Below, in pieces: positions 1 through 64,000 of a stretch of DNA of 64,000 nucleotides. The notes below the pieces were generated by a model that was not told where the DNA came from, did not search any database, and saw only the letters and a program-made list of their open reading frames with translations. The translations under genes were made by a program, and so were the position numbers. The stretch is from IMG/VR virus record IMGVR_UViG_3300045988_165521. One strand, 5' to 3'. This stretch comes from a virus. How positions within the stretch are numbered: position 1 is the stretch's first letter; each line of letters starts with the position of its first letter.

Positions 1-3000
1 CAGTAATAACAGTTTTTAAGTTGTTATAGAAATTTGCAGAAGGATATGCAATTAAAGACAATAAATAAACTGCCTGATCATAATCAGTAATCGCTTCAGT
101 ATCTCTAGCAAGCTTAGTAGGTCTTGCTGTAATTAAAGAAGTTGGTTCGAATAGTGAAGTGATGCGGTCAACTATTTCGCTATTAGATAATTTTTGATCA
201 TCTATAAGTTGATAGATTTTGGTTTCTAATCTAATAGAAGCCTCTTCAAATTCTTTAAAATTACTCTCCTTAATTTCTCCTGATGGAAAATCTGATTCAG
301 CAATTAATTGGTTAAGATCTAAGTTAAATAATGATGCAAACTTATCTTTGATTACAGAATTTTCATTATTAAGTAACAGATTTGTAAATCTCTGTCTCAT
401 ATTAATAGCAATATCTTTCTGTTCTCTAATTTTTTGTGCATTATTATTTTCTGCAATATTTATTAATGTATCAAGTCTAACCTTAATTGCTTTAAGATCT
501 GAAGACATATTAACGGCAGTTTCTGTATCAATTTCTGCAAGTAGATCTTTAGCTAATTTTTTCTTGAACTTATTAATTTGAGTGTTATATCCTCCATCTA
601 TAGAAGCAATAACAAGAGAATTTAAAATATCAATAAATCTACTGGTTTCTTTAAGTCTAGTTAAAGCATCCTTATTATTAATAATATAATCCTCTAATGA
701 ATCACTATTAAGGTAACTATTATACTCTTTTACAATCAAATTAACAATATTTTGACTAATTCCATTAGTAGATACTGCAAATTTTTCTAATAACTCATAT
801 GCAGGGGATACCTTAATTTCAGATTTAAGATCTGAAACCTCATTAATAAAATCAATAAACGTTCTTCCAGATATTCTCGGAATAATTCCAGCTAATATTT
901 CATCTGCACTTTGTCCTAAAAAGTCTGATAAATTTACTAATCCATCACTTTGTAAAAGATTTTGATATGCAGTTTTAATTTGATTTATATCTCCTTTTGA
1001 TACAATATCTTGAAAAACAGCTAAGTCATTTGCAATTCCAAGAGTCATTGACTCATAGCCTACACTATCACCTTCTGTTCTTTCTATATATGTATTAATA
1101 GCTTTTTCTCAATTAGCTGCAGCAATTCCTTCAGTAAATCCATTTACATAAAAATAACTCTTCATTAATGCAACAAGGTCTACATCTGTTACATCAGTAT
1201 ATAAAGAATTGGTCTTTAAATAGTTTAAGAAGTCAATATAGCTATTTGCATATGTATTTAAGGCAGCTTCATTATCAGCTATAAATGTATCTGGTCTAGC
1301 TAATACTTTTCTACCTTCTTCACTCAGCTCCTGAGTTAATCCAAATTCATGTCTTTTAACTAAGAAATCTTTGTAGTTTTCAGTTAATTGTAATTTAGTT
1401 TGAAGTTCAGATACTTCTTCATTAATTTCAACTCCTTCGGGAAGTTTAGAAATAGCTTCATCTATTTGTGCCTTTAGATTAGCAATTTCTTTATCAATGT
1501 TTTTAATACGATTAGTTTGAATAGTTTCACCTGGAGCATAAGCTTTACTTAAGTCTACAGTTTTTTGAGATACAGCTACTAAATCTTGTGCAATAGATTC
1601 ATTTAGACTATTAAATAAATCATACGCAGCAAACACCTTTGTTTTCTCAGTTGATTTAGAATATTTTTCATATTCTTCTTTAATCACAACTTTTTCATCA
1701 GATGTTAATTGATCGAAGTCTTTCTGATATCGAACTTTGGTAAAATTATGAATACCTAAGTCATCAACAAAAGCAGTTGCTAATGCAGGAGTAGCTGCAA
1801 ATCTTGCTTGCCCAAAATAATAGTCATTAAGTTCTCCAGAGACTATTTTATCACGTCTTGCTCTTAAATCATCAAGTTTTGCTTTTAGTCTTTGAAATTC
1901 TACATCATTTTGAGCTGCTGCTATTTTGTTATCCACATCTTTAGGAGTTTTAGGCTCAAGTTCAGTAGGAGTAATCTTAGATTCTAAAGCTACTTTAGTT
2001 TTTAAGATATCTTCTGTAAGATCATTCCAATCAGAGAATATTTTACTATAAACTCCAGTTTCAATTAACTGATTTTTAAGGCTTTCTCTCTGAATATTCT
2101 TAGCTAAATTTTCAGTTACATTAATACCAGTCATAGCTGATAATGCTTGTAACTCTTCATCAGAAATGTTTAGTCCCTCTTCATTGATAATACTATCAAT
2201 CCGATCGATGTAACTATTAATTTGGTTATAAATAACATCGTTCTGAGATTCTCCTTCTTTTGCAGATTCGTAATTAATTTTATATCCGTCAGGCTCTTTA
2301 ACAAGTTCAAACGATTTACCCGAAAGATTTCTACTTCCAAGAGCTCCTTTATCACGTAATCTTGTTAATTCTCTTTTTAAATCAGAGGTTTTGCCATTTC
2401 TTATTAAGTATATAATTTCTTGTAGAGAATCATTAGGTTTTTGAATTGCCTCATCATTTATAGAATTAATTCTTGAATCTCATTTTTCATGTAAACTAAA
2501 TACAGCACCACCAATAGCACCTCCCATAAATGCAGAAGTATAACGTGCAAACGCTTCTTCTGTACTTATACCAAAATCGAGTTGTTTATCCTTATCTACA
2601 ATACCCATTGTGTTTAACGCTGAGTAAAGTGCTTTTACCATGTCAGATGAAACTTCTTCTGCTACTTCTTCAACTCCTTCATTAACACTGTCATATAAAA
2701 TATTTCCAGGTTTCATTTTAGAGATTCGTTGCTGAATTTGGTTTTTAGTTTTCATAACCCAATTTGCAGCAGCTTTAGGAGAAACAATTCCTTTGTTGAT
2801 GTTTTCATTAGTTACTTTTTCAGCAACGTCTTTAATAACTCCTTTTACAGATGTACGGTCGAGATATGTATCTTTAAACCAAAAATCTTTAAAATAGTCA
2901 TTATTCATTAATGCAAACATTGCTCCCATTACAGATAACATTCCTAATCCTGCAACTCTATCAGATGCTCCAGCTTGCTTAAACGCATCATAGGCATCTG

Positions 3001-4174
3001 TAGAAGAGGTTCCTGCCATATAAGCTAAAGATAAAGCTCTACCTCATTTAATTGTATTTTCACTAACATTTTCTTTACCTACTATTCACTTCGGTATTTG
3101 CCCAATTACTCTTTGTTGAAATAATTGTCTTGAGCTATCTTCAACTAATTTTCCAATATTTTCTACGTTTCAGAAACTATTTCTTCCATAATCAGAAACA
3201 CTTCCATCAAATCTAGAAAACCAAGCTTGAATATCGGTAGCAGTTTGTGCTGATTTAGAGTTAGTTAAATCTCCCTTAGCAATACCTTCGATACTTCTAA
3301 ATAATACTGGGAATAATTTTCCTATTTCAACAGCAGCTGTCATACCACCATATACTTGTCCAACATATGGAATAAGCATTGGACCTACTTTAAATAAAAC
3401 CTTTGCTAAGGTACCTCCAACACTTTTATCTAATCCATCTGAATCAAAGAAATCATATTTATTCCATTTACTTCCATCAACAGTTAATGTATCAGAGATA
3501 TGTAAAATATCTTTCCCTGTAAGTGGTCTATTTCCTAATGTTTCATAAAATGGATCTCCCTCACTATTAAATTTTAAATCTCCTGCTTTATGTGAAACAG
3601 TTCTTCCATTTACTTCATGAGTTCCATCTTCATCTCATTGAGCTAATACAAGTGTAGGACGAGCTATAGCACCTAGTCCACCTCATTCATTAGGTGTTCA
3701 ATCCTCAAACTTACCAGTATCATAATTAAATATCTTATTTGTTTGTGCTACTTCACGTATCGACATAGTTGGATCAGAAGTTTCATATAGATTAACTATA
3801 CCTCGACTTCTTCTTTCAGGATTAGAGAATTTAACTAATCTTGAACTAACATCCAGTACATCGCCGCCGAGAGGTGCAAAATAATCTGCAGGATCATATG
3901 TAAATGAATCCATAGCAGTACTTGCTAAATTAGCTTCATCTGCACGATTATATAAGTCTAAAACGTCTTTATAATATGTATCGAATTTTTGATTATCAAA
4001 TTCTCCTCTATCGTTTTTAAACGCCTCTTGTATTTCTGGTATACCTTTATAATATTCTCTATCTTTAACATTAGAGTTATCAGGAGTTATTCCTAAATTA
4101 ACTAACTCTTGAACACTTTTGTCTGGCTGAAAAAATAATGCCGCCAGCCAATCATTTTTCTTCTGATCCATCAT
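1..4174 (-). CDS. giant virion-associated protein; C-terminus runs off the window start; >=1391 codons with TGA read as Trp
   Basis: ATG at 4174..4172, with an in-frame TAA just upstream (4178-4180). Track pieces 3698..4174, 3170..3379, 2480..3019 and 1109..2134 share one frame and are separated only by TGA. I checked every in-frame triplet from 4174 down to base 2 and found no TAA/TAG. Function is not recognisable. Confidence 0.7.
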
Positions 4175-4177
4175 ACT

Positions 4178-6073
4178 TTAAAAATTAGCTTTTATGCTTT
4201 GTTGTTGTTTTTTCAGATTTGCCTGATTATATATATCTCTATATTCACTAGCACTTCCAATTTCATGATTAGATGCAACAGTTGCAAGTTTAGAATCATG
4301 CATAGGCATAAATATCATTCCTTTATACATTGAATTTTTATTGCCATGAAATATTTTTCCAAAGAAGCCTGGCTTAAAGTTATCAACCTTTTTGTCTGAT
4401 TTCTTTACTACATCTCCTCCATAATTTACATAAGTTGAATAGATATCAAATATTCTATCTTTATCTGGTCCATCAACATGTCATAACCAAGGAGAATTAC
4501 TATCAAAGTCAATAGCTTTATCACTAGCATAACCTGATAATCCAAAAAATACCATCATATCTTCAGGTCTGAATTTTCATCTATTAGTTTCAGTATCAAA
4601 CTCTAAGTCTAGATCATATTCATGTAATTTTTCTATCATTCTTTGTCTAGATACATTAGGATTATCTTCAATTCATTCCTCAAATTTTGTATATCGATCA
4701 TATGCATCTAAGTCAGGCTTATAAACTCCCATTTGTTCTGCATCTCGATCTTTTGGAAGTCACATTCTACTAAGTGAACTAGAGCCATCTCACACAAGTC
4801 TATTTAAATCAATATCTGATATTCTTTGATCTCCAAAGAAAATAGAATTTTTATCAACAATATTACCTATTTCAGCCTTATCCAATACATTTTTTAATGT
4901 ATTTTGAGTTACTTGTGTGCCATTCTTATCTTGTAATGGATAATCCCTAGTTACAATTTCTAACCCTCCTTTGGCATCAGATGTTGATAAAACTGCAATT
5001 TTAGGATCTACAACTCTACCTGCAGCAATAGTTTCTAGAGAGCTTCTATTAACATCTTTATCAGTTCCTCCAGAACTTCCACTGCCTGCTTTAGATGCAG
5101 TTGAATCATAATCTAAAGCTTGTGTATTTTCTACACTATGATTTGTATGTTCAACTACAGCAATTTGTAGTAATCGTTTTACATCTTCAGGATTACTTGG
5201 ATTAAAACCTTCAGCAGCTGCTTGAGCTCTTAAAACGTTTTTCATATTTTGTGGAAGAGTCTTATATAAATAATTAACAGCTAAATCAAGACTTTCTTTA
5301 TCATGATATCCCTGATTAGATGTACTATTTGATTCTGTAACTTTATATATTCCATCTGGTCCATTAAATCCTAATAATTGTTCAAATCCTTTTTCAATTT
5401 TATTCTGATATTTAGAAGTATATCTATCAAACTGATTTGAGGATTTATTAGTTCCAAACGCTCCAATAGTAGCTTTTACATAATCTACTATAGATTTCAT
5501 TCCAACTGTATTAGATAAATCTGTAAGGATACTATTATTATATGCTAGTTCTGGACGTTCTTCTCGAAGATGAATTAATTGAGAATTAGTTAATGCTTGA
5601 TATTTTTGTGGATTTTTATAATAAGTATCTGCAGATATAGTCTTAATACTGCCGTCTTTATTATACACATATAAGCTACCTTCATTACTAATTGCAACTT
5701 CAGACCCAGATCCTTCTTTAATAATTTGTTCTGATGCAGTTTCATGTAATTCATTATTATGTTTAATTCTATTAGCTAAAGATTGTAATCTAATTAAATC
5801 AGACATATCATATTGATTACTCTGTCCAGATACAAATAATTCACCTAAGTTTTGAGATTTTCTTAAAAAACTATTAGCTCTATCTAAGAAGTAATCTACA
5901 TCATTAGGTAACCCATTCTCTTTAAGAACATTAATAATTTCTTTTTGAATAAGTTGTTCTTCTTTATTTTCACTTGTTTTAGAGGTCTGAGTAGCAACTT
6001 GTGTAGGCTCTGCAGCATCTCTAAAAAAGGGGGTATAACTAATACCCCCGTTTTGATATCTCTTTATCTTCAT
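4178..6073 (-). CDS. large virion protein, 631 aa, N-terminus MKIKRYQNGG
   Basis: ATG at 6073. The track ORF 4790..6073 ends at TGA. The same frame stays open (only TGA at 4790, 4760, 4673, 4577, 4481) until TAA at 4178-4180. Confidence 0.7.
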
Positions 6074-6075
6074 AT

Positions 6076-9000
6076 TTATGACATCATTTTTAGAAATAAC
6101 TTAATAATGTTATTATTTAGTTCTCCAACAGCCTTATTGATAGCTTTTTGCTGGTCTAGATATTGTTGCTCATCTGTTTTACGTAAATATCTACCGCCAG
6201 ATTTATAACTATAAGGTATAAATCTTTGAATAGGAATTTGCTCAGGATTAGTATAATTAATTAAATATGGTTTTGTATCTAATTTGTTTCCTCCAAGCCA
6301 AAATCTTCTTTGAGATTGCTGATAAGGATTAACTAAAGCCTCAATTCCATATTTACTTCTATTAGTAGCAATATCTCCAGAATATTTGTAATTTAAATAA
6401 TCATCGATTTTCCAACCACTATATTCTGGATTTTTACCCTCATTCTGTTGCCAATTATAGAACTCATTAATTTTACTATTTCTAAAATTAGTAAACCAAT
6501 TACTGAAATCTCCAGCAGCCTTTTGTTGTGCTAATTGAGCTTGTAAAGCTTGTTTTTCATTTAGATCCTTGGCATAGTCTCCTCTTAACTGATAAATAAG
6601 ATTCTTAACATTTTGAGTTTGTTGCGTAATCTTATTAGCATCAGCCATATCTAACTGAGCTAAACCTTGTGCTCAACGGTTTCTATTCTCATTAGTTATC
6701 TGAGTTCTAATATTAGCGTATTGTTGTTTTTGAGCAAGTAACTTATCATTATATTGATCTATCATTTGAGAAAATTTAGCATCTCTTTCTCCTTCTAATT
6801 GATCAACATTCATATCTCTCATAAGTCTTTCTGCTAATACTTTATTTGGATCACTAGTCGATGTCTTATATTGACGCATACTTTTAATGCGATCATTATA
6901 CATTCTATGCAACCCATTATCACTAAATCTAGAGTAAAACTCAGTAGGCATTTGTTGTTGAGAACCTATCATTCCTTTACGAATGGCATCTTTCATTTTT
7001 TGGGTAGTACGATTGATACCTATTGTAGAAGTAATAAAGTCTCCTATTCCCATTACCATATCAGGATTAATATTAAATCCTTTTCCTTTGCCATGTCCAA
7101 AAGCTGTATAATCAGAGTTATCTGTATTATATGAGGATCTGTTTAAATTAGACAAAGTTCTACTAGTAGAATCATTAAGTAATTCTTCTTTTGAATCTAA
7201 CCTTCCTTTAAACCCAAGATTATTATTAATTTGAGCCATTTTAGCATCATTTAAAATTGAATTATACTGATTCCTCACTACAGTATTTTGAGGTGATTGA
7301 ACAGCTTTATTTAAGCTTGTAGAAGCACGTTTAATAGGAGTTCCAACAACAGCAACTGGATCTACTTGTACATTAATCGGATTATTATTTTTATCTAGCA
7401 TATAATCAGCTACACTAGTTCAATTTTGATCTATTGGAGTACTAAATGTAGGATACTTAGTACCAGGTTGTGCTTTTATAATTTTACCGCCTTTTTTATA
7501 AAATACTGGATTATTCTCTGGTTTATAATACCAGAGATGTTGTGGTTGATTACTAAATATTCCTAAGTTAGGAGCTAAGTTAGAATAGATTGGCATTGTA
7601 ATAGGTCTCCGTTTTAGAGCTGTAACAGATGTAAACATTTCAGGTCCTCCGAAAAATCTTTGAACTTGAGAAGTTTGTTTATCTACATAGTTCTTAAAAT
7701 AAGGATTACTTCTATTAGTTTTTGCATCTCTAGTAGCAGCAGTCTTATTCCAATTTCACCAACCCATATCATCTGGATTTCTATAAGTACTAGGAAGTTC
7801 ATCATATTTAAATTGTCCTGTATTAAGTCCTTTACCTATTGAAGACTTCCAAGGTTTTCTCCAATTGAAATTTACATTAGAAGAACGTTTAATACCATAC
7901 TCAGAAAGTAAGTCAGTAACATTATCTGTTTTAGCTTTACCTAATTTTCCAATAATTATTTCCTCTAACTTTTCAGTTTTTTGATTTTTTGGAAGTGAAT
8001 TGACCGACTCAATCTCAGAACGACCTAATTTAATGGTAGGAAGATTTTTGTTATTAGTTGGTTTTAAAGTAACCATATCAGAGTTTCCTCCTTTTAATTT
8101 TGCACTTCCTGTGTTACGTTTTAAATTAGCAAAACCTCTAACTCCATTTAATACAGTACGAACATCTTTAATAGTTCATTTACCATCTTGAATATTTTCT
8201 CATGCAGTTGCTAATCCAGATGCAGCACTTCCAAAACTAACTCCTCTAGTTGCTCACTTAACAGCATTTGCGACAGCCTTAGATTTCTTTAAAGCTTTAG
8301 CTATTTTTGCTGCCTTAGCTCCTGAGCCAATCCCAGGAAGTAAAGTAGCTGCATCTAATCCTAGATTAAGTGCTAAATTACTAACATCGCCTCAATCTAA
8401 TCCATCTCTAGCAATATCTGCTCCAAAACCAGTTAATGAACCTACTGCACCAACTCCAGCTCCAGCAACATTGCCAAATCCTGGTACAAAAGTAGCACCT
8501 AAAGAAGCAGCATCTGCAACTAAAGCTGCAATTTCAGCTTTGTCAGCAGCAGTTAATTGTGTACCATCTCCAATAGTTTTTTCTTCTCCAGCAGCGCGAA
8601 GTTTTTTATCTGATTGTTGAATTGCTTGTTTACTAGCTTTTGCACTATTAACTCTATTTGCAGCAACTCCTCCAATTTGATATTTAATAACTCCTCCGTT
8701 TTTATTACTTGGAACTCTATAAGCTAAACCTAATTGTTCTAAGCCTTCAGGAGTAGTAATACTTCTTAGAGCAGAATTACCTCCTGTTCCTGAATATTGC
8801 TGTTGATACTTACCAAGCGTTTGAGTTTTAATTAAATCCTGAAATAATTGATATAAATCAGGATATTTTTGTCCAATAATTGGATTAAACTTAGCATGAC
8901 GAGTACTAATTGTAGCTATATATGGATTTCTAATAATATCACTAATATATCCCTTAACTTCTGGATCTCTTAAGATTTCAGGATGTTGCTCAATATATTG

Positions 9001-10686
9001 TCCTAAACGAGAATCAATATTCCAATAATAATTTCTCATACTATCTTCAGATCCAGGTAAACGACTATTTAATGTATAGTTATCATTTCCTGGGTTTTCG
9101 TCATGAAAATAGTATAATTGAGTTTGAGGATTATAATACAATGTAGCTCTTGTTTGAGGATTTGAAGCATCTCCAGTACTTGCTACTTCTTTATATCCTC
9201 CAGTATTTCCTATAGTATAGTAACTATTAAAAGCAGTTGTAGGATTATTTTCATAGTAAGAATTAACTATATTTGGATCTAATTGCTCTTGTAAAGTATT
9301 ATTATAATTAATTCTTTGTTTAGTTAAAGGATCAATATATACTCTTTCTGCTAAAGTTCTTAAAGGGTGTCCATAGGGATCAAACTGAGAAGAATCTTCA
9401 GGATTGTAATTAGGAAAATAATCATAAACTAAAGGATCACCTGCTTGTCTAACATAGTTACCAGTTAGATCTGCAGCATATCGATTTGGTTGAAAATACG
9501 GGGACCACATTGGATTACCTTCTGAATCAACAGAAGTACTAAACCATGGAGATCTAGAACGATTTTCATCCCAATATTGTTTAATAATTGAAGAATTACC
9601 AGCAGTTCTCTTATTATCTGCTACAAAATCTAAATACTTTTGAATTTTAGATAAACTATCTTGGTCATCACCCCTATATACTTTTCCATTAATAACAAAT
9701 AAACCAGAGTCATCTGGAATATAATCCGCATAACTTCCATATTTTCTTTTAAATTCATTATTAAGTCATGCATCTCCAGTTCCAATATATGATAATAATT
9801 CTGGATTATTTATAGTTACATTCCCATTTGAATCAACGTTAAATAGGTTATGGTACTTATCATAATCTCATCCTGCTTTACTTCAGTTTTCTTTTGTTTT
9901 CTTAAGTTCTTCTTGTGCAGGATCTACTTCTTTTTGAGCTTGAACAGGTTTACTTCCTCCTAAAAAGATACCAATATCATCTAATGCCATAGCATCTTCA
10001 TCCGTCCAATTTCCTTGTTCAAGCCTAGATATAATATCTTCTATGCCTTGCTCACCATATTTATTGTAAAAGTCTATATAAGCTTGCTTATCTAAATCAT
10101 TATAGCCTTTAAATTGATCATTATCCCCATAACCTGCAATATCTTTTAGACTACGAAGTCTTCTAGTTGCTTTTAGATTATTAGCTCCATTTATATAAAC
10201 TCTATTTCCATTTACTAATTCAAAATCTCCAGTATCTTTATTACGCTTATATTCCATAGTAATATCACTAGACCAATCTCTAATATTAATTGGATCTAAT
10301 GCTTCTACTGGCTTTTTATATTGAAAATCCTTTAAAGCATGAACTGCATTTCTTGCAGTATTTTCTTTTCCCCTTCATAGATTTCCAAAACTTCTGCCAA
10401 GTCTACTTCGACGTTTACCTAAACGTTCTGCTTGATTATTAGTAACATCAAACTGTACTCCTTCTAATCTATCGGCACTAGAATTATATGATAAATTAGC
10501 ACCTGATCTTAGAGCATCAGTTATTTTACTAAATTGATATGCAGTATCTTGATCTAATGTTTTTCCATAAGAAGACATCTGATTTAGAAAATCATCATCA
10601 ACCTGATATTGATTACCATCTATAGTAAAAGTGCCGTATTTTTGAGGAGTAGAACCACCTTGTTGATATTTAATTACTTGTGCCAT
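6076..10686 (-). CDS. giant tape-measure/ejection-like virion protein, 1536 aa
   Basis: Seven track ORFs (10375..10686, 9883..10257, 8392..9510, 7756..8076, 7420..7638, 6673..7401, 6076..6648) are in one frame. Every break is TGA and every gap was checked free of TAA/TAG. The real stop is TAA at 6076. The protein has a Gly/Ala-rich hydrophobic stretch (VPGFGNVAGAGVGAVGSLTGFG), coiled-coil-like Q-rich parts and several [YF][KQ]xGG motifs. Confidence 0.7.
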
Positions 10687-10710
10687 TTTATCACACTTGC
10701 TTTATATATA

Positions 10711-10744
10711 AAAAGGGAGATTGATCATATCAAATCTCCCTTTT
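10711..10744 (-). terminator. intrinsic terminator hairpin after 10762..11091
   Basis: Stem gggagatt (10715-10722) pairs with aatctccc (10733-10740). A-run and T-run flanks give a U-tract on the minus-strand transcript. Confidence 0.65.
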
Positions 10745-10761
10745 ATCTAATGATCATTAAA

Positions 10762-11091
10762 TTACTTTTTAGCAAAGAATTTATTTTTCATTTCCCCGCC
10801 ATTTTCTTTCTTAGCACATTTCTTGCGGCCTACCATCTTTCCACCTTTCTTAAATACAGGTTCTCCTTCAGGAACTTGTCCAACAGGACCTTGTGGTCCT
10901 TCGCTCATAGCTTGTTGTAAAAGAGCTAAGAAACCTTCACAGACTTGAGCCATTGCTTGACAGTCTTGCGTCTGTAATGCTTGAGCTGCCATTTCTGCTA
11001 ACATTTGTAGTGGATCTTGTCCACCTTGTGGACCAGCAGGTGCCGCAGGAACAGGAGCGGACCCGCCTTCTTGATACTTTTTAACTTTCAT
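10762..11091 (-). CDS. small GC-rich Ala/Gln/Pro-rich protein (109 aa) with its own promoter and terminator
   Basis: Intact ORF with no TGA. It starts MKVKKYQEGG and has FKKGG near the C-terminus. GC content is far above that of its neighbours. Confidence 0.75.
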   Translation of the reverse strand: MKVKKYQEGGSAPVPAAPAGPQGGQDPLQMLAEMAAQALQTQDCQAMAQVCEGFLALLQQAMSEGPQGPVGQVPEGEPVFKKGGKMVGRKKCAKKENGGEMKNKFFAKK

Positions 11092-11159
11092 AATTTAAAT
11101 TATTTTAATTTTTATAGATATCTCATAACTCTATGATTGTCATATATTCATTTAATGCC

Positions 11160-11191
11160 CAAAGATAACACTTTAGTTCTTAATATCCAAA
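11160..11191 (-). promoter_or_regulatory. Bacteroidota-type promoter (TTTG-N20-TAtcTTTG)
   Basis: The minus strand reads TTTGgatattaagaactaaagtgtTAtcTTTG, about 70 nt upstream of the ATG at 11091. Confidence 0.6.
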
Positions 11192-11372
11192 TAAAATTAC
11201 TAAAATTTTCATTTACACTAAATTTTTATGAAAACACTTGCTACATTAGCAATATTATATTATCTTTGTTCCACAACCCAAGAGTATAAAATGAGTCTAT
11301 TTCATTCTCTTTGGAGATGCTAGATTAAACATGAGGCAATATAGGGTTATAAAAGATAGTTAGTATCTTTTA

Positions 11373-11396
11373 AGGAGAGTAAGAAATTACTCTCCT
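11373..11396. terminator. hairpin after the DUF192 gene
   Basis: aggagagt (11373-11380) pairs with actctcct (11389-11396). The T-run lies on the plus side, so the effective direction is uncertain. Confidence 0.4.
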
Positions 11397-11406
11397 TTTT
11401 CTTTAT

Positions 11407-12009
11407 CTATTTAGGAGATTCGATAAACTCACTTGGACGATTATCCTGTTCATTTATATATTTAAAAATCTTTTTTCCAAGTTTAGCATAATCAGAATCA
11501 GCTTTACTTTTATTAGCTCTTTTTGCTAATTTTATTAAAGTTCTAGAATTTTTTCTTGAGAAAATACGTTCGCCACCAACTAAATCCATTTGAGGTTTTC
11601 CATCAGATCCAAGAATATACATTTTATCAATTTCTTTTTCATCTATATCCTCTTCAAAGTCTAATTCGTCTCCAATCTGAATTCCAGAATTAGCATTAAC
11701 TTCTAATACATATTTAGTTCTTCCTTCTTCATCTTCAGGAGTAGAAATAATTGGTTCAGAACTATGAGCTTTACCTAATACTACATTATAAACTTCATCA
11801 TCTTGATTTATAAATACTAAATCAATATCGAATTCCATTTCCTCTGTATTAAATACTACTTGACCTTGATCTTCAGGCATTATAAATAACATACCCTCGT
11901 CATCATCCATAGATTCTACATTACCTAAACCCTGAATTCTTTCTTCTTCCGTTTCTGCTATTAGAACTTTATATTCTTTATCTGCTATTTCTATTTTTAC
12001 CTCTTTCAT
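11407..12009 (-). CDS. DUF192-domain protein (200 aa)
   Basis: The N-terminal half matches the DUF192 pattern (..RIQGLGNVESMDDDEGMLFIMPE..VFNTEEMEFDIDLVFIN..). The ATG overlaps the upstream stop in a TAATG junction at 12007-12011. Confidence 0.6.
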   Translation of the reverse strand: MKEVKIEIADKEYKVLIAETEEERIQGLGNVESMDDDEGMLFIMPEDQGQVVFNTEEMEFDIDLVFINQDDEVYNVVLGKAHSSEPIISTPEDEEGRTKYVLEVNANSGIQIGDELDFEEDIDEKEIDKMYILGSDGKPQMDLVGGERIFSRKNSRTLIKLAKRANKSKADSDYAKLGKKIFKYINEQDNRPSEFIESPK

Positions 12010-13352
12010 TATTTCACACTTTTAATTAGTCCACTTCTATCATCTGTATTCTTTAATAGTTCATGACAAACTAATTTTCCAGCTTCAATTGCAATTTCGT
12101 TGGATGAATCTTCTTGATATGCTTTATATAAAGCCTCAAGTTTATCAGTAAATTCTTTTCTAAGTGTCCATTCTTCCTTTTCAATTTCTGCTGTCTGAAC
12201 AATTCCTCCTTCAGATTGTGCTACTACAGGAATTCCTTTTTTAGTAATTTGATCTTTTAATTCTGGATTTACATTTTCTAAATGATGTTTATGTGCATGT
12301 AAGTTTCCTTCAGGAATTAAATTCATCTTACCTCCGAGTTGGAATTTTTGTGTTTCTGTAGATTGTGTTGGTCGTTTCTGTAAGAATGCTCTAGCTTCAT
12401 CTAATTCAGGAAATTTCATTCCGTTTTTAGCCAAGGAATACATATTATCTAATCCATTATAAGTATTGAAGTTTTTACTAGCAAGAGACTGACCTATTTG
12501 ATTATTCAGTCGCTTTTTACCTGCATCTGTAATATCTAAAGTAGTATTTTGCATTCTTCTAGCTCTAGTTATAGCATTTTGGCCTTTTCGATGAAATCCA
12601 AAGTCAAATAATCCAGCTTTTTTATTACTATATTTATCAATACTATTACTGATAAATTTCTTTGAACCACTATATTCGTTACTAATATCAGATGTATTAT
12701 CTACTAATTTATTAATACGCTTTCCTCCAATACCATTAATTAAATTTAATGCAGCTCCAGCAGCCATTCCAATAGGGCCAAGCATACTTAGACCATCACT
12801 TACCATTCCTTGTATTTGAGAACCAGTACCTTCAACACGATCTTTAGTTCCTCCAATAAGATTTCCTATAGTTTTAGCTCCAGTATTAATCATTCCACCC
12901 ATAGGATTAAATTGACTTACTACATTGTGTCCTATGTCTTTAACTCCAGACATTACTTGAGCAGTAGATCCAGTTTTCTCATTTCCTACAAGGGCTGTGT
13001 TAAGATTTCCAATGAACTGGTCTCCCATTTGAAAAGCTCCTCCAAATTTGCCATTTAGCTTATTTACAGTTTCTGCTCCAGCAAATGTATCATTCTGTCA
13101 ATTTCTAACAGAATCTACAGTTTTTTGTGAAAACATACCTTTTGCGGTAGAGAAAGGATTCCTTTTATCTGCATCAGAATCAGATTTAGTATCTTTAAAA
13201 TTTCCAATATCTGATTTGATTTTATTCATAGAAGCACTAATGAAAGCATTATAGTTTCCTAAGTTAAGACCAAGCTGTTTTAACATATCTGGACTAATAA
13301 TATTCCCAGAACTAACTCCTCCTATTTCCATTTTTTTTATTCTTTTATGCAT
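12009..13352 (-). CDS. virion protein, 447 aa, N-terminus MHKRIKKMEIGG
   Basis: Track ORFs 13098..13352 and 12009..13028 are in frame and joined through TGA at 13098. The gap has no TAA/TAG. It contains FQLGGKMNLIPEGNLHAHKHH. Confidence 0.7.
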
Positions 13353-16300
13353 AACTTTGAGTCATTAATGTTTGTAATGCAGTAATAATAACAAGTTTAT
13401 CACCTTTATATTTAACTCTAATTCTTGCATATTTATCTCGAACTTTAGTTGCCTTTAATGGAGATTCAAAATCATTAGAGCTTGTTTGTTCATAATATAT
13501 TGGTTGTACTTGGAAATACCAAGAATCTTCACTATAGTATATATTACCTAATCGTCTTCCATATTCTTTTATATTTAAACAATCTGCATGTACATTTAAG
13601 TAATATTCATTTCGAATTGGATCTCATGTAACTTCTGTTTTATATCCTTTAGATTCTTTATCTAAATAGATTTCTGGGAAATTAGCGTTTGTAGATTCAT
13701 TTTTATTAAAAGTTTTATTTCTATAAATAGCTCTTTTACTAAATTCATATACATCTCCAGTAATTTCTATTTCAATAGAATTTGGTTCAACATTATTAGA
13801 TATTATTACTAAATTGTCAAATATTTTATGAATTCCTTTTGGTTCATTAACTATAAATTCAAACTCAAAAGGTTCCTGTTTATTATATCATTTAGTAGGT
13901 AATATTTGATTTGTTTCATCACTATCAAAATAATTTATCTCATCAATAATGTTACTTCTACCATGTACGAAAATATTATATAATAGTGCCTTATTTCAAT
14001 CATCTTGATATTTCAACATGTCGAATTCTTTTAGCACCTCATAAGGAATAATAGCTCCAGCTGTATATGATCGTTCAATTCCAAAAACAATACAATTACT
14101 CATAAGATTTCCACTCTCATCTTCAGAAGGATTATCTTCTGATGAAGTTACAACATATGGAGTATATTTTACTTCAATAGTATAATATAAATAGCCTCTA
14201 TCCTCTTTTCTGTATAGATCTTTAAATTCTATTGAAAATGGAGCCGCATCCTTCTGTTCAAGATAATTAGCATAGATTATTTTCTGACGGTCCTCTTCTG
14301 ATTCAGCATCTATAGCATTTCCAACATTTTTATTTTTAATTTCAACCCAATTCTCACTTACTTCATCCATAAGCCAGGTTTCTTCATTTGCTTTGCATTC
14401 AATAAGTGAATCAGTTTTTATTTCATCTTCGTCTCAGTAATATCCTTTTATAACGACACTATTAACATTATATCCATCATATCCATCAACTGTGAAAGTA
14501 AACTTTGAGTATTCTCTATCAGAAGTAACATATTTTCCAGTTCATTCTTCTCCTACCTTTACAAGATCATCAGTTTTCCGAAGATTATTACTTATTATAC
14601 TAAATATTTTACTCTTAAGCAAATCAAAACTAAAATATGTATTATTTATATTTTCTGATAATAAAGGAACTCACGAATATCTAGTAACTCACATGCTACG
14701 TACTTCATTATAACATATATTCCAAATTTTATCATTATTATAAAAAGTGAACATAACATCATTTTTATAAGCATTAAAGTGAGTTTTAACATTTCTCGTT
14801 CCTAATGCTACTGTTTTTTCAAGTTCCTTAAGATTTATTTCATCATTAAGGAATCTTTGAATTGTAAAATCAGATATAAGTTCAAGACCTCTATCAGAAA
14901 ATCTCCAAATTTTCTTAGTATATGTATCAACACCATATACTGCCCTAGGAGTTCTTATAATAGAGTCTTTTCATATAGAACCATACATATCAGATATAAT
15001 TGTCATTTGCTTTTGTAATACTCCAGATCCATACATATGAATATTTTGCCCAGTAATAGTTTGAATAAGAGCTTTTTCATTTATTGGAACAATAGCTATA
15101 GCATGTTCAAATACAGTTAATAGATTTCCTCCTCAAGGAAGAATTTTTACTATACCTCCATATTGTCTATCTAAATCTTCATATGATAATCCTTGGAATA
15201 CCTTATATGAGTTCTTAAAGTTTCCATCTACCTGAATATCACTAAACATTATACGAGTATCAAACTCGTCAACCTCATAAGGTACATCTATGTGCTTATA
15301 ATTTCTTTTAAATCCTAGAGTAGTACTATATCCTCTATTATATAAGTTACTTTCTGGAATTTTAGCAGAAGATTTAGTAGACATACCTTGTATAGGATAA
15401 AATCCTCTTGGATTTCCCATTAATGCAATTTCTTCTGTATTAAACTCATCAATACTTCTAAGAGAAATATTATTATTAGATAATCCTTTAAATGTTACTC
15501 AACTTCCAATAGCTACTGCATTAATATCTCCAATATTTATATCATCCCAGTTTTCAGTATTTCTAATACCTTTAAAATTATCTTTTCAAGTATTAAAATC
15601 TACTATTGTATCATTTGTAGGAACTGTTTGAGAAGTGAAGTTTCTATGTAACCTAATGGTAGTTGTATAAGTAAAGCAATCACCACGATATAATATTGGA
15701 ATCATACTCCAATTAAATTCTATAGAATTACCTTCCACGTCTTTATAATCAGTAGTACAATCTGTAATATCTTTGTCTTTTATTACACTAGTATCTGTAG
15801 CATATCTATCAGATACTGCAAAGTAAGGAGAATTATCATCGATTCTTATTTGAAAATATTCCTTATTAAATGTTTCGGAGTAATTTTTTATATAAACATT
15901 ATATAATGATGATTTACCAAGTAAAGTGTTACATCCTACAAAATCAGTAAATACTCCTCTAACTAATTGAGCATCGCTTGATTCTATATCCTCTTTTCCA
16001 AAACAGGTTTGTTGTTTAATTTCTTCTTGCATTCCTGCTCTAGTACAAAAGATATTATCATTAATAATTTTCTGAGGAATATCCGAGTCTATATATAAAA
16101 GTTCGCTTGTTGTTTCTGCATTTGTACTTTCAACATTTGTTAAATCTAAGGTATAACTTCTTCCTGATGCGTTATATTGATTAAACTTGTATGCTTCTAC
16201 TAATTTATATCTATCTGAGTTAAGTAGAGATTGCATTTGCTTATCACACTTAACATCTGCTGATAATAATCCTGAATAGCTACAATTGTTACTATATATA

Positions 16301-17865
16301 AGTTTTGAATCATAATCGTTAATCAATACCTTATTTTTATTTACAAAAGATTCTGTTACAAGCTTTGGATTTTGGCCTCCTTCAGAAAGATCAAGACAAG
16401 GAACTCCACTTACAGTGTCAACTCCTATAGATAACCCAGAGAATAAAAATGTTGGAATACGCTGTTGCCTAACAAAGTAGTATCCCTTAATATTCAGTTC
16501 TTTAAGTTTATTAATTACAAATTCAGGGATTCTAATTTTTAATCCCAATGGCTTCACAGATTTTCCGTCATGATCAATAATAGTCTTATCTTTAGTAAAT
16601 CTAAATACTCCTCTTGTATTTTCTAAAGTTTCTAAAGATATAAAATCTTTATTTTCTATAGTTTCAGGATCTCTTAAGTCTATATTATAATCATAATTAC
16701 ATTTATTACTTGATATTATCTCTCCATTATCCCCTTTTTCTTTAAAATGATAAGTTGAAAGATTAAAATCAATACCTCTAAGATTATATACAGGAGATAA
16801 ATGCTCATCATTATATATAAATACTACTCCTAGTCTATAAATTTCTCCAGGGAAATATCCAAGTCTATAATATATATTATATGGAGAATAGTATTCTGCA
16901 GCAGTAATATCCCCTTTATAAATTCCATATTTATCTGTAATATATCCTATATCATGTTCTTGACATTCTTCTACATTAATATATAACGCAAGATTACTTA
17001 AAGTGGCAGAGTCTTCTTTAAGTTTTGAAACATTTGCAAAGAATAATCTATTTTGAACTTGTGCCTGGCTTTTTACAGACTCTACATAGTTATATTGTAT
17101 ATTTAAATCTTCTGCAGTTATGTCTTCAAGTTCTTCAAATCCATTAATGGTTATTGTTTGATTGACATCAGTTATTTCATAAGTCTTTTTTATTTTATGA
17201 AAATCTGTTTTAGAAATACCATTTACATCACAACTTGTTCTACTATAATATATATTTATATAACTAAAAGACGTATCTATATTCTTAAGATAAAGTATTA
17301 TAGATTTATCAGTACGTTCATCCATATAAGCTCCAACACAAGTCTTAGGATTTGATAAATCTCCTTTAAATACAGACACTATTCCTGATTCAGCAACAAT
17401 ATCAGTTTCATTATAGTCACTATCAGAATATTTTATATAAAATATATAATTCCCTCCTTTGAGAGTTCCAAAGTAATCTACATTTTTAAATTGAATCTTT
17501 GGAATTCTAGTAACGTTTCTAAATAACCTAGTTTGTTGATCTAATTCATTTTCTGTATATAAATTAGATTGTTTAATTTGGTTTCGATTTATAATTTTAT
17601 ATCTATTATTTTCTAATAACGCTACTCTAGTATTTATTATTCTAGGAGGATTTTTATCATCGTTGAATATTAAATTTGTACTTCCATCATAAGAACTTTG
17701 ACATTCTATGTCTATAGGATTTTCTAGATCTAATTTTAATTGAGAATTACTTACTGTAAAATCATCAATCTGATCATCAGATTTTTTTAAATTACGTAAA
17801 GGATTATACTCTCAAGCAATATCTCCAGTATCCTTGTACTTTTTTACTTTCAGTTTTATATCCAT
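13345..17865 (-). CDS. very large tail/baseplate-type structural protein, 1506 aa
   Basis: ATG at 17865 (TAATG overlap with the upstream stop). Track ORFs 15586..17379, 15133..15420 and 13996..14370 share the frame. All gaps were checked and contain only TGA. TAA at 13345-13347. Confidence 0.7.
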
Positions 17866-20800
17866 TATTGCCCGTCATCATATATATTAGAAATAAACTC
17901 TCTTGCTACAGAACGCGTATTATTATCTGTCTCTCTCATAAACAATTCTAAAGTAGCATCCATATTAGATCTTACTTGATCTGTAAACACCATACTTTTT
18001 ATAGCATTAGTTAATTTCACTTTATTTGCATTCTCATTATACTCATGAATAAGATACAGGTCTCCACTTTTTATATTCGGCTGTCTTTCTAATTCATCTA
18101 CTTTAATTCTTACATCACTATTCTTATTATCTATTAACCTTTGGAGTTCATATTTAAAAGATTCATCAGGAGTAACTATACAATTAAAATTGACATTTGT
18201 ATTTGTAGATATCACATTATTGTCTGCAAAAGATACTCCATTAAATATTGAATCTATTTCATCTGGAATGTCAACTCCCTCATCCATGAAATATTTTCAA
18301 TTATATGTTCCAGAAAGATTAATAGTTTTTATATATACTGGATTTATAAGAGATTCTCTATAGTTATATAAAGAATAATAAATTATATTATTTTTAGAAG
18401 ACATACAATATCTTAAACAGTATATCATCATAAGATAGGAATATATACAAGTTTTAGAAATATAAGAAGCATCTTTCTCTGAAGGCGCCTTATTAGCACA
18501 GTAATATATACAAGGTCATGAATTTTTTGTTTCATATGACATTGCAAGACAGAAATTATTTGCAGATCCGTATCTGCTAAAGAAACCAGAATCTCCAGAA
18601 TGGCTACTATCATTACCATATTTTGCATTATAGAAATTATATATATTAAATCCATAATCATCTGCATAACTTTTTGTACTAGTTGCAGAATGGCCATTTG
18701 GTTTTCAATCTGTTCTATGCCAATTAGTTCCACTTGAAATATTTAAATCTCCAAGAACACTAGGTCAGTTCTTTTCTGGAGTGAATGCTTCTGTATTCTC
18801 ACCATAATACAACTTATTGTTTTCAAACCTAATAGTAAAAGGACCTACCTCTTTCCACCAGAAACACATTGATCATTTATCTCTTCCAGAACCGTCTTTT
18901 CTAAATTCTACATATTCAGGTCTATATTCTATTGTATGAGTATCGTCTTTATCTGTAACTTTAGTTTTAGTTTTTCCAATAGGATGATATTCATATAAAT
19001 ATTTATCACTACTACTGATTTCTTTTACAATATTATATTCAGTATTTGTAACTGTAAAAGTATTAAACAAATCAAATGAAAAAGATCCATCTATTTTATT
19101 AAAGAGTAGTGTATAAGTATTGCCTTTAGAATCTATAGCCTTGCCATTGTTAACAGTAACGCCTTTAGAAGTGATTCATCTTCATAATCTACCGTCATCT
19201 CCATTTTGGTCTTTTGGAACAGATATAGTATATACTTCAGAGTTTCCTACCTTTTTAATAGAATATGTATTGCCTTGTTTAAATATAGTCTTAATTCCAA
19301 TCTTAGAAGTATCATACGTTTCTCCAGGAGGTTCTGGATATACTAATTTAATTTCACTAAAATAGTCACTAGAATCAAATGAATAATTATTTATTTTTTC
19401 ATCTTTTGAATCTTCATTACCTCTTCGTTTTAGAAAAGCAGTTTCTGTAAACGCATAATTACCTGAATTAAGTTCGAGTTTTATATAATCAGCAAAGTAA
19501 TTTACAAGGTCTTGTCCTGTAATATCCTTAAAGTTATCTTTAACATAATATCACCTATTTACAAGTTCTGTGGCATAAATTCTATTTTCGGCAGGTTCTA
19601 TATCTCCTCTAATAGGATTTCCAGATTCAATATTAATAACATAACGAAGACTTAGAAAGTATATATCCTCTTTATTAAAATTAACTTTTTTTATCTTAGG
19701 TTCTCCAGTTTGAGTAGTATCATACTCTGCTATGTCTTCATTATTTTCAGAAAAGGGTATATCTATAATAATAGTTCCATTACTTATTATATCAGAAACC
19801 GAAGTCCAATCAATAGCAGTATAGGGGTTGTCTGAATCTGAAGTAGAATATCTTTCTAACTTATATTCAAGGCTAACTCCAGGAAAACTTTCTCAAGAAG
19901 TAAGCATTGTTAGAGAATTATCTCCTACAAAATATTTAAAATAATTTCTTCCAAAGTGTATTTCATTAGGATCTATTGTTATAGGATCTCTAGAAATTGT
20001 TTGTGTAAATTGACTATATATTATATAATTTTTCTTACCTTCATTTTCAACTAATAATGCGGGAGTAATATATTTGTAGTTTCCAAGCGTTTTTGCCTCA
20101 ATAGTATTAAATATTATAGACTGGAAATTATTATAAGATATTAATTGATTAGGCTCTAGACTTATTGGAGATAATTTACTTATATTTTTTTCATCTAAAG
20201 TATCATAATCATGTAAAAAATATACTAAATTATTTTGAATCTTATCTAAATCTCCATCAGCATAATTTACAAGATTCCAATAAGTTTGTACTCTAAGATC
20301 TCCGCCTGGATAAACTTTTATAGCATTTGAATCACTATTATCTACATATATCTTACTTTTATCAAAATATATATTAAATTGTTCTGGAACCGTAATACTA
20401 AACTTTACAGCAAGCCAACCAGGAATATCCCAAGATACAGGAATCCAATCACTTCTATTAGTTGTGGATTTATCGACTTGTAATTCAAGAAGCCCATCTA
20501 TATTATACAATTTATTTTCATCTGTAAGAATATAAGGAACTAAGTGTCTATAGTATTTATTGTTTAACTGTTCAAGTGCTTCCTTAAAGGAATATTCATC
20601 TAAATTTTCATATATAAGAAGATACTTATCTCCTGGATTTAAATAAAAATTAGGATCTTTACTAAGAAGTATGATTTTAGTTTCACCTTCTAAATCTTTA
20701 TATAAAGATGTTTTATCAATAATAATATCCTCAATTGTAGCATCCTTATTATCTACAATTGGGGTAAAGATTGTTTGTTGTGATGGAAAACTTCCAATTT

Positions 20801-21068
20801 CTACTTTGTCGTCAATTGGATTATATGAAATAATATATAATACTCCTTGGTGTTCTTTCATTCCAACAGGAACAAAACCATTACTCAAAGCTCCATTTTT
20901 AAACCCATAATTACCCATATCGTTCTGTAAGGCAAATTCATTACCATTATAAGTAATTAAAGTGCCGTTTAAACAATCAGTCATTACAGTATTTGGAACC
21001 ATTAATGGTTCTATATCCTTTATCATTCCTCCATTAAACTGATTTATTTGATTTAATTTGTTCTTCAT
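17865..21068 (-). CDS. large tail structural protein, 1067 aa
   Basis: ATG at 21068. Pieces 19893..21068, 18873..19070 and 17865..18287 are in one frame. Gaps 19071-19892 and 18288-18872 contain no TAA/TAG. TAA at 17865-17867. Confidence 0.7.
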
Positions 21069-21073
21069 AGTTA

Positions 21074-22903
21074 TTATGTAGTTATTGCTGCAGAAGGAAC
21101 CTTAACTTCTCCAGATGCAGATATAGTAATTTGAGTATCTCCACTTCCTAAAGTTGCAGAACCATCTTCATATACAATTAAAGGTCCAAACTTACAAAAA
21201 GTATCATAGTTATTAATATTATATAGATTGCCTCTCTTCAAACTACATTTACCTGTATTTTCGATACTAATTCAATTTTCTTGAGCATCATTTATTCCAA
21301 CGAATGATGTTCCTGAAGCAGATATTTTAAGATAACTCTTTTGTTCAGCACTATTGTATAGGTATATAGTTGGGTTATTTAAATAACAGTTATCACTATA
21401 AATCCCTATTCCAGAAGGATTTAGTATATCGTCTGATATTACAGATAAATTTCCAATAACTGTATTACTAGTTTGATAAAAACCGATAGATTCAGGATTA
21501 GTTTCTAGTATAATATTATAATACTCTGAAGTTTCTTCAGGCTCTTGATAATATTGTACATTAATTGAGGTAAACGGTTGTTCTTCAGTATCTGAAGTTA
21601 GATTCTCAGCTTCTGAATATGCATACAACCCAATAGATTCTGAAGAAAGAGCTAGAAAGCTTGCTTTATCTGAAATGTATGTAGTATGTACATATATTTC
21701 GTCATTATTAATACCTGTGACTATGAACTTTGCACTAATATTCTCAATCTCCTCAGATGTATCTTTTTTGTATTCATTTATAATTAATTCTCCCTCTGTA
21801 CCAGGAGTAACAAATCCTGAATCTATATATAATTTTAAAACGACACCATTAAATGTAGATTTATTTTCCTCTGGAATAATGTAAATTTTTGTTATAATCT
21901 CATTATATAGATTAGATGAACGTGCAATATTTTCTGCACTTTCAGTAATTTCTGTATCTTCTGTAATTTCTTCAGGATCTATATAATAATTATCTGCAAC
22001 AGATAATGGTATGCACGAAATATTCTTTCAAGATTCAATGTTTATTGGCTCCCAATAAAAAGATTCTGATAAAAGTTGTTTATCAAAATCTAATTGATGA
22101 GAGGTATATGTTGATGGAGTTTGTCAATTATAACTTGTATTTACAGATTTTACAAGATCTTTAGCAAACTCAACGAATGTAGTCTTACTAGTATTTATTC
22201 CTTTTACAGAATATAATTTATATAGAAGCTGTAAAATATTTATTCCAAGATCATATAGATTTCCATCAATATCTAGCTCGCTTGCTGTAACACTTATATT
22301 TCCTCCAATTGAGATATTTCCAGAAAGAGTTTCAAAACTAAGTTTTTTAATATTAGCATTACTACAAACTACTGTATTACATGTAACTTTCCCATCTTCA
22401 GCTATAAATTTTCCATCTGTAGTTTCTAATGTATTAAAAGAGATGTTCTGTTTATTTAATAATGCTTGAATATCATTTCAACTATGCCCATCAATAAACT
22501 GTGCATTAAGATTACTTATAACTTCTGAACTACTTAATTTAAATGGAGGGGTTCCATTAAATATTACAGTATTATCAAATATTATATTCCCTTCAAGAGA
22601 AGCATCTGAATTTTGAGAATCACTAAAACTAAAATAACTATTATCTAATGTATAATAAATTCCTCCGTTTAATGCAAAGATTATTTTTCTATCTCCAGGA
22701 TATTCATACTGCCCTGTCTCATATAATAATATATCGTCTACAATTATAATTTTAGACTCTATAGATTCTTCGTCTTCATCATCAGTTGTTTCTTTATCAT
22801 AATTTAACTTATAATATTTATCTCCAACTTTTACTCTTATTACCCCACTAGTTTCAAAAACTAAATTTCTTCTAGGAGACCCTATTATTTCTTCTTTTGC
22901 CAT
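21074..22903 (-). CDS. tail structural protein, 609 aa
   Basis: ATG at 22903. Pieces 22478..22903 and 21272..21628 are in frame. Gaps were checked. Double TAA at 21071-21076. Confidence 0.7.
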
Positions 22904-22904
22904 A

Positions 22905-23441
22905 TTAAATCATTATTATTTTATTTTTTACATCTCTATATGCTATATATTCAAAGTTTCTTGTTGTGATTTCACTTTTTAAAAATGTCCATCCAACATC
23001 AATTGGATAGTATAATTTAAAGAAATGTGTTCTAGATCTATCTAAATAACACTCTTCTTGTATTTTATATAACTTCAAATCTCTAAACTTTATTTTAGAT
23101 CTACGCTTTGAAGTTATCTGAGTTTTATAAAATTCTCACTCAGCTTCAGTTAGACCGAAATAGTACGCTCCGTTATATACTTCTTGAGCGTACTTATATT
23201 TCAGTCTTAATTTAATACGATGTTTAATATTATTATATCTAACTCTTTTATAATCATCAAAAAACATCTTTCCACAAAAAGCAGTATAGTTATGATTTCC
23301 TAAAACTACATCTGCTCCACTTTTAGCTAATAAATGAAAACTACTAAAACCGTGTTCTATAACTCTTTTTAACTCATCTTTTGAGATCTTTGGATATTTT
23401 TCTTGTATAATACCTAAATAATCGTCTAATTCTTTAATCAT
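22905..23441 (-). CDS. small virion/neck-region protein, 178 aa
   Basis: Track ORF 23136..23441 continues through TGA (23136) to TAA at 22905. The gap was checked. Confidence 0.6.
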
Positions 23442-23443
23442 AA

Positions 23444-23881
23444 TTAATAGTACACTTTTGCTTCTTCAGTATATTGATCTATGAGTTTTTTAAGATATTT
23501 ATCAACATAGATTGGTTTTTCCATAGTTTCTTTATTATGCTTCATATATCTATATACTAGCTGGTTTCCTGTAAATTGAGATAATACAAAATCAATATTA
23601 TTAAATTTACCTCTTCTATATGCTTGTTTAAAGTCTTCATCTGCAATTTGTTTCATAGAAATTTCTCCATAATTCCCAAAACGCAGAGGTAGTACAAAGG
23701 TAACATTATTATTTATAATATCCAATAAGATCTCATAAAAACAGTCATCAAAAATCTTAGCAGCTAGATTCTTACGATCTTTATATCTATTTTTTACTCA
23801 TCTTCCTTTTAATAACTTAGGATTTAACCCATTATATAGTTCCCTAGAGTTAAAACCATGAGGAAACATTTTTTTATTCAT
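23444..23881 (-). CDS. small virion/neck-region protein, 145 aa
   Basis: ATG at 23881 (TAATG overlap). There is one in-frame TGA. TAA at 23444. Confidence 0.6.
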
Positions 23882-24570
23882 TAGTTAACAGGTTTAAATG
23901 ATTTCTTATATTGCTTTCTATCCCAACGTGTACGAGCATCAAGAATCTCATTCATTTCATTTTGCGAGATATGTTCAGGAACTCTGGCATCACTACAAGC
24001 TCTCAATCATTCTTGTTTAACTGCTTGAGCTATTTGAAAAGAATTACTATCTCTTAATACAAGACTCTTTTTATATAAATCAATATATGCGGCATATGCA
24101 GCTAACGCAGTTAATTCTTTATCTGTTATAAGTGGCAGTCCATCATCATCTACAATTACACCATGATATAGTACAGATACATTCGAATAATCTCTATCAA
24201 ACTCTAATGCATTATTTATCTCATTATAATTTAATAGTTTTCCTGATTGGTATAATGGATCTTTATTCCATTTTCAAGCTTCATTATATCTTTCATAATA
24301 AGCATTTTGAACTAATGGGAAGATACTAGTGTCTGAAGTAGATTGAAAGTCTTCAAATGGAATTGTTACAGATTCTATAAAAGATAAATTGCAAGGTAAT
24401 TCTAGTATTCTATTTGTAGTATCTCCTACATATCTATACATTCTAGAATGTTTATTACCTATTAACTGTAAACCATTTAAAACTATATCCTCAAAATTAT
24501 CAGGATTTATTGTAACCCCATATAATATATTGGCAAGAGAATATACAGAATTTATATTATTTAACTTCAT
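23881..24570 (-). CDS. head-completion/neck-region protein, 229 aa
   Basis: Track ORF 24274..24570 continues through TGA at 24274 and 24007. TAA at 23881-23883. All triplets were checked. Confidence 0.6.
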
Positions 24571-24572
24571 AA

Positions 24573-25244
24573 TTATTTAGGAGTTTGATCGTTAGGCGTA
24601 ACAGGAGTTGCAAGTTGACGATACCAGCGAATATATTTCTCAGTCATTCTTTTAATAATTTCATCAGATAAAATTCCACAATCTAGATATACCTCAGGGT
24701 TTTCAGAACAACAATCTCATTCTAAAAGCTTTCTTGGATCTAAGAATAGTGCAATTACAGATATATATTTTACAAAAGGAACATTAAAAATATATCCGTC
24801 CATATTACCATTAGAATTAATTGCAGTATCTATATAGACATATGGACTTCCTGGTTTATTTTTTCTATACTTATGAAATCTATAAGTTTCATCTGTATAA
24901 ATATTATAACGAGTATGTCTATCTATACTGCCAACAAATCTTATTGTATCAATTCCGTTTATATAAATAATCGGTGGAATTTCAAAATGTAATGCTTTTT
25001 CTCCAACTTGCAAATTACAACATTTTGACATGTAATCACAATCAACTTCAATACAATTAATTGCTAAAAACAATTCATCTAAATTAAGAATTCCTTTTAA
25101 AAGAAATTCTCTCATTATTTGATTACGCTCTGCCACTACTTCATCCTGAAGTTGCTCTACAGATATTTTTGGATTTGAAGTGATTCCTGCTAATCCAGTT
25201 ACTGTATTATTATATACAGCACTTGCTATTGCTTCTATTGTCAT
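24573..25244 (-). CDS. head-completion/neck-region protein, 223 aa
   Basis: Track ORF 24717..25244 continues through TGA at 24717 to TAA at 24573-24575. Confidence 0.6.
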
Positions 25245-25266
25245 AAACTTCAGTTTAAAAATTAAA

Positions 25267-25296
25267 GGCAGGACAGGGAAATTACCCCGCCCTGCC
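25267..25296 (-). terminator. GC-rich terminator hairpin after 25327..26487
   Basis: ggcaggacaggg ... ccccgccctgcc, followed on the minus strand by a T-rich run. Confidence 0.65.
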
Positions 25297-25326
25297 TTCT
25301 TCTAGTGATATATGTTAAAAGGAGTA

Positions 25327-26487
25327 TTAAGCTCCTACTGTAAACTCTTGTTCTGCTACAGCATTACCATAAGAGGCTTTAACTGTAAACTTATCACCTT
25401 CTGCTGCAGTTTGTCCTTTTTTTACAGTAAGCTTACCATCGTTATCGATTTGATACTTACTATCTTCTTCTTTAATTGAATATTTAATAAGATTTGGACT
25501 AACAGCGGGACCAGATACATTTGCTTTAATTATTGCTTTTCCTTCGTTAATATCCTGTACTGAAACCTTAAGTGCAGATACGAATTCGATATTAATTAAT
25601 TCAGTATTATCAGGACTAACAACTTTAATTGAATCGTCTCCAAATACTTTTTTCAGATCCTCTTCAAACTTATCAACAAGTGATGATAATACATAGAACG
25701 TATGTGTCGTAACTGATTTAAGAGCTTGTCCTACTGTTCCCTGTCCATGAAGCCCCTTACGAGGCATGCAATATAAGAATGAGAATTGAGTATACAAACC
25801 TCCGTTTACTGGATACTCCTCTTCATTGAGAGCTGCATAACGTATATTAGGATAACTTGGGAAACGTAGATTCTCCTGAAGCCAAGCAGCAGTACCAATT
25901 TCCATTTTATTCTTAGTTACTTCTACAGCCTCATCAACCGTTACATATTGCTTCTCAGTGCAACTATCAGGACAACTAATACCTCTTTGTTCCTGAAGTT
26001 CAGCTACAGTAATGACCTGATGTGAATCAGTGCAACTTACAAGTACTTTGCCTGAATCTTCTGCAGATACTCTTACATATCTGTAGTTTTCAGGAATAGC
26101 CATTTCGATAGCCTTAATCATTTTTTCCTGAAGTTCTTTAGTCTTTTCTAAATCTTCAGCAGAAACCTCAAATTCAGCAAGTACAGCCTTACCAAAATTT
26201 GACCAAGGCATAGCGTAATCTGCAAGGTATTTACCGATTAGAGTAATACCAATTACTACTCTATAAGTACCTTCTTTCGTAGGTAAATTAAATGCTGCAC
26301 TAGCGACTTGGCCTTTTTCTGCTGGAGTTTTGTAAATAACTCCTTCGACTAAGCCTTCTTTTCTATAGTCTGCACAACGTAATACTCGAAATAATTTAAC
26401 AGGACCATCCATAACCATAAAACGAGGATTTACACCATCGTCAAGCAGGTTTGAATTAATTATTACTTCTTTTTGAAAATCAAACAT
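25327..26487 (-). CDS. abundant virion protein with C-terminal Ig-like (Big_2-type) domain, 386 aa
   Basis: Intact, TGA-free and GC-richer ORF followed by a strong terminator. The C-terminal ~90 aa (..KANVSGPAVSPNLIKYSIKEEDSKYQIDNDGKLTVKKGQTAAEGDKFTVKASYGNAVAEQEFTV) looks like a bacterial Ig-like domain. Confidence 0.6.
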   Translation of the reverse strand: MFDFQKEVIINSNLLDDGVNPRFMVMDGPVKLFRVLRCADYRKEGLVEGVIYKTPAEKGQVASAAFNLPTKEGTYRVVIGITLIGKYLADYAMPWSNFGKAVLAEFEVSAEDLEKTKELQEKMIKAIEMAIPENYRYVRVSAEDSGKVLVSCTDSHQVITVAELQEQRGISCPDSCTEKQYVTVDEAVEVTKNKMEIGTAAWLQENLRFPSYPNIRYAALNEEEYPVNGGLYTQFSFLYCMPRKGLHGQGTVGQALKSVTTHTFYVLSSLVDKFEEDLKKVFGDDSIKVVSPDNTELINIEFVSALKVSVQDINEGKAIIKANVSGPAVSPNLIKYSIKEEDSKYQIDNDGKLTVKKGQTAAEGDKFTVKASYGNAVAEQEFTVGA

Positions 26488-26513
26488 AATTTTTAATTTT
26501 TAAGTTAATAAAT

Positions 26514-27386
26514 TTATTTATTTCCAGGAACTGCTATAGTCTGATTAATAGGAACGTTTGTTTGTAATCTTGGATCACCTGCATTCTCTAATAATAGTCT
26601 AGTTACGATATTAATAATCTCGTAACAAACATAGTCTGGAAATTCCAGGGTTTGAGTATTATCTTCTGGTAATAATACATCATCCTGAGTCATGGAAACA
26701 TACATAGGAGCTTTTACATAAGTAATATATACATTATTTAAACTTCAATTCGAATCGCCACTATGTATTTCCAAATTTACAGAAGATTGATTTACAATCC
26801 TTTTATATGGTTCTTTTAATGCATAAAATCGATATTTTCCATCCTCTGTTTTAATATAATTAGGACGATAACTACCTTCTTTAATTTCATTATCCATAAC
26901 AGGATTTGTTACTGGTTGATCTTTTTCATTTCTATTAATAATATAATAATATGGCTTCTTATGTGAAGGTTTCATATAATAATTATTAATAATACCTGCA
27001 TAAAGATCTGCAGTTAATCTTTGACATGTTGAAGTAATAGTTCTTTGCACTCCATTTCCACATCTAGATTTATTTGAATCACTACCTGTAAATTCTGCAA
27101 TACAATTCAACATATGTAAGTAATCTTTAGGAAGTTGTAGCTCTCAAACAGTATCATTAAATTCCTGTCTTGGAGCAATTTTACCTACTTTAATTACTGA
27201 TGTAGTTTGTAAAAATCCTAAGTCATCTGAACTTTGTTGATTGTACTCACTTCTATTATATACACTATTTATATATTGTTGAATTGCTTTATTAAACAAG
27301 TATATGAAGTCCTCAAGTAAAACTTGAGGAGCTTTCACCTTGTTGCATTCAACTAAAATGTATTCATATGCTTGTCTAATAGTCAT
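26514..27386 (-). CDS. head-completion/adaptor-region protein, 290 aa
   Basis: Track ORFs 27144..27386, 26745..27113 and 26514..26705 are in one frame, joined by TGA at 27144 and 26745. TAA at 26514. Confidence 0.6.
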
Positions 27387-27395
27387 TATATATTG

Positions 27396-28301
27396 TTATT
27401 TATTGCTTTTCTTCTTTTCCGTCTTTTCAACTTTTTCCTCAGCTTTATCTTCAACTTTTTCCTCAGCTTTATCTTCAGCCTTTTCCTCTACTGTTTCTTT
27501 TAAACTTAGTTTCTGAAGATCAGGGTATGTCTCTAATGTAATACCCTCGTAGATAGTTTTATTTGCAGGAATCTTCAAGAAGAGTAAGATAGATTCGTCA
27601 GTTGTACCTAGACGAACATCCCCATACATCCAAACTCCACTTTGAAGGTTGATAACACGTTGTTCTTTTGCGTCAATAAGCAGCAGTTTAAGTGCTGTAT
27701 CTGATCCTGTATAAAGGTCAATAACAACCATTGGATCTTTTTCCGCTCTTTGATATAAATAGTCCTGAACATCTGAGTCAGGAGCATTTCTCATTGATTT
27801 GCCAAGTAACCTTGTTTTGGTAAGTCTTCCTTTAGCAGAATCTTGTTCAATATAAGTGAACGCTTTTGTTACAAGCTTCATACGTTCGATACGTTTTTCA
27901 GATTCAACTCCAGGTCTTTCTACATAGAATTCAGCTTGACCATAACGTTTTGGACCTCCGTCAATTAAAAGATTACCTTTTGAATCTTTAGAATCTCTTT
28001 CAGGTGCAATTAAGAATGAATCTTTAATGCAAGTCCAAATATTTCTTTCTAGAGGATTATCTAAATCAAACGTTTTACCATCATAAATCTCTATTCGTTC
28101 ATCTTCCTTAATAAAGTAATTACTATCAGGACTATTAATTTCTGCTTCACTTAAGATCATTTCTGTATCTCCACTAGCGTCTACCTGACGAACTCTTTTT
28201 ACAAAAGGATAGTTTGAACCATTTGCTTGTTTTAAAGGATTAATAAAGCAATGTGCTTTTTCCTTACCATATACATTTCTTAAAGTTACTATATTATTCA
28301 T
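27396..28301 (-). CDS. capsid-module protein with acidic repeat tail, 301 aa
   Basis: Intact TGA-free ORF immediately downstream of the putative MCP. The C-terminus is (EEKAEDKAEEKVEDKAEEKVEK). Confidence 0.65.
   Translation of the reverse strand: MNNIVTLRNVYGKEKAHCFINPLKQANGSNYPFVKRVRQVDASGDTEMILSEAEINSPDSNYFIKEDERIEIYDGKTFDLDNPLERNIWTCIKDSFLIAPERDSKDSKGNLLIDGGPKRYGQAEFYVERPGVESEKRIERMKLVTKAFTYIEQDSAKGRLTKTRLLGKSMRNAPDSDVQDYLYQRAEKDPMVVIDLYTGSDTALKLLLIDAKEQRVINLQSGVWMYGDVRLGTTDESILLFLKIPANKTIYEGITLETYPDLQKLSLKETVEEKAEDKAEEKVEDKAEEKVEKTEKKKSNK
27427..27498. repeat. 24-bp tandem repeat, about 3 copies (third degenerate)
   Basis: tcaactttttcctcagctttatct occurs at 27427-27450 and 27451-27474, with a degenerate copy at 27475-27498. 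It encodes the E/K/A-rich tail. Confidence 0.8.
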
Positions 28302-28359
28302 ATTTATTCTTATTAAATTTATCTATACCAAATAATGATATCTAAGTTTTAAATATTTT

Positions 28360-28387
28360 GTAGACTTCTCCCGAAGGAGAAGCCTAC
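28360..28387 (-). terminator. terminator hairpin after the putative MCP gene
   Basis: Stems cttctcc and ggagaag around a 4-nt loop (UUCG on the minus-strand RNA). Confidence 0.55.
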
Positions 28388-28412
28388 TAATATTCTATTC
28401 TATCTTTTTATA

Positions 28413-29822
28413 TTACTTTTCACTAACTAAGATAAAGCTACGATATGGGTTGAATACACCAACACCAGCATAACCCCAGTCAATAAGTTTAGTTGCAGCT
28501 ACTGGGCTTGCAACAGGACCACTTTCACGTCCACTTCTACGACCAACACCCTCTAACCAGTTATGGCAGAACTCATTGTTCTTGAATGTGAACATTGCAA
28601 TAGCGGGTTTTCCACTAGCAGCATCAGCAGTCAGATCAAGGAAGATACCATATTTCTTCTCAGGGAATTCGTTATCAAGAGCACGGTCAACTTTGAAAGT
28701 TACAGTATTACCTGCATACTCGTATGAGTTATAGGTTGCACCAACTTTGATATAATCATTAGCACCCTTAGAGAACATGAATGTACCAACAGTCTTCCAG
28801 TCACGAAGATATCCTGACAGACTATCTTGAATTTCAGCCCACATAGGAGTATTGCAAATAAAGATATATTTATTGCCAGTAGGATTATTTGATTTAGCGA
28901 TCATGGCAAGGATAGCGGTATTCATAACTTTATTAGTCATCTTTGAATACACATATTTACCTGCGAAACGCTCAATCTGAGGAATAATACCATCGCCAGA
29001 GATAATAGGCTCACCTGTTTCAGGATCAAAGATCTTAGGTTTACCATTCTTATCTACGTTAGTCTTACCCCAAAGCAGTGCATTTGCACGAGCAGCCATG
29101 AAGCTATCAAGACAATCTTTTTCTGCAGCATTCATTTTGTAAACAGGATCACTTTCTGTTCCTTTACCAATCTGAATGAAAACGTCCTCCATTGCACGAT
29201 ACTTAGCAGTGTAGTCTACATCTGCACGGTGTGTTGCAATAAATGTACGATGCTTTTCAACATTTGACTGATACTTAACGTATCCTTCCTCATGCATTTC
29301 AGGCTGATAGTTCGTTAAGAAACGAGTCTTCATACCTGGCTGGCAGAATTCAACATCAAGAGTAGCATTGTAATCTGAATCTTGTAGTTTACCTACAATC
29401 TCCCAGTCTCTATCTGATCTACGAACAGGACGTGACAGGAAGATAACTTGCTGACGTGATCCTTCGATGATCATTACGTCATTTCTCTGATAATAATTTT
29501 CAGGGAAGTGGAAGATGATATCGGTACCCTGAGCACCATCGCCATCAGGAACCTGTAGGAAAGGAATTCTCTTAATAAATCCTACATTAATGTCCCACTC
29601 TACCATAAATGAATTAATACTTTGGAAACTATTTTTCTTGTCTTTTTCCATTGTATATATATTCATCAGAGATTCAGTAAGGTACGATGCGGTATACTGC
29701 TCATAAAGTGATGATACAATACCAAGACGTGCAGGTTTTTCACCTAAAAATTTGTAAAAATCCTCATATGTACGAGTTGAACTCATCTGAGGACGTACTG
29801 TACTAAAACTAGAAATTCTCAT
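28413..29822 (-). CDS. putative major capsid protein, 469 aa
   Basis: Intact ORF, GC-richer than its surroundings. All 7 Trp are TGG and there is no TGA. An acidic scaffold-like gene lies directly upstream and a terminator downstream. The identity is positional and compositional, not homology-verified. Confidence 0.6.
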   Translation of the reverse strand: MRISSFSTVRPQMSSTRTYEDFYKFLGEKPARLGIVSSLYEQYTASYLTESLMNIYTMEKDKKNSFQSINSFMVEWDINVGFIKRIPFLQVPDGDGAQGTDIIFHFPENYYQRNDVMIIEGSRQQVIFLSRPVRRSDRDWEIVGKLQDSDYNATLDVEFCQPGMKTRFLTNYQPEMHEEGYVKYQSNVEKHRTFIATHRADVDYTAKYRAMEDVFIQIGKGTESDPVYKMNAAEKDCLDSFMAARANALLWGKTNVDKNGKPKIFDPETGEPIISGDGIIPQIERFAGKYVYSKMTNKVMNTAILAMIAKSNNPTGNKYIFICNTPMWAEIQDSLSGYLRDWKTVGTFMFSKGANDYIKVGATYNSYEYAGNTVTFKVDRALDNEFPEKKYGIFLDLTADAASGKPAIAMFTFKNNEFCHNWLEGVGRRSGRESGPVASPVAATKLIDWGYAGVGVFNPYRSFILVSEK

Positions 29823-29859
29823 ATTGTTTAATTTAATTGTTTATTTATAATTCGTCATC

Positions 29860-30912
29860 TCATAATGACGCGATTGATTTATCTGGATTTGATTTATTTT
29901 TCTCTTCATTAGTAGGTATTACAGTTGAAGGTTTAGGAGGCTCATTCTTAGGAGCTGCGGGCTTCCTAGTTTCCTTAATTAAACTCTTATAATACTGAGA
30001 AATACCTGAAATAGCATCTTTACCAAAGAGACGATACCAAGCGAGCTCTACAAGAACTTGTGGATCATTTAAATCTTTAAAGAACTGGCTAGCTCCATTT
30101 TCATCTTGATCTAGAATATAACTAAAGATCTCTTGTTTATCGTGATCTTCAATTTGTAAACTATCAGATTTTTCATCTTGATAGTCAAGAGAGATTTCAT
30201 TGAAATTTACTAACTGTTCCTCAAGTGTTGATTTAAATGCGTTATACTGTTCCTCTTGAGCTCTTTGTGCATCTTCTACTGCTTTATCTTCTTGTGCTTT
30301 ATATTGGTTTCGAATTGTCTCTACCTTTTTCTTAAATAAGTCTTCATTACTCTTTGCTAAGTCTAAATCTGCTTGAATTTCCTCTTCAGTCATACCTTCA
30401 AACTTAGATTTAAGATCGGCAATATACAATTCTTCATCAGAGTAGTCATCTACAGAATAAGCTTTATTAACAGGTCCATTCTGATTAATGTAGTCCTGTA
30501 CTGCTTTTTGAGAATAGTATTCAACAACATCTTGAATTGTAAGATTGTTGTTACGAAGGTACTCAATAGTATGAACTTCATCTTCAGTTAAGTCAGGTTT
30601 TGCTAATTCATTTAAAATATTTAGTTGTTCTTCCCTATCTAAAGTATTGAAATCTACTTCTTGTTCATTACCTTCTTCATCTTGATAAATTAATGTTTTT
30701 CCATCTCTTAAACCTCTTCCTTTTAAGAATTCACTAAATACATCAAGATCTTTATCTTTTGGTTCAGGATCTGAGTTAGTGTCATTAGGGATTGGTTCAG
30801 GAGTTGGATCATTTTGGTTATCAGGATTTGTATCTCCTTCGAGATTAGTTTTTGTGTCAGAATCATCTGGTTCTAGCAGATTATCCCAATGATTTTGTCC
30901 GTCGATAATCAT
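29860..30912 (-). CDS. acidic scaffold-like protein, 350 aa
   Basis: Very D/E/Q/K-rich, coiled-coil-like, TGA-free, directly upstream of the putative MCP. Confidence 0.5.
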   Translation of the reverse strand: MIIDGQNHWDNLLEPDDSDTKTNLEGDTNPDNQNDPTPEPIPNDTNSDPEPKDKDLDVFSEFLKGRGLRDGKTLIYQDEEGNEQEVDFNTLDREEQLNILNELAKPDLTEDEVHTIEYLRNNNLTIQDVVEYYSQKAVQDYINQNGPVNKAYSVDDYSDEELYIADLKSKFEGMTEEEIQADLDLAKSNEDLFKKKVETIRNQYKAQEDKAVEDAQRAQEEQYNAFKSTLEEQLVNFNEISLDYQDEKSDSLQIEDHDKQEIFSYILDQDENGASQFFKDLNDPQVLVELAWYRLFGKDAISGISQYYKSLIKETRKPAAPKNEPPKPSTVIPTNEEKNKSNPDKSIASL

Positions 30913-30964
30913 AATTCTTATTTTTCCTTATTAATTGATTATTAATGTGTTTTAATATTCGCAG

Positions 30965-30996
30965 CAAATATAATATATAAATTTCTAATTTCCAAA
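30965..30996 (-). promoter_or_regulatory. Bacteroidota-type promoter (TTTG-N20-TAtaTTTG)
   Basis: The minus strand reads TTTGgaaattagaaatttatatatTAtaTTTG, upstream of the ATG at 30912. Confidence 0.6.
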
Positions 30997-31017
30997 TAAA
31001 ATAGAATAAATTTTATA

Positions 31018-31350
31018 TTAATTCTCACTTTGAATAGCTTCTACAAAGTCTAAGATATTATCAGTAATAGATCCAGCTTTATCAAGCTTTTCAATAATTG
31101 ACTTTAAGAATCCAATTTCACTGTCTGTAAATTCAACTGTTAATAGTTCCTTTTCAGGAGACCACACAATTCTACCATCTTTATTCTCAATCTTCAATGC
31201 TTCGACTTCCTCACTTGAAAAGTCAATCTTTTTCCGAACATTTCTTTTTGAAATCATTTCAGTTACAGAACCTTGCTCAGGAAGATTCATCAGTAACATT
31301 AATCGAGTAGCTACATTTAAATCAATTTTTTTCATTTTAGTTTTATTCAT
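31018..31350 (-). CDS. hypothetical protein, 110 aa
   Basis: Intact ORF between two promoter motifs. Confidence 0.6.
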   Translation of the reverse strand: MNKTKMKKIDLNVATRLMLLMNLPEQGSVTEMISKRNVRKKIDFSSEEVEALKIENKDGRIVWSPEKELLTVEFTDSEIGFLKSIIEKLDKAGSITDNILDFVEAIQSEN

Positions 31351-31378
31351 ATTAGTTCATATTTTTAATTTGTATTTG

Positions 31379-31410
31379 CAAAGTTATAGATTATTTAATA
31401 AATAAACAAA
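31379..31410 (-). promoter_or_regulatory. Bacteroidota-type promoter (TTTG-N20-TAacTTTG)
   Basis: The minus strand reads TTTGtttatttattaaataatctaTAacTTTG, upstream of the ATG at 31350. Confidence 0.55.
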
Positions 31411-31442
31411 TTTTTATCTAATTTATTGTATATAAACAAAAA

Positions 31443-31462
31443 ATGCCGCATTTCTGCGGCAT
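31443..31462 (-). terminator. intrinsic terminator
   Basis: atgccgca tttc tgcggcat, followed on the minus strand by TTTTTG. Confidence 0.7.
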
Positions 31463-31474
31463 ATCTTGTAAAAA

Positions 31475-31921
31475 TTAATCTTTTTTATCTATTTCTTTTA
31501 TTTCTATGACTAGCTTTTGACGACAATCATCACATAAAAATCTTTTAGCTATTTTAAACATACTTTGACCAATTTCACCTGTTAAGTATTGATATTCTTC
31601 TCCATATGGTTTAATTTTCAATGCTGAACTAATATGCATTGCTAAATGACCTTTTTCATGATCAAATGTATTTTGAAATTCTTCAGCAGATGTTGTCAAT
31701 CCAATAACTACAATGGAACATTTATGTTTGAAGTTTGAATAGGTAATTCCTATATTATATTGGTTACTTCTTAATAAATTTTCTGCTTTTACAAGTTCAG
31801 ATCAACTACATCCTATTAGTTCTAATTCTTCTAGAATTTCATCTGTATAATAAGTATCTACTGCATAATATACAGTTACGTGCCAATCTCAATCCTCCAA
31901 ATAAATGTTCTGTACTACCAT
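31475..31921 (-). CDS. small HExxH (zinc-metallopeptidase-like) protein, 148 aa
   Basis: ATG at 31921. In-frame TGA at 31889 and 31802. The motif FDHEKGHLAMH is present. TAA at 31475. Confidence 0.5.
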
Positions 31922-31922
31922 A

Positions 31923-32342
31923 TTAGATCATATCTTCTCACATTATTGGAGTTCCTGAGCCTATGCAGTCTGCATAAAATCTTGTTAGAGCCTTTCCATC
32001 ATATCCATCTATATCATCTAAGTAATCTTTAACAAACTGTAATAAATACTGTTCGCTAATAATAGATGATTCAAAAAAATCTGATTTGGCCATATGGTAT
32101 ACATACATTACATCGTATCCTACACAATTATCTACTTTTATTCCATAGTTTCTAAACAATTGCTCTAATTCGCTTTTAGGAGTTAATGTTACCTCTTCAG
32201 GCTTTCCATTAGCTCCTCTTTTGCGCATTTTAGATACAGCTCAATCACATAGCTTTTTATTAAAATGCCATCCGTTTTGTGCCAGATATTCTTCCATTCC
32301 TGAAGGCATTTTGTCTCTAATATCTAGTCTATCTCTTTTCAT
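31923..32342 (-). CDS. hypothetical protein, 139 aa
   Basis: ATG at 32342. In-frame TGA at 32241 and 31938. TAA at 31923. Confidence 0.6.
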
Positions 32343-32344
32343 AA

Positions 32345-32554
32345 CTACCGACCTCCACGATATCCAGAACGATAAGATGATCTATAACCTGATCGTTCTC
32401 CCATCATTTCTTCCATAGCTTTTTCGTATCCGTCTTCATAGCCACATTCGTATGCTTCTCTTTCAGCTTTTTCCATTTTTTCTGACTTATCACGCATACC
32501 CATTCTGTAGTCCATTTCTCTGTCGCGGCCTTCTCTAATTTCCCACACTCTCAT
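32345..32554 (-). CDS. highly charged small protein with SYR/RGG tail, 69 aa
   Basis: Intact ORF ending in TAG. The C-terminus is GYRSSYRSGYRGGR. Confidence 0.5.
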   Translation of the reverse strand: MRVWEIREGRDREMDYRMGMRDKSEKMEKAEREAYECGYEDGYEKAMEEMMGERSGYRSSYRSGYRGGR

Positions 32555-32557
32555 ATA

Positions 32558-33070
32558 TTACTCCTTTTTTAATTGTAACATTAATTCTCTATTTAATTCC
32601 ATTAATTCAGTAATACTTTTAGACATTTCTCCTACTTGATTTTTTAAAGAATTTATTTCAGATTGTTGCTGTTGTTTTTCTGCAAGTTCTGGATTTAATT
32701 CTGTTAAAATGCGATCAAAGCAGGTTATCATTTCTTTGTGGAAATCTACACTACTTATAATGGCTGCACTTTTTTGTTTTAGGCTGCCAATCTCTGCATT
32801 CATCGCTTCTCTACTATCAGATAATACTATATTACTGTTATTAAAATCTGCAATATCTAAATTAGCTGGAATTTTTTGATATGTAACGTCTTGGTTATTA
32901 ACCTTAACGGTAATATCAACAACCATCTCTTGTGGCTGTCCAAACATTGGTTGAATTGGATATTTAGGGACAGGCATTGAAACACTTACAACAGAACCAA
33001 CATCTAAACGTGGAGATGCGTCTTTATATAAAATATATATCTGACTATTTGGCCTTAAGTTTGAAAACAT
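32558..33070 (-). CDS. hypothetical protein with C-terminal coiled coil, 170 aa
   Basis: Intact TGA-free ORF. Confidence 0.6.
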   Translation of the reverse strand: MFSNLRPNSQIYILYKDASPRLDVGSVVSVSMPVPKYPIQPMFGQPQEMVVDITVKVNNQDVTYQKIPANLDIADFNNSNIVLSDSREAMNAEIGSLKQKSAAIISSVDFHKEMITCFDRILTELNPELAEKQQQQSEINSLKNQVGEMSKSITELMELNRELMLQLKKE

Positions 33071-33087
33071 ATATTACAAATTATTTG

Positions 33088-33531
33088 CTAAGCAGCTGAT
33101 GCTGCTGGGTTAGTAAACTCTAAAAATCTTATTACGCCCGTACTCTTATTGATATACGCTAGACGTTGGGTATTTCCTTGTACATTTGAACCAGTAACGT
33201 TAGAACCTTGACTATCTACAACACTGATTTTAGTTTTTCCTGTAGTGTCTCCACTCGATATTGTTGAAGCTCCACTAGGAACTCCTACTAATACAGGTAA
33301 ATCTTCGCCACCAGTAGGTGCGTCAGCGTGTATTGTCAACAGTACTATACTCTCACATGGTAATTTACTATATAAACAAGGATTAATACCATAATCAACA
33401 GAGCTCTCTGTAAGAGCTACTGCATTAGTGGATAACTTATAAATACCTCCAATATCAATTCTTGGAAGTCCTTCATTTCGAACAGGTACGGGACCTAAAT
33501 TCCACCAATAAGGATCAATAATATTAATCAT
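33088..33531 (-). CDS. hypothetical beta-rich protein, 147 aa
   Basis: Intact, TGA-free, GC-richer ORF. Confidence 0.6.
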   Translation of the reverse strand: MINIIDPYWWNLGPVPVRNEGLPRIDIGGIYKLSTNAVALTESSVDYGINPCLYSKLPCESIVLLTIHADAPTGGEDLPVLVGVPSGASTISSGDTTGKTKISVVDSQGSNVTGSNVQGNTQRLAYINKSTGVIRFLEFTNPAASAA

Positions 33532-33545
33532 AATCTATATATTTA

Positions 33546-34448
33546 TTAGCAACCACATAAAGTAGTATAAGGATTAACACTAAAGTTAACAGGCTGACTA
33601 TAGCTTACAGGAACTAAATTACCCATTGCTGGGATGTAAGGAATAGTTACTGTAGCAGGCTGTTTACACTCTATTGCACCTAGTCTTGCACTTAAGTCTT
33701 GAAGAGCCGCGTTCACTGGAGCAATCGTTTGAGCTTGGAAAGCTTGAATAGCATTTGTTTGATGCTCTTGAGAAAGCTGATTGATAAGCGCAGATTTATC
33801 CTCACGTAAAGCGTCGATTTTGTTCTGCAATTCTCTCATTTCAAGCTGACAAAATTTATCACTAATAAGAGTAGTTTGCTGATCTATCTTACTTCCAAGA
33901 GTATTAGTTTGGTTCAGAGTAGCTAACTGGCCTTCATATCCCTGACGTTCAATAGCTGTACGAACATCGCAGCAGCATGATGCAATTTGTGATGCAATCT
34001 GGCAATTACCTGCTTGGATAGCATTGATAATTTGCTGTCCACTCATACCTACCTGATTACCTACAGACTGAATCTGACTTTGAACTGAATTAATAGCTGA
34101 CTGTACAGCATTAATATCGCAATTTAATGTAGTAGCTAACTGACTAATTGCATTTCCGTTTCCATTAATAGCTTGTAATAGCATCTCTCTACCATAATCA
34201 TTATTAAGCTGATTGCCTAAACCACCAGCACCATTATTACCAAATCCGTTACCTCCTCAGCCCATAAGGAAGAACAAGAAAATTACCCAGATGAACCATC
34301 CACCTTCTCCAAAACCATCATTGTTACGGCCTTGCATTGCTAATAGAACGTTTGGATCTACACCTCTTTGTGAAAGCATAGGACCTAAAAGACCTAATAT
34401 TCCGTTATTTGCGCTTTCACCAAACACATAAGTTTTTTCTTCTGCCAT
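33546..34448 (-). CDS. membrane-anchored Gly-rich / coiled-coil / Cys-rich protein, 300 aa
   Basis: Track ORFs 34257..34448 and 33546..34184 are in frame and joined by one TGA (34257). The gap was checked. Features are a TM segment GGWFIWVIFLFFLMGW, a GGNGFGNNGAGGLG stretch, a CCC triplet and a C-terminal CGC. Confidence 0.65.
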
Positions 34449-34556
34449 ATTAAAAAATACTTAAATTGTTAAACATTTTGTTTTTGTTTTGTTGATCAAC
34501 AGTACAAATTTACAATAGCAAAAGACTAAAACATAACGTTACTATTAAAATAAAAA

Positions 34557-34586
34557 ATCCCCTTAAGTTTCTCAACTTAAGGGGAT
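34557..34586 (-). terminator. strong intrinsic terminator
   Basis: A 13-bp stem atccccttaagtt / aacttaaggggat, followed by a T-run on the minus strand. Confidence 0.75.
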
Positions 34587-34615
34587 TACAAAGATCCATA
34601 ATTAGTAACTTGTTA

Positions 34616-34909
34616 CTAATTGTTTTCTATAAATTTATCTAAGTCTTTCTTATATCAAAACAATTCTTTAAAACCTATTTGTTTACGACCATTAGGAATC
34701 TTCTTTGCCTTAACATAATTGTCAAAAGTCGCTCTACTAACTTTTAAGTATTTACATGCTTGATACTTGCTAAGTTTTTCATTCTTATTAGTTATTCCAG
34801 AAAGATATTCAATTACTTCTTCGCACTCTTCTGGACTAAGATTAGAATTACCAGTATCGATATCGTTAACAATTTTTAATAAAATTTCTCTAATAATCTT
34901 TAATATAAT
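34616..34909 (-). CDS. excisionase/AlpA-like helix-turn-helix protein (~97 aa) lacking an ATG/GTG/TTG start
   Basis: An open frame encodes ..LSKYQACKYLKVSRATFDNYVKAKKIPNGRKQIGFKELF[TGA]YKKDLDKFIENN, with TAG at 34616. The only candidate start is ATT at 34909, sitting in a TAATT junction with the fibre stop. This is the same register as the TAATG junctions elsewhere. Confidence 0.4.
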
Positions 34910-36783
34910 TAACCATAAATTGCCCCATTAACTAAAACAACGCCTCTAACATAAGTTATACAGTAGCATTTGTAGTTTCCGCCAGATAAACTATCAATTC
35001 CATCCATTTTGTGATAGTTTTCTCCAAAAGTTACATCAACAGTATTCGCTACTAAGATAATAGCATCAGGATTATTTTCTGTAACATATACTTCAGTTAC
35101 ATTCACAGAGCCACTGCTAGCAAAATACAATCCTGGTTTACCTGGAGTGTCTACAGAAGGTAGTTTTTTTGCATAAATATTATCTAAATCAATAGTAGAT
35201 GCTGAAGATCCTGTATAACTTGTAGTTGAACCTCCTGCAGTAACATTTAATGCATATGGGTTTGGAAGTGCGATAGGAATTTCAGGTATATCGTTAACAT
35301 TTGCTGGAGTAAAGCCTAAAGCAGTTTTAACTGTAGTATCTTTTAAGAGAGTATAAGCAGTACCATCCTCTAAGACATATATGGCCATTTCAGCACCTCC
35401 AGACTCTGTATATCCTGTCTTAATTCCTCCTAAAACATTATTTTTAGCTACAGGCAATGTATATGAAGATCCAGGAGCACTATTAGTAATAGTTAAAGTT
35501 CCATTAGAAAATGATAGACCAATACCAGTACCATTAGCAATAGTTAATGTAGTAGAACTATCATTTAAAGTTGTACTTCCAACTTTAACTGGTCTTCAAG
35601 TATTCTCGGTGGAATATCCTTGGCCCGTAACTCAACTTTGAGTAGCATATCCACTTAAAGATGGTATTTCACTCTTTAATGCTAAATTAGAAAGTGTCTG
35701 TCCAGAATTTTTAATAGATTTAGGTCCCGCTCCAATTATAATATAATCTACAGCAAGATTTCCACTAGCCATTACATCTCCACCACCTGCTGAACCAATT
35801 TTTTCATCAATTTCAGATTGAGAATAAGTTTCAGACTTTGTATAACGATTATTTAATGCTTCAGTAACTACTTTATTTTGGACAGGATTAACAGAACTTG
35901 TACTTAAAGAAGAATCAACTACAGTTCCATCAGGTATATCAAAATTAAGATCTGATTCATCAACTTTGTCTTTATAAGCAAGAGCTCCTGCATCTGTAAT
36001 TTGAGCTAGAGGATGAGTATGTGCTGCAGGAACATAAGTTTCTGGTTTTCCTGTAACTTTATCTCATGCTATTTCTTTCTCATCAACATATGACTTTAAT
36101 GCTAAATTATTAATTAAAATACCTGAATCTTTAACAGTTTTTCCTGGACCATTAGAAGTTATTACTCTATCCGCAGTAGTAAATGCCTCTGCTGCAATTA
36201 CATCTCCTGCTCCAAAACCTGTTAACTTATCGTCAACTTCGTCTCTTGTATAATAATTAGAAAGATCAATTTCTGTATCACCAATCTTCTCTCATTTTCC
36301 ATCAACAAATACATATTCATCATGTATATCTGGAGCAGAACCAGATTTCTTAACAAGATAAATAATATTTGTCTCTCCAACACTTGGAAATTGATCAACA
36401 ATCTCAATTTGAAGATTAGCTAAATTAGCAATCATTTCTTTTAAGATTCTTCCTTGGTTTGCAGATAATGATTTATCAGCAGCAAGAGACTCTAAATTAT
36501 CTACAATTGAACTTTTTATCTGATTATTAATAGTTGTATGTACATTATCAATAGCTTGTCACACTCCTCCAGAAGTAATTAAATTTTTACTTCCTTCTGT
36601 CGGCTCTTCTTCTATTGAATTAATAATTTTTGGTATATCAGTTAATACTTTAGCATATTCTTCTTTAGTGCCTGTATACCCATTTTCTTGTGCAATAAGA
36701 TAAGCATCTTTACCAGGAGCACCAATTGTTCCAGGAAAAATAATCCATTTCTTTTGCTTTTTATCATAAATTTTTACACTCAT
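34909..36783 (-). CDS. tail fibre paralog 2, 624 aa
   Basis: ATG at 36783. Pieces 36559..36783 and 34909..35457 are in one frame. All triplets across 35458-36558 were checked and contain only TGA. Fibre motifs are HTHPLAQITD, DGK[TGA]EKIGD and SGYATQS[TGA]VTGQGY. Confidence 0.75.
35270..35319. repeat. 50-nt exact direct repeat, copy A (inside fibre paralog 2)
   Basis: gcgataggaatttcaggtatatcgttaacatttgctggagtaaagcctaa is identical to 37149..37198. Confidence 0.9.
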
Positions 36784-36802
36784 AATTTATATATTTTTAA
36801 GA

Positions 36803-38695
36803 TTATGCATATACTGCACCATTAACTGCAATTTTGCTATTTGCCATATAACTTAAGCAATAGATATATCACGTCCCAGATAAATCATCTAATCCATCCA
36901 TTTTAATAACATTACTTGCAGTAAATGTAAGTTTAGCACTACTTATAATAACTGAATCAGGATTGGTTGAAGAAAATCCATTTAAAGTTGATATAGCTTT
37001 TGATGTATCACAACTGTAACTATATCCTGCATCAACTGTTGAACTAGTCAACATTCTTACACTTAAAGGTTTTGAAGTACTAATAGATACTGCAGATGAA
37101 CCTGTGTATGAAGTTCCATTAATTGTTAATGCATATGGATTAGGTAATGCGATAGGAATTTCAGGTATATCGTTAACATTTGCTGGAGTAAAGCCTAATG
37201 CTGCAGTTACGGCTCCTTTAGTAACAGCTATATATGCTTGATTTGAACTGTTTAAAACTAAAGGTAAATTAACCCCTGAAGCAGTAGCTCCAATCTTTAT
37301 ACCTCCAGCTTCTGTTGATGTAGCTATATAATTAAATCTGCCGAAGGCGTTAAATTCAAGGGAGCTCCCAATGATAAGATCTGAAATATTAGCATCCTGA
37401 GCTGATATACCTCCCCTAAATATTTTTTCTCCTGCAAATGACTGATCTCCAGTAGTTACTACACCAGATTGTGTAGCAGAAGCTGAAGGGATTGCTCCAA
37501 ATGAAACTGTACTCATTCCAGAACCAGTTAAAGAACCTGTTGGTCCTGCTGTTGTTCCATTAGTCCAAGTAAACGTTGTTGGATAATAATTTGTATTAGT
37601 GTCTGTCCAAGGCACATTTACATAGGCTTTACCATTACTTAATTGTACAGCATAGTTTTTGTCACTTGTTGTATATCCAATTTGAATTCCTCCATAAGCA
37701 CTAGAGGTTGCGGCAGGAATACTTGTTAAATATCCTTGACTAGTTACTCAATTTTGAGTAGCATACCCCGATAAGGATGGGATAGTTGGTTTATTAGTTA
37801 AGTCATTATAAGATCCACTTGTAGCTACAGTAGCGAATGTTGGTTTACCTGTTACTCCAGACCAAGGTACACTAGTTGCACTTCCTGCTGTGAATTCTTT
37901 AAATTTAGTAGCAAAAGTAGATGCAGATTCTGATACGCAGAAGTACATAGGACCTCCTGAACTAATCTGAACAACATCTCCCTCTTGAACATCTACACTC
38001 ATTGCGGCAGATTGAGAATCTACTACAAACAGCCTTTCTAATGCAGCTGCAGGAATTTTTTCAATAGGAATTTCTGGCAATCTATCTACATTAATAATTC
38101 CAGTAAGTTTTTCAGCATTAATAGTACTTATTGTTGTGTTTATAGTCACATTTTTAGATCCATTAAACGATTCTGTAGTAGAACCAGTGACATCTCCGTC
38201 TAAAAATATATTTCTACCATACATTAATGTTTCTGCGGATGATGTTTTAGAAGCATAAGGTATAGTAAACTCTGTAGAGGTTTTATTTCCAACAGTTATT
38301 TTTATAGTATTACCATTATTAATAAATGAAGGTGCACTTGCAAGATTTGTAGCTGTAGTAGCTGTAGCTGCATTACCAGTTATGTTAACTTGTTCTGGAT
38401 GCCTATGATCTTCACGTGCATATTTTGTAGATGTTCCAACTGCTGCAGTACCTGCAATAAGTGGTGCTACTGTCGCAGGACTAATTTTTCCTGCATTAAC
38501 TAAAGCTTCAACTTCTGAAGCACTGATATCACATTTATATTCTTTACCCCAAGTACAGATCATTGGACCTTCATCAATAAAGGATATATATGCGTCAAAT
38601 ACTTTACGTTCCTCTGTTCCTGCAGTAGTTTTTGCTCTTTCGGCTTCGTATGATGCTTTAGTTTTAAAATGTAAAAATTTTGTTTTATATGCCAT
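36803..38695 (-). CDS. tail fibre paralog 1, 630 aa
   Basis: ATG at 38695. Pieces 37748..38695 and 36869..37615 are in frame, joined via TGA at 37748 and 36869. TAA at 36803. The C-terminus ..KMDGLDDLSGT[W]YIYCLSYMANSKIAVNGAVYA parallels the paralog 2 end ..KMDGIDSLSGGNYKCYCITYVRGVVLVNGAIYG. Confidence 0.75.
37149..37198. repeat. 50-nt exact direct repeat, copy B (inside fibre paralog 1)
   Basis: Identical to 35270..35319, with imperfect flanks (about 72 nt similar in total). Confidence 0.9.
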
Positions 38696-38743
38696 AGCGT
38701 CTATATTTTTATAGCACCTATAATATTATAGGTTAAAAATAAA

Positions 38744-38767
38744 GGGAATAGGGAAATCCCTATCCCC
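38744..38767 (-). terminator. terminator hairpin after 38781..40385
   Basis: gggaataggga / tccctatcccc, followed by a T-rich run on the minus strand. Confidence 0.6.
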
Positions 38768-38780
38768 TTATTATCTTAAT

Positions 38781-40385
38781 TTATTCGAATTCAACCCAAG
38801 TCATTAAACCATCAGCATAAGCTTTTACATCACTAGCTTCAGCAAGACCTTTAGCAGTTGAACTTGCACTAGCTACAGCCTGCAGCATAGAAGTAACTGT
38901 TACTGTAGTTTCACTTTTACTAGTTGCGATATAATTAGAAACAGTGCCATTAACTACCTGAATTGCAGAATCAGCTTTAGCACCTTGAGCAGAAGTTGCA
39001 TAAGCACTTGATTCGGTATAAGCTGCACTCTTAAGACCATTAACTGTACCTTTAAGCTGTTTACTAGACATGCTAAATTTAACCTGTCCATTAGTAGTAT
39101 TAGCTGTATCTACAGTAATAGCTCCAGTCTGTCCTCCAAATGATTGAACTCTAGAAGCAGCGGCAGAAGTAATTCTGCTATCCATTGCTTCAATTGCAGT
39201 TTGAAGATCATTCTCACCATATGTTCCATCACCTCCAACTAGAATATCTGCACCAGCAAGTACTACATTAGCTGATAATGGTTTACTATTAACAGTTCTT
39301 GTAGTTGGAACCTTTCCATTAAGAGCAGTATCAAGTCCAGAGATTTTAGAAATAGCTAAAGTAGGAATATCACCTGCTACAAGAGCTCTGCGGGAAACAG
39401 TAATAATACCATTAGTTTCAGAAACTGCAGAAACAACTTGTCCAGCGACAGCCGTATCAGTTTTATCTAAAGTTCCAATCTTAGTGCTAATTTCACTTGT
39501 AACTGTGGTTTTAGTAGCATAAGCAGATAGATCAATTGTTCCACCTAGCTTATCCCACATTCCTATTTTATTTCCTGCACCAGCTTTAATTGCTACAAAG
39601 TTTGAACCAGCTTCAAAAGCTTCTCCATTTAGAGTGCCTGCAGCAACTACATTATAAACATCGCCAATAACAACTCCTGTAAGAGCAGTAAGAGCTGAAG
39701 CATCATCTACAGAACCCTTCGTCTTGTATACACTACCAACAGCAGAAGCTACTTTTTTATCAACTTCTTCTTTAGTGTACGTAGTAGCTTGAGGAGCTGC
39801 TGCTTCAGCTGTAGCTTTAACTGCATTAAGAGCAGTTGTAGTAGCTTTAGCCTCAAGGACAGCTGTCAATCCAGAAACTTTACTTTGCTCAATTGTACCT
39901 ACAGCAAATGTAACAGTACTATCACCACTATCACGACTTTGTGTAATAGTAGTACCGTCTGCTCTATAAACAATAGCGGCAGGAATTTTGCCAATCTCAG
40001 TGTCTGTATATGATTTAGCTGAACTAATTGCAGACGATTTTGCTTCATCTGTATATTTCTTCAGTCCATAATAACTCTGTACAGTTGAGGCATCTCCAGA
40101 TGCTCCAATATTTAACTTCTTTGCTAGCTCTGTAGTAACTGCAGAAGCTGAGGCTACATCTGATAGATTTAGAGAAATCTCTTCTCCACTTTCGTTAATA
40201 ATTTTAAGGGTTTTAGCACTCTCATCCCAACTTGCAGACTTGACGCCATCACCGAATTTATCAACAGCAGTAGCACTTGTTGCTACTTTAATCATACCTG
40301 TTGATGTTTCAAAGTAAATTCTACCAACTACAAGACCACTTGCTGGAACTGTAGCAATTTTTTGAAAACTTAAATTTGTTGCCAT
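38781..40385 (-). CDS. fibre/spike-like structural protein, 534 aa
   Basis: Intact TGA-free ORF, rich in A/T/S/G/V, bracketed by an upstream hairpin and a downstream terminator. Confidence 0.65.
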   Translation of the reverse strand: MATNLSFQKIATVPASGLVVGRIYFETSTGMIKVATSATAVDKFGDGVKSASWDESAKTLKIINESGEEISLNLSDVASASAVTTELAKKLNIGASGDASTVQSYYGLKKYTDEAKSSAISSAKSYTDTEIGKIPAAIVYRADGTTITQSRDSGDSTVTFAVGTIEQSKVSGLTAVLEAKATTTALNAVKATAEAAAPQATTYTKEEVDKKVASAVGSVYKTKGSVDDASALTALTGVVIGDVYNVVAAGTLNGEAFEAGSNFVAIKAGAGNKIGMWDKLGGTIDLSAYATKTTVTSEISTKIGTLDKTDTAVAGQVVSAVSETNGIITVSRRALVAGDIPTLAISKISGLDTALNGKVPTTRTVNSKPLSANVVLAGADILVGGDGTYGENDLQTAIEAMDSRITSAAASRVQSFGGQTGAITVDTANTTNGQVKFSMSSKQLKGTVNGLKSAAYTESSAYATSAQGAKADSAIQVVNGTVSNYIATSKSETTVTVTSMLQAVASASSTAKGLAEASDVKAYADGLMTWVEFE

Positions 40386-40409
40386 GTTTATTTTTTTTTA
40401 AATTTTAAT

Positions 40410-40440
40410 CCCCCCCCCTCACTAAATGTGAGGAAGGGAG
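40410..40440 (-). promoter_or_regulatory. RNA hairpin whose 3' arm is a G9 homopolymer, in the leader of the 38781..40385 gene
   Basis: The minus strand reads CTCCCTTCCTCAC ATTTA GTGAGGGGGGGGG, a 13-bp stem including G-U pairs. The C9 run lies at 40410-40418 on the plus strand. An A9 run follows (40391-40399) before the ATG at 40385. Confidence 0.5.
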
Positions 40441-40459
40441 AAATTATTATTTATTCAAT

Positions 40460-42829
40460 TTATGATCAAAATATATCAAGCTTACCGTCTGTTCCAACTT
40501 GGATAGATGAACTTGTTGATACTAATTTAGACATATCTACAGCTAAACCTCTAGAAGTACCTTCACCAGTTACCTTAATAGTATTATCGGGACTAGTAAT
40601 AGATGTAATGCCACCTGCAACAGCAGTTTTAATACTATCACTAAGAGCCTGCATACCAGCAGCGATTGTTTGATCTGCACCAATTTCAGCACCACCAGTA
40701 ATGGAAACTCCAACTTTTACAGTTGAGCCTTTTATTCCACTAAGATCCAACTTAAGACCTTCGGCTGATTTTGATAGTGCTTCATTTGAAGCTGGATCTA
40801 ACTTAACATCAATAACATTTTCTTCTGTAATTGAAACTGCATTACCAGGAGTTAATTCGTCTTGCTTACCTCCAACAGATGTTTGTAAAGATTCAATGTC
40901 AGATTTATTAGTTCTGATTTGATTTAAATCAGTATCAGAAATTAAACCTGAACCTTCAACTTTATCAACTTTGTTATTAAGCTGATTAGTAACTGTAGTA
41001 ATCTGTCCTTCTAAAGCTGTATCTGCAGCCTCTAGTTCTGTTTTTGCTGCAGAAATTGCATCATCTACTTGTGACTTTGTATAGTATCCTGAAAGATCAA
41101 TTGTACCTCCCAGTGGATCCCACTTGGCACCATCCCAAGCATAATTAGTTCCAGCAGGAGTAGTTCCATGAGCTGCAACGACATTCCATACATCACCTTT
41201 CTTATTTCCAGAAGATGGAAGTTGGTCGTAACTATCTTTAGTACCTTTATAATCAAGAGCTGCAGCCACAGAAGCTTTCAGATCATCTATAAGAGTTTTT
41301 AAAGCTTTACCTTGTGCCGCAGAGAGTGCAGCATCCGTTTTATCACTTTCAAGTGAATCAATAATCTCAACTATTCCTGCTGTATTAGGAAATGATTTTC
41401 AAGCAGCTTCGAATTGTTCTTGATTGAGAGTACCACCAACAGCAATATAAGAATTGTATAAAAAGTCTTGAACTGAATATTCATCCATGGATTCATCACA
41501 AGGATCATATCAAATCTTATCGTGCTCTGGTTCGTTATTTGGAAAATCAGATTGACATCCGATTGCTATATTTTCATCACCAGGATCTCCTTTTTCTCCC
41601 TGAGGAATTCCAAATTTAAGATTTGCATCACTAATATCTGGATTTAAATCAGTTACATAAGGTTGTGCATCTGGTGCTAATTTTTCTACTTCAGAAACTA
41701 CAGTTACTGTAGCAGGTTTTCCTTTAGGAACTTTTACATTTAAAGCTCATTCTCTAGGAGCATTAGTTTTATCAATTACTAATGACGGATTTTGATCTCA
41801 CTCAACAGTTTCAATAGTTCCTGCATTAAATCTTGGAAGAACAGAACCAGTAGAAGTAATCACTTTACTTGATTCCATAGTTAATTCCAAATGACCTTCT
41901 GCATCACTAATATTAACTGATTTAATACTATCTCCTCTTAATTCTTCTAAATAGCATAGTGTAACCCATTCACTAGTAGGATCTCCTAAATATCCCCATA
42001 GAATTCTATCATCTGTTAAATTATCAGGATCTCCAAATTTTCTAACAAGTGCAGGTGTTCTTCCAGAATCTCCTTTAGGTCCCTGAGGTCCTTGTGCTCC
42101 AGTAGCTCCAGTATTTCCCTTGTCGCCCTTGTCACCTTTGGCTTGTCCTAATTTAATTCATGATTTTGGTGGATCATTCTTATCATAAGAAACAAACCAA
42201 TATCCGTCTTCAATTTTCAATTGAGGCGTTATACCATCTTCACCGTCTTCTCCAGGAATGCCAGGTGCTCCAGTAGCTCCTGTTAAACCTTCAGCTAAAA
42301 CTCTTTGTCCACTATCGTCAAATATTCATTCAGTTTTTTCATTAATAGATACTGTTCAATAATAATGATTATTAGATGTATCCTTTTTAATGCCGATAAT
42401 AGGAGTATCTCCAGCGGGGCCTTTAAGATCACTTATTGAGGTTGAACTTGGAGGAGTATTACTTTCTTTTCAAGAAAGTATTCCGTTATTAATCTCTGGA
42501 ACTCATACTTTTCCTGTAGGTCCTTCAACTCCCGCCATTACAAAAGCTCAGAAAAGATTTGGTTTAATACCAATGATTTTATCGTTTTCTCGAACTAATT
42601 CAGGCATATTTAACGAAGATGATGTATGACTTCTAATGCAAGACAATAAAGCTCCTTCAAATGATACAAAATCTACAATATATTCGTCATTAAAATAGTG
42701 AGTATTTGTTATTCATTCTCCCGCCATCTTAAAGGAAGTTCCCTTATAGAAATCTCTTGAATTATAAGCTCCAGAATACTCTCTTGAATTTTGTAGATCT
42801 ATAGTAGGTAATATATTATTTTTCTTCAT
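40460..42829 (-). CDS. collagen-like tail fibre, 789 aa
   Basis: ATG at 42829. One frame down to TAA at 40460 (..DIF[W]S). All lines from 41270 to 42829 were checked triplet by triplet. G-X-Y runs include GDKGDKGNTGATGAQGPQGPKGDSG and GLTGATGAPGIPGEDGEDG. Confidence 0.75.
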
Positions 42830-42835
42830 AGTTTA

Positions 42836-45800
42836 TTATTTTGACCCTAATATTAAAAATGGAACACTAATACTTGTTGTTGGTACTTTGCCGTCTGCAG
42901 TTCTTACATCTAAAAAAGCTCCATTAATCCTGCCTCTTGCTGAACCATAGAACATTTTTAGCATAGCTCCATCTCATATAGGTTGTGAAAAAGCTATTGC
43001 ACTTATTGATAAAGTTCTACTATTATAAATACTTGTTAAATCTAAATTTGCAGAAAAATTTCCAGATTGACTTACAGTTAATACTAAATCAGTTCTACAT
43101 CTAGAAAAACCAGATAAAGATGGTACCCCAGATGAATTAAAATAAACTTCTCCACATGCTAAAAATGAATCACTATTATAATCGTCATAACTTTTATAAT
43201 AAAGATCTGAACGTAGCGTTCCATTTTGTTTCCATGTTTTTAACTCAAAATCTGATGTATTCTCTACTCAAATTGTTCCAACATAGTAATTATTAACTAT
43301 TGAAGATGGAACAAATTTAAATTCTAATACTCCTCCAGCTGGAAGTAAAATTTGAGAAGCATTAAAAAGAATTGGTTCATCATAACTGAATAGTAATCTA
43401 CCATTATAATAACCACAAATTTTAATAGATTCATCATCGTTTCCATTATCAAATGGATATATAAATAATTGTTTATCCGACTTATTATGAATTACTCCCG
43501 AATACGAATCATCAATATTTAATTGATATTCAGAAGCATTTACTTTAAGAGTTACATCTTCGTGTATCGTTGGCGAATATATAATTTCAGAATATAATGA
43601 ATCTAGTATATGTGGATCAGATGACTGAGTAAGACTATATTGTTTAATGTTTTGAATAATAGCATTATTAATTTTAATGTTAGTTAAATCAACACTTCCA
43701 TCACTACCAAACTTAATCTTTCCAGCAGCCATATGTCCAGCTCCAGTTCTAAAATCAAATAGTATATTTGGAGTAAACTCACCTTCTGTAGGAATTTCTG
43801 GATCAAAGTTTTGATATTGTGTAGATATTTGTCCACTTGCATCAATACCTTGTTGGCTAAACATATAGTTTCCATTAAATACAGCAGATCCAATAAGACC
43901 GTTAGCGATAATCCCAATTTTAGTATACAGCGCCTCAAATGCATCTAATTTAACTCAACTATTACTAGTATCAGTGCTAGGAGATTCATTACTGTGTAAT
44001 GTTCCTTGCCAAGTTCCTACTATGTTTAAAACATAATAGTTAGCATCATTAGAATCATATACATAAGGAGTTTTATCTGCGGTTCCTTGATATACAGTAT
44101 TAACATTATAAATACCTTCAGGATAAATTATTTGTCCTTTAGAACCATTCTCTCCATTTAATCCATTAGTTCCACTTAATTTAGTAGGAGTACTTCAACT
44201 ACCTTCAATTGTACCAACTTTATCAGTGTTACTTGTATAATTTACTCTAGCTTGAATAAACCAAATATAAGGAGTCTCTTCAGTTGGAGTTGGAACCGCT
44301 AAATCCCAACCTGTTGGCTGTCTTGTTGTTCCAGGAGTACTTGTTCCTCCATAAATAGTTGTAGTTCCTAAGCAATAACGAACTTCAATACCAATTCCAG
44401 GTAACCCATCAACTCCATCTTTACCTGCTGGACCAGGATCACCAGTAATTCCAGGTTCTCCTTTTATTTTGGTTCATTTATAGTCAGAAGGATCATCACT
44501 ATCATTTATATTATAATCTACATAAATTCCAATTCAAGCACCTGGATCTTCTCCATTGTTACCTGTAAAGGTTACACCTCCATCATTAGAGTATTTAATA
44601 TGTAGATAACTTGTTTTTCCATCTTCTCCGTTAGTACCTGGGATTCCTTGTTCTCCCTTTTCTCCTTGAATTCCTTCAAATCTTGCCCAAGTATAGTCAG
44701 AGGGATCTGTACTATCTGCTTGAGTAAAATCTACATAAGTTCCAATATATGTACTTGGAGTTTCAGTCATTTGACTTGAAGAAGTAGGGTTGGCAACAGC
44801 AGAATATTTAATATGAAAATATGTAGTTTTTCCATCTTCTCCTGGAGTTCCAGGAATTCCGTCTGTACCATTCGTACCATTTTCTCCACTTATAACAACT
44901 GGAGCAGTCCAGTTTGTATTTAAAGTATCATCAGGATTAATAGTTGCTGTAGTCATCCAGAGATATCCATCTTTAGATTTTTCAGGAGGAACCACAGACC
45001 ATCCTGAAGGAGTTCTTACTGTTGCGTTTAATGTAGGAGGATTTGAATTACTTGTATTTACAGCAAATCTAAATTCTGTAAATTTGCCATCTTGAGCTTG
45101 GCCATCTCTACCATTAACTGGTATTACTTCTGACCATTCAGTTACAAGTCCTGTTTCTCCATTAACTGTTCCAATACATTGCCACCAGTTTCCACTAGTT
45201 GTAGGATAATCTTCCCATTCAGACGGACTAGGACTATTTCCTGTAGGTTTTGATGGTTTACTATCACTTAATTTATAAACGTATGTTTTCCAATTTGGTA
45301 TTACTGCATCCTGTCCCTTTTCTCCTGTCATTTGAACAGGATCTGACCATTCTCCAACAAGAGTAGAATCTCTAAAAGATGCTGTAATTGACCATATAAT
45401 TTCAGAGGATGTGTGAATTGGAACAACTGTACTTCATACAGAACCAGGATTTGCATTAGTTTTATTTACAACAGGAGGAGTATTGACACTTCCACTCTTT
45501 GCATACATTAACTTAATACCTAATCCATCCTCTCCATTAGAACCATCAGTCCCATTTGTTCCGTCCTTGCCATTCTCTCCATCTTTACCATCAGCTCCTT
45601 TAGGTAATCCAAAACTAAATTTAAATATATCTCCTTCTAAAACTACATTAGCATTAGCTTCAGTTGTTGAAGAAACACTAGCTACTTCTGCATCAAAATT
45701 AGGAATTTCTCCGCCTTCAGAAATAGTTTTTCATTCTGTATCATAATCTGCATCAGATTTTTTAACTAATGCTTGACCAGTAGTTCCTCCAGGAATTACT

Positions 45801-46309
45801 CCAATTCCATCAGAGCCATTCTTTCCATCAGTTCCATTTTGCCCAGGATCACCTGTAGCTTGGCCTATATCTTGTCAAGTTTGACCTTTATCCATTGAAA
45901 GTAGTCAACGACCGTCTTCAATTTTTAATTGTGGAGTAATACCATCAGTTCCACTTGGTCCGATAGGACCAATATCGCCTTTATCTCCTTTTTGACCTTT
46001 ACCACTATTTCCCATAATAAAAGCTCAATACGGATTAGATTCTACACCAACAATTATATCGTCTTTATAAATTAGATTCGGCTTATTTCATTCTGATGAT
46101 AAATGACCTCTTAGACAATACAATAAAGCTCCTTCACAAGATATAAAATCAATAATATGTTCATCGTTGAAATAATGAGTGTCTGGAGTTCAGGCTCCTG
46201 CCATCTTAAAAGATGTTCCTCTATAAAAATCTCTAGAACTATACATTCTATAATAGTCTTGAGAATTTATTGCATTATCTATGATTACATTAACATTAGA
46301 TCTCTTCAT
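42836..46309 (-). CDS. collagen-like tail fibre, 1157 aa
   Basis: ATG at 46309. Pieces 44534..45331 and 43268..43864 are in frame. All gaps were checked. TAA TAA at 42833-42838. There are six G-X-Y blocks. The N-terminal ~60 aa are homologous to the N-terminus of 40460..42829. Confidence 0.75.
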
Positions 46310-46493
46310 AATATTGAATTATTTTGATTATTTCATTATTAGTTGGATTACCGTGTTCAATATAATCAATTGCATTAATTAATTCGTTCATTGTAAATAA
46401 TGCTTTTTTATCAGGTAAATGCCCAATATTAATATTAATTAATTCTTGAACAAATATTTTATATAATTCATTATATAGAATTTCCACAACCAC
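46296..46493 (-). CDS. hypothetical small protein, 65 aa
   Basis: Intact ORF ending in TAA. Confidence 0.45.
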   Translation of the reverse strand: MVVEILYNELYKIFVQELININIGHLPDKKALFTMNELINAIDYIEHGNPTNNEIIKIIQYYEEI

Positions 46494-47253
46494 AACTATT
46501 ATTTATATTACCTAATTCCTCTCCACATAAAGAATTACATGAAGATAAATTATCTAATATTCTTTGTGCTTCTGTAAAGTTCCCCATATCTTTTAGATAA
46601 TCAAACACATACATAGCACTTAATAAGAAATCTCTGCGATTCCTTAAATTTTCATCTGTTTTACATTTATCATAACTACATATTTTACTGTTATTCAACA
46701 GTAATTGCCGTTGCAAATATACTAAACATCTTTGTAATTTGCAAACACTAAAGACATTTTTTATTGGACAATAGAAAGTTTGTGAAGCCTTATTTTCTTG
46801 CACAAATTCATATGCTTCTTTATAATCAATAATTTCAGAACTTTCAATTACTTCGTCTAATGTATATCCTTCCTGGTCTGTAATATTAGATTTATAAAGA
46901 TCTCCATTAAAAAAAAATAATTCATCTATTAAATTAATATATTTATCAGGCTCTTTATCGTCTTGAAAATGCATTAATTGTGGAACTACTAATTTATAAT
47001 AAGAATAAGTTCCATCAACATTTAATGTAAATTCAGATGCAAATCTACTTAAATAGTGTCCTCGATTATGTAATTCCTTTCTTATTTTTACTGATTCTGG
47101 GAGTAAATTTTCATCAGTATTATAAGATAGAAATTCTAACATTATATACTGACTTAAATCTACACCTAAATAATCACTATTATCTACAGCAATTAATTTA
47201 CAATCAGATCTAACAATTACATCAATATTTATTTTTTTATTCATATTATACAA
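46471..47253 (-). CDS. Cys-rich hypothetical protein, 260 aa
   Basis: Intact TGA-free ORF directly after the portal gene. The C-terminus is ..CNSLCGEELGNINNSCGCGNSI. Confidence 0.6.
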   Translation of the reverse strand: MYNMNKKINIDVIVRSDCKLIAVDNSDYLGVDLSQYIMLEFLSYNTDENLLPESVKIRKELHNRGHYLSRFASEFTLNVDGTYSYYKLVVPQLMHFQDDKEPDKYINLIDELFFFNGDLYKSNITDQEGYTLDEVIESSEIIDYKEAYEFVQENKASQTFYCPIKNVFSVCKLQRCLVYLQRQLLLNNSKICSYDKCKTDENLRNRRDFLLSAMYVFDYLKDMGNFTEAQRILDNLSSCNSLCGEELGNINNSCGCGNSI

Positions 47254-49790
47254 CTTGTTTTATTTTATCATTATAAGGATTAGTATCAACTGTTTCTGCA
47301 GCTTGAATTTGAACTTGTTGCTGTTTTGTTTCAATAAGTTTATCGTTATAATCCTTATCGTTTTTAACTTTTTCTCTTTCAATAGCTACTTTTTCAGCTT
47401 CAAGTTGTAGTCTAGCTTGACTATTTTGTTTAAGTTGATTTTGTGATTGACCTAATTCCCTTTGTAATTGTTCATTTTGTTTCTGTAACTGTTGCAGATT
47501 TTGTTCATATTGCTGAAGTTGTTGCTGCAACTGAGAAACACTATTATTTTCTTCCTTCTTAACAGCAGTAGCTTTAGCTACATAACGTTTAAGTTCGGAC
47601 ATACTATTGGCAGTTGCAATACTTACTGCCATATCGGGATCTGACATTCCAGCTTTAATTAATTCAATATTAAGAGCCTTTACAGTTTCCATATCTTTAA
47701 AAGACTTAGAACTATCCTCAATATGTAAATCAAAATCTGTAAGTGTATAATGTTCAGGAAGTGCAGTAAATATTCTTGAATATTTATTACCTAACACAAT
47801 AGTACCAGTAATACCATTTGGATATACTAATTTAGCTAAATTAAGCATATCATAATTAGCTTCTTTATAAATTATATCCATGGTTTCAAAATATTGTTTA
47901 GTTAATAAACCTGACATTTTAACTCCAAGTTGAACATTAGATACAGCATCTCTCTGTTCATATTGAGCTAACCTCTCAGGTAACACTCCTGTAATTGAAG
48001 AAGCTTGTTGTTCTACAGCTTGAATAGCTAATTGAATACCTTGAATAGCTTGAGCTTTAACTGTATCATCAAATCCATTAAAAATAGTATTAGGCATACC
48101 TTCATTACCTTCCTCCTTACTATTTATTAATGCTAAGCCATTCTTTTTATATGCTTGTCAAGCTTTAACTCGATCTGTTAATTTTTCACCTAAAAACGAA
48201 GGAATAAAAGAAACATCCATCCAATCTCCAACTCCTCCTGAAGAAGCAATAAGATTATCTCTAAAATATATAAGTAAATCATATTTCATTGTTTATTCGA
48301 TATAGGTCGTTAATCTATATCCGTCTTTTTGACTGCTGCATGTCACCATGCAGATTAGACTATATCATACAAATTTGATTTAAAATTAATTCAAATAAAT
48401 TCTGTTTCATTATATTTCATAACTACTTATAATTAATTTTAAATTAAACTTGTCCCCGCACTTCCACTTACTTAAGTGTACTCCTTTCGGATAGTCGTTG
48501 AACTTTCAAAGATATTTCTATCTAAGCTTAGCTGCTGATTGTCTTAAATTTACTATTATTCAATTTAAGGTTTTCCAGCAATTCACGGGGTTTATACAGG
48601 ACTCATATAATTTAATCCTGTAGGTCCATAGTATGTGCTATTAATGAATATGGATCTCCATTTTTATCTAAGAAAAACATTCCATTAACAGATAATCTGC
48701 ATCTACTAGGACAATCTGCACTTCTTACAATATACTTTGATTCTCCACGAGTAATGTATACTTCTGAACCAATTTTTACTCCTTCATGTCTTGTTAATTC
48801 TCCAGTTTTATAATCTGCTTCAATTCATTCAACTTCATATACAGGAATAAGATGATTTTTTATAGGTTCTATTGAATCATAATCTCCAGGTCATCCTGGA
48901 TGTGCTTCAAGTCCTGCAAGAATACCTGTATGTAAATTATCCGCTCGTAAATTAGGTTCAGCAGGTTTACCAACATATCTAACCAAATAAGTAGGAGATG
49001 TTGAATCAGCAGTTTGTTGCATATCTCTAATTTTCTTAGCTGCTTCTGTAGTTAATTCTGATCTGAATGTATTTAAGATATCCTCTCTTGACATTCATTT
49101 TCTAATAACAACTCTCTTAGAATCTGCAAGATAAGGAGAATTTGGATTACGTTCTATAAATGTATTAACGGGATTTAAAATTTCAATATTGACATTTGAA
49201 TTACTTTCTGTAGGTTTTACTCTATAGTAACAAGTACCTGTAACAAGTAAATCTGTAAGTAATTCTGCCATTTTACGTTTTAAATCGATGTTTCTTGATT
49301 GTCTTAAATAATCAAGAATATTTTGTGCAGCAATTTCATATTCCGAAACAAAAGATTGATCAATATCTTGTTGAATTGAGTTGATTTCTTTTTCAATAAA
49401 AGGATCATTTACAATTTCTTTATTTTCAATAATAGCTGCAATAATGTTATTCTTTAAATACTGTTGCAAATAATTAAATACTTCTGCACTAATTTTAAGT
49501 TGCTTTTCTCTCATTATATTTGAAACAGTCTTTTCATCTTTGCAAGATACTTTTAAATCTTGATTTAAACCTAGATATTCTCCAACTAATACATCAATAT
49601 GTTTCTTAATTAATGGTGTAAAACTAACTGATGTAGGAGTCCCAATTCCGTAATTTTCTTCTAGGTGTTTGAATTGATCTGCATCTCTACGACAATGATA
49701 ATATCCATAAGCTTTTCTTATAGCAACTTTATCATATACAAGATTACCTATCGCATCATTAATCTTCTTTACTTCATTCTCTATCACCAT
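47246..49790 (-). CDS. portal protein, split: exon 1 49790..48615, exon 2 48286..47246 (738 aa spliced)
   Basis: Exon 1 (392 codons) and exon 2 (347 codons including the stop) are each open apart from TGA. Joining them gives ..AHTMDLQD|KYDLLIYFRDNLIASSGGVGDWMDV.. with no frame change. The location next to TerL and the size fit a portal protein. Confidence 0.7.
48287..48614 (-). mobile_element. ORF-less group I self-splicing intron (328 nt) in the portal gene
   Basis: The 5' exon ends in U. The exon sequence ACAGGAU pairs with the intron guide GUCCUGU 12 nt downstream (6 Watson-Crick pairs plus a terminal U-G wobble, forming P1). The intron ends in G. Hairpins have GNRA loops (cugcaug-GUGA-caugcag, ucc-GAAA-gga) and there is a terminal 7-bp hairpin gauauag/cuauauc. 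Stops occur in all frames. Confidence 0.7.
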
Positions 49791-50067
49791 ATTCTAATAC
49801 TATATATTGATTTCCTTCACCTGGAGTAGTCATTTCTCCAGAATAATATTTTGTTCTATCTAGTTGTCTGTTTCTAAGTTCTTTTTCAAGAAATTCGAAA
49901 AAACCTTCTTCATCACCTTCATAGACTAAAACTAGTGGAGCTTTTCATTGATTTAAATCTAAACTTAATTTCCATTGATTACCATCTATAGTTAATGTAA
50001 AGTCTCCAGTGTAATATGCACACATAGCCTTTTCAATTATTTCATATACTTTATCAACGAGTTCCAT
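49759..50067 (-). CDS. small hypothetical protein (102 aa) between TerL and portal
   Basis: ATG at 50067. Two in-frame TGA, no TAA/TAG. It overlaps the TerL end and the portal start. Confidence 0.4.
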
Positions 50068-52360
50068 TCTTTTGCGGTATTACTCCATATTCTTTATAGC
50101 CTTTTTCATTAGTGAACCATCCAATATTTTCTCATTCTTTTGCTAATTTATCTTGAGCGGCAGGTCGTATATTCATTAGCTCTTCATCTGCAATTTCCGC
50201 CATTTCCATGCTCGCGATAATATCAAACTTTCGTTTATTTTCTCAAGAATATTTTAACAATTGCTCAAGCATTTCATCAATATCAATTGAATAACAGTAA
50301 TCATTAACAAAATTATTAATTAATTCAAGACCATGCTTGATAATAGCTTCTGTAGCTGGTACACCAATCATTTGTGAGTTGCCTCTTTTCATATCTCCAA
50401 GAGTTGAAGCAGGACGTTTCATAAATAGACTATCTTTCTTTTTTTCTTTAAAATATGTAACAATACTAATCTTAGTATGTTCAAGTAGTGCTTTACAATT
50501 ATATCATACTAATAACTTCATTGCTACATCATACGCTTCTCGAATATCTCGAGGACGATCTTTATAGATCGCAACATATTTCGCTTCTTGTAATCCATAT
50601 ATACGTTTCTTAATAACTATACAGAAATCAGATACATCTGTTGAGGTAGAAGAATCTCCAGAACCTTGGTCAATAGAGTCTATTCCTGCAACATATAAAT
50701 TTTTTAATACAAGACCATCTTCGTCACGAAGTGGCCTTTCATATATAGCAATTTTACTATTTGGATTATTTATAACTTTTACTTTTGTTAAATCAGGAGT
50801 ATCTCCAGAACGATCTCATAATAATGATACATACTCTGGTTTTAATCCTGCTTTAAATATCCTAATTTGGGTTAATCTATCTGCAATTGCAATTGAATCA
50901 AAGATATTTTCACCCTGCTTATATAATGCTTCATTTGGAATAAAACAGTGCTCTGCACAATAATCAAGTAGGTCTTTGCCACTTAATTTTTTACGTTCTT
51001 CCTCATAAAACTTTTTAAATTCTTCAGATTGTGTAACGCCTCTTGTATCTAAGAATTCTTCTCGTAAACTAAACTTATGAGCTGGAATAAAGAAAGCTGT
51101 TAATTGTGGTTTTCTATCTTCTGTATCATAGTTTTTATATGGAAGTACATTATACCCTTCTGGTTTTGCAAAAATGTTTGATAAACCTTCAAGTGCCATA
51201 TCATCACCACCTGTACCTAAAGCAATACGTGTTCCAAAATGATAACCACCAAGCTCAACAAGAGCATTACCTTGAATCCAACTTTTAGTTAAATATTTAT
51301 TAGATCCTGCTTCTTCATAGATTAATCTGTCGACACGATCACCACGAATTTTATCAGATGTATCAGCAATTACTGAATCAATTTCTGACATTCAACCATA
51401 TTCAACTCCATCAGGAGTAACTTGAGATGCACGCTTAGTATCTGCATTATTAACTTTTTGTCGTAGGTGGCGCATACCTCCATTAGTATTCATGTCTAAT
51501 CAGTTTAACTGTTTTCAACATTTAGTTTTTAAAGGAGTAAGTTTACCTTCTGCAGCACAAGTTAATAAAGAACGATAACCTCTATTAGTTATATAAGGCC
51601 TTACTGCTAAACAAGCAACAATCTCAGATAATCCAATACCACGAGCTTTTAATATAGCTACATCTTTGTGTAGTCTTTCAGCCATTTCAACATAATGAAA
51701 GAATTCATATTGTTTAGCTAGAAATGTAGGAAACTTTTCATTACGACCAGCACCACCTCTAGCTCCTTCAGAAATAACTTCCATTCTATAGAAATTTAAA
51801 AAGAAATAATGATCTCCTGTAATTCTATATTTACCAACTGTATAACCTTCAGTACAACGTTTATATTGTTCTCTTCAGAAATCATTATAAGGCTTTGAAT
51901 CTGCAGGATATTCAGTATATGATCCAGTTCTATCATAAATTTGAGCTAGTTCATTAAAAGGAGTAGGATCAAAATCTAAACCTTGAGTTTCATTAATTGG
52001 GCGGTATCCAGTTAATTCATATGATAACTCTGGATCAAAGTAAAGTACGTCTTCGGTGACCGCCACATCTCACAAACCATCTCTCTTTTTATAAAAATCA
52101 GTTGCAGTATACTCAAATTGTTCTGTAGTATCTTCTTTCTGATCTCCAAGCATTTCTTGTAATTGCTTTTTTAATTCTTCTTCAAATTTATCTGAAAAAG
52201 ATTGAGGAGTTGGTTCAGGACCTTTTATTGATTCTCTAAGCTCTTTATATTTCTCTTTAGTTGTTTTCTTTCTTTTGACTTCTGATTCTTCTTTATTTTT
52301 TATCTGTTCAAGCATTTTTTTACGTGCTTGAGACATTGAAGATTTAATTGTCTTTACCAT
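50051..52360 (-). CDS. terL: terminase large subunit, 769 aa
   Basis: Track ORFs 52070..52360, 51875..52066, 51515..51784 and 50816..51391 are all in one frame. Every gap was checked triplet by triplet and contains only TGA. TAA at 50051. TerL-like motifs are YFFLNFYRM, KARGIGLSE (Walker-A region) and GTGGDD. Confidence 0.8.
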
Positions 52361-52362
52361 AC

Positions 52363-52944
52363 TTAACTATCCATAAATCCAGGTTTTACATCACCTCTAT
52401 TTTTAGCATTGGATTGCATTTGATCTTTTTTATAATTAAGCTCAAGTTCTTTTAATTTATCTGCCATAACTCCAATACTAGCAATATCAGCTAATACATC
52501 TTTTGCCTTAAAGATAGGTTTACTATTATTATCTCTCTCTTCAAGGTCTATATTATCTAAAGATACTCTCATTTTTTCAAGAGTTCGATACGCTGTTTTT
52601 ATAAGGCTAAGTATTCTAGAAGAATCTTTGATTTCCATGTATTTTCTAACTGCTGCATGGAAGACTGGATCGTCTCATTCTTCTTGAGTTAATCCAGAAT
52701 CTTCCATAGCTGCATCATGCTTTTGTCTCTCTAAGTATTGTTGATATGGACTTTTTCAGTCACAAAACAACCATATATATTTAAATTCTCTTCAAGCTCT
52801 TAACCTCTTTGTTCCTTTTGGATCTTCTTTACATTTATTTCTTTCTATATCTCACAGCGCTGCAAACTCCTTTATTAATAGTATTTCGTATTCGTTAATC
52901 TTTAGATTACATGTTACATTATCATAAAGGAATAAATCTAGCAT
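52363..52944 (-). CDS. hypothetical protein upstream of TerL (possible small terminase), 193 aa
   Basis: ATG at 52944 (TAATG overlap). There are 4 in-frame TGA. TAA at 52363. The function is positional only. Confidence 0.4.
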
Positions 52945-54464
52945 TACTTTTTATTTAATTTTTCTTTTTCCTCTTTTGTAGGTTTGTAATTATTGTCTTG
53001 AACCCTCTGAAGCGCATTTCCTGAAGGAGTATATACTCCAGAAGTACGATAATATAAGGTATCTCCAGGCATAGTTTGAGTACCTAAGTACGGATTTTCA
53101 AAAGTTGGAGCAATTACATGTCTACGAATAGAGTCGATTAATTGATTATTTGTTCCTGGAATCGTACCTGCAATAATCATTTCTCTATCTATTACACCTC
53201 TATCTGTTAGATTACCTACATTATTAACAACAGTGTCTCGTTTTATTTTAGGAATTATTTTTCCTTCAGCAAATTTTTGTGCTCCAAACTTTGATTGGAG
53301 TTCTTTATATCTATTACTTACAGGAGACGACCGTCTCAATCCTAAAAATCCAAGAATTCCAGAATCATCTATATTACTATCTACTCTACCTCCAATGCCA
53401 TTGTGTATATAAAGAGTATCCTGTTTATTTGGAGATACTAATTCTGATGTTGTAATATTATTTCTAGTAATTTGTCTTAAACCAACACCGTTAGGTAATA
53501 CAGTTTGATTAACTCCAGGTTTTAAACTTCTAGCAACTTGTGCTCCATTATGTACTCATTTATTAGGACCATATTCAAATAAATCTACTCCATGAAATTC
53601 CTTACGAGCTTTATCAGATTTTCTTTGAGGAGTTTTACCCCCTTCTTGGAAAAATGAACCAAGGTTTCTTGGATTGATGCGGTGTTCAACAGGAATAGAT
53701 CCTAAAGTAGCATTATTTCCATAATTGACCGACATACTTCTAGGTCCTACATATCTACTATCAAACCTATTAGGATTACCTAAATTAGATGCCACTATGT
53801 AATCACTATATGAAGGATTAGTTATAACTAATTCTTCATTCATGTTTGTAGGTCTAATTCCTTTAGCTGCAGACATTCCAGCTTCTTCTGCTCCAGAAAT
53901 ATTTCTTGATCCAAGATTAGATTGTGGAAGTTTTGGTTTCTTAGGAGCAGGTCTTGTTGGAGCTAATTGAGTTCCATATAATTTTCCATTTCAAGTAAAG
54001 CTAGTAAGTCCTGCACTTCTAGCTGCTGCAAAAGCTTGATTGAAATTACCTTGGGATAAATCAGGAGTAACATTAGTTTGTACATTTACTTTAGGAGTAA
54101 TTCCAGTTTTCATAGATACTCCAAAAGATAAAGGTTGAGAAATAACTGAACCTTCAGTTTTTGTTACTTTAGGTTTAGAATTATCTCCTACAATATTTTT
54201 CATTGCAGCTGCTTTGACTTCTCTTCTACTTAATCCAAGATCTTGATCCTTAATAGCAGATTTCATATTTCTATATGCAGTGCGATTGAATTTAGAAGAT
54301 TTCTTACCTTCTTTTACAACCTTCTTATTTTCTTTACGCTCATTCTTTGCAGATCCTCCATCTTTAAATTTATTAACAAGATAAGCAAGTTTGCCTCCTT
54401 GTTTAAACATTCCTGCAGATTGCTCTTGTTTAAATTGATTAATCAATCCAGAAATAGTATTCAT
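52944..54464 (-). CDS. hypothetical protein, 506 aa, with three [F][KQ]xGG motifs
   Basis: Track ORFs 53991..54464, 53556..53876 and 52944..53339 are in one frame, joined by TGA. The gap 53877-53990 was checked codon by codon. Confidence 0.65.
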
Positions 54465-54605
54465 ACCATCTTCTGTTTGTGCTAATTCATTTAGCTTTCC
54501 TACAATTTCTTCAGGAGTTTTATTTTGGAATTCTTCTACTTTAGATGGAAGTCATTGAACAAATTGCATTAATTCTTCTTGTTCCATGATGATATTGTTT
54601 TATTG

Positions 54606-54794
54606 TTAAATATCTGTTGTAGAGCAAGTAATTTCAAATTTATTATATTTAGGGTCTAAAGGTTGCGAAGGATAAATCCAAATAGGAGTAGTATTTGGAG
54701 TAGTTGTAATTGTATAATTTTGTCCTTCTAAAAACTCTTTAATTTCAGCTACAGTACCTTCTATTATTATACCATTGTTTAAATAAGCTTTCAT
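54606..54794 (-). CDS. hypothetical small protein, 62 aa
   Basis: Intact ORF ending in TAA. Confidence 0.5.
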   Translation of the reverse strand: MKAYLNNGIIIEGTVAEIKEFLEGQNYTITTTPNTTPIWIYPSQPLDPKYNKFEITCSTTDI

Positions 54795-54796
54795 AA

Positions 54797-55054
54797 TTAC
54801 TTGTTCTTATAAAATTTTAAATCTTTTGTTGAGAATACTGCTTCACGTAAAACCATATTCTTATCAAATCATCTACATTTAATACCTTTAAAGATATTAG
54901 TTATTTCATTACCATGTTTGTATGATTGTGTAATTTTTTCTACTACATACATAACAGGAGATGTAAGATCACCATGTTTTAAAGTGACTACATCTCCTGG
55001 GTTAAAAAACGTTTTTTCAATTTCGTTTATCATATTATTCTTTGTCCTTTTCAA
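54797..55054 (-). CDS. small DUF2158/YodC-like protein, 85 aa
   Basis: PGDVVTLKHGDLTSPVMYVV motif. One in-frame TGA (54869). TAA at 54797. Confidence 0.45.
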
Positions 55055-55571
55055 TTACTCGACATATAATGTTTTGTTCACTGATAGCGTAATAACCCAT
55101 ATTATTGAATGGAACAGGTACTACAGAATTTCTGTAATATATATCCTCTCCAGGTTTTACGTATTTACATTCGGGTCCTGCAGAAATAACAGTACCACAT
55201 GCAATAAATTGTTCAGCTCTCTCCATCTCACCAGTATCATCAGACTTATATGTATCTGCAAAAAGATCTCCTGGAAGAATCAAACCTGAAGCACTTGTTT
55301 TAATTTCTCTATAAGGATTTTTTTCAAATGGTTTTATAATAACAGTATATCCAGTTGCAGCTACCTTCATTTTAGATGCATCTTTAGTACCTTTATTTAA
55401 TTCAAGTAATCTATTTGCTGTTAAAAGCTGTTCTTCCTCCATTTTTTTATTATGAGCAGCAATTTCCTCAGGAGTTAATTCCTTTGTTTCATGTTTAACG
55501 TTTGCTCCCATAAGATGAACTCCCATTTCTTGCATGTGTGCATTTCCTAAAAGATTTTTTCCCATAATCAT
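55035..55571 (-). CDS. GroES/Gp31-like co-chaperonin-fold protein, 178 aa
   Basis: The C-terminal ~100 aa follow the Hsp10 pattern (TVIIKPFE..KTSASGLILPGD...GTVISAGPECKYVKPGEDIYY...YYAISEQNIICRVIE). TGA-free. Confidence 0.5.
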   Translation of the reverse strand: MIMGKNLLGNAHMQEMGVHLMGANVKHETKELTPEEIAAHNKKMEEEQLLTANRLLELNKGTKDASKMKVAATGYTVIIKPFEKNPYREIKTSASGLILPGDLFADTYKSDDTGEMERAEQFIACGTVISAGPECKYVKPGEDIYYRNSVVPVPFNNMGYYAISEQNIICRVIEKDKE

Positions 55572-55594
55572 TTACATTTTTTAAATTTAACTTA

Positions 55595-55801
55595 TTACCA
55601 TTTATTGTTATAGCATTGTTCGTCTTCAACTCTTACTTTTGCATCTAATACGCATCCACAAAGATCACAAATATCTTGTCCACATAATTTTGTTTTATAC
55701 GAGCAAGTGCTACAAATTGCCAGTCTTTTTTCTGCTAATTCAGATTTTTTATTAAATATTTTTCTATACCATCCAATAATTATATTCTTAACTTTCTTCA
55801 T
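55595..55801 (-). CDS. Zn-ribbon (CxxC...CxxCGC) small protein, paralog 2
   Basis: MKKVKNIIIGWYRKIFNKKSELAEKRLAICSTCSY..CDLCGCVLDAKV..C..KW. The start was chosen at ATG 55801 by analogy with paralog 1. Confidence 0.55.
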   Translation of the reverse strand: MKKVKNIIIGWYRKIFNKKSELAEKRLAICSTCSYKTKLCGQDICDLCGCVLDAKVRVEDEQCYNNKW

Positions 55802-55940
55802 AATATGCTTTACAAAAATTACCTGATCCAGTGTACTTGTCATTACTTAAATCTCCAGTATGCTTGTGTTTTCCTATATAATATCTGCCACTCGGAAATC
55901 CGCAAAGAAAATGTATTTTATAAATATAATATATTACCAT
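55788..55940 (-). pseudogene. GIY-YIG homing-endonuclease remnant (50 codons, N-terminal half only)
   Basis: MVIYYIYKIHFLCGFPSGRYYIGKHKHTGDLSNDKYTGSG.. carries the GIY and YIG elements but stops before the rest of the catalytic domain. Confidence 0.5.
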
Positions 55941-56206
55941 TTCATTACTATACATTTTGCTGCAGGCAGTTTTGTTTTTCGATTAAGAGCACATCCGCAT
56001 CCTTTTCTATATCCAATTTTTGGTCTATCTGAATAGTCTGTTTTATTATTTTCATTAATATATAATCTAGGATTACATATCGGACCCATTGGTGTTTCTT
56101 TGTATAATGGACATTCTTTACAAATTGCTAATCTTTTTTCAGATAAGTCTTCATTTTTATTAATTGCTTCATTAACATGTCCACTAATAATATCTATTAG
56201 TCCCAT
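55934..56206 (-). CDS. Zn-ribbon (CxxC...CGC) small protein, paralog 1, 90 aa
   Basis: ..SEKRLAICKECPLY..C..GCGCALNRKTKLPAAKC..KW. Intact ORF. Confidence 0.6.
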   Translation of the reverse strand: MGLIDIISGHVNEAINKNEDLSEKRLAICKECPLYKETPMGPICNPRLYINENNKTDYSDRPKIGYRKGCGCALNRKTKLPAAKCIVMKW

Positions 56207-56208
56207 AA

Positions 56209-58137
56209 TTAAAATACTATAGGTTTATCTAAATCTAATTCAGATTTAATCTTAACGTCTCTTTTATAATGTTTAAGCATTCTTTCAACATCTGATTTTA
56301 AATAATCACATTCATGTTCTGAAATATGATTGTTGTGATCAATATGAATTAATACTAATTTTTTAATATTAAAGTTTGGATTAATTTTTTGTAGTAAGTA
56401 AGCATATAATGATAACTGCAACGAATAATGATAAAAATTACAATCCATAATATTATCCATTGGGAATTTCATCATAGTTCTACTTTTAGTAAATTTATTA
56501 TAAAATGATTCTTTTTCTAATTTCTTATTAGTATTATGTGTAACTATCATTGAATCACCGAATAAAAACGTGTGTGATGGACTGTCAACTTCTAAGCATT
56601 GCGTTGCTACTGTATCAACTCTTTCTACAGATATAATATTTCTAAATGTATTCTTATTTTTAGATGGGAAGTCGATATCTTGATTTCTTACTAAAAAGGG
56701 ATTTAATCCATCAGTTGAAAAACATACATCTCATCCTTTAAATATCTTTCCATTACATTTTTTATCTACTTCAAAAACAGTAGCTTTTATGCCTAATGTA
56801 CTTACTAACCTTAATAAATCTTCAGCTTGTCATTTCTGAGTAGTTCCCATTACAAATCTTTTTCTAGATTCATGATAGTAACCATCAGTATCCATTAACC
56901 CTCTAAGCAAATCAAGTCTTTGTTGATAAGAGGCTCGCATATATAAATCAGGTATAAACTTATTATTTAGTATTCCTAGATCGTTAAGTTTTTTTCTAAT
57001 ATTATATATAGTTCGCATTTCCGCAGATTTTCCGTCAGAAAGATCTCCTCCAAAAGTATATCCTCTATTTTCTATTTCTTCCCATACTTTAGAGTTTATA
57101 TTAGTGATAATTCCACATGACTTAGAGCCATCTCCTAGTCAACATCCCAGTACATAAGGATCTATAGGAAGTTCTATTTCTGGAAGATTTAGAGGATTTG
57201 CGTTCATTATTTTTGGGATATTGTACGAGGTTCTTGGTTTATCAATTAACCACTTTGCAATATCTTCTGTGGTCATAACTACTTCCCTAAATGTTTTATC
57301 TATATTCCTAAAAGAAATAAGTCATCTATGTTCATGGTCTGCCACAATCGACTCTCCGTTATCAAAAGTTATTTTAAAACATGGATTGTAATGGATATCT
57401 GATTTATGTAACACTTTAGTTATATTTCCTTCTTTATCAAATATCTCTTCTCCCTCCTTTATATCCTTAATAGTTGTCCATCCGTTTTTAGTTGGAATTT
57501 TTGTATCTAGAGGGAGTCCTTTATAATCGTATATATAAATATCATTACCGTCTTTAATAAGTAAGTCAAGTTGTCCTGCAATTCTTAATAAACCATCTTC
57601 TGATTTATAACTAATCATAAATTCAGGATAAACTCCTTTTTCTAAATCTAATTGATAATATCCTTTCTTGCAAGTAAATTTTCCTCCAAGACCAAATTTC
57701 TTAAGATCTTGTTCTTCAGATTGATAATACATATTCTCAAATTGAGCATGTATTTTTGTTCCTCTTTCACAAGATTTATTTCTTTCTACTTCATACGATT
57801 GAAGTATTTCTGCCCGTTTATTTTCAAACTCTTCTTCGTTGATATTTAACTTTTCAAGTAAAGTTGGATTTCAACGTTTTGTATTTAGTAATGTAGTTTT
57901 AACAACTTTAAAAATTTCTGGTTCTACTAAAGCTTCGCAAGCTTTATATGCAGATCAGAATGCTGAATCAAACTCATTAACATATTTATGTATCAATGTT
58001 GTTACAGATACATAAGGCTTATTATCATATTTATCTAAGTACAGATGTTTTGCATCTGAATAAATAACATCTTCTGTTTCTTTGTCTACTTGATATCCAT
58101 TAACATATTTTTCCTTTACATTACTTAATTTTGGCAT
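56209..58137 (-). CDS. PD-(D/E)XK (RecB/Cas4-like) nuclease precursor containing an intein; extein about 313 aa
   Basis: One frame from 58137 to TAA at 56209. All gaps were checked and contain only TGA. Extein motifs are ERGTKIHAQFE, GQLDLLIKDGNDIYIYDYK|TNKK (the DYKT box is restored after intein removal) and YHYSLQLSLYAYLL (QxxxY). Confidence 0.75.
56533..57519 (-). mobile_element. intein (329 aa) with LAGLIDADG homing-endonuclease domain; class-3-type signature
   Basis: It starts GLPLDTKIPTKNGW (block A with Gly1 instead of Cys/Ser). Block B is GESIVADHEHRW (His at B10, Trp at B12). LAGLIDADG motifs are LGC[W]LGDGS and LLRGLMDTDGY. Block F is TQCLEVDSPSHTF (Cys where class 1 inteins have Asp). 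Block G is MIVTHN followed by Thr+1. Confidence 0.8.
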
Positions 58138-58822
58138 TGTTTATTATATTTGGTTTTATATATTGTTCTATTATTGCTCCGTATCTAATTAAATTCTCTT
58201 TAATAGTACTATCTTCATATCCTACTTCGTTTTCTTTTTCTCAAGTGAATCCTAAAATTCCTGTTGGAGTTCCAGTATCATCTTTTAGTAGAGTACATGC
58301 TAAATATTCTACATTATTTTTTCCAAATCGATCATACATTACATGATCTATTTGTTCTAAAGTAGTTAAGTTACCGATAAACTGATTATGTGTTTTTAAA
58401 TAATCAGGAAGATTTAATCAACTAAGATGAAAATTATCATATTGTTCTTTGATTGAGTGTGCGTTTTCTCCACATAACTCAAATCGCATAGAACCATATA
58501 ATCAATCAGAAATACCATTGTGATATTGTATTACTCATACTCTATCTGCACCTGACATATATAATAGTCTTGGAAGTAAATCTTTAACTTTCTTATCATC
58601 ATCAATCCTATTTAACAATTCTTGTGAATGTTTCTGACTCATATATTCTGAATACTTATCAAATAAAAATGTTGGATCATAACATATTCTCAAAGTAATA
58701 CTTAACATAAACATGATGATTAAGGCTTTAAAGATACTACATACTCCATAATCTCTAATATACTGTAGGATAGTCCCCAGTCATGAGAGTCCTGAGCTTA
58801 AATCATGTTGTTTCTTAGCCAT
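58121..58822 (-). CDS. membrane-anchored hypothetical protein, 233 aa
   Basis: ATG at 58822. There are 5 in-frame TGA. All triplets were checked. TAA at 58121. N-terminal TM segment SIFKALIIMFMLSITL. Confidence 0.6.
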
Positions 58823-58864
58823 ATCTGTTTCTTTAAATTATTTGTATAATTTTATTTGGATGAT

Positions 58865-58896
58865 GCAAATATATAATAATTTTTTTGTATATCCAA
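58865..58896 (-). promoter_or_regulatory. Bacteroidota-type promoter (TTTG-N20-TAtaTTTG), minus-strand arm of a divergent pair
   Basis: The minus strand reads TTTGgatatacaaaaaaattattaTAtaTTTG, upstream of the ATG at 58822. Confidence 0.6.
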
Positions 58897-58911
58897 ATAA
58901 ATCAGTAAAAT

Positions 58912-58943
58912 GTTTGTATATAATTAAATAAATAACTATATTT
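58912..58943 (+). promoter_or_regulatory. Bacteroidota-type promoter (TTTG-N20-TAtaTTTG), plus-strand arm
   Basis: TTTGtatataattaaataaataacTAtaTTTG, about 55 nt upstream of the ATG at 58998. Confidence 0.6.
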
Positions 58944-58997
58944 GCAGAAATAATGTGCTAACATAATGTAAATAAAATTTTAAAAATATTATAATTT

Positions 58998-59276
58998 ATG
59001 AAGTATAACGATGAAATACTAAACAAAATTGCTGAGTCTTATAGTAAAAAGATTGATGAAAATACTAATCTAGATAATGTAATACTTGGTTATTTAGAAA
59101 TGATGAAGAATGGTAGTAAAATCCATATTAAACCAGAAAATAGAGGTAAATTTAATGCTACTAAAAAGAAGACAGGTAAAACTACTGAAGAATTAACACA
59201 TAGTAAAAATCCAGTAACCAGAAAACGTGCTATTTTTGCTCAGAATGCTGCTAAGTGAAATAAGGGTAAAAAATAA
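58998..59276 (+). CDS. small basic protein, 92 aa
   Basis: Track ORF 58998..59258 ends at TGA and continues NKGKK to TAA at 59274. The C-terminal part is IHIKPENRGKFNATKKKTGKTTEELTHSKNPVTRKRAIFAQNAAK[W]. Confidence 0.6.
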
Positions 59277-59280
59277 AGGT

Positions 59281-60381
59281 ATGATAAAACAATTTATCTT
59301 TCAAAATATAGCTGGGGGGGGGGTTACTACTATAAGTTATGTAATAGGAGCAACTCTTTTTAGTAAAGGAGTATCAGAATTAGTATACGTTGATGAAACT
59401 AATGCGCATCACCTTTTAAAGAGATGAAATAATGAGTTAATAACGAATTTTACAATTGAAGTTCCAAAAAATATATTAACTTCTAGTTGAGGTCTTCAAT
59501 TAAAGTTGATAAATCCTGATTATGATGATGATTATAAGAGTTTTATTCAATCTTCTGTATATATGGATGGAACAGACATTACAAATTATGCTTATATTGA
59601 ATCAAGCACTGCACCTGATTCACATATTAATTTTAATGTTCTAACGGATGTTGGAGTTATTAGAAAAAATCTAACTATTACAATTAATCAACTTCCTATC
59701 AATGTATTCTATTTAACTTATAATTCTATTAATAAGCCAACTAGTACATTTGTTAATTTCAACCTTAATTCTAGTCTAGGTGTTACCGAATCAACAACCT
59801 GTAAACTAACTTATGGAACTGAAGGTGCAACTACTATAAAAACTGTAACATTACCAGCTGGAGAAAATATAGTAAGAGAACAAACTGGAACATTTTTTGC
59901 TACAATTCCATTAAATATGTATATTACTCCAAAAGAGTCTTCTAATATATTAAATAGACAGAATCTTTATTCTGGATTTGTTTGTATGAATTTTGATGAC
60001 GCTTACTTATATAATTCTACACCAGATGAACTTTTAAGTTGAAAAGAGGTTAAAACTAATTTCTGAAATAATAATATAAGTAAAACTAAAGTTACATTAA
60101 CTTTAACAACTACTGATGGAGATATTGTAAGTGCTCTTACGATGTTATCTATAGATAATAAAACTTTAATGTTCTTCTTTGATCCTAGAAGTAATATATA
60201 TAACCAAGCAGTTGAATCTATGACTTTTAAAGACGAATATTTAGGGTATAATCTTAGATATGAATTCCCAAGTAGCACTTCTGCCTGAACGACCCAGATA
60301 CAATTAAATGGACAATTTATAGGCCTAACAAATATTGGAACCTTAGAACCTGTTCCATTTAGGGGAAAATATAAAATATAA
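59281..60381 (+). CDS. beta-rich N/T/Y-rich protein, 366 aa, with G10 tract at codons 12-15
   Basis: ATG at 59281. One frame through TGA at 59425, 59488, 60040, 60064 and 60286. All triplets were checked. TAA at 60379. It is a distant paralog of the minus-strand gene at 63122..64000. Confidence 0.7.
59314..59323 (+). repeat. G10 homopolymer inside a coding region
   Basis: GCT GGG GGG GGG GTT. G9 or G11 would give a stop within 4 or 17 codons respectively. Confidence 0.9.
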
Positions 60382-60384
60382 TAA

Positions 60385-60410
60385 AAAAGGAACCCAATTG
60401 GGTTCCTTTT
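60385..60410. terminator. bidirectional intrinsic terminator between convergent genes
   Basis: aaaaggaaccc aatt gggttcctttt. Confidence 0.8.
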
Positions 60411-60413
60411 GTT

Positions 60414-60602
60414 TTAAGTTCTCATTTCTACACTAAATACTTCGAAATTAATCTCTACGTTTTCTCATTTTGGAAGACTGACTGCAGTTACAAATCCTCA
60501 TGAAGAAGACATAACTAGATGACAATCAACATCATTGTGTGTTTCTATTTCGTTTGTATCTATATTTCTTATTGTAACATTAACTCTTCCTATATTATCC
60601 AT
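60414..60602 (-). CDS. hypothetical small protein, 62 aa
   Basis: ATG at 60602. Two in-frame TGA. TAA at 60414, just 3' of the terminator stem. Confidence 0.4.
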
Positions 60603-60889
60603 TCCAAGTACTTCTATACCATCCTTCTATACCACATATTGCAATAAATATAAAATAGGTCAGTTCTGGGTTTATTAATATAGGATCTTCTTCCTCTTTC
60701 GCTAAATAATAGTTTGCATTTTGTCCTCAAGATTGATATACTTGTGGTGGATAAGATACAGGTAAGAAATCAGAATACATTCCTTCATTTAAGGATAGTT
60801 CTTCAGAAATAGCTCCTCCATCTTGTGTTATTAAGTATAATTTTGCTTCTTATGTATTTGGGAATGCAGTTAAAGTTCCTTCGTATCCA

Positions 60890-61609
60890 CTATTTCTTTG
60901 TTACAATAAATGTAGCACCAACAGAATATACTGTAGCATCATTAAGAGTAGCTATATCTTGTGCAAATAGTTTAGTATTATTTCCAAGATCTTCTGATTC
61001 TGTAAATATCATAAAGAACCCTTCATTTGAATAATTCATAAGGTTCTGCATACATGTATAAGAGCTTGCATTACTAATTACAAAATGACATGTAGAAGAA
61101 CCTGCTCTTATCATTAGGTCAGACTCACCTATTCATTGATTCCAATCTGCAGGCATTATAACACATTCTTCTGAATATTTATTTCCCAGCATAAAAGTAA
61201 GTGATGCAAATGCTGCTAAAGAAGAATTCTTTGGATTTCCACTAAGGCCATTAGTGCCATTAAATAAATCTACAGGAGTATCTAATTCTTGTATAACAGA
61301 GTCTCCTGTAAAAAGAAAATTTCTAAATTCAGAATCAGGAAATTCTGTTATATTAAAAGCAATCGGATATCCAAAAATGTCTCAACTTCTTTGAATCTCT
61401 TCTATAACATTAACATTATAAGGTGCTGCAACTGCAGTTAATGTATTATAATTTCCTGAAGAATCTAAATCTGTAGGTTTTGCTAATTGTAATATGGCAT
61501 GGAACTCATCATTACCCTCATGATACGTGCAGGTAGCTACTAACACTATACTTTCAGGAAATGGTGCTAATTTAATCTTGTTTATATTTTGTGATATAAA
61601 TGTTTTCAT
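60890..61609 (-). CDS. hypothetical protein, 239 aa
   Basis: Track ORFs 61382..61609 and 60890..61114 are in frame and joined by TGA (61382, 61133). The gap was checked. It ends with a genuine TAG at 60890. Confidence 0.6.
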
Positions 61610-61724
61610 TTTCTTTTATTTTTGTTTCTTGTTCAAATTCAAGAATTTTACTATAAAACTCAAAAAAGAATTCTTCGAGTGTTATCTTGGAATTCCTTTT
61701 TGCATTTTCTAATAAATCATTCAT
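61572..61724 (-). CDS. very small ORF (50 aa) in the lysis cassette
   Basis: ATG at 61724, TAA at 61572. It overlaps the next gene by 38 nt. Confidence 0.3.
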   Translation of the reverse strand: MNDLLENAKRNSKITLEEFFFEFYSKILEFEQETKIKENENIYITKYKQD

Positions 61725-61729
61725 AGTTA

Positions 61730-62125
61730 TTACCGTTTAGGAACTCCTCCAAACTTATCAGCTTGATTTTCTGGCCAAACTGAATAATAACTTTTAGCTC
61801 TAAGTTTAGCACTAATTCTTCTAAGACCTACTCAGCAAATACTGCATAAACCAGGGCCAGGTAAATAAAGCCATCCTCATCTAATACTCTGTCTTGTGTG
61901 GCCTCATTCATGATCTTTAATGCTGTTTCTATTATATTTTCTAGCAGATTCACCCATTAGAATATATAATCCTAATGAAATACCTCCAGGAAAGTCGCCA
62001 GCATAAATTGGAATTTGTTTGTATGTTTCTTTATACTCTACATTATAGAGTTTGGTTAAGATGAGACCTAGGAGACACTGTGGGAACTCCCAGATCCATC
62101 TTAATAGTTTAATATATCATTTCAT
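61730..62125 (-). CDS. multi-pass membrane protein with HE[W]GH motif, 131 aa (lysis-cassette partner, holin-like position)
   Basis: ATG at 62125. There are 4 in-frame TGA, all triplets were checked, and TAA is at 61730. Hydrophobic segments are LLRWIWEFPQCLLGLIL, GGISLGLYILMG and GWLYLPGPGLCSIC. The KDHE[TGA]GHTRQS motif has its middle residue encoded by TGA. Confidence 0.55.
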
Positions 62126-62128
62126 ATG

Positions 62129-62560
62129 TTATGCTTTAAAAAAGTATAGTTTTTTCCCATGTGTATTTGGAGAAATATCAATGTGTAATCAAGAGATTTC
62201 ACCTTTATTGTCTCATTTTTCTACTCGTATAGGATATCTAAGTTTATCTTGATTATTTTCGAGAATTTCTCTCATCTCTTTAGCAGTTAATTTAGTTGAT
62301 ATTAAATCAAACGCTTGACCTTTATAATGATAGCCTGTAGGAGTACCAACTCCACATCCAGGTTCTCTATAACCACTATAATTTCTAGATCCTCCTGCAT
62401 ATCAATTATTGCATATAAGAGGAACATTTAGAATTTCTCTAACATTCTCTAAAGCTTCAAGAGCTTTTGGATCTAGAAATTTTATAGCATCATCACCATA
62501 TTGATTATATATTTTAGATGATACTAATTCTTTTACTTGAAAATATTTATTTGCTTGCAT
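62129..62560 (-). CDS. endolysin, peptidase M15 (VanY/L-Ala-D-Glu peptidase-like), 143 aa
   Basis: ..GGSRNYSGYREPGCGVGTPTGYHYKGQAFDL.. and ..S[W]LHIDISP.. match the M15 metal-ligand pattern (H..G.A.D and W.H.D). There are three in-frame TGA. TAA at 62129. An alternative upstream ATG lies at 62599. Confidence 0.7.
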
Positions 62561-62561
62561 A

Positions 62562-63122
62562 TTAATTAGTACATGGATTATATAAGCATGCTCATGCATG
62601 TCCTATAAAAATCTTATTTCTAATATAATTATCTTCAATTTTATCTAACATTGTATAAAGCTCTGAAATTTTATATAATCAATGCTCTCCTTTATTTGAA
62701 GATTTTATAATTAAAGGAGTAAAGTTAAGTTCTTTAGATATAGAGGCCACTATTTTGTTTGCATTCTCAGAATATTCATCAGCATCATATAAACCATAAA
62801 AATCTTCATTTATAATAATATCTTTTAGCTGAGGTTTAATTCCAAAAACTTTAAACCGCTCTCACTCTATCTGAGATAAAAATCCAGAGGACAATCTTTT
62901 TGAAACAGTATCAATATATACTCTAGCGTAGTATTCTTCTGCAACTTTGATTATATCTGGCATAGTTTCTTTTAATGATTCAAATGAACCAAAAAATAAA
63001 TCTTTACAGATTCTTTTTTGAGTAGAATGACCATCTTTCAATCTTGAAAGAATTATTACTCTTACATAATAATCTTTTTCAAAGTGAAGAATAGGTTTTA
63101 ATATCTCTAAATTATTTATCAT
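62562..63122 (-). CDS. hypothetical protein, 186 aa
   Basis: ATG at 63122 (TAATG overlap). Track ORF 62862..63122 continues through TGA (62862, 62679, 62592) to TAA at 62562. Confidence 0.6.
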
Positions 63123-64000
63123 TATTGAAGGTATGTGTTAATATCATATATGAGATAAGATCCTACCAGACTTTCGTCTATATAATTTGAATCTCCATTT
63201 ACTGCAGTTTGTCCAGTTATAATAGGTATTCTTATCTGTTCAACTGCACTAAGTATAGCATCTATTTCCCCTGCAAAATAATAAGAAAGTACTGCATAAT
63301 TTACTCCCATATACATATTAGAAGCCATTCCATCTTTATCTACACATCTTAAATCAAATTGAGGTCTTGTCATACTAGAAACTAAATCTGCACGTTTAGC
63401 TCAATTAGTTTGTAGTTTACTTATATATGGATTGCTATTTGCATTAAATTCTAAAGTCATAGGATTGTTTACTACTAATATTCCTGCACTTGAATTATAT
63501 AAATCTGCTTTAAATATTCCTTGATAACTTCCAAACTGACTAATATCCATATAAAGATTAGTGTTTACTGCAATATATTCTCCTGATGCAGAAAACTCTG
63601 TGGGAGCTATATAATCGTATTTTGGATTAGGGTTACATATTTCAATAGTTGCAGAATTAAACGTCATACGTTCTAATGAAGATATTGGAAACGATAAGTA
63701 TACAGGTATAGCAAAATTCTTATGATCGAAACCAATACCTGTATCTTCTATTGTTCCCACAGATACAGTATAGTTTACAGGTATTGGAATCTCAACTCTC
63801 AAATAAGTAAATGTTAAACTTACAGTTATTTTAAAATATTGTTCTTGATCATCATAATCTAAAGGATAATCAAATGAAACCCCAAATAAGTAATTAGCCG
63901 TGCGTAAGGGTTCAATACCTGAATCTGTAATTTTTGGAACTGTATAATTTGGGCCATAAAAATAAAAATAAGACTTATTTATTTTTTTACTCCCCCCCCC
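63122..64000 (-). CDS. beta-rich protein, partial (N-terminus beyond the window end), paralog of 59281..60381
   Basis: Track ORFs 63401..63802 and 63122..63373 are in frame and joined by TGA at 63401. The frame stays open up to base 64000, where the codons read GGG GGG GGG followed by SKKINKSYFYFYG. Confidence 0.65.
63992..64000 (-). repeat. homopolymer of 9 or more C on the plus strand (poly-G on the coding strand), truncated by the window end
   Basis: The last nine bases of the window are C. Confidence 0.85.

What the first reader, a model, noticed from the sequence alone, without database searches (positions are those of the whole stretch)
1..64000. Window-wide TGA->Trp reassignment in a phage with Bacteroidota-type promoters
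Almost every coding-strand ORF-track fragment ends in TGA, and the next fragment continues in the same frame. I walked the in-frame triplets across the gaps and found no TAA/TAG in the following: 6076..10686 (7 fragments -> 1536 codons), 13345..17865 (1506), 17865..21068 (1067), 42836..46309 (1157), 40460..42829, TerL 50051..52360, both portal exons, the nuclease and many small genes. Genuine ends are TAA/TAG, often in TAATG stop-start overlaps. TGA falls where Trp is expected: the paralogous fibres read SGYATQN[TGA]VTSQGY and SGYATQS[TGA]VTGQGY, the fibre motif reads DGK[TGA]EKIGD, the collagen fibres read IEDGR[TGA] and KGQT[TGA]QDIG, and the LAGLIDADG motif reads LGC[TGA]LGDGS. Both strands are affected. 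The promoters match the Bacteroidota consensus, and those hosts use the standard code. The phage would therefore need its own tRNA-Trp(UCA) or another suppression mechanism, and none is present in this window. Stop-codon recoding is known in some gut phages, so the phenomenon is not new. It is nevertheless decisive for annotating this sequence.
Basis: partly seen in the sequence, partly recalled or inferred. Interest (0 to 1): 0.75.

Follow-up and report, generated by a model that had tools for sequence, protein, structure and literature searches.

The report
TGA-as-tryptophan recoding in crAss-like phage
This window is the late-gene region of an abundant human-gut crAss-like phage (Zeta group) that writes tryptophan as TGA; this was already published for the same phage species, and the "missing" suppressor tRNA sits elsewhere in the genome, hidden from tRNA finders by an intron.

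Summary
With TGA read as sense, ORFs of at least 150 aa cover 91% of the window, against 54% under the standard code.

TGA means Trp. In a syntenic standard-code relative the TGA positions align mostly to W, then Y and F. Across 74 related TerL genes, TGA and TGG interchange in the same columns.

The phage is a ~174-kb Zeta-group (zeta_11) crAss-like phage. Yutin et al. 2021 list the same species as "TGA|w", so the recoding itself is already known.

New here: I walked about 154 of 174 kb of the same species. A ~45-kb early region is TGA-poor and holds about 25 tRNAs and a tmRNA. At its end sits a tRNA with anticodon UCA. In 17 of 19 contigs a likely group I intron of 341-360 nt splits the anticodon, which explains why no suppressor was reported. 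The tRNA is tRNA-Trp-like and has an extra arm whose loop copies the Trp anticodon loop, CUCCAAA.

Bacteroidota-type promoter motifs are few but concentrated in intergenic DNA.

The finding as given is ordinary. The hidden suppressor is the interesting by-product.

The parts
2..4174 (-). N-terminal 1391 codons of a 2628-aa late protein (Pfam AAA_19/AAA_30 in the full-length product). It has 8 in-frame TGA and 6 TGG.
6076..10686 (-). 1536-aa virion-module protein with 11 TGA and 15 TGG. It breaks into 7+ fragments under table 11.
13345..17865 (-). crAss muzzle protein (Pfam PF25731 crAss_MUZ), 1506 aa, 12 TGA and 7 TGG.
17865..21068 (-). 1067-aa structural protein, 9 TGA and 8 TGG.
23881..24570 (-). 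crAss ring protein 1 (PF24228), 2 TGA and 2 TGG.
28413..29822 (-). Major capsid protein (PF23898 Crass_capsid, phrog_11589). It is TGA-free, with 7 TGG (P=0.0025 against the window's 58% TGA share).
34909..38695 (-). Two paralogous fibre genes (34909-36783 and 36803-38695, Pfam Phage_fiber_rpt). They carry TGA at the W of SGYATQ(S/N)WVT(G/S)QGY and of DGKWEKIGD.
40460..46309 (-). Two collagen-repeat fibre genes (40460-42829 and 42836-46309), with 12 and 13 TGA.
47246..49790 (-). Portal gene in two exons (48615-49790 and 47246-48286), separated by a group I intron (about 48287-48614; the Rfam match spans 48336-48624). The portal is continuous in MT835470.1.
50051..52360 (-). Large terminase (phrog_6681), 769 aa, 10 TGA and 2 TGG. 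TGA and TGG interchange in these columns across 74 related loci.
56209..58137 (-). PD-(D/E)XK-type exonuclease interrupted by a ~320-aa LAGLIDADG intein (residues ~207-526). It has 6 TGA, one of them in LGC[TGA]LGDGS.
58866..58944 (.). Divergent pair of Bacteroidota-type promoter-like sites (TTTG-N20-TAnnTTTG), at 58866-58897 (-) and 58913-58944 (+). Three more lie at 31379-31410, 30965-30996 and 11160-11191 (all -).
58998..60381 (+). The only two plus-strand genes, with 1 and 5 in-frame TGA. The second starts at ATG 59281 (MIKQFIFQNIAGGG...).
59281..64000 (.). Invertible ~4.7-kb segment. It is bounded by an inverted repeat that encodes the N-terminus MIKQFI(F/S)QNI(A/T)GGG and ends in a poly-G tract (G10 at 59314-59323; C9 at 63992-64000, running off the window).

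Best explanation
What it is. The window is most of the late block (virion, packaging, lysis and the start of the transcription module) of a ~174-kb Zeta-group (zeta_11) crAss-like phage of the human gut. In this block 58% of tryptophan codons are written TGA.

How the genome is organised. It has two codes in time:
- A ~45-kb early region starts at a divergence point about 4-5 kb beyond the right end of the window. It uses TGG and almost no TGA, and its genes end in TAA or TAG, so a standard-code host can translate it.
- This early region carries about 25 tRNA genes and a tmRNA.
- At its end, behind a Bacteroidota-type -33/-7 promoter, sits a tRNA-Trp-derived tRNA with anticodon UCA.
- From that gene onward, the replication genes and then the late genes use TGA freely.

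How the switch works. Once the suppressor is made (and, in most strains, once a group I-like intron that splits its anticodon between U34 and C35 has spliced out), it is presumably charged with Trp by the host TrpRS. UGA is then read as Trp, which unlocks the middle and late genes.

Shown: the recoding, its Trp meaning, the early/late asymmetry, and the presence and conserved fold of the tRNA(UCA) gene.

Inferred: splicing, charging with Trp, competition with RF2, and the timing role.
For: ORF statistics and shuffles.

Trp meaning: alignment to the standard-code syntenic relative MT835470.1. At 12 TerL Trp columns in 74 loci the codons are TGA 536, TGG 185 and Tyr 51.

crAss-like identity: TerL tblastn; PHROG and Pfam crAss_MUZ, CrAss_Ring_1 and Crass_capsid; a giant RNAP with DYDID downstream.

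Same species as OKSC01000019, which is listed as zeta_11, 'TGA|w', 23 tRNAs, no Sup.

Code asymmetry, TGA:TGG. 15:75 upstream of the tRNA(UCA), 35:36 downstream, 152:112 in the window, 40:17 further into the late block.

The tRNA(UCA):
- An intron-less 94-nt allele at L256:2731-2824.
- 17 contigs split at the anticodon by 341-360 nt; after in-silico splicing ARAGORN calls UCA in all of them.
- A second 91-nt UCA type at the same locus in L257, so 19 of 19 contigs spanning the locus have a UCA tRNA.
- Cloverleaf 99.3% paired, with 8 pairs changed on both sides.
- RF00028 is the only Rfam family matched over its full length, and the R and S core motifs are present.
- TTTG-N20-TACCTTTG lies 24 nt upstream.

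No other stop-anticodon tRNA appeared among 463 ARAGORN calls.
Against: The window itself does not contain the tRNA. The link rests on contigs of the same species at 95-99% identity, not on the window's own contig.

The intron matches to RF00028 are far below the gathering score (15.5 and 18.5 bits against 50). Splicing has not been shown.

About 20 kb of the genome (roughly 64-83.5 kb of the forward block) was not scanned and could hold other factors.

Nine early ORFs of at least 100 aa contain 1-4 TGAs. Several look like homing-endonuclease or spurious ORFs.

A long extra arm together with G73 is also what SerRS recognises, so charging with Trp is an inference from codon evolution and is not demonstrated.

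No RF1 or TrpRS gene was seen that would help the switch.
Confidence: 0.85

Rival explanations
1. UGA is read by the phage's own tRNA-Trp(CCA), through C34·A wobble as in the E. coli Hirsh suppressor, and not by a UCA tRNA.
For: Most strains carry an identical phage tRNA-Trp(CCA) in the early tRNA array (L206:13656-13728). Its D-stem pair 11:24 is U:A, as in the G24A Hirsh suppressor (the Hirsh comparison is from my own knowledge).
Against: Two recoded strains lack this tRNA at the site (L204 and L216). All 19 contigs spanning the other locus have a UCA tRNA. Genes with up to 22 TGAs need efficient decoding, which wobble suppression rarely gives.
Confidence: 0.05
2. The host itself uses code 4 (a Mollicutes-like bacterium), so the phage merely mirrors its host and needs no switch.
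For: Host predictions in PMC12386605 Table 1 for the neighbouring opal-recoded Zeta phages name Holdemanella or Faecalibacillus. These are Erysipelotrichales, relatives of Mollicutes. No host was identified here.
Against: The first ~45 kb of the forward block avoids TGA (15 TGA: 75 TGG) and ends its genes in TAA or TAG. The phage brings its own UCA tRNA. Bacteroidota-type -33/-7 motifs precede late operons and the suppressor tRNA. crAss-like phages infect Bacteroidota (PMC7886860). The named genera use the standard code (my own knowledge).
Confidence: 0.04
3. TGA is reassigned to another amino acid: Gly as in code 25, Sec, or Ser via the tRNA's long extra arm.
For: ARAGORN labels the tRNA 'SeC' because of UCA plus a long arm. 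SerRS recognises long variable arms and G73 (my own knowledge).
Against: TGA columns align to W, then Y and F, in a standard-code relative, with only 1 Ser and 1 Gly of 54. TGA exchanges with TGG, not with Gly or Ser codons, in TerL. (TGA+TGG)/aa equals a normal Trp content. The tRNA has the tRNA-Trp hallmarks: A1-U72 in allele A, G73, and the loop CU-UCA-AA.
Confidence: 0.03
4. TGA is a real stop, and the fragments are separate small genes, pseudogenes or assembly errors.
For: Standard-code pipelines do call dozens of small ORFs here, for example the JGI calls on L260.
Against: Fragments continue in frame into full-length TerL, portal, muzzle and fibre proteins that match relatives end to end. 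The same TGAs are conserved in many independent assemblies. Shuffled sequence gives 0.8% ORF coverage.
Confidence: 0.01

Closest known systems
Zeta-group crAss-like phages, subgroup zeta_11 (Yutin et al. 2021, PMC7886860, Supplementary Data 1; e.g. OKSC01000019, 175,041 bp, 'TGA|w')
   Same: Same species-level cluster: L235 is OKSC01000019, 96% identical to the walked genome. Same genome size, same TGA->Trp call, recoding confined to part of the genome, introns and inteins, and the same tRNA list including tRNA-Trp.
   Different: The published table lists no suppressor tRNA for this subgroup. Here a UCA tRNA is found at a fixed locus, mostly split by an intron. The tmRNA and the invertible segment are not mentioned in that paper.
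Lera phage / 'Echekvirus' and the other opal-recoded Zeta phages (PMC12386605)
   Same: Code 4 in structural, lysis, TerL and RNAP genes. A forward block holds the tRNAs and replication genes, and a reverse block holds the virion genes. That paper states that a suppressor cannot be detected in some clearly recoded genomes (4 of 5 in the 173-177 kb opal clade).
   Different: Lera has an ordinary, detectable tRNA-Sup(TCA) plus an unused Sup(CTA). Lera's sequence is not in the collection searched, so the tRNAs could not be compared.
TGA-recoded gut phages Agate, Jade and Sapphire, and the early-standard / late-recoded model (Borges et al., bioRxiv 10.1101/2021.08.26.457843)
   Same: Standard-code-compatible early genes, recoded structural and lysis genes, and a suppressor tRNA as the switch. 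Only 35% of code-4 genomes had a detectable TGA suppressor, and the authors suspected non-canonical tRNAs.
   Different: These are different phage lineages, mostly infecting Firmicutes. Jade carries TrpRS and RF1, and none was seen here. In this phage the replication genes are recoded too.
Group I introns in bacterial tRNA anticodon loops (e.g. cyanobacterial tRNA-Leu(UAA)); my own knowledge
   Same: Insertion after position 34 of the anticodon, a U before the 5' splice site, a terminal G, a size of a few hundred nt, and presence/absence polymorphism.
   Different: Here the host gene is a stop-codon suppressor in a phage. The Rfam score is below the family threshold.
Mycoplasma/Spiroplasma genetic code 4
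   Same: UGA is read as Trp by a tRNA-Trp(UCA) alongside a tRNA-Trp(CCA).
   Different: There the code is a fixed property of the cell. Here it is imposed during infection, and only part of the genome uses it.

Membership tests
crAss-like phages (Crassvirales sensu lato), Zeta group | TerL and virion-module proteins homologous to crAss-like phages | tested here: met
   TerL tblastn hits are crAss-like phages at 27-30% identity. Other matches: phrog_6681 and phrog_6547, and Pfam crAss_MUZ, CrAss_Ring_1 and Crass_capsid.
crAss-like phages (Crassvirales sensu lato), Zeta group | Genome of 145-192 kb, with a transcription block encoding a giant RNAP that carries a DxDxD motif | tested here: met
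   Same-species contigs are 169-176 kb. A 2941-aa protein with DYDID lies downstream of the window.
crAss-like phages (Crassvirales sensu lato), Zeta group | Identity with a genome classified as Zeta by Yutin et al. | tested here: met
   Locus L235 comes from OKSC01000019.1 and is 95.6% identical to the walked genome. That cMAG is listed as zeta_11.
Phage with genetic code 4 (TGA->Trp) | In-frame TGA in conserved essential genes, with table 4 restoring full-length proteins | tested here: met
Phage with genetic code 4 (TGA->Trp) | TGA positions correspond to Trp in standard-code homologues | tested here: met
Phage with genetic code 4 (TGA->Trp) | Phage-encoded tRNA with anticodon UCA | tested here: met
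   Absent from the window. Present in 19 of 19 same-species contigs spanning the locus.
Phage with genetic code 4 (TGA->Trp) | Peptides with Trp at TGA codons | not testable with these tools
   This needs virion or metaproteomics.
Group I intron (portal gene) | Match to Rfam RF00028 at or above the gathering score, interrupting a gene that is continuous in a relative | tested here: met
   56.9 bits against 50. The portal is continuous in MT835470.1.
Group I intron (tRNA(UCA) gene, outside the window) | Match to RF00028 at or above the gathering score | tested here: not met
   15.5 and 18.5 bits against 50. The model is matched over its full length and the R and S motifs are present. No match for the 605-nt version in L219.
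Group I intron (tRNA(UCA) gene, outside the window) | Precise insertion polymorphism that restores an intact gene, with a U before the 5' splice site and a G at the intron's 3' end | tested here: met
   The intron-less L256 allele equals exon 1 plus exon 2 of the split alleles.
Bacteroidota sigma-ABfr promoters | -33 TTTG and -7 TAnnTTTG at the proper spacing upstream of genes, more often than chance | tested here: inconclusive
   Window-wide, 9 were found against 4.4 +/- 2.1 expected (6 of 100 shuffles reached 9). Five of the 9 lie in the 4% of the window that is intergenic, correctly oriented. One more precedes the tRNA(UCA). These are consensus matches only.

The most novel reading that the evidence does not exclude
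The code switch of this very abundant gut phage depends on an undescribed kind of opal suppressor. It is a five-armed, tRNA-Trp-derived tRNA(UCA) whose anticodon is split between U34 and C35 by a self-splicing group I intron. Its extra arm displays a copy of the Trp anticodon loop, CUCCAAA. This loop is conserved between alleles whose stems differ by compensatory changes, so it may act as a surrogate identity element for the host TrpRS. Intron-split suppressors of this kind could account for part of the roughly 65% of code-4 phage genomes in which no suppressor tRNA has been found. They would also make the timing of recoding depend on RNA splicing.
Probability: 0.5. Interest if true: 0.7.

Novelty: already known. 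Interest (0 to 1): 0.4.

Why it matters
For annotation, it is decisive. Under the standard code this region breaks into hundreds of meaningless fragments, as in the JGI calls on L260. Under table 4 it gives a complete crAss-like virion module. That is practical but not new, because the same species is tabulated as TGA->W in Yutin et al. 2021.

The added value lies outside the window. Both major surveys note that many recoded phages lack a detectable suppressor tRNA and leave the reason open. In this clade the suppressor is there, but an intron in the anticodon and an unusual fifth arm hide it from ARAGORN-type finders.

This yields a concrete, testable recipe: search for split tRNA halves next to conserved promoters. 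It also suggests that splicing may gate the switch from host code to phage code.

Tried and rejected
- Megablast of 20 kb of the window against GenBank phages found nothing.
- No tRNA was found within ±10 kb of TerL in 60 related loci, nor in the standard-code relative MT835470.1.
- The look-up of encoding contigs refuses table-4 translations, so only TGA-free window proteins could be looked up.
- I walked the genome with eight IMG/VR scans and one metagenome scan. The first five steps found no stop-anticodon tRNA. For a while this made the phage tRNA-Trp(CCA) the lead candidate. I dropped it as main decoder once two recoded strains were seen to lack it and the UCA tRNA turned up.
- Relaxed ARAGORN thresholds and its intron mode gave only spurious stop-anticodon calls.
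- Extra Rfam tRNA hits missed by ARAGORN turned out to be Gly(UCC)-like.
- The look-up of P0145, meant to walk back from the convergent end, landed on a contig end and added nothing.
- A genome-contig scan for a CCA version of the suppressor's 5' half, meant as a host hint, returned scattered CPR and other tRNA-Trp genes and was uninformative.
- Lera phage PV725988 is not in the collection.
- No GenBank phage in the collection has a full-length match to the 94-nt tRNA.
- The extra arm could not be scored with the count of structure pairs, because MAFFT puts the two alleles' stems one column out of register. I compared it by eye.
- The whole-window Rfam search at gathering threshold missed the portal intron that a local search scores at 56.9 bits.

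Full report
OBSERVATION

The window has 31% G+C. ORFs of at least 150 aa cover 54% of it under the standard code, 91% when TGA is read as sense, 57% for TAG as sense and 69% for TAA as sense. Ten shuffled versions give 0.8% against 85% by the same measure.

A simple table-4 gene call gives 53 genes covering 96% of the window, 51 of them on the minus strand. Stops are 48 TAA and 4 TAG. There are 152 in-frame TGA and 112 TGG. TGA plus TGG make up 1.29% of codons, a normal tryptophan content, whereas TGG alone is 0.55%.

All six quoted motifs have TGA at the W. The two plus-strand genes (58998-59276 and 59245-60381) also contain TGAs.

Two details need correction:
- TAATG overlaps occur at only 5 of 50 junctions.
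- TGA use is uneven. Fifteen genes have none, and the major capsid gene has 0 TGA against 7 TGG (P=0.0025). Yutin et al. noted the same for a Zeta capsid gene.

MEANING OF TGA

MT835470.1 is a 117-kb unannotated human-gut phage record. It is collinear with the window from the 2628-aa protein to the nuclease (TerL 47% identical). It gains nothing from table 4, so it uses the standard code.

Against it, the window's TGA codons align to W 22, Y 13 and F 7 out of 54. The window's TGG codons align to W 20, F 5 and Y 5 out of 40.

In 74 IMG/VR loci with TerL 52-100% identical, the 12 Trp columns of the window's TerL read TGA 536 times, TGG 185 times and Tyr codons 51 times. TGA and TGG swap in both directions, even among near-identical strains. 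This excludes Gly, Ser and Sec, and it excludes termination.

IDENTITY

TerL, portal and capsid match crAss-like families. Pfam finds crAss_MUZ, CrAss_Ring_1 and Crass_capsid.

Identical proteins occur on contigs of 169-176 kb and in thousands of sample blocks. One same-species locus comes from OKSC01000019.1. Yutin et al. 2021 list that genome as zeta_11, 175,041 bp, 'TGA|w', with 23 tRNAs including Trp and no suppressor. The recoding of this very species is therefore published.

Table 1 of PMC12386605 shows an opal-recoded Zeta clade of 173-177 kb in which 4 of 5 genomes have no detectable suppressor. Borges et al. found TGA suppressors in only 35% of code-4 phages.

REST OF THE GENOME

I walked along IMGVR_UViG_3300014793_000001 (174,492 bp) and same-species contigs.

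To the left of the window, the late block continues for 27.5 kb. It holds the rest of the 2628-aa protein, a 2941-aa RNAP-like protein with DYDID and 22 TGAs, and a 1478-aa protein with 14 TGAs. It then meets genes on the opposite strand.

To the right, after about 4-5 kb more of late-type genes, transcription diverges. The forward block that starts there uses TGG: the TGA:TGG ratio is 15:75 in 35 ORFs of at least 100 aa, and 26 of these ORFs have no TGA. Its genes end in TAA or TAG. It contains about 25 tRNA genes, first scattered and then clustered, and a tmRNA (Rfam 98-100 bits).

At default settings ARAGORN made 463 tRNA calls in the loci held at that point, and none had a stop anticodon.

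THE SUPPRESSOR

Downstream of a MoxR-AAA/VWA gene pair, about 45 kb into the forward block, contig L256 has a 94-nt tRNA with the anticodon loop CUUCAAA.

The same gene is present in 17 other same-species contigs, but there it is split after the first anticodon base by 341-360 nt. Joining the halves in silico restores a tRNA(UCA) in every case. L257 carries a different 91-nt tRNA(UCA) at the same spot. This second type also occurs in other Zeta lineages. So 19 of 19 contigs spanning the locus have a UCA tRNA.

The insert behaves like a group I intron:
- It follows a U and ends in G.
- It is absent precisely in one allele.
- It contains the R (GUAGAGACUAAAUG) and S (GAUAUAGUCC) core sequences.
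- RF00028 is the only family matched over its full length.

However, the scores are only 15.5 and 18.5 bits, below the gathering score of 50. By comparison, the portal intron in the window scores 56.9 bits.

The tRNA resembles tRNA-Trp: A1-U72 in one allele, discriminator G, and an anticodon arm like that of tRNA-Trp. The comparison with bacterial tRNA-Trp identity elements is from my own knowledge.

Across seven distinct alleles, the four standard arms are 99.3% paired, with 8 pairs changed on both sides.

Between the anticodon arm and the T arm lies a fifth arm:
- Allele A: stem GGAG/CUCC, loop CCUCCAAAA.
- Allele B: stem GUAGGG/CCCUAC, loop CUCCAAA.

The stems differ by compensatory changes, but the loop keeps the Trp anticodon-loop sequence. 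Whether this helps TrpRS recognition is speculation.

A TTTG-N20-TACCTTTG motif lies 24 nt upstream of the tRNA.

Downstream of the tRNA, TGA use resumes. The RNase H gene has 3 TGA and 0 TGG, the helicase has 6 and 0, and the ratio over the next 19 kb is 35:36.

No release-factor or TrpRS gene appears in the Pfam lists for the window, for 21 kb of the forward block, or for ten larger early proteins. About 20 kb of the genome was not examined.

MECHANISM

Shown:
- A TGA-poor early region that a standard-code host can translate.
- A UCA tRNA gene at its end.
- TGA-rich middle and late genes.

Inferred:
- Transcription of the tRNA by the host RNA polymerase.
- Splicing of the intron.
- Charging with Trp by the host TrpRS.
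- Competition with RF2.
- A role for the phage tmRNA in rescuing ribosomes that read through host UGA stops.

I considered the phage tRNA-Trp(CCA) as a Hirsh-type decoder. Two recoded strains lack it.

PROMOTERS

The full -33/-7 Bacteroidota consensus occurs 9 times in the window, against 4.4 expected, which is not significant. Five of the nine lie in the 2.6 kb of intergenic DNA and face genes. About 0.2 would be expected there by scaling the window-wide expectation to the intergenic fraction; this is my estimate, not a tool result. Two of the five form a divergent pair at 58866-58944.

This fits a Bacteroidota host, but it is a consensus match only. Published host predictions for neighbouring phages name Erysipelotrichales.

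VERDICT

The phenomenon is already published for this species. The by-product is an intron-split, five-armed suppressor tRNA that explains the 'missing suppressor'. The papers I could search do not describe it, and it deserves follow-up.

Noticed in passing
window 59281-64000 (and L081, L082, L084, L086, L088, L011, L017, L261-L265): A ~4.7-kb segment lies in the opposite orientation in all 7 IMG/VR contigs checked and in 1 of 5 table-4-called ENA/Logan contigs; the other 4 match the window. The junctions fall in a ~43-bp inverted repeat that encodes the shared N-terminus MIKQFI(F/S)QNI(A/T)GGG of two unrelated proteins (~367 aa and ~302 aa). Inversion therefore swaps their bodies between two heads and flips the small genes between them. 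No recombinase was identified.
   Followed up: partly
window 59314-59323 and 63992-64000; L081/L082/L088 ~9120; L264/L265 gene calls: The inverted repeats end in poly-G tracts whose length varies between assemblies, roughly 6-13 G. In some contigs the downstream ORF is called from a later ATG (226 or 291 aa instead of 302 or 367). This could be slipped-strand phase variation or homopolymer assembly error.
   Followed up: no
L179:15695-16075, L204:5231-5611, L216:1599-1979 (same species, early block): The phage encodes a tmRNA (Rfam RF00023, 98-100 bits) with tag peptide ANNIFSRIINKVETALFGDIEGVALMAA. More distant Zeta relatives have other tags. It is not mentioned in either Zeta-phage paper. 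It may rescue ribosomes that read through host UGA stops once the suppressor is active.
   Followed up: partly
L256:2731-2824; L250:11983-12436; L242:12006-12470; L257:2543-2633; L222:12637-12727: Both types of Zeta-phage tRNA(UCA) are 91-94 nt and have a fifth arm. In type I the arm's loop is the Trp anticodon loop CUCCAAA. In type II the 12-nt loop contains UCCA. ARAGORN labels them tRNA-SeC or misses them.
   Followed up: partly
L206:13656-13728 (present) against L204 and L216 (absent): A phage tRNA-Trp(CCA)/tRNA-Ala(UGC) pair is present in most strains but is replaced or deleted in two. The tRNA array also differs between strains in Pro, Val, His and Gly.
   Followed up: partly
L164:16765-16836 and L206:14254-14326 (L204:14951-15024): There are odd tRNA-like genes. 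One has a 6-nt anticodon loop, which ARAGORN calls 'tRNA-???(tg)'. Another, 73-74 nt long, reads as Ser(GGA) with G33 in most strains but as Phe(GAA) in others.
   Followed up: no
window 28413-29822: The major capsid gene avoids TGA completely (7 TGG, 0 TGA) while its neighbours use it. This is consistent with selection against suppression-dependent codons in the most highly expressed gene.
   Followed up: partly
window 5995-6073, 10600-10686, 11000-11091, 13290-13352 (N-termini of four genes): Four consecutive large late proteins start with a similar motif: MKIKRYQNGG, MAQVIKYQQGG, MKVKKYQEGG and MHKRIKKMEIGG. A protein of MT835470.1 starts MKVIPKLQQGN. It may be a shared targeting or processing signal.
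   Followed up: no
L260 (JGI 3300007806): The same region called with the standard code gives 52 small ORFs with no Pfam hit. This is a concrete example of the annotation damage caused by ignoring the recoding.
   Followed up: no
L256:19141-21224: The ribonucleotide reductase gene of the same phage is split by an insert carrying a GIY-YIG endonuclease gene. L257 has extra GIY-YIG and LAGLIDADG inserts near the DnaB and AAA_24 genes.
   Followed up: no
window 48150-48750: The Rfam search of the whole window at gathering threshold returned nothing. A local search of the same stretch scored the portal intron above gathering (56.9 bits), so the speed filters can hide real introns in AT-rich phage DNA.
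   Followed up: yes
L242:11970-12005 and the same site in L250, L256, L257: A 9-bp inverted repeat (ACTACCTTT...AAAGGTAGT) overlaps the -7 box just upstream of the suppressor tRNA in all alleles. It could be the terminator of the upstream VWA gene or an operator.
   Followed up: no

What the first reader, a model, noticed from the sequence alone, without database searches (positions are those of the whole stretch)
4178..13352. Recurrent [YF]-[KQ]-x-G-G motif at extreme N-termini and inside virion proteins: possible processing or targeting signal
Four consecutive gene products begin with a 9-12 residue basic leader ending in Gly-Gly: MKIKRYQNGG|I (6044..6058), MAQVIKYQQGG|S (10654..10668), MKVKKYQEGG|S (11062..11076) and MHKRIKKMEIGG|V (13317..13331). 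The same pentapeptide recurs internally: IKYQIGG (8668..8682), FYKKGG (7486..7500), SYKSGG (6193..6207), VFKKGG (10840..10854) and KFQLGG (12330..12344). It occurs three more times in 52944..54464: MFKQGG (54393..54407), KFKDGG (54354..54368) and FFQEGG (53637..53651). The poly-G gene starts MIKQFIFQNIAGGG|V. Cleavage after Gly-Gly is the rule for double-glycine leader peptidases and for several viral maturation proteases (adenain, ASFV pS273R, coronaviral PLpro). An alternative role is a shared capsid-targeting or docking peptide for packaged proteins. Processing at these sites would cut the 1536-aa protein into several pieces.
Basis: inference. Interest (0 to 1): 0.7.

Follow-up and report, generated by a model that had tools for sequence, protein, structure and literature searches.

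The report
Conserved Gly-Gly tag on crassvirus cargo proteins
A short peptide, basic-[Tyr/Phe]-[Gln/Lys]-x-Gly-Gly, recurs at the ends and inside of five proteins of an uncultured gut crassvirus; it is conserved while the rest of those proteins diverges, and it most likely marks proteins carried inside the virus particle, though what recognises it is unknown.

Summary
The window is a TGA-recoded (code 4) crassvirus, probably Zeta group. [YF][KQ]xGG occurs 11 times in about 19,900 residues, against 0.9 expected. All copies lie in five proteins. Four are encoded directly after the muzzle gene, where ΦcrAss001 encodes its packaged cargo proteins. The fifth lies upstream of the terminase.

The copies are positionally conserved in relatives down to about 25-30% identity that use three different genetic codes. 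There are two flavours: an N-terminal K-[FY]-Q-x-G-G and an internal or C-terminal P-V-[FY]-[KR]-[KR]-G-G-[KR]-[LI]. AlphaFold leaves the near-invariant N-terminus of the 631-aa protein unpacked. Codons for Gly-Gly vary, so selection acts on the protein.

Similar tags occur on small basic proteins of a few unrelated uncultured phages. They are almost absent from 596 Gb of cellular genomes.

I found no C39, clan CE or prohead protease, and the motif does not fit C39 or adenain site rules. Best reading, with moderate confidence: a short linear recognition motif for loading or docking internal (ejected) proteins. Cleavage is possible but unsupported.

Corrections: the fourth N-terminal example is weak, the four genes are not consecutive, and the poly-G gene is not an instance.

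The parts
13345..17865 (-). Crassvirus muzzle protein gene (1506 aa, code 4). This is context: it marks the start of the downstream block of cargo-like genes.
   Evidence: Pfam crAss_MUZ E 6.3e-28 and crAss_MUZ_C E 2e-4. The same family precedes the module in relatives.
12009..13352 (-). 447-aa 'mid' protein (one in-frame TGA). It has a Gly-rich hydrophobic segment and a conserved C-terminal NxIPEGALHAHKH domain. It carries one strong internal motif and one weak N-terminal motif.
   Evidence: 1644 homologues. G340 and G341 are invariant; F337 and K342 are kept in >90%. There is a weak hhalign match of the Gly-rich segment to the ΦcrAss001 gp45 transmembrane region (probability 25%).
13317..13331 (-). 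Weak N-terminal motif M-E-I-G-G in MHKRIKKMEIGG of the 447-aa protein.
   Evidence: It is degenerate in relatives (METGAS, YETGAS, LITGG, KYQVGG).
12330..12344 (-). Internal motif F-Q-L-G-G (TQKFQLGGKM) in the 447-aa protein, in a linker just before the conserved C-terminal domain.
   Evidence: It is conserved as [KE]FQxGGK[MLI] in 7 of 8 syntenic loci and in essentially all listed homologues, with a variable spacer after it. pLDDT is below 50.
11407..12009 (-). DUF192 protein (200 aa) embedded in the module. It has no motif. It has a lineage-specific conserved C-terminal extension (..GGERIFSR..AKRA..SK.D.DY..).
   Evidence: Pfam PF02643 E 8e-17. It sits at the same position in all relatives. 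It was not found in the other motif-bearing phage loci.
10762..11091 (-). 109-aa 'small' protein: N-terminal Q-type motif, Pro/Ala-rich linker, helical core with two conserved Cys, C-terminal K-type motif and a basic tail.
   Evidence: Among 120 representatives clustered at 50% identity, 107 have the N-terminal copy and 88 have the strict C-terminal copy.
11062..11076 (-). N-terminal motif Y-Q-E-G-G (MKVKKYQEGGS) of the 109-aa protein.
   Evidence: The family consensus is [KR]-K-F-Q-[EQ]-G-G-[AQ]-M-P, with Gln in 103 of 105.
10840..10854 (-). C-terminal motif F-K-K-G-G (EPVFKKGGKMV) of the 109-aa protein.
   Evidence: The family consensus is P-V-[YF]-[RK]-[KR]-G-G-[KR]-[LI]-x-[RK].
6076..10686 (-). 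1536-aa 'big' protein (11 in-frame TGA codons) with four motif copies.
   Evidence: Homologues of 1434-1554 aa lie at the same position in 8 loci. In L028 it is split into separate genes.
10654..10668 (-). N-terminal motif Y-Q-Q-G-G (MAQVIKYQQGGS) of the 1536-aa protein.
   Evidence: A K[YFL]QxGG-like N-terminus is present in 8 of 9 relatives.
8668..8682 (-). Internal motif Y-Q-I-G-G, second half of a tandem pair (NKNGGVIKYQIGGVA), at residue 669 of the 1536-aa protein.
   Evidence: It aligns with EKNGGVINKFQFGGVA in L025.
7486..7500 (-). Internal motif Y-K-K-G-G (PVFYKKGGKIIKAQPG) at residue 1063 of the 1536-aa protein.
   Evidence: Extended conservation as [FY]KKGGKI.KAQ.G in 8 of 9 relatives.
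6193..6207 (-). Near-C-terminal motif Y-K-S-G-G (IPYSYKSGGRYL), 38 residues from the end of the 1536-aa protein.
   Evidence: It aligns with YAKGGR, YKKGGK, FKRGGK, YKSGGN and YKHGGK in relatives.
4178..6073 (-). 631-aa protein (TGA-containing). It has a folded core with no structural relative in the PDB and a near-invariant free N-terminal peptide.
   Evidence: 106 homologues down to 24% identity. AlphaFold mean pLDDT is 73.6, with residues 1-39 below 40 and without secondary structure. Foldseek against the PDB gives nothing at E<=0.001.
6044..6058 (-). N-terminal motif Y-Q-N-G-G (MKIKRYQNGGISYTPFF) of the 631-aa protein.
   Evidence: Of 87 distinct N-termini, 77 have Gly-Gly in register, with Q in 69 of 77 and Y/H/F in 62 of 77, followed by I-Y-Y-T-P. 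Q7, G9, G10, Y13, T14 and P15 are kept in >90%.
52944..54587 (-). 547-aa protein encoded upstream of a 193-aa ORF and the large terminase. It has a helical N-terminal domain followed by a variable region with three motif copies.
   Evidence: 80 homologues. The motif copies are conserved while the spacing between them varies from about 20 to 240 residues. No Pfam or PHROG hit.
54393..54407 (-). Motif F-K-Q-G-G (AGMFKQGGKLA) in the 547-aa protein.
   Evidence: Conserved as MF[KR]xGGK[LI] across the family.
54354..54368 (-). Motif F-K-D-G-G (VNKFKDGGSAK), 13 residues after the previous copy.
   Evidence: Conserved as KF[KQ]xGG at a fixed 13-residue offset.
53637..53651 (-). Motif F-Q-E-G-G (GSFFQEGGKTP) in the 547-aa protein.
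   Evidence: Conserved as FF[QK]xGGK, at positions 95 to 321 in homologues.

Best explanation
The motif is a short linear recognition motif of about 8-11 residues. It comes in two flavours: [KR]-[KR]-[YF]-Q-x-G-G-[small] at N-termini, and P-V-[YF]-[KR]-[KR]-G-G-[KR]-[LIV] internally or near C-termini. It is displayed on flexible termini and linkers of the internal (cargo or ejection) proteins of a Zeta-type crassvirus.

Proposed mechanism (inferred, not shown): each copy is bound in trans by a component of the assembling particle. Candidates are the scaffold, portal, inner capsid surface or tail-barrel/muzzle lumen. Each separately encoded cargo polypeptide is thereby recruited into the procapsid and/or positioned for ordered ejection. 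This would work like the capsid-targeting sequence of T4 internal proteins or the cargo-loading peptides of encapsulins. Large proteins carry several copies, giving multivalent anchoring. Removal of the tag after loading is optional in this model.

Shown: enrichment, conservation, two flavours, position, lack of intramolecular packing, genomic location, and phage specificity. Inferred: that the proteins are packaged, that the motif is bound in trans, and what binds it.
For: - Enrichment: 11 observed against 0.9 expected, confined to 5 of 47 proteins. N-terminal placement has P about 2e-6.
- Protein-level selection: Gly-Gly codons differ among sites.
- Genomic location: four carriers lie directly downstream of the muzzle gene (crAss_MUZ E 6e-28), in a module conserved in relatives. 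In ΦcrAss001 the genes after the muzzle gene encode cargo proteins that are stored in capsid and tail and dock by short segments on portal, tail rings and muzzle (PMC10172136).
- The motif is the most conserved element of otherwise diverging proteins: 631-aa family, 447-aa family, 547-aa family with variable spacing, small family, big family. Conservation spans relatives using codes 11, 4 and 15.
- Gene fission in L028 gives each separate product its own N-terminal copy, and one piece ends in a C-terminal copy.
- The N-terminal 39 residues of the 631-aa protein are unpacked in an otherwise confident model. The motif regions of the 447-aa model have pLDDT below 50.
- The same N-terminal tag is fused to unrelated domains (DUF6321, an HExxH zincin-like domain, small basic proteins) in the structural regions of a few other uncultured phages, with local enrichment of 5-6 against 0.4.
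- The strict N-terminal DNA pattern gave 72 hits in IMG/VR but only 6 in 596 Gb of cellular genomes, all on MAG contigs.
- Precedent: diverse T4 internal proteins share only a capsid-targeting sequence (PMC3012670).
Against: - There is no direct evidence that any of these proteins is in the virion; the lineage is uncultured (PMC12386605).
- No receptor is identified.
- The giant RNA-polymerase-like proteins of the same block, which are cargo in ΦcrAss001, lack the motif.
- ΦcrAss001 cargo proteins lack it.
- Homology of the carriers to gp45 or gp46 is marginal or absent.
- Sharing one motif among phages with very different capsid and portal proteins is awkward for a phage-specific receptor. 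It would fit a universal partner such as DNA or a host component better.
- The 547-aa carrier is encoded far from the cargo block.
- Cultured HTVC023P shows no enrichment under the strict pattern (2 against 1.5).
Confidence: 0.4

Rival explanations
1. Maturation cleavage site. A phage or host protease cuts after Gly-Gly. This would remove short basic N-terminal leaders and C-terminal tails and divide the 1536-aa and 547-aa proteins into smaller mature products. It could operate alone or after the tag has served for targeting, as with the T4 capsid-targeting sequence.
For: - Short basic leaders of variable length (2-40 residues) precede the N-terminal copy in the small family, as expected for propeptides.
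- Copies lie in linkers predicted to be flexible.
- Gly-Gly at P2-P1 is used by adenain, and Gln at P4 is tolerated by adenain (PMC4246237).
- Small basic proteins with sites at both ends recall adenovirus pX/mu (my own knowledge).
- T4 internal proteins lose their targeting sequence by proteolysis (my own knowledge; context).
Against: - No C39, clan CE, S77/U9, S78, U35, ClpP-like or assemblin-like domain was found in the window proteins scanned or among 86 ORFs of 90-900 aa in the 117-kb relative MT835470. Only the fibre chaperone Peptidase_S74 and Cpn10 appeared there.
- The HExxH protein is only a sub-threshold SprT-like hit.
- The P' side is conserved: [KR]-[LI]-x-[RK] in the C-terminal flavour and I-Y-Y-T-P in the 631-aa family.
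- The two flavours differ at P4 (Gln against Lys/Arg).
- The capsid, scaffold-like, portal and terminase proteins have no site.
Confidence: 0.2
2. Binding module for a universal, non-virion ligand. The aromatic-basic-Gly-Gly-basic element binds packaged DNA (charge neutralisation or co-ejection) or a conserved host envelope or chaperone component met after ejection. This would explain why unrelated phages share it.
For: - The flanks carry net positive charge (+1 to +5).
- The C-terminal flavour resembles single RGG/KGG boxes (YRRGGRLVRR).
- Carriers in other phages are very basic small proteins.
- The motif is shared across phages with unrelated capsids.
- These phage groups encode GroES-like proteins, and Gly-Gly followed by hydrophobic residues faintly recalls the GroES mobile loop (my own knowledge).
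Against: - The N-terminal flavour is followed by neutral A-M-P or I-Y-Y-T-P, not by basic residues.
- The strict Gln, aromatic and Gly-Gly conservation is more specific than expected for electrostatic DNA binding.
- The tag is essentially absent from cellular proteomes, so it is not mimicry of a common host N-terminal signal.
- The GroES loop lacks the aromatic-Gln/Lys part and needs a hydrophobic tripeptide.
Confidence: 0.15
3. Self-assembly element. The copies are beta-hairpin connectors that pair with each other, N-terminal flavour with C-terminal flavour. They would oligomerise or chain the ejected proteins, for example into the trans-envelope conduit or an ordered string inside the particle.
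For: - The two flavours are strictly sorted to N- and C-termini of the same small protein.
- Tandem copies occur at 7-13 residue spacing: NKNGGVIKYQIGG, FFKDGGKISKFQSGG, MFKQGG..KFKDGG.
- The aromatic-x-x-G-G-x-hydrophobic pattern is what a tight hairpin would give (inference).
Against: - No structural model supports pairing; the motif regions are low-confidence in both models.
- The 631-aa family has only the N-terminal flavour.
- Both flavours are basic, so there is no charge complementarity.
Confidence: 0.1
4. Chance, or a by-product of composition or of a DNA-level repeat or signal.
For: None beyond the low G+C content and the Lys/Gly-rich composition of some carriers.
Against: - Within-protein shuffles give 0.89 against 11 observed.
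- Codons differ among copies, so there is no constant DNA word or Shine-Dalgarno-like GGAGG.
- The copies are positionally conserved across hundreds of homologues.
Confidence: 0.01

Closest known systems
Capsid-targeting sequence (CTS) of bacteriophage T4 internal proteins (IPI, IPII, IPIII, Alt)
   Same: A short N-terminal peptide of about 10 residues is the only element shared by otherwise diverse proteins carried inside the head. It suffices to direct them into the prohead (PMC3012670). The T4 IPIII tag begins MKTYQE (my own memory), which is superficially like MKVKKYQEGG.
   Different: The T4 tag is strictly N-terminal and ends in a (L/I)xE site cut by the gp21 prohead protease (my own knowledge). 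Here the motif ends in Gly-Gly, also occurs internally and near C-termini in a second flavour, and no prohead protease was found. There is no sequence homology.
Encapsulin cargo-loading (targeting) peptides
   Same: Short, Gly-containing conserved peptides on flexible termini of cargo proteins. They bind the interior of an HK97-fold shell and can be moved to foreign proteins (PMC8346489 and PMC11866011, listed).
   Different: The consensus differs (encapsulin peptides are SLGIGSL-like; my own memory). They usually occur as a single C-terminal copy, and the receptor is known. Here the receptor is unknown, and the particle is a DNA-filled tailed phage.
ΦcrAss001 cargo proteins gp45 (C1) and gp46 (C2) and their docking segments
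   Same: The genes sit directly after the muzzle gene. The proteins are large and partly disordered, are stored in capsid and tail, and are anchored by short ordered segments to portal, ring proteins and muzzle (PMC10172136). The window's 447-aa protein shares a Gly-rich hydrophobic segment with gp45.
   Different: ΦcrAss001 proteins do not carry the motif; the only near-match is NIFDTGG near the gp45 N-terminus. Homology is marginal for gp45 and absent for gp46. The docking segments seen in ΦcrAss001 are helices or a folded domain, not Gly-Gly peptides.
Adenovirus protease (adenain) sites in core and capsid precursors
   Same: Gly-Gly lies at P2-P1. Sites occur near both ends of small basic internal proteins. 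Gln at P4 can be accepted (PMC4246237).
   Different: The consensus P4 is Met/Ile/Leu. Here P4 is Gln or Lys/Arg, and the hydrophobic residue is at P5. No clan CE protease domain was detected, and the major structural proteins have no site.
Double-glycine leaders cut by C39 peptidase-domain ABC transporters
   Same: An N-terminal leader ends in Gly-Gly.
   Different: C39 leaders are about 15-30 residues with a hydrophobic pattern at -4, -7, -12 and -15 (my own knowledge). Here 5-10 residues precede Gly-Gly, -4 is Gln or Lys, copies are also internal and C-terminal, and no C39 transporter gene was found.

Membership tests
C39 double-glycine leader peptide | An N-terminal leader of about 15-30 residues with conserved hydrophobic positions (-4, -7, -12, -15) before Gly-Gly. 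| tested here: not met
   Leaders are MKIKRYQNGG, MAQVIKYQQGG and MKVKKYQEGG. Position -4 is Gln (69/77 and 103/105) or Lys/Arg. The leader can be as short as 2-5 residues.
C39 double-glycine leader peptide | A cognate C39 peptidase (usually the N-terminal domain of an ABC exporter) is encoded with the substrate. | tested here: not met
   No Peptidase_C39 or ABC transporter hit in the window proteins scanned or in 86 ORFs of the relative MT835470. Tail-fibre ORFs and proteins over 900 aa were not all scanned.
Clan CE (adenain / ASFV pS273R / PLpro-type) cleavage site | The site is (M/I/L)-X-G-G|X, with a hydrophobic P4. | tested here: not met
   P4 is Gln or Lys/Arg, and the aromatic residue is at P5. 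Relaxed adenain sites with Gln at P4 exist, so the N-terminal flavour alone would be borderline.
Clan CE (adenain / ASFV pS273R / PLpro-type) cleavage site | The virus encodes the protease, and the major capsid or core precursors carry sites. | tested here: not met
   No clan CE domain was found. The capsid, scaffold-like, portal, terminase, ring and muzzle proteins have no [YF][KQ]xGG.
T4-type capsid-targeting sequence | A short N-terminal peptide shared by otherwise unrelated internal virion proteins. | tested here: met
   Three non-homologous families (631-aa, 1536-aa, 109-aa) share the N-terminal tag, and it is conserved in each. That they are internal virion proteins is inferred from gene position only.
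T4-type capsid-targeting sequence | The tag is removed by the prohead protease at (L/I)xE after it binds the scaffolding core. | tested here: not met
   There is no (L/I)xE after the tag and no gp21-like protease domain. Binding to the scaffold could not be tested.
Encapsulin-type cargo-loading peptide | A conserved short peptide on a flexible terminus, not packed against the cargo's own fold. | tested here: met
   Residues 1-39 of the 631-aa protein have pLDDT below 40 and no secondary structure, while the core is confident and the peptide is more than 90% conserved.
Encapsulin-type cargo-loading peptide | The peptide binds a pocket on the interior of the HK97-fold shell protein. | not testable with these tools
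   No complex prediction was available. The capsid protein is identified (Crass_capsid, 28413..29822), but no interaction data exist.
Crassvirus cargo proteins (ΦcrAss001 gp45/gp46-like) | Encoded directly downstream of the muzzle gene in the virion block. | tested here: met
   crAss_MUZ at 13345..17865, followed by the 447-aa, DUF192, 109-aa, 1536-aa and 631-aa genes and then a giant protein. The order is the same in 8 relatives.
Crassvirus cargo proteins (ΦcrAss001 gp45/gp46-like) | Sequence homology to gp45 or gp46. | tested here: inconclusive
   447-aa family against gp45: probability 25%, 42 columns over the Gly-rich hydrophobic segment. 631-aa family against gp46: probability 0.6%. Bayfield et al. 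report that gp46 homologues are missing in the zeta group.
Crassvirus cargo proteins (ΦcrAss001 gp45/gp46-like) | Physically present in purified virions. | not testable with these tools
   The lineage is known only from metagenomes.

The most novel reading that the evidence does not exclude
The two flavours form a portable, cross-lineage addressing code for proteins that travel inside phage particles. The N-terminal K-[FY]-Q-x-G-G and the C-terminal P-V-[FY]-[KR]-[KR]-G-G-[KR]-[LI] would be complementary connectors that join cargo proteins head to tail, with the roughly 100-aa two-ended protein as an adaptor. The result would be an ordered string threaded through portal and tail, which fixes the order of ejection.
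Probability: 0.1. Interest if true: 0.85.

Novelty: new variant of a known kind. Interest (0 to 1): 0.62.

Why it matters
[quoted passage not shown] How their unusually large load of internal proteins (about 5.5 MDa in ΦcrAss001) is selected, stored and ejected is not known.

If this peptide proves to be a loading or docking tag, three things follow. Packaged and ejected proteins could be predicted from sequence alone in uncultured phages. The receptor could be searched for directly. Foreign proteins could be loaded into such particles, as was done with the T4 targeting sequence and encapsulin peptides.

The tag also appears on small basic proteins of some unrelated uncultured phages, while it is nearly absent from cellular genomes. 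That hints at a wider, undescribed convention among tailed phages.

If it proves instead to be a cleavage site, it would point to an unrecognised maturation protease.

Tried and rejected
- DNA-level repeat or internal Shine-Dalgarno-like signal: rejected. Gly-Gly codons differ at every site.
- Composition artefact: rejected by within-protein shuffles.
- C39 double-glycine leader and adenain/PLpro LXGG site: the motif geometry does not fit, and no such protease domain was found.
- HExxH protein 31475..31921 as the protease: only a sub-threshold SprT-like hit (E 0.003, 17.8 bits against a cut-off of 25.6) and no PHROG. It remains untested, not excluded.
- DUF192 as the universal partner: it is syntenic in this lineage. 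An HMM built from 9 members found nothing in the other motif-bearing loci, in 50 kb of HTVC023P or in the ΦcrAss001 structural region. tblastn in GenBank phages hit only the two relatives. The literature on DUF192 is uninformative.
- Mimicry of a host N-terminal signal: the strict pattern gave only 6 hits in 596 Gb of cellular genomes, all on MAG contigs.
- Homology of the carriers to known structures: no PDB sequence hits, and Foldseek gave nothing for the 631-aa model.
- The 447-aa model was too poor to use (pLDDT 47).
- Cultured carriers: tblastn of the L097 zincin-like carrier found none. HTVC023P has only loose copies and no strict enrichment.
- No tRNA or Rfam family lies in the window.
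- Literature searches found no description of the motif.
- GroES mobile-loop mimicry was considered only from memory and judged weak.

Full report
**What the window is.** The window has about 30% G+C and nearly all genes lie on the minus strand. Under the standard code the long genes are broken. All 11 in-frame interruptions of 6076..10686 are TGA and the frame ends in TAA. Translation with code 4 restores long ORFs throughout.

Pfam and PHROG hits identify a crassvirus:
- muzzle protein, 13345..17865 (crAss_MUZ, E 6e-28)
- major capsid protein, 28413..29822 (Crass_capsid)
- ring protein 1, 23881..24570
- C-terminal half of a P22-like portal, 47246..48289
- large terminase, 50051..52360 (phrog_6681, E 9e-67)

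There is no near DNA match in GenBank phages. IMG/VR holds relatives at 96-99% identity on contigs up to 174 kb. Three features fit the Zeta group of crAss-like phages (PMC7886860; PMC12386605): the genome size, the reverse-oriented virion block, and relatives that use standard, TGA or TAG coding. This placement is an inference.

**Checking the observation.** Every coordinate in the finding is correct.
- [YF][KQ]xGG occurs 11 times in 19,923 residues, against 0.89 +/- 0.95 in within-protein shuffles (maximum 5 of 2000).
- Three proteins carry it within their first 16 residues, against 0.024 expected (P about 2e-6).
- All copies are in five proteins: 631 aa (4178..6073), 1536 aa (6076..10686), 109 aa (10762..11091), 447 aa (12009..13352) and 547 aa (52944..54587).
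- Gly-Gly codons differ from site to site, so this is not a DNA repeat.

Corrections to the finding:
- A motif-free DUF192 gene (11407..12009) separates the 109-aa and 447-aa genes.
- The 447-aa N-terminus (KKMEIGG) is off-pattern and loses Gly-Gly in close relatives.
- The 'poly-G gene' is not an instance.

**Conservation.** For the 631-aa protein, 106 homologues down to 24% identity keep M-K-I-K-[RK]-[YH]-Q-x-G-G-[IV]-x-Y-T-P-F. Of 87 distinct N-termini, 77 have Gly-Gly in register, with Gln in 69 of the 77.

Eight syntenic loci at about 25-60% identity keep the same module. They use codes 11, 4 and 15. The order is: muzzle, a 400-580 aa protein, DUF192, a protein of about 100 aa, a protein of about 1500 aa, a protein of about 600 aa, then a giant protein.

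Alignments show that the copies are positionally conserved:
- both ends of the small protein
- the N-terminus, about residue 669, about residue 1063 (extended to [FY]KKGGKI.KAQ.G) and about 40 residues from the end of the big protein
- a linker before the NxIPEGALHAHKH domain of the 447-aa family (1644 homologues)

In the 547-aa family the copies are kept while the distance between them changes by more than 200 residues.

In the small family, 120 representatives clustered at 50% identity show two sorted flavours. The N-terminal flavour is [KR]-K-F-Q-[EQ]-G-G-[AQ]-M-P, with Gln in 103 of 105. The C-terminal flavour is P-V-[YF]-[RK]-[KR]-G-G-[KR]-[LI]-x-[RK].

In locus L028 the module is split into more genes. 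Three separately encoded proteins there (360, 97 and 889 aa) each begin with their own N-terminal copy. The 818-aa piece has no N-terminal copy but ends 12 residues after a C-terminal copy.

**Structural context.** A 52-sequence alignment gave a usable model of the 631-aa protein (mean pLDDT 73.6). Its core runs from about residue 40 to 600. Residues 1-39, the best conserved part, have pLDDT below 40 and no secondary structure. The fold has no relative in the PDB. The 447-aa model was poor (pLDDT 47), and both motif regions scored below 50. High conservation without intramolecular packing is what a peptide recognised in trans looks like.

**Context in known biology.** In ΦcrAss001 the genes after the muzzle gene encode cargo proteins (gp45, gp46, gp47, gp49, gp50). 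[quoted passage not shown] Short ordered segments of gp45 dock on the portal, tail rings and probably the muzzle (PMC10172136).

The window's carriers occupy that position. The 447-aa family shares only a Gly-rich hydrophobic segment with gp45 (probability 25%). The 631-aa family has no detectable relation to gp46. ΦcrAss001 itself lacks the motif, and so do the giant proteins of the window's block.

**Beyond this lineage.** A degenerate DNA pattern for M-K-[IVM]-K-[KR]-[YF]-Q-x-G-G found 72 IMG/VR loci. Most belong to this lineage, but several do not:
- contigs with an HTVC023P/Pag-Yong1-type capsid gene that carry clusters of small, very basic proteins with 5-6 copies against 0.4 expected
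- a 31% G+C contig with a 510-aa protein bearing four copies
- contigs where the tag precedes a DUF6321 domain or an HExxH zincin-like domain

Cultured HTVC023P has only loose copies and no enrichment, so the breadth should not be overstated. The same pattern gave just 6 hits in 596 Gb of bacterial and archaeal genomes, all on MAG contigs. No Pfam family covers the motif, and the papers searched do not mention it.

**Protease question.** No C39, clan CE, or prohead protease domain appeared in the window proteins scanned. None appeared among 86 ORFs (90-900 aa) of the 117-kb standard-code relative MT835470, where the motif is also enriched (12 against 2.8).
- The HExxH protein is a sub-threshold SprT-like hit.
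- The motif does not fit C39 leaders, because the leader is too short and -4 is polar.
- It does not fit the adenain rule (M/I/L)XGG, although adenain tolerates Gln at P4.
- Residues after Gly-Gly are conserved.
- The major structural proteins have no site.

Cleavage by an unrecognised or host enzyme remains possible.

**Interpretation.** The best-supported reading is a short linear recognition motif that loads or docks internal (ejected) proteins. It would work like the T4 capsid-targeting sequence or encapsulin cargo-loading peptides. I give it a confidence of about 0.4.

Rivals:
- a maturation cleavage site (0.2)
- a module binding DNA or a conserved host component, which would better explain sharing among unrelated phages (0.15)
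- hairpin connectors that pair N-terminal with C-terminal flavours (0.1)
- chance, which is excluded

The packaged state of the carriers, binding in trans and the identity of the receptor are all inferences.

**Limits.**
- Gene starts are first-ATG calls, supported by database gene calls for the 631-aa, 447-aa and 547-aa families.
- Tail-fibre ORFs, the giant proteins and the roughly 106 kb of genome outside the window were not scanned for proteases. Precomputed Pfam hits on relatives' giant proteins show only AAA_19 and AAA_30.

Noticed in passing
whole window, e.g. 6076..10686, 4178..6073, 12009..13352: TGA is read as sense (code 4) in the virion genes. Syntenic relatives of the same module use the standard code (MT835470), TGA, or TAG (MT835492, L027). 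The code therefore switches within the lineage. No suppressor tRNA, or any other tRNA, lies in this 64-kb window.
   Followed up: partly
47246..49790 (-), insertion about 48287..48614: The portal gene is split into a 392-aa N-terminal ORF and a 347-aa C-terminal ORF in different frames. About 328 nt separate them, exactly where the relative MT835470 reads ...LQDKYDL... without a break. This looks like a small self-splicing intron. Rfam found no group I or II match at gathering thresholds.
   Followed up: partly
56209..58137 (-): A PD-(D/E)XK nuclease gene carries an intein-like insertion with a LAGLIDADG_3 domain, ending in ...IVTHN.
   Followed up: partly
55035..55571 (-): A phage-encoded GroES-like co-chaperonin (phrog_3188, E 4e-6), with a typical mobile loop (EIKTSASGLILPG). 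The relative MT835470 has a Cpn10 hit, and HTVC023P encodes an annotated GroES (gp36). Several motif-bearing phage groups therefore have one.
   Followed up: partly
11407..12009 (-): A DUF192 (COG1430) protein of unknown function is a fixed member of the cargo-gene module in this lineage. It has a conserved C-terminal extension of about 80 residues (M.L.GGERIFSR.N.K.LI..AKRA..SK.D.DY..LG..IF) that is not part of the Pfam domain.
   Followed up: partly
12009..13352 (-), residues about 344-447: The C-terminal domain of the 447-aa family has a near-invariant N-x-I-P-E-G-A-L-H-A-H-K-H ... T-K-K-G-I-P-V-V ... Q-x-A-E-I-E signature with an HxH motif. It has no Pfam or PDB relative and could be a metal site.
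   Followed up: no
13345..17865 (-) N-terminus; 17865..21068 (-) N-terminus: The muzzle protein starts MDIKLKVKKYKDTGD, which is motif-like but with T-G-D instead of x-G-G. The next protein starts MKNKLNQINQFNGGMIKD, where the aromatic residue is one position closer to Gly-Gly. Neither was counted as an instance.
   Followed up: no
Its role is open.
   Followed up: partly
L049, L050, L079 (IMG/VR contigs with an HTVC023P-type capsid gene): Adjacent tiny basic ORFs share a longer C-terminal element, Y-K-K-G-G-[ST]-V-R-G-x-G-x-A-x-[KR]-G-[VA]-R-x-x-K-M. Some begin M-R-R-Y-Y-A-A-G-G-R-V. They are fused to DUF6321 or to DUF5754/DUF5872-like pieces.
   Followed up: partly
4178..6073 (-): The 631-aa protein's predicted fold (pLDDT 73.6) has no Foldseek match in the PDB at E<=0.001. 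It is possibly a new fold.
   Followed up: partly

What the first reader, a model, noticed from the sequence alone, without database searches (positions are those of the whole stretch)
48287..48614. ORF-less group I intron splitting the portal gene
The portal reading frame stops making sense for 328 nt, where all frames contain stops, and then resumes exactly in phase. Removing 48287..48614 joins ..MDLQD to KYDLLIYFRDNLIASSGGVGDW.. Group I hallmarks can be read directly. The last exon base is U. The exon sequence ACAGGAU pairs with the intron sequence GUCCUGU 12 nt downstream, with the splice-site U in a U-G wobble (P1). The intron ends with G. It also contains hairpins capped by GNRA tetraloops (GUGA, GAAA), a terminal 7-bp hairpin, and a possible P7 (GUCU/AGAC). 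No homing endonuclease is encoded.
Basis: partly seen in the sequence, partly recalled or inferred. Interest (0 to 1): 0.7.

Follow-up and report, generated by a model that had tools for sequence, protein, structure and literature searches.

The report
Self-splicing intron in phage portal gene
A 328-base self-splicing (group I) intron interrupts the essential portal gene of a gut crAss-like phage; it has lost the homing-endonuclease gene that close relatives still carry, which is a well-documented but ordinary example of a known kind of mobile element.

Summary
On the minus strand, 48287..48614 interrupts a crAss-like portal gene (47246..49790, read with TGA=Trp). Removing it gives ..TMDLQD|KYDLLIYFRDNL... 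Six relatives that are 94-96% identical, and many more distant ones, encode this stretch without interruption.

The insert matches Rfam Intron_gpI at 56.9 bits (gathering score 50, E 9e-14), but only when a short stretch is searched. I mapped P1 (U.G at the splice site), P3-P9, P7.1/P7.2, P9.1/P9.2, the terminal G and P10. Twelve diverged introns at the same portal site keep 97.9% of pairs, and 30 of 56 pairs show compensatory changes.

P7 is GACUAU/AUAGUC.

New here:
- The intron is a deletion derivative. One near-identical relative has 806 extra bases in the P8 loop encoding a 288-aa endonuclease-like protein. The window keeps that protein's first 8 codons and last 13.
- One intron-bearing relative carries a roughly 500-bp donor-like patch around the intron, which indicates homing.

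Splicing itself is inferred; I found no RNA evidence. Gut crAss-like and jumbo phages are already known to be intron-rich, so this is a new member of a known kind.

The parts
48615..49790 (-). Portal gene exon 1 (392 codons, 3 in-frame TGA=Trp), ending ..MDLQD
   Evidence: Code-4 translation. PHROG portal families 6547 and 156. Matches crAss001 gp20 portal 7QOG, E 9e-13.
48287..48614 (-). Group I intron, 328 nt, no complete ORF
   Evidence: Rfam RF00028 at 56.9 bits, E 9e-14. Absent from six close relatives at exactly this point. 99-100% identical in about 20 IMG/VR contigs.
47246..48286 (-). Portal gene exon 2 (346 codons plus stop), starting KYDLLIYFRDNL..
48596..48621 (-). P1: exon ACAGGAU plus intron U (48621..48614), loop L1, and internal guide AGUCCUGU (48603..48596). 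U48615 pairs with G as the splice-site wobble.
   Evidence: The six central pairs are invariant in 12 related introns.
48584..48590 (-). P3 5' strand CCCCGUG (partner 48454..48460, UGCGGGG)
   Evidence: 7 of 7 pairs in all 12 introns; two pairs show C-G to U-A compensation.
48533..48580 (-). P4 (UGCUGG 48575..48580 with UCAGCA 48533..48538) enclosing P5 (CUUAAAUU/AAUUUAAG, 48543..48569)
   Evidence: P4 has three compensatory pairs in L111. P5 compensations are visible in L088 and L090.
48502..48532 (-). P6 (GCU/AGU) with P6a hairpin AGAUA-GAAA-UAUCU (48510..48523)
   Evidence: Relatives keep the GAAA loop on entirely different stems.
48491..48496 (-). P7 5' strand GACUAU (partner AUAGUC 48358..48363). 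It forms a pseudoknot with P3 and is the presumed guanosine-binding helix.
   Evidence: The helix is nearly invariant, so covariation gives no evidence for or against it.
48465..48490 (-). P7.1 (CC-GAAA-GG, 48483..48490) and P7.2 (CACUU-AAGU-AAGUG, 48465..48478), the peripheral hairpins typical of subgroup IA
   Evidence: All five P7.2 pairs show compensatory change.
48454..48460 (-). P3 3' strand UGCGGGG
48370..48452 (-). P8: stem CAAGUUUAAUUU (48441..48452) with AAAUCAAAUUUG (48370..48381) and a 59-nt A+U-rich loop
   Evidence: All six scored P8 pairs show compensatory change.
48397..48420 (-). Remnant of the endonuclease ORF start: ATG plus 7 codons (MKYNETEF)
   Evidence: Identical to the first 8 codons of the 288-aa ORF in L032/L091.
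48360..48396 (-). Remnant of the endonuclease ORF end (..LFELILNQICMI, stop TAG inside P7). It overlaps the P8 3' strand, J8/7 and P7.
   Evidence: 12 of 13 residues identical to the C-terminus of the L032 ORF. The deletion junction lies in the imperfect direct repeat AACAGA(A)TTTA.
48358..48363 (-). P7 3' strand AUAGUC
48299..48353 (-). P9 (CUGCAUG-GUGA-CAUGCAG, 48336..48353), P9.1 (GUC-AAAAA-GAC, 48323..48333), P9.2 (GAUAUAG-loop-CUAUAUC, 48299..48321)
   Evidence: Five of 7 pairs in P9 and 7 of 7 in P9.2 show compensatory change.
48287..48298 (-). 3' tail GAAUAAACAAUG ending in the terminal G (48287)
   Evidence: Related introns end in the same ..GAA..A(A/C)(U/C)G motif.
48279..48284 (-). 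P10: exon-2 bases +3..+8 (AUAUGA) pair in register with L1 UUAUAU (48605..48610)
   Evidence: Relatives with a different first exon-2 codon (AAG, CGA, CGU) have matching changes in L1.

Best explanation
The 328 bases at 48287..48614 (minus strand) are a group I self-splicing intron in the portal gene of a TGA-recoded, crAss-like gut phage. It is the phage IA type, with P7.1/P7.2 and no P2.

Proposed mechanism:
- After transcription the RNA folds into P1-P10.
- A free guanosine bound in P7 attacks the phosphate after U48615, which sits in the U.G wobble of P1.
- The terminal G (48287) then enters the same site.
- The freed exon-1 end attacks the 3' junction, which is held by P10.
- This joins ..MDLQD to KYDLL.. 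and gives mRNA for a 738-aa portal protein.
- The TAA that follows the 5' splice site immediately stops ribosomes on unspliced RNA.

The intron is a degenerate mobile element. Its ancestor carried, in the P8 loop, a 288-aa endonuclease gene with CapR/DUF723 zinc-ribbon modules and a T5orf172/GIY-YIG-like domain. That gene moved the intron into intron-less portal genes by double-strand-break repair. Here 806 bases of it were deleted between short direct repeats, leaving a ribozyme that can still splice but cannot move by itself.

Shown: the boundaries, the fold, family membership, the deletion origin, the presence/absence polymorphism, and a co-conversion patch.

Inferred: splicing in vivo, endonuclease activity and its target.
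For: - Model match: Rfam RF00028 full-length match, 56.9 bits against a gathering score of 50, E 9.1e-14.
- Sequence similarity: the intron core matches group I introns of Staphylococcus, phiKZ-like, T4-like, Bacillus and other phages by blastn.
- Exact boundaries: L004/5/6/8/25/43 (94-96% nt identity) and more distant portals read ..LQDK(Y/L)DLL.. without interruption.
- Recurrence: the same 328-nt intron, 99-100% identical, is in about 20 independent IMG/VR contigs, so it is not an assembly error. Genomes that rely on this single portal gene are evidently viable.
- Structure: in 12 diverged introns at the same site, 97.9% of 672 pair cells are standard pairs. Thirty of 56 pairs change on both sides. 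None of 500 shuffles reaches this, and structures slid by 1-3 columns pair at only 34-46%. P10 covaries with the first exon-2 codon. The fold z-score is -5.95.
- Deletion origin: L032/L091 carries the same intron (98-99% identical) plus 806 nt encoding a 288-aa ORF. The window keeps codons 1-8 and the last 13.
- Nature of the ORF: it hits PHROG 681 'endonuclease' at 3e-17. The AlphaFold model has pLDDT 92. It matches phage CapR-homology, T5orf172 and GIY-YIG proteins in BFVD at E about 1e-12.
- Mobility: intron-bearing L044 matches intron-less L004 far from the site (0-1 differences per 100 nt). From about -300 to +200 around the intron it matches the window instead.
- Repeated ORF loss: other portals have introns of 266, 278, 360 and 588 nt, or 1108-1188 nt with intact ORFs, all at this one site.
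Against: - There is no RNA evidence. The spliced-junction 31-mer is absent from the viral and metagenome contig collections, and I could test no transcriptome.
- Whole-window Rfam scans at both thresholds return nothing. The hit depends on searching a short stretch. I attribute this to Infernal's speed filters on A+U-rich sequence, but I did not prove it.
- P7 and most of P1 never vary, so covariation says nothing about them.
- The covariation alignment was assembled from helix strands that I picked by anchors, and the P9 register was chosen by best pairing. The counts therefore lean towards the structure.
- The endonuclease assignment rests on profile and predicted-fold matches. There was no significant hit to a solved structure. 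The Pfam hits were weak: DUF723 reached at best 21.5 bits (cut-off 20.9), in the L075/L118 homologue, against 16.3 bits for the L032 ORF. MUG113 gave E 0.08.
Confidence: 0.93

Rival explanations
1. The portal is made as two separate polypeptides, with no splicing. The N-terminal half (392 aa) ends at the TAA at 48612..48614. The C-terminal half starts at the ATG at 48287..48289. The intervening RNA would be a dead relic.
For: A stop codon directly follows exon 1, and an in-frame ATG forms the last three intron bases. No RNA data exist.
Against: - All intron-less homologues encode one continuous protein across this point, inside one of the most conserved blocks (..LQDKYDLL..RDNLIA..).
- The ribozyme core is under clear structural selection, with compensatory changes in 30 of 56 pairs. 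A relic would not show this.
- The terminal AUG is not universal. Homologous introns end in ACG or CCG, which leaves exon 2 without a start codon.
Confidence: 0.03
2. The insert is a non-splicing insertion that inactivates the portal gene, so the window comes from a defective phage or prophage remnant.
For: The endonuclease gene inside the intron is already decayed.
Against: - The same interrupted gene is found in about 20 contigs from different samples, several of 100-173 kb, with both exons intact and 97-99.8% identical.
- Every core helix is intact, and the intron is 99-100% conserved.
Confidence: 0.02
3. The insert is another kind of intervening element: an intein, a group II intron, or an assembly chimera.
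For: None beyond the interruption itself.
Against: - All three frames contain stops, so it cannot be an intein.
- No Rfam group II match was found, and 328 nt is too short for one.
- Independent assemblies reproduce the sequence.
Confidence: 0.01

Closest known systems
Phage subgroup-IA2 group I introns (T4 td/nrdB/sunY, Bacillus SPO1 DNA polymerase, Staphylococcus Twort/K, phiKZ-like phages)
   Same: - Same core, with the conserved AAUUGC(U/G)GGAAA and GAUAUAGUC segments and the extra P7.1/P7.2 and P9.1/P9.2 hairpins.
- Direct blastn similarity of 76-83% over 50-250 nt.
- Also located in a conserved block of an essential gene, with a stop codon right after the 5' splice site.
   Different: - It lies in a portal gene of a crAss-like, TGA-recoded phage.
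- It has no P2 (J1/3 is AUAAA).
- The ancestral ORF sat in the P8 loop and ran into P8 and P7.
- I inferred subgroup IA2 from anatomy and similarity. I did not test it with a subgroup-specific model.
Lysin-gene intron of Streptococcus thermophilus phages and its three deletion derivatives (Foley et al. 2000, J Virol 74:611, as cited in PMC8541194)
   Same: One insertion site in a phage population holds a full intron with an endonuclease ORF, shorter ORF-deleted derivatives, and intron-less alleles.
   Different: The gene, host phylum and endonuclease family all differ. I know that work only from its title in a reference list and from memory.
Intron-rich crAss-like phages of the Delta and Zeta groups (Yutin et al. 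2021, PMC7886860) and Jug jumbo gut phages (PMC12880540)
   Same: - Gut Bacteroidota-type phages with many group I introns in core genes.
- Genomes of 145-192 kb in Zeta, against 160-177 kb for relatives of this window.
- Neighbouring lineages switch between TGA, TAG and the standard code (PMC7886860).
- Jug phages have short ORF-less introns, about 206 nt on average, and a fragmented portal gene. Metatranscriptome reads support splicing there.
   Different: - Yutin et al. found introns through their endonuclease domains, so ORF-less ones like this would be missed.
- The text I could read names MCP, PolB, primase, ATP_43b and TerL, but not the portal.
- Membership of this window in the Zeta group is inferred from its features, not tested by phylogeny.
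Homing-endonuclease life cycle (invasion, fixation, ORF decay, loss; Goddard and Burt 1999, from memory)
   Same: All stages coexist at this one site: empty sites, intron with ORF, intron with truncated ORF (588 nt), and ORF-less introns (266-360 nt).
   Different: The setting is phage populations rather than yeast mitochondria. Precise intron loss was not demonstrated.

Membership tests
Group I intron (Rfam RF00028) | Covariance-model score at or above the curated gathering score | tested here: met
   56.9 bits against 50, E 9.1e-14, model positions 1-253 of 253, on 48100..48800. Whole-window scans miss it.
Group I intron (Rfam RF00028) | P1 formed by the 5' exon and an internal guide sequence, with U.G at the 5' splice site | tested here: met
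   ACAGGAU/GUCCUGU, with U48615 paired to G. The U.G is present in 12 of 12 related introns.
Group I intron (Rfam RF00028) | Terminal G at the 3' end, and P10 with the 3' exon | tested here: met
   G at 48287. There are six in-register P10 pairs. L1 changes together with the first exon-2 codon in relatives.
Group I intron (Rfam RF00028) | Conserved core P3-P8 with a P3/P7 pseudoknot, supported by covariation | tested here: met
   P3, P4, P6 and P8 are 94-100% paired, with compensatory changes. None of 500 shuffles reaches the observed values. P7 is present but invariant, so it is uninformative.
Group I intron (Rfam RF00028) | Removal restores an uninterrupted host gene | tested here: met
   The spliced product matches continuous homologues residue for residue across the junction.
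Group I intron (Rfam RF00028) | Guanosine-dependent self-splicing | not testable with these tools
   This needs in vitro transcription with GTP, or RNA-seq. The junction 31-mer was not found in the contig collections.
Subgroup IA2 (phage type) | P7.1 and P7.2 between P7 and P3', with P9.1/P9.2 extensions | tested here: met
   CC-GAAA-GG and CACUU-AAGU-AAGUG at 48465..48490. P9.1 and P9.2 lie at 48299..48333. More distant introns at the same site lack P7.1.
Subgroup IA2 (phage type) | Best match to a subgroup-specific model (for example GISSD or the Selles Vidal 2025 models) | not tested
   Only the general Rfam model was available. The nearest blastn hits are phage introns.
Mobile (homing) group I intron | Encodes a homing endonuclease | tested here: not met
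   The window holds only 8 N-terminal and 13 C-terminal codons of the ORF. The near-identical intron in L032/L091 and diverged ones in L109, L111, L113, L115, L118 and L120 carry intact ORFs of 285-297 aa or more.
Mobile (homing) group I intron | Presence/absence polymorphism at one site, with co-conversion of flanking exon sequence | tested here: met
   Six intron-less relatives at 94-96% identity. L044 is a mosaic with a donor-like patch from about -300 to +200.
Intein | In-frame insertion translated with the host protein | tested here: not met
   Stops occur in all three frames, starting with TAA at the first intron codon.

The most novel reading that the evidence does not exclude
The endonuclease-less intron may not be mere debris. 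It may be kept because it protects the phage. An occupied portal site cannot be cut by the CapR/T5orf172-type endonuclease that co-infecting relatives still express. Under this reading, ORF-less introns would act as immunity alleles in competition between phages.

Separately, the 288-aa ORF may be a new family of intron-encoded homing endonuclease. It has DUF723/CapR zinc ribbons and a T5orf172-like domain, and no solved homologue. Its reading frame runs into the ribozyme core and stops at a TAG inside P7. It also contains in-frame TGA codons, so it could only be made once the phage's recoding is active.
Probability: 0.25. Interest if true: 0.55.

Novelty: new member of a known kind. Interest (0 to 1): 0.35.

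Why it matters
Annotation is the main practical point. Gene callers using the standard code see this portal as five or more fragments, because it has four TGA codons and an intron. Endonuclease-based intron searches would miss it, and so did whole-window Rfam scans here. Portal trees and marker-gene counts for crAss-like phages would therefore be distorted.

Biologically, one 3-bp site in an essential virion gene shows every stage of the homing-endonuclease cycle among closely related gut phages. It includes a visible co-conversion tract and two different endonuclease families in the same intron backbone. That makes it a convenient natural system for studying intron-driven exchange and competition among abundant human-gut phages.

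It does not change what is known about group I introns.

Tried and rejected
- Whole-window Rfam scans at the gathering and E-value thresholds found nothing. Only the 701-nt search found the intron.
- I looked for more introns in the window. Only one co-located pair of the P7 motifs GATATAGTC and CAACGACTA exists, and it is this intron. Rfam on the two largest intergenic gaps, 34350..35000 and 10600..11500, gave only weak hairpin-type hits.
- No tRNA or suppressor tRNA gene is in the window.
- A straight MAFFT alignment of the 12 introns (A1, 474 columns) misaligned the variable hairpins. I replaced it with a fixed-length assembly of helix strands (A2).
- I did not build a covariance model of my own. 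The full-length model would have exceeded the time limit, and the motif searches made it unnecessary.
- Sequence searches of the endonuclease against the PDB, as a single sequence and as a 7-sequence profile, and a Foldseek search against the PDB, gave nothing significant. Pfam gave only weak or borderline DUF723 and MUG113 hits.
- Exact searches for the spliced-junction 31-mer in viral and metagenome contigs found nothing.
- tblastn of the two endonuclease types against the window found only the two intron remnants, so this 64 kb has no free-standing copy.
- The supplementary text of Yutin 2021 held no statement about a portal intron.
Full report
**The observation**

The portal gene lies on the minus strand. 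Read with TGA as tryptophan, its frame runs from 49790 to 48615 and ends ..ACT ATG GAC CTA CAG GAT. A TAA follows at once. All three frames then carry stops for 328 nt. The frame resumes at 48286 with AAA TAT GAT and continues to 47246. Joining the two parts gives a 738-aa protein. This protein hits PHROG portal families 6547 and 156 and the solved portal gp20 of phage crAss001 (7QOG, E 9e-13). The four in-frame TGA codons sit where homologues have tryptophan. Across the window, 41 long ORFs hold 137 in-frame TGA codons against 97 TGG.

**Is it a group I intron?**

Whole-window Rfam scans found nothing at either threshold. A scan of 48100..48800 gave a full-length Intron_gpI match at 48336..48624 on the minus strand, at 56.9 bits (gathering score 50) and E 9.1e-14. 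I attribute the difference to Infernal's speed filters, which the tool description says loosen as less sequence is searched.

Three independent lines agree with the match:
- blastn matches the intron core to group I introns of Staphylococcus, phiKZ-like, T4-like, Acinetobacter, Bacillus and other phages.
- The RNA folds much better than its shuffles (z = -5.95).
- The unconstrained minimum-energy fold already shows P1, P3, P4, P5, P6a, P7.1, P7.2, P8, P9 and P9.1.

**Boundaries**

Two faecal-phage contigs at about 46% portal identity (L001, TAG-recoded; L002, standard code) read ..LQDKYDLL.. and ..LQDRYDLL.. without a break. An IMG/VR scan gave 74 portal loci.
- About 20 contigs carry the same 328-nt insert at 99-100% identity.
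- Six contigs at 94-96% nt identity (L004, L005, L006, L008, L025, L043) have no insert and read GAT|AAG across the exact point.

The boundaries 48614 and 48287 are therefore exact, and the 'two natural polypeptides' alternative fails.

**Anatomy**

- P1: exon ACAGGAU plus intron U, paired with AGUCCUGU (48596..48603). U48615 forms the U.G wobble.
- There is no P2 (J1/3 is AUAAA).
- P3: CCCCGUG with UGCGGGG.
- P4: UGCUGG with UCAGCA.
- P5: 8 bp.
- P6: GCU with AGU, carrying a GAAA-capped P6a.
- P7: GACUAU (48491..48496) with AUAGUC (48358..48363).
- P7.1: CC-GAAA-GG.
- P7.2: CACUU-AAGU-AAGUG.
- P8: 12 positions, one of them an A/C mismatch, with a 59-nt loop.
- P9: 7 bp with a GUGA loop.
- P9.1: GUC/GAC.
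- Tail: GAAUAAACAAUG, ending in the terminal G.

P7.1/P7.2 and the nearest sequence relatives point to the phage IA (IA2-like) type. This is an inference; I had no subgroup-specific model.

**Covariation**

A pattern search for the 5' end of the intron found further portals interrupted at the same LQD|K/RYD site. Their introns are 266, 278, 360, 588, 890 and 1108-1188 nt long. I extracted the helix strands of 12 distinct introns by conserved anchors and reassembled them at fixed length (alignment A2).
- Of 672 pair cells, 97.9% are standard pairs.
- 30 of 56 pairs change on both sides.
- None of 500 shuffles reaches any of the measures.
- Structures slid by 1-3 columns pair at only 34-46%.
- P7.2, P8, P9 and P9.2 are almost wholly compensatory, and P3, P4 and P6 partly so.
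- P7 and the centre of P1 never vary and are uninformative.

One caveat applies. I chose the strands, and I chose the P9 register by best pairing, so the counts lean towards the structure. P10 also covaries: exon-2 starts AAAUAU, AAGUAU, CGAUA and CGUUAU face L1 sequences AUAU, UACU, UAUCG and AUAACG, all in register.

**Origin of the ORF-less state**

L032/L091 (IMGVR_UViG_3300045988_175455) has the same intron (98-99% identical) with 806 extra bases in the P8 loop. The extra bases encode a 288-aa ORF. The ORF starts MKYNETEF, contains one in-frame TGA, and ends ..LFELILNQICMI at a TAG that lies inside P7.

The window keeps codons 1-8 (48397..48420) and the last 13 (within 48360..48396). The junction lies in an imperfect direct repeat, AACAGA(A)TTTA. 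The ORF-less intron is therefore a deletion derivative.

The different lengths and end-points in other lineages indicate several independent deletions:
- 266, 278 and 360 nt with no ORF.
- 588 nt keeping only the C-terminal 102 aa.

L109, L111, L113, L115, L118 and L120 keep intact homologous ORFs. L124 instead carries a LAGLIDADG-like, TAG-recoded ORF at the P7.1 position.

**What the ORF is**

It hits PHROG 681 'endonuclease' (3e-17) and PHROG 559 'HNH endonuclease' (1e-7). Pfam gives only DUF723 and a weak MUG113 hit. At least 120 unnamed homologues exist in the large protein collection, about 100 of them with DUF723 as their only precomputed Pfam domain. An AlphaFold model built on 44 sequences has pLDDT 92.4. 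It has no significant match to solved structures. In BFVD it matches phage proteins named CapR-homology, zinc-ribbon, T5 Orf172 and GIY-YIG at E 1e-12 to 1e-9. I read it as a zinc-ribbon DNA-binding region plus a GIY-YIG-superfamily-like nuclease, with moderate confidence.

**Mobility**

Differences between the window and the intron-less alleles pile up around the site, at 13-19 per 100 nt from -100 to +200 against 0-8 elsewhere. The intron-bearing L044 is a mosaic:
- Beyond about -300 and +200 it matches intron-less L004 (0-1 and 0-2 differences per 100 nt respectively).
- Inside that span it matches the window.

This is the pattern expected from double-strand-break repair with co-conversion, or from an equivalent recombination that carried the intron in.

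**Context and novelty**

Several features fit the Zeta group of crAss-like phages, which Yutin et al. (PMC7886860) report as unusually rich in group I introns and inteins:
- The portal is distantly crAss-like.
- Relatives' contigs reach 160-177 kb.
- Neighbouring lineages use TGA, TAG or the standard code.

That study found introns through endonuclease domains and does not name the portal in the text I could read. Jug gut phages also have many short ORF-less group I introns and fragmented portal genes, with splicing supported by metatranscriptome reads (PMC12880540). A full intron alongside deletion derivatives at one site is also the situation described for the lysin gene of S. thermophilus phages (cited in PMC8541194).

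The finding is therefore real and well supported, but it is a new member of a known kind.

**What remains unproven**

Splicing itself is not shown. I found no spliced-junction sequence in the contig collections and had no transcriptome. The indirect argument is that about 20 independent assemblies carry this single, essential portal gene only in interrupted form, with a ribozyme core under evident structural selection.

Noticed in passing
window 1..64000 (all long ORFs): The whole window reads TGA as tryptophan: 137 in-frame TGA against 97 TGG in 41 ORFs. No tRNA gene lies in the window, so any suppressor tRNA must be elsewhere in the roughly 170-kb genome. Portal relatives use TAG=Gln (L001) or the standard code (L002).
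   Followed up: partly
window 48336..48624: Rfam scans of the whole 64 kb, at both the gathering and E-value thresholds, miss an intron that scores 56.9 bits when 701 nt are searched. Filtered scans of A+U-rich phage DNA can therefore under-count group I introns.
   Followed up: partly
window 34449..34908 (hairpin near 34533..34644): A 460-nt non-coding gap between two minus-strand ORFs holds a strong hairpin or palindrome. It draws weak hairpin-type Rfam hits on both strands. No intron model matches there.
   Followed up: partly
window 4178..6073, 6076..10686, 10762..11091, 12009..13352 (minus strand): Four ORFs, one of them giant (1536 aa), begin with a similar N-terminal motif: MKIKRYQNGG, MAQVIKYQQGG, MKVKKYQEGG and MHKRIKKMEIGG. 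This could be a shared targeting or processing signal of virion or ejected proteins.
   Followed up: no
L032 4380..5244 (IMGVR_UViG_3300045988_175455); proteins P0001-P0120: The intron ORF of relatives belongs to a large, unnamed protein family whose only Pfam domain is DUF723. It has a confident predicted fold, no solved homologue, and BFVD matches to CapR-homology, T5orf172 and GIY-YIG phage proteins. It contains in-frame TGA, and its stop codon lies in P7 of the ribozyme.
   Followed up: partly
L124 (IMGVR_UViG_3300012979_000429), intron at about 8033..8922: A homologous intron at the same portal site carries a different endonuclease at the P7.1 position: LAGLIDADG-like, with TAG read as sense. 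Its P8 is reduced to a GAAA hairpin. The endonuclease modules have thus been swapped on one intron backbone.
   Followed up: partly
L120 (IMGVR_UViG_3300012983_000105), 3' end of the portal intron: The only in-frame 3' junction (..GACAAUA|CGUUAUGAU) follows an A rather than a G, even though P10 (CGUUAU/AUAACG) supports that junction. This could be an unusual terminal nucleotide, a sequencing error or an impaired intron.
   Followed up: no
L078, L079, L083, L084, L089, L093, L097, L106: The exact 32-nt P7-P9 module TGATATAGTCTAATCTGCATGGTGACATGCAG is shared with group I introns that interrupt other genes in unrelated viral contigs, some with HNH-type ORFs. This suggests a widely exchanged 3' ribozyme module.
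   Followed up: partly
window 48200..48700 compared with L004, L008, L044: Exon sequence within about 200-300 nt of the intron is far more diverged from intron-less alleles than the rest of the gene. It includes amino-acid changes (Y to L, F to C, IAH to VTN) next to the site. This fits import from a distant donor, or selection for cleavage-resistant empty sites.
   Followed up: partly

What the first reader, a model, noticed from the sequence alone, without database searches (positions are those of the whole stretch)
56533..57519. Class-3-type (WCT) intein with Gly1 inserted in the DYK|T catalytic box of a PD-(D/E)XK nuclease
A 329-aa Hint plus LAGLIDADG element interrupts the nuclease exactly inside its ..IYIYDYK|TNKK.. 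motif. It lacks the canonical Cys/Ser1 nucleophile, since its first residue is Gly (GGA). It has all three residues that define mechanistic class 3 inteins: Trp at block B position 12 (GESIVADHEHRW), Cys at block F position 4 (TQCLEV, where class 1 inteins have Asp), and Thr at block G position 5 (IVTHN), followed by Thr+1. Class 3 inteins splice through a branched intermediate on the block F Cys and are comparatively rare. Three Trp codons inside the intein are TGA, including one in the first LAGLIDADG motif, so the element is adapted to the recoded genome.
Basis: partly seen in the sequence, partly recalled or inferred. Interest (0 to 1): 0.75.

Follow-up and report, generated by a model that had tools for sequence, protein, structure and literature searches.

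The report
Class 3 intein in phage nuclease
A mobile, self-splicing protein insert (a class 3 intein carrying its own homing endonuclease) sits right after the catalytic lysine of a nuclease gene in a gut crAss-like phage that reads TGA as tryptophan; it is real and looks active, but it belongs to an intein lineage already described in phage nucleases.

Summary
On the minus strand, reading TGA as Trp, window 56209-58137 is one 642-aa gene. Residues 207-535 (56533-57519) are a 329-aa Hint + LAGLIDADG intein inserted at DYK|T, motif III of a RecB-like PD-(D/E)XK nuclease. Direct alignment to the biochemically characterised class 3 Msm DnaB-1 intein places His B10, Trp B12, Cys F4, Thr G5, His G6 and Asn G7 exactly. 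Residue 1 is Gly and +1 is Thr. An intein-free allele 99% identical to the spliced extein reads DYKTNKK, which fixes both boundaries.

One correction: four intein Trp codons are TGA, not three.

Homing looks recent. Empty and occupied alleles coexist in near-identical phages. All 27 nucleotide differences from the empty allele lie in the 241 nt 5' of the site. Near-identical inteins sit in exteins up to 8% diverged. dN/dS is about 0.07.

It is not new in kind. Class 3 LAGLIDADG inteins at this nuclease motif are documented in actinobacteriophages. Gly1 is invariant in 94/94 homologues and is present in deposited phages (Traft412, Frankenweenie, Rollin). Zeta-group crAss-like phages are known for inteins combined with recoding. 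Splicing through Cys F4 is inferred, not shown.

The parts
56209..58137 (-). Whole precursor gene: 642 codons plus stop, read with TGA=Trp. It is a PD-(D/E)XK nuclease interrupted by the intein.
   Evidence: Under code 11 it breaks into fragments.
57520..58137 (-). N-extein, aa 1-206. It carries nuclease motif I (GTKIHAQFE, 57736-57762), motif II (AGQLD, 57559-57579) and motif III (D204-Y-K206, 57520-57528).
   Evidence: Pfam PDDEXK_1 2.3e-7, 31.5 bits against a cut-off of 22; phrog_298 exonuclease 6e-26. The motif II Asp and the D.K of motif III are invariant in the 55-sequence alignment (P0001 D122, D135, K137). Coordinates.
57520..57760 (-). Tract of 241 nt immediately 5' of the insertion point that holds all 27 differences from the empty allele. 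Read as a co-conversion tract.
56533..57519 (-). Intein, 329 aa (precursor aa 207-535): Hint splicing domain split by a LAGLIDADG endonuclease domain.
   Evidence: AF2 model of the 81%-identical proxy P0001 plus Foldseek.
57481..57519 (-). Block A, GLPLDTKIPTKNG. Gly1 is the codon GGA at 57517-57519.
   Evidence: G1 is found in 94/94 aligned homologues. It aligns to Ala1 of Msm DnaB-1.
57316..57357 (-). Block B, GESIVADHEHRWLI: Asp B7, His B10 (57328-57330) and Trp B12 encoded by TGA (57322-57324).
   Evidence: DxxH is the class 3 form of block B.
57124..57159 (-). LAGLIDADG motif 1, PYVLGCWLGDGS. Its Trp is encoded by TGA at 57139-57141.
56875..56910 (-). LAGLIDADG motif 2, LLRGLMDTDGYY.
   Evidence: Pfam LAGLIDADG_3 hit over intein residues 201-254. 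D210 and G213 are invariant and D212 is at least 90% conserved.
56560..56610 (-). Block F, VATQCLEVDSPSHTFLF. Cys F4 is precursor C514, intein C308, at 56596-56598.
   Evidence: It aligns to Cys118 of Msm DnaB-1. It is C in 92/92 homologues.
56530..56553 (-). Block G, SMIVTHN|T: Thr G5 (56539-56541), His G6, Asn G7 (56533-56535) and Thr+1 (56530-56532).
56209..56532 (-). C-extein, aa 536-642 plus stop, with nuclease motif IV QLSLY (within 56395-56427).
   Evidence: It is 324/324 nt identical to the empty allele.

Best explanation
This is a functional, recently mobile class 3 intein with a LAGLIDADG homing endonuclease. It is inserted after the catalytic Lys of motif III (D-Y-K|T) of a RecB-like PD-(D/E)XK nuclease, in the packaging/structural gene block of a TGA-to-Trp recoded, probably zeta-group, crAss-like phage.

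Inferred protein mechanism, taken from the established class 3 pathway:
1. Cys308 (block F4, precursor C514) attacks the Lys206-Gly207 peptide bond, assisted by Asp B7 and His B10. This gives a block F branched thioester.
2. The N-extein is passed to the hydroxyl of Thr+1 (T536), giving the block G branched ester.
3. Asn329 (N535) cyclises and releases the intein.
4. An O-to-N acyl shift restores DYK-TNKK, and with it an intact nuclease active site.

Inferred DNA mechanism: in mixed infections the LAGLIDADG domain cuts empty alleles at the DYK|T site. Repair then copies in the intein together with up to about 240 nt of 5' flank.

Shown here: the sequence anatomy, the boundaries, family conservation, purifying selection, and the population pattern of presence and absence. 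Inferred: the chemistry and the endonuclease activity.
For: - Boundaries: the empty allele P0121 is 99% identical to the spliced extein and reads ADYKTNKK. At the DNA level the C-extein is 324/324 nt identical.
- Class 3 signature: H64/W66/C308/T327-H328-N329 align to His65/Trp67/Cys118/THN139 of Msm DnaB-1. Those residues are defined as B:10, B:12, F:4 and G:7 in PMC5222942. The class definition comes from PMC2807308.
- Conservation: G1 94/94, H B10 97/97, W B12 97/97, C F4 92/92, T-H-N 92/92, T+1 90/92 (S in 2), down to 39% identity.
- Fold: the AF2 model of the 81%-identical proxy has mean pLDDT 87. Foldseek matches PI-SceI at 9e-18, and 6bs8/6rix with target TM 0.8.
- Selection: dN/dS is 0.07 over the whole intein, 0.10 over the HEN and 0.04 over each Hint half, against L014.
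- Mobility:
  - There are zero to two mismatches per 900 nt further upstream and none in the first 300 nt downstream, but 27 in the 241 nt abutting the site. The last ~25 nt match an intein-bearing allele from a 30%-diverged phage.
  - IMG/VR holds 5 occupied and 9 empty alleles sharing the same 3' flank.
  - L023's intein differs from the window's at 2/987 nt, while its C-extein differs at 26/324.
- TGA=Trp.
Against: - There is no biochemical evidence for this intein. I found no published splicing test of any Gly1 class 3 intein; the tested ones begin with Pro (MP-Be DnaB) or Ala (Msm/Mch DnaB-1, AceL NrdHF).
- dS is saturated (above 1), so the dN/dS values are approximate.
- One empty allele (L036) also carries the 'intein-type' flank DGNDIYIYDYK. 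The 5' tract could therefore reflect ordinary recombination between haplotypes, or precise intein loss, rather than co-conversion during homing.
Confidence: 0.85

Rival explanations
1. The element is an intein but does not use the class 3 route. Thr+1 attacks the N-terminal junction directly (class 2-like), or the block F Cys is dispensable.
For: Residue 1 is non-nucleophilic, which classes 2 and 3 share. There is no experiment on this protein.
Against: The full WCT triplet, DxxH block B and Thr+1 co-occur and are invariant across the family. In every tested WCT intein the F4 Cys was obligatory, and Ser/Thr+1 or Cys+1 could not start the reaction. The closest solved relatives are proven class 3 inteins.
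Confidence: 0.04
2. The intein is splicing-dead or decaying, like the Arthrobacter Arth_1007 Gly1 pseudo-intein. In that case the nuclease gene is effectively knocked out in this phage.
For: A Gly1 class 3-like intein that is a pseudogene is on record. Crass-like phages can encode two or three PD-(D/E)XK nucleases, so loss of one might be tolerated.
Against: Unlike Arth_1007 (Asn at B10, no Cys at F4), every catalytic residue is intact here. The ORF is uninterrupted under code 4. dN/dS is about 0.07, including the Hint halves. The extein shows no decay: the C-extein is identical to the empty allele.
Confidence: 0.06
3. The intein splices, but its endonuclease no longer homes. The presence/absence pattern and the divergent 5' tract would then come from ordinary phage recombination, or from precise deletion.
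For: These phages are mosaic, with patchy 76-99% identity along the flanks. An empty allele carrying the intein-type flank exists (L036).
Against: Both LAGLIDADG motifs and their acidic residues are conserved. dN/dS over the HEN is 0.10. All variation among occupied alleles is confined to the 241 nt abutting the site. A 99.8%-identical intein sits in an extein 8% diverged.
Confidence: 0.12
4. It is not one gene. The TGA codons are real stops or encode Gly (code 25), or the Gly belongs to the extein, so the 'intein' is an artefact of reading through.
For: Under code 11 the region is six separate ORFs, and no suppressor tRNA lies in the window.
Against: TGA columns align to Trp in 97/97 and 94/97 homologues, including standard-code genomes. 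Coding density is 0.87 under code 4 against 0.55 under code 11. The empty allele reads DYKTNKK, so Gly is intein residue 1.
Confidence: 0.01

Closest known systems
Class 3 LAGLIDADG inteins in Cas4/RecB-like exonucleases of actinobacteriophages (Kelley et al. 2016, PMC5050341; bioRxiv 10.1101/2025.01.02.630785). Examples: Mycobacterium phage Traft412 gp72, Streptomyces phage Frankenweenie gp79, MP-Catera Gp206.
   Same: The insertion point is the same, right after the Lys of nuclease motif III: (D/E)xK|T. The WCT signature, THN|T C-terminus and embedded LAGLIDADG domain are shared. Identity is 37-43% over the full 329 aa. Traft412, Frankenweenie and Pseudomonas phage Rollin also start with Gly: DYK|GLDLDT, DWK|GLALDT, DLK|GLPLGT.
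   Different: The host here is a low-GC, TGA-recoded crAss-like gut phage rather than an actinophage. The extein lacks the Cas4 Fe-S cysteine cluster (seen by reading the sequences). Cluster C1 inteins (the Catera type) begin with Ser, and ScoobyDoobyDoo's begins with Ala.
Mycobacterium smegmatis DnaB-1 and M. chimaera DnaB-1 class 3 mini-inteins (PDB 6bs8, 6rix, 6riy)
   Same: These are the best solved-structure matches by sequence (6e-18), and they match the Hint part by fold (target TM 0.8). They share the ALALDT/GLPLDT block A, DxxHxW block B, the C-[VL]-E-V-D block F and THN. Lys is at -1 in both.
   Different: They are mini-inteins with no endonuclease domain, they have Ala1 rather than Gly1, and they are inserted in the DnaB P-loop (GK|S) of a bacterial chromosome.
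Mycobacteriophage Bethlehem DnaB intein, the class 3 prototype (Tori et al. 2010, PMC2807308)
   Same: WCT triplet, non-nucleophilic residue 1, Thr+1, LAGLIDADG domain and phage origin.
   Different: It has Pro1 and sits in a helicase. Its mechanism was demonstrated biochemically, which is not the case here.
Inteins of delta/zeta-group crAss-like phages that use alternative genetic codes (Yutin et al. 2021, PMC7886860)
   Same: The genomic setting matches: relatives' contigs are up to 171-183 kb, GC is about 31%, TGA is recoded, and introns, inteins and homing endonucleases are numerous. Intein insertion and recoded stops are combined in one gene.
   Different: The published worked example is a TerL gene with two Hint-Hop inteins and TAG codons. 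In the text I could read, a class 3 intein in the PD-(D/E)XK nuclease of this group is not described.

Membership tests
Class 3 intein | No Cys/Ser/Thr nucleophile at intein position 1 | tested here: met
   Residue 1 is Gly (GGA, 57517-57519). The boundary is fixed by the empty allele DYKTNKK.
Class 3 intein | Trp at block B position 12, with His at B10 | tested here: met
   W66 and H64 align to Trp67 and His65 of Msm DnaB-1. Both are found in 97/97 homologues. This Trp is encoded by TGA.
Class 3 intein | Cys at block F position 4 | tested here: met
   C308 aligns to Cys118 of Msm DnaB-1. It is C in 92/92 homologues.
Class 3 intein | Thr at block G position 5, followed by His-Asn | tested here: met
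   The T327-H328-N329 tripeptide is found in 92/92 homologues.
Class 3 intein | Ser or Thr as first C-extein residue | tested here: met
   T536. Among homologues it is T in 90 and S in 2. Intein-free alleles have DxK|T in 101 and DxK|S in 15 of 116.
Class 3 intein | Splicing proceeds through a block F branched thioester and strictly needs the F4 Cys | not testable with these tools
   This needs expression and mutagenesis. It is inferred from PMC2807308 and PMC5222942.
Hint (Hedgehog/intein) fold | Horseshoe beta fold formed by the N- and C-terminal intein segments | tested here: met
   Tested on the 81%-identical proxy P0001 only. AF2 mean pLDDT is 87. Foldseek matches PI-SceI at 9e-18, and 6bs8/6rix with target TM about 0.8.
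LAGLIDADG homing endonuclease (intein-embedded) | Two LAGLIDADG motifs with conserved acidic residues in one chain | tested here: met
   LGCWLGDGS and LRGLMDTDGY. Pfam LAGLIDADG_3 gives 5.7e-7, 30.1 bits against a cut-off of 22.5. D130, D210 and D212 are conserved. Foldseek hits I-DmoI and PI-SceI.
LAGLIDADG homing endonuclease (intein-embedded) | Site-specific cleavage of the empty allele and homing | tested here: inconclusive
   The evidence is indirect. Occupied and empty alleles coexist, the divergent tract abuts the site, and the intein is less diverged than the extein. There is no enzymatic test.
PD-(D/E)XK (RecB-like) nuclease, the extein | Motifs I (HxxxE), II (D), III ((D/E)xK) and IV (QxxxY) | tested here: met
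   Pfam PDDEXK_1 is above its cut-off, and phrog_298 exonuclease gives 6e-26. The motif II Asp and the D.K of motif III are invariant, and the Q is nearly so. A PDB sequence search of the extein found nothing.
Cas4 family | Four-Cys Fe-S cluster: one N-terminal Cys plus a C-terminal CX2CX5C | tested here: not met
   The window extein has no C-terminal CX2CX5C (sequence). Traft412 gp72 has SCARCDVALSC. File the extein as a RecB-like PD-(D/E)XK nuclease, not as Cas4.
Zeta-group crAss-like phage | Crass-type capsid and TerL, genome of about 145-192 kb, frequent opal or amber recoding, many introns and inteins | tested here: inconclusive
   Pfam Crass_capsid gives 9e-9 for 28413-29822, and TerL matches phrog_6681 at 9e-67. 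Relatives' contigs reach 171-183 kb. The window reads as code 4. No phylogeny was made.

The most novel reading that the evidence does not exclude
The Gly1 form may be a distinct, strictly site-bound sub-lineage of class 3 inteins. It is found at (D/E)xK|T of RecB-like nucleases in phages of Actinobacteria, Pseudomonas and gut crAss-like viruses. On this reading, Gly at position 1 is mechanistically required, for example to let the block F Cys reach the Lys(-1) carbonyl, rather than being a neutral Ala-like substitute.

In addition, in recoded phages the catalytic Trp B12 and the first LAGLIDADG motif are TGA-encoded, and two TGA codons precede the intein. Nuclease maturation and homing would then be gated by expression of the phage's opal-suppressor tRNA.
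Probability: 0.15. Interest if true: 0.45.

Novelty: new member of a known kind. Interest (0 to 1): 0.3.

Why it matters
This is a clean, well-bounded natural example of a class 3 intein caught in active circulation. Empty and occupied alleles, variable co-conversion tracts, and near-identical inteins in diverged exteins all occur within one population of uncultured gut phages.

It extends the known range of the nuclease-motif-III class 3 intein lineage from actinobacteriophages to TGA-recoded crAss-like phages.

It also shows that annotating such genomes needs both the correct genetic code and intein awareness. Under code 11 this gene appears as six unrelated ORFs.

For intein engineering, the invariant Gly1 / Lys(-1) / Thr(+1) junction is an untested natural variant of the class 3 N-terminal junction. 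None of this overturns current understanding.

Tried and rejected
- Code 25 (TGA=Gly) and real stops were rejected, because the TGA columns align to Trp and because of coding density.
- The alternative boundary with Gly in the extein (DYKG|L...) was rejected by the empty allele DYKTNKK.
Its code 4 translation is not recognised, and the DNA reference contains 'stops'. I used the 81%-identical P0001 as a proxy. Model coordinates are not exposed, so the distance from Cys F4 to the scissile bond could not be measured.
- A PDB sequence search with the spliced extein gave no meaningful hit.
- The supplementary tables of Tori 2010 are not held. Tori & Perler 2011 is not held. The supplement of PMC7891396 tabulates only WCT triplets, not residue 1. 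I therefore could not establish from the literature how common Gly1 is, or whether a Gly1 class 3 intein has ever been assayed.
- Cluster member counts (P0022: 90, P0121: 282) were considered as allele-frequency proxies and dropped, because some of those fragments are adaptor chimeras.
- L014 as the direct donor was rejected. Its intein is only 80% identical at the nucleotide level. The real donor is an unsampled or L024-like allele.
- 'Unique Gly1' was rejected. Gly1 is invariant in the lineage and present in GenBank phages. Sister class 3 inteins at P-loop sites start with Ala.
Full report
**1. What is there**

Under the standard bacterial code the region is a string of short minus-strand ORFs. 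Reading TGA as Trp fuses them into one 642-codon gene, window 56209-58137 on the minus strand. Six in-frame TGA codons occur: aa 61 and 89 in the N-extein, and aa 272, 333, 436 and 469 in the insert.

The insert GLPLDT...MIVTHN is aa 207-535, which is window 56533-57519 and 329 aa. This is exactly as reported. It is flanked by ...IYIYDYK and TNKKLEK....

Nothing else of note lies on the opposite strand; only a 56-aa chance ORF was listed there.

**2. Genetic code**

TGA=Trp is not an assumption.
- In an alignment with 97 homologues, the TGA at aa 272 falls in a column that is W in 97/97. The TGA at aa 333 falls in a column that is W in 94/97.
- Those homologues include proteins from standard-code genomes.
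- Across the window, greedy ORF coding density is 0.87 under code 4 and 0.55 under code 11. Stops are TAA (42) and TAG (4). Trp is encoded by TGA 138 times and by TGG 102 times.
- No tRNA lies in the window, so the suppressor must be elsewhere in the genome.

**3. Identity of the two parts**

The spliced extein (313 aa) hits Pfam PDDEXK_1 (2.3e-7, above threshold) and phrog_298 'exonuclease' (6e-26). It carries the RecB-family motifs:
- motif I, GTKIHAQFE
- motif II, GQLD
- motif III, DYK
- motif IV, QLSLY

The motif II Asp and the D.K of motif III are invariant in a 55-sequence alignment (P0001 D122, D135, K137). The extein lacks the Cas4 Fe-S cysteines that the mycobacteriophage homologue Traft412 gp72 has. 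It should therefore be called a RecB-like PD-(D/E)XK nuclease rather than Cas4.

The insert hits Pfam LAGLIDADG_3 and PHROG families of intein-bearing terminases (5e-30). Its closest solved relatives by sequence are the class 3 Msm DnaB-1 intein (6bs8, 6e-18) and the Mch DnaB-1 intein (6rix, 1.8e-17).

**4. Class 3 signature**

In the alignment, query H64/W66 pair with residues 65/67 of 6bs8, C308 pairs with residue 118, and T-H-N329 pair with residues 137-139. Tori et al. 2016 state that His B:10, Trp B:12, Cys F:4 and Asn G:7 of Msm DnaB-1 are His65, Trp67, Cys118 and Asn139.

Block B has the DxxH form typical of class 3.

All sequence criteria of the class as defined by Tori et al. 2010 are met: a non-nucleophilic residue 1, the WCT triplet, and Ser/Thr at +1.

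An AlphaFold model could be made only for the 81%-identical homologue P0001, because the tool rejects the TGA-containing window protein. That model has mean pLDDT 87. It matches bifunctional intein endonucleases (PI-SceI 9e-18), the class 3 DnaB inteins (target TM about 0.8) and I-DmoI.

**5. Boundaries and empty alleles**

A search with the spliced extein returned 2731 homologues. The best, P0121, is 313 aa, 99% identical and reads ...IIIADYKTNKKLEK.... This fixes Gly as intein residue 1 and Thr as +1. Among the 116 of the 120 listed homologues in which the motif was located, the junction is DxK|T in 101 and DxK|S in 15.

**6. Evidence that the element is alive and moving**

(a) Four contigs carry the empty allele in phages that are 95-99% identical to the window over the neighbourhood. 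Against them, the window's spliced CDS has 27 nucleotide differences. All 27 lie in the 241 nt immediately 5' of the insertion point, and 15 of them in the last 50 nt. There are none in the first 377 nt and none in the 324-nt C-extein.

(b) A 30%-diverged recoded relative (L014-L016) has the intein at the same site, with an identical amino-acid flank DGNDIYIYDYK. At sites that distinguish L001 from L014, the window switches from L001-type to L014-type in the last ~25 nt.

(c) In IMG/VR, five contigs carry the occupied C-junction and nine the empty junction, all with the same 3' flank.
- L024's intein is 987/987 identical to the window's.
- L023's intein differs at 2/987 nt, but its C-extein differs at 26/324.
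- All N-extein variation among occupied alleles is confined to positions -241 to -10.

(d) dN/dS against L014 is 0.07 over the intein, 0.10 over the HEN and 0.04 over the Hint halves. dS is saturated, so these values are approximate.

(e) Both LAGLIDADG motifs and their acidic residues are conserved.

One caveat applies. One empty allele (L036) also has the 'intein-type' flank. Haplotype recombination or precise loss therefore cannot be excluded as a contributor.

**7. Codon adaptation**

The nearest standard-code relative of the intein (P0001/L011; 81% aa, 76% nt identity) encodes all seven Trp with TGG and has no in-frame TGA.

The window's intein uses TGA at 4 of 7 Trp codons, which matches the window-wide 57.5%. 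L014's copy uses TGA at a different position (aa 296) and TGG at the window's four TGA positions.

This is synonymous TGG/TGA drift inside recoded genomes. The intein is equilibrated to the code, but nothing suggests special selection.

**8. How special is Gly1?**

It is not special to this copy. In 94/94 aligned homologues at this nuclease site, down to 39% identity, residue 1 is Gly and residue -1 is Lys. The same holds for these deposited phages:
- Mycobacterium phage Traft412 gp72: DYK|GLDLDT
- Streptomyces phage Frankenweenie gp79: DWK|GLALDT
- Pseudomonas phage Rollin: DLK|GLPLGT

At the same nuclease site, ScoobyDoobyDoo has Ala1 and cluster C1 phages have Ser1. Related class 3 inteins at P-loop GK|T sites of TerL and DnaB start ALxLDT.

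Gly1 is therefore a lineage trait. I found no report that a Gly1 class 3 intein has been assayed. The only Gly1 case discussed in the papers I could read, Arth_1007, lacks His B10 and Cys F4 and is a pseudogene.

**9. Context and comparison with the literature**

The window encodes a Crass-type major capsid protein (28413-29822) and a TerL (50051-52360). Relatives' contigs reach 171-183 kb. GC is 31%.

This fits the zeta group of crAss-like phages. That group is described as 145-192 kb, often opal- or amber-recoded, unusually rich in introns and inteins, and carrying a PD-(D/E)XK nuclease in the structural block.

Inteins in the PD-(D/E)XK motif of RecB/Cas4-like exonucleases were reported in 40 cluster C1 mycobacteriophages. 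A 2025 survey found 138 inteins in actinophage Cas4 exonucleases, class 3 with LAGLIDADG, inserted at motif III 'EFKT'. By 2020, 1701 class 3 inteins had been catalogued in nr.

**10. Verdict**

Mechanistically, this most likely splices via the block F Cys and homes via its LAGLIDADG domain (confidence 0.85). The chemistry is inferred from family membership, not shown.

It is a new member of a known kind. What is new is the host lineage and genetic code, not the architecture, the insertion site or the first residue. Interest is modest, at 0.3.

Noticed in passing
window 55788-55955 (-): A 55-aa ORF (MYSNEMVIYYIYKIHF...NFCKAYYEES) is the first ~50 aa joined to the last 5 aa of a 299-aa NUMOD1-type free-standing homing endonuclease. 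Its N-terminus looks GIY-YIG-like by eye; Pfam gave no hit on the remnant. The gene is intact in relatives L002 (11211-12110) and L004. The window copy is therefore an internal-deletion remnant. L001 and L003 have no such element at this spot.
   Followed up: partly
window 55934-56206 (-) and 55595-55843 (-): Two tandem paralogous small Cys-rich genes (...SEKRLAICKECP... and ...AEKRLAICSTCS..., both ending in KW) give weak, sub-threshold DUF6171 matches. The homing-endonuclease remnant lies between them.
   Followed up: partly
window 50051-52360 (-), site near 51215: The TerL gene (phrog_6681, 9e-67) has an empty intein site, RIALG|TGGDD. Close relatives L001 and L002 carry a 366-aa class 1 intein there (Cys1 ... 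ITHN|T, with a LAGLIDADG domain). Near-identical phages therefore differ by which intein each carries.
   Followed up: partly
whole window: TGA is read as Trp throughout: 138 TGA against 102 TGG in predicted genes, and coding density 0.87 against 0.55 under the standard code. Yet no tRNA gene, suppressor or otherwise, lies in these 64 kb.
   Followed up: partly
L036 505-535 (IMGVR_UViG_3300045988_167566): This intein-free allele carries the flank DGNDIYIYDYK|T that is otherwise seen with the intein. It could be the ancestral donor-lineage haplotype or a precise intein loss.
   Followed up: no
window 34909-46309 (-): This is a run of large, repetitive, apparently structural proteins. Two of them contain collagen-like G-x-x repeats (40460-42829, 42836-46309). 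Two others share near-identical C-terminal segments (34909-36783, 36803-38695). This was seen only by reading the translations.
   Followed up: no
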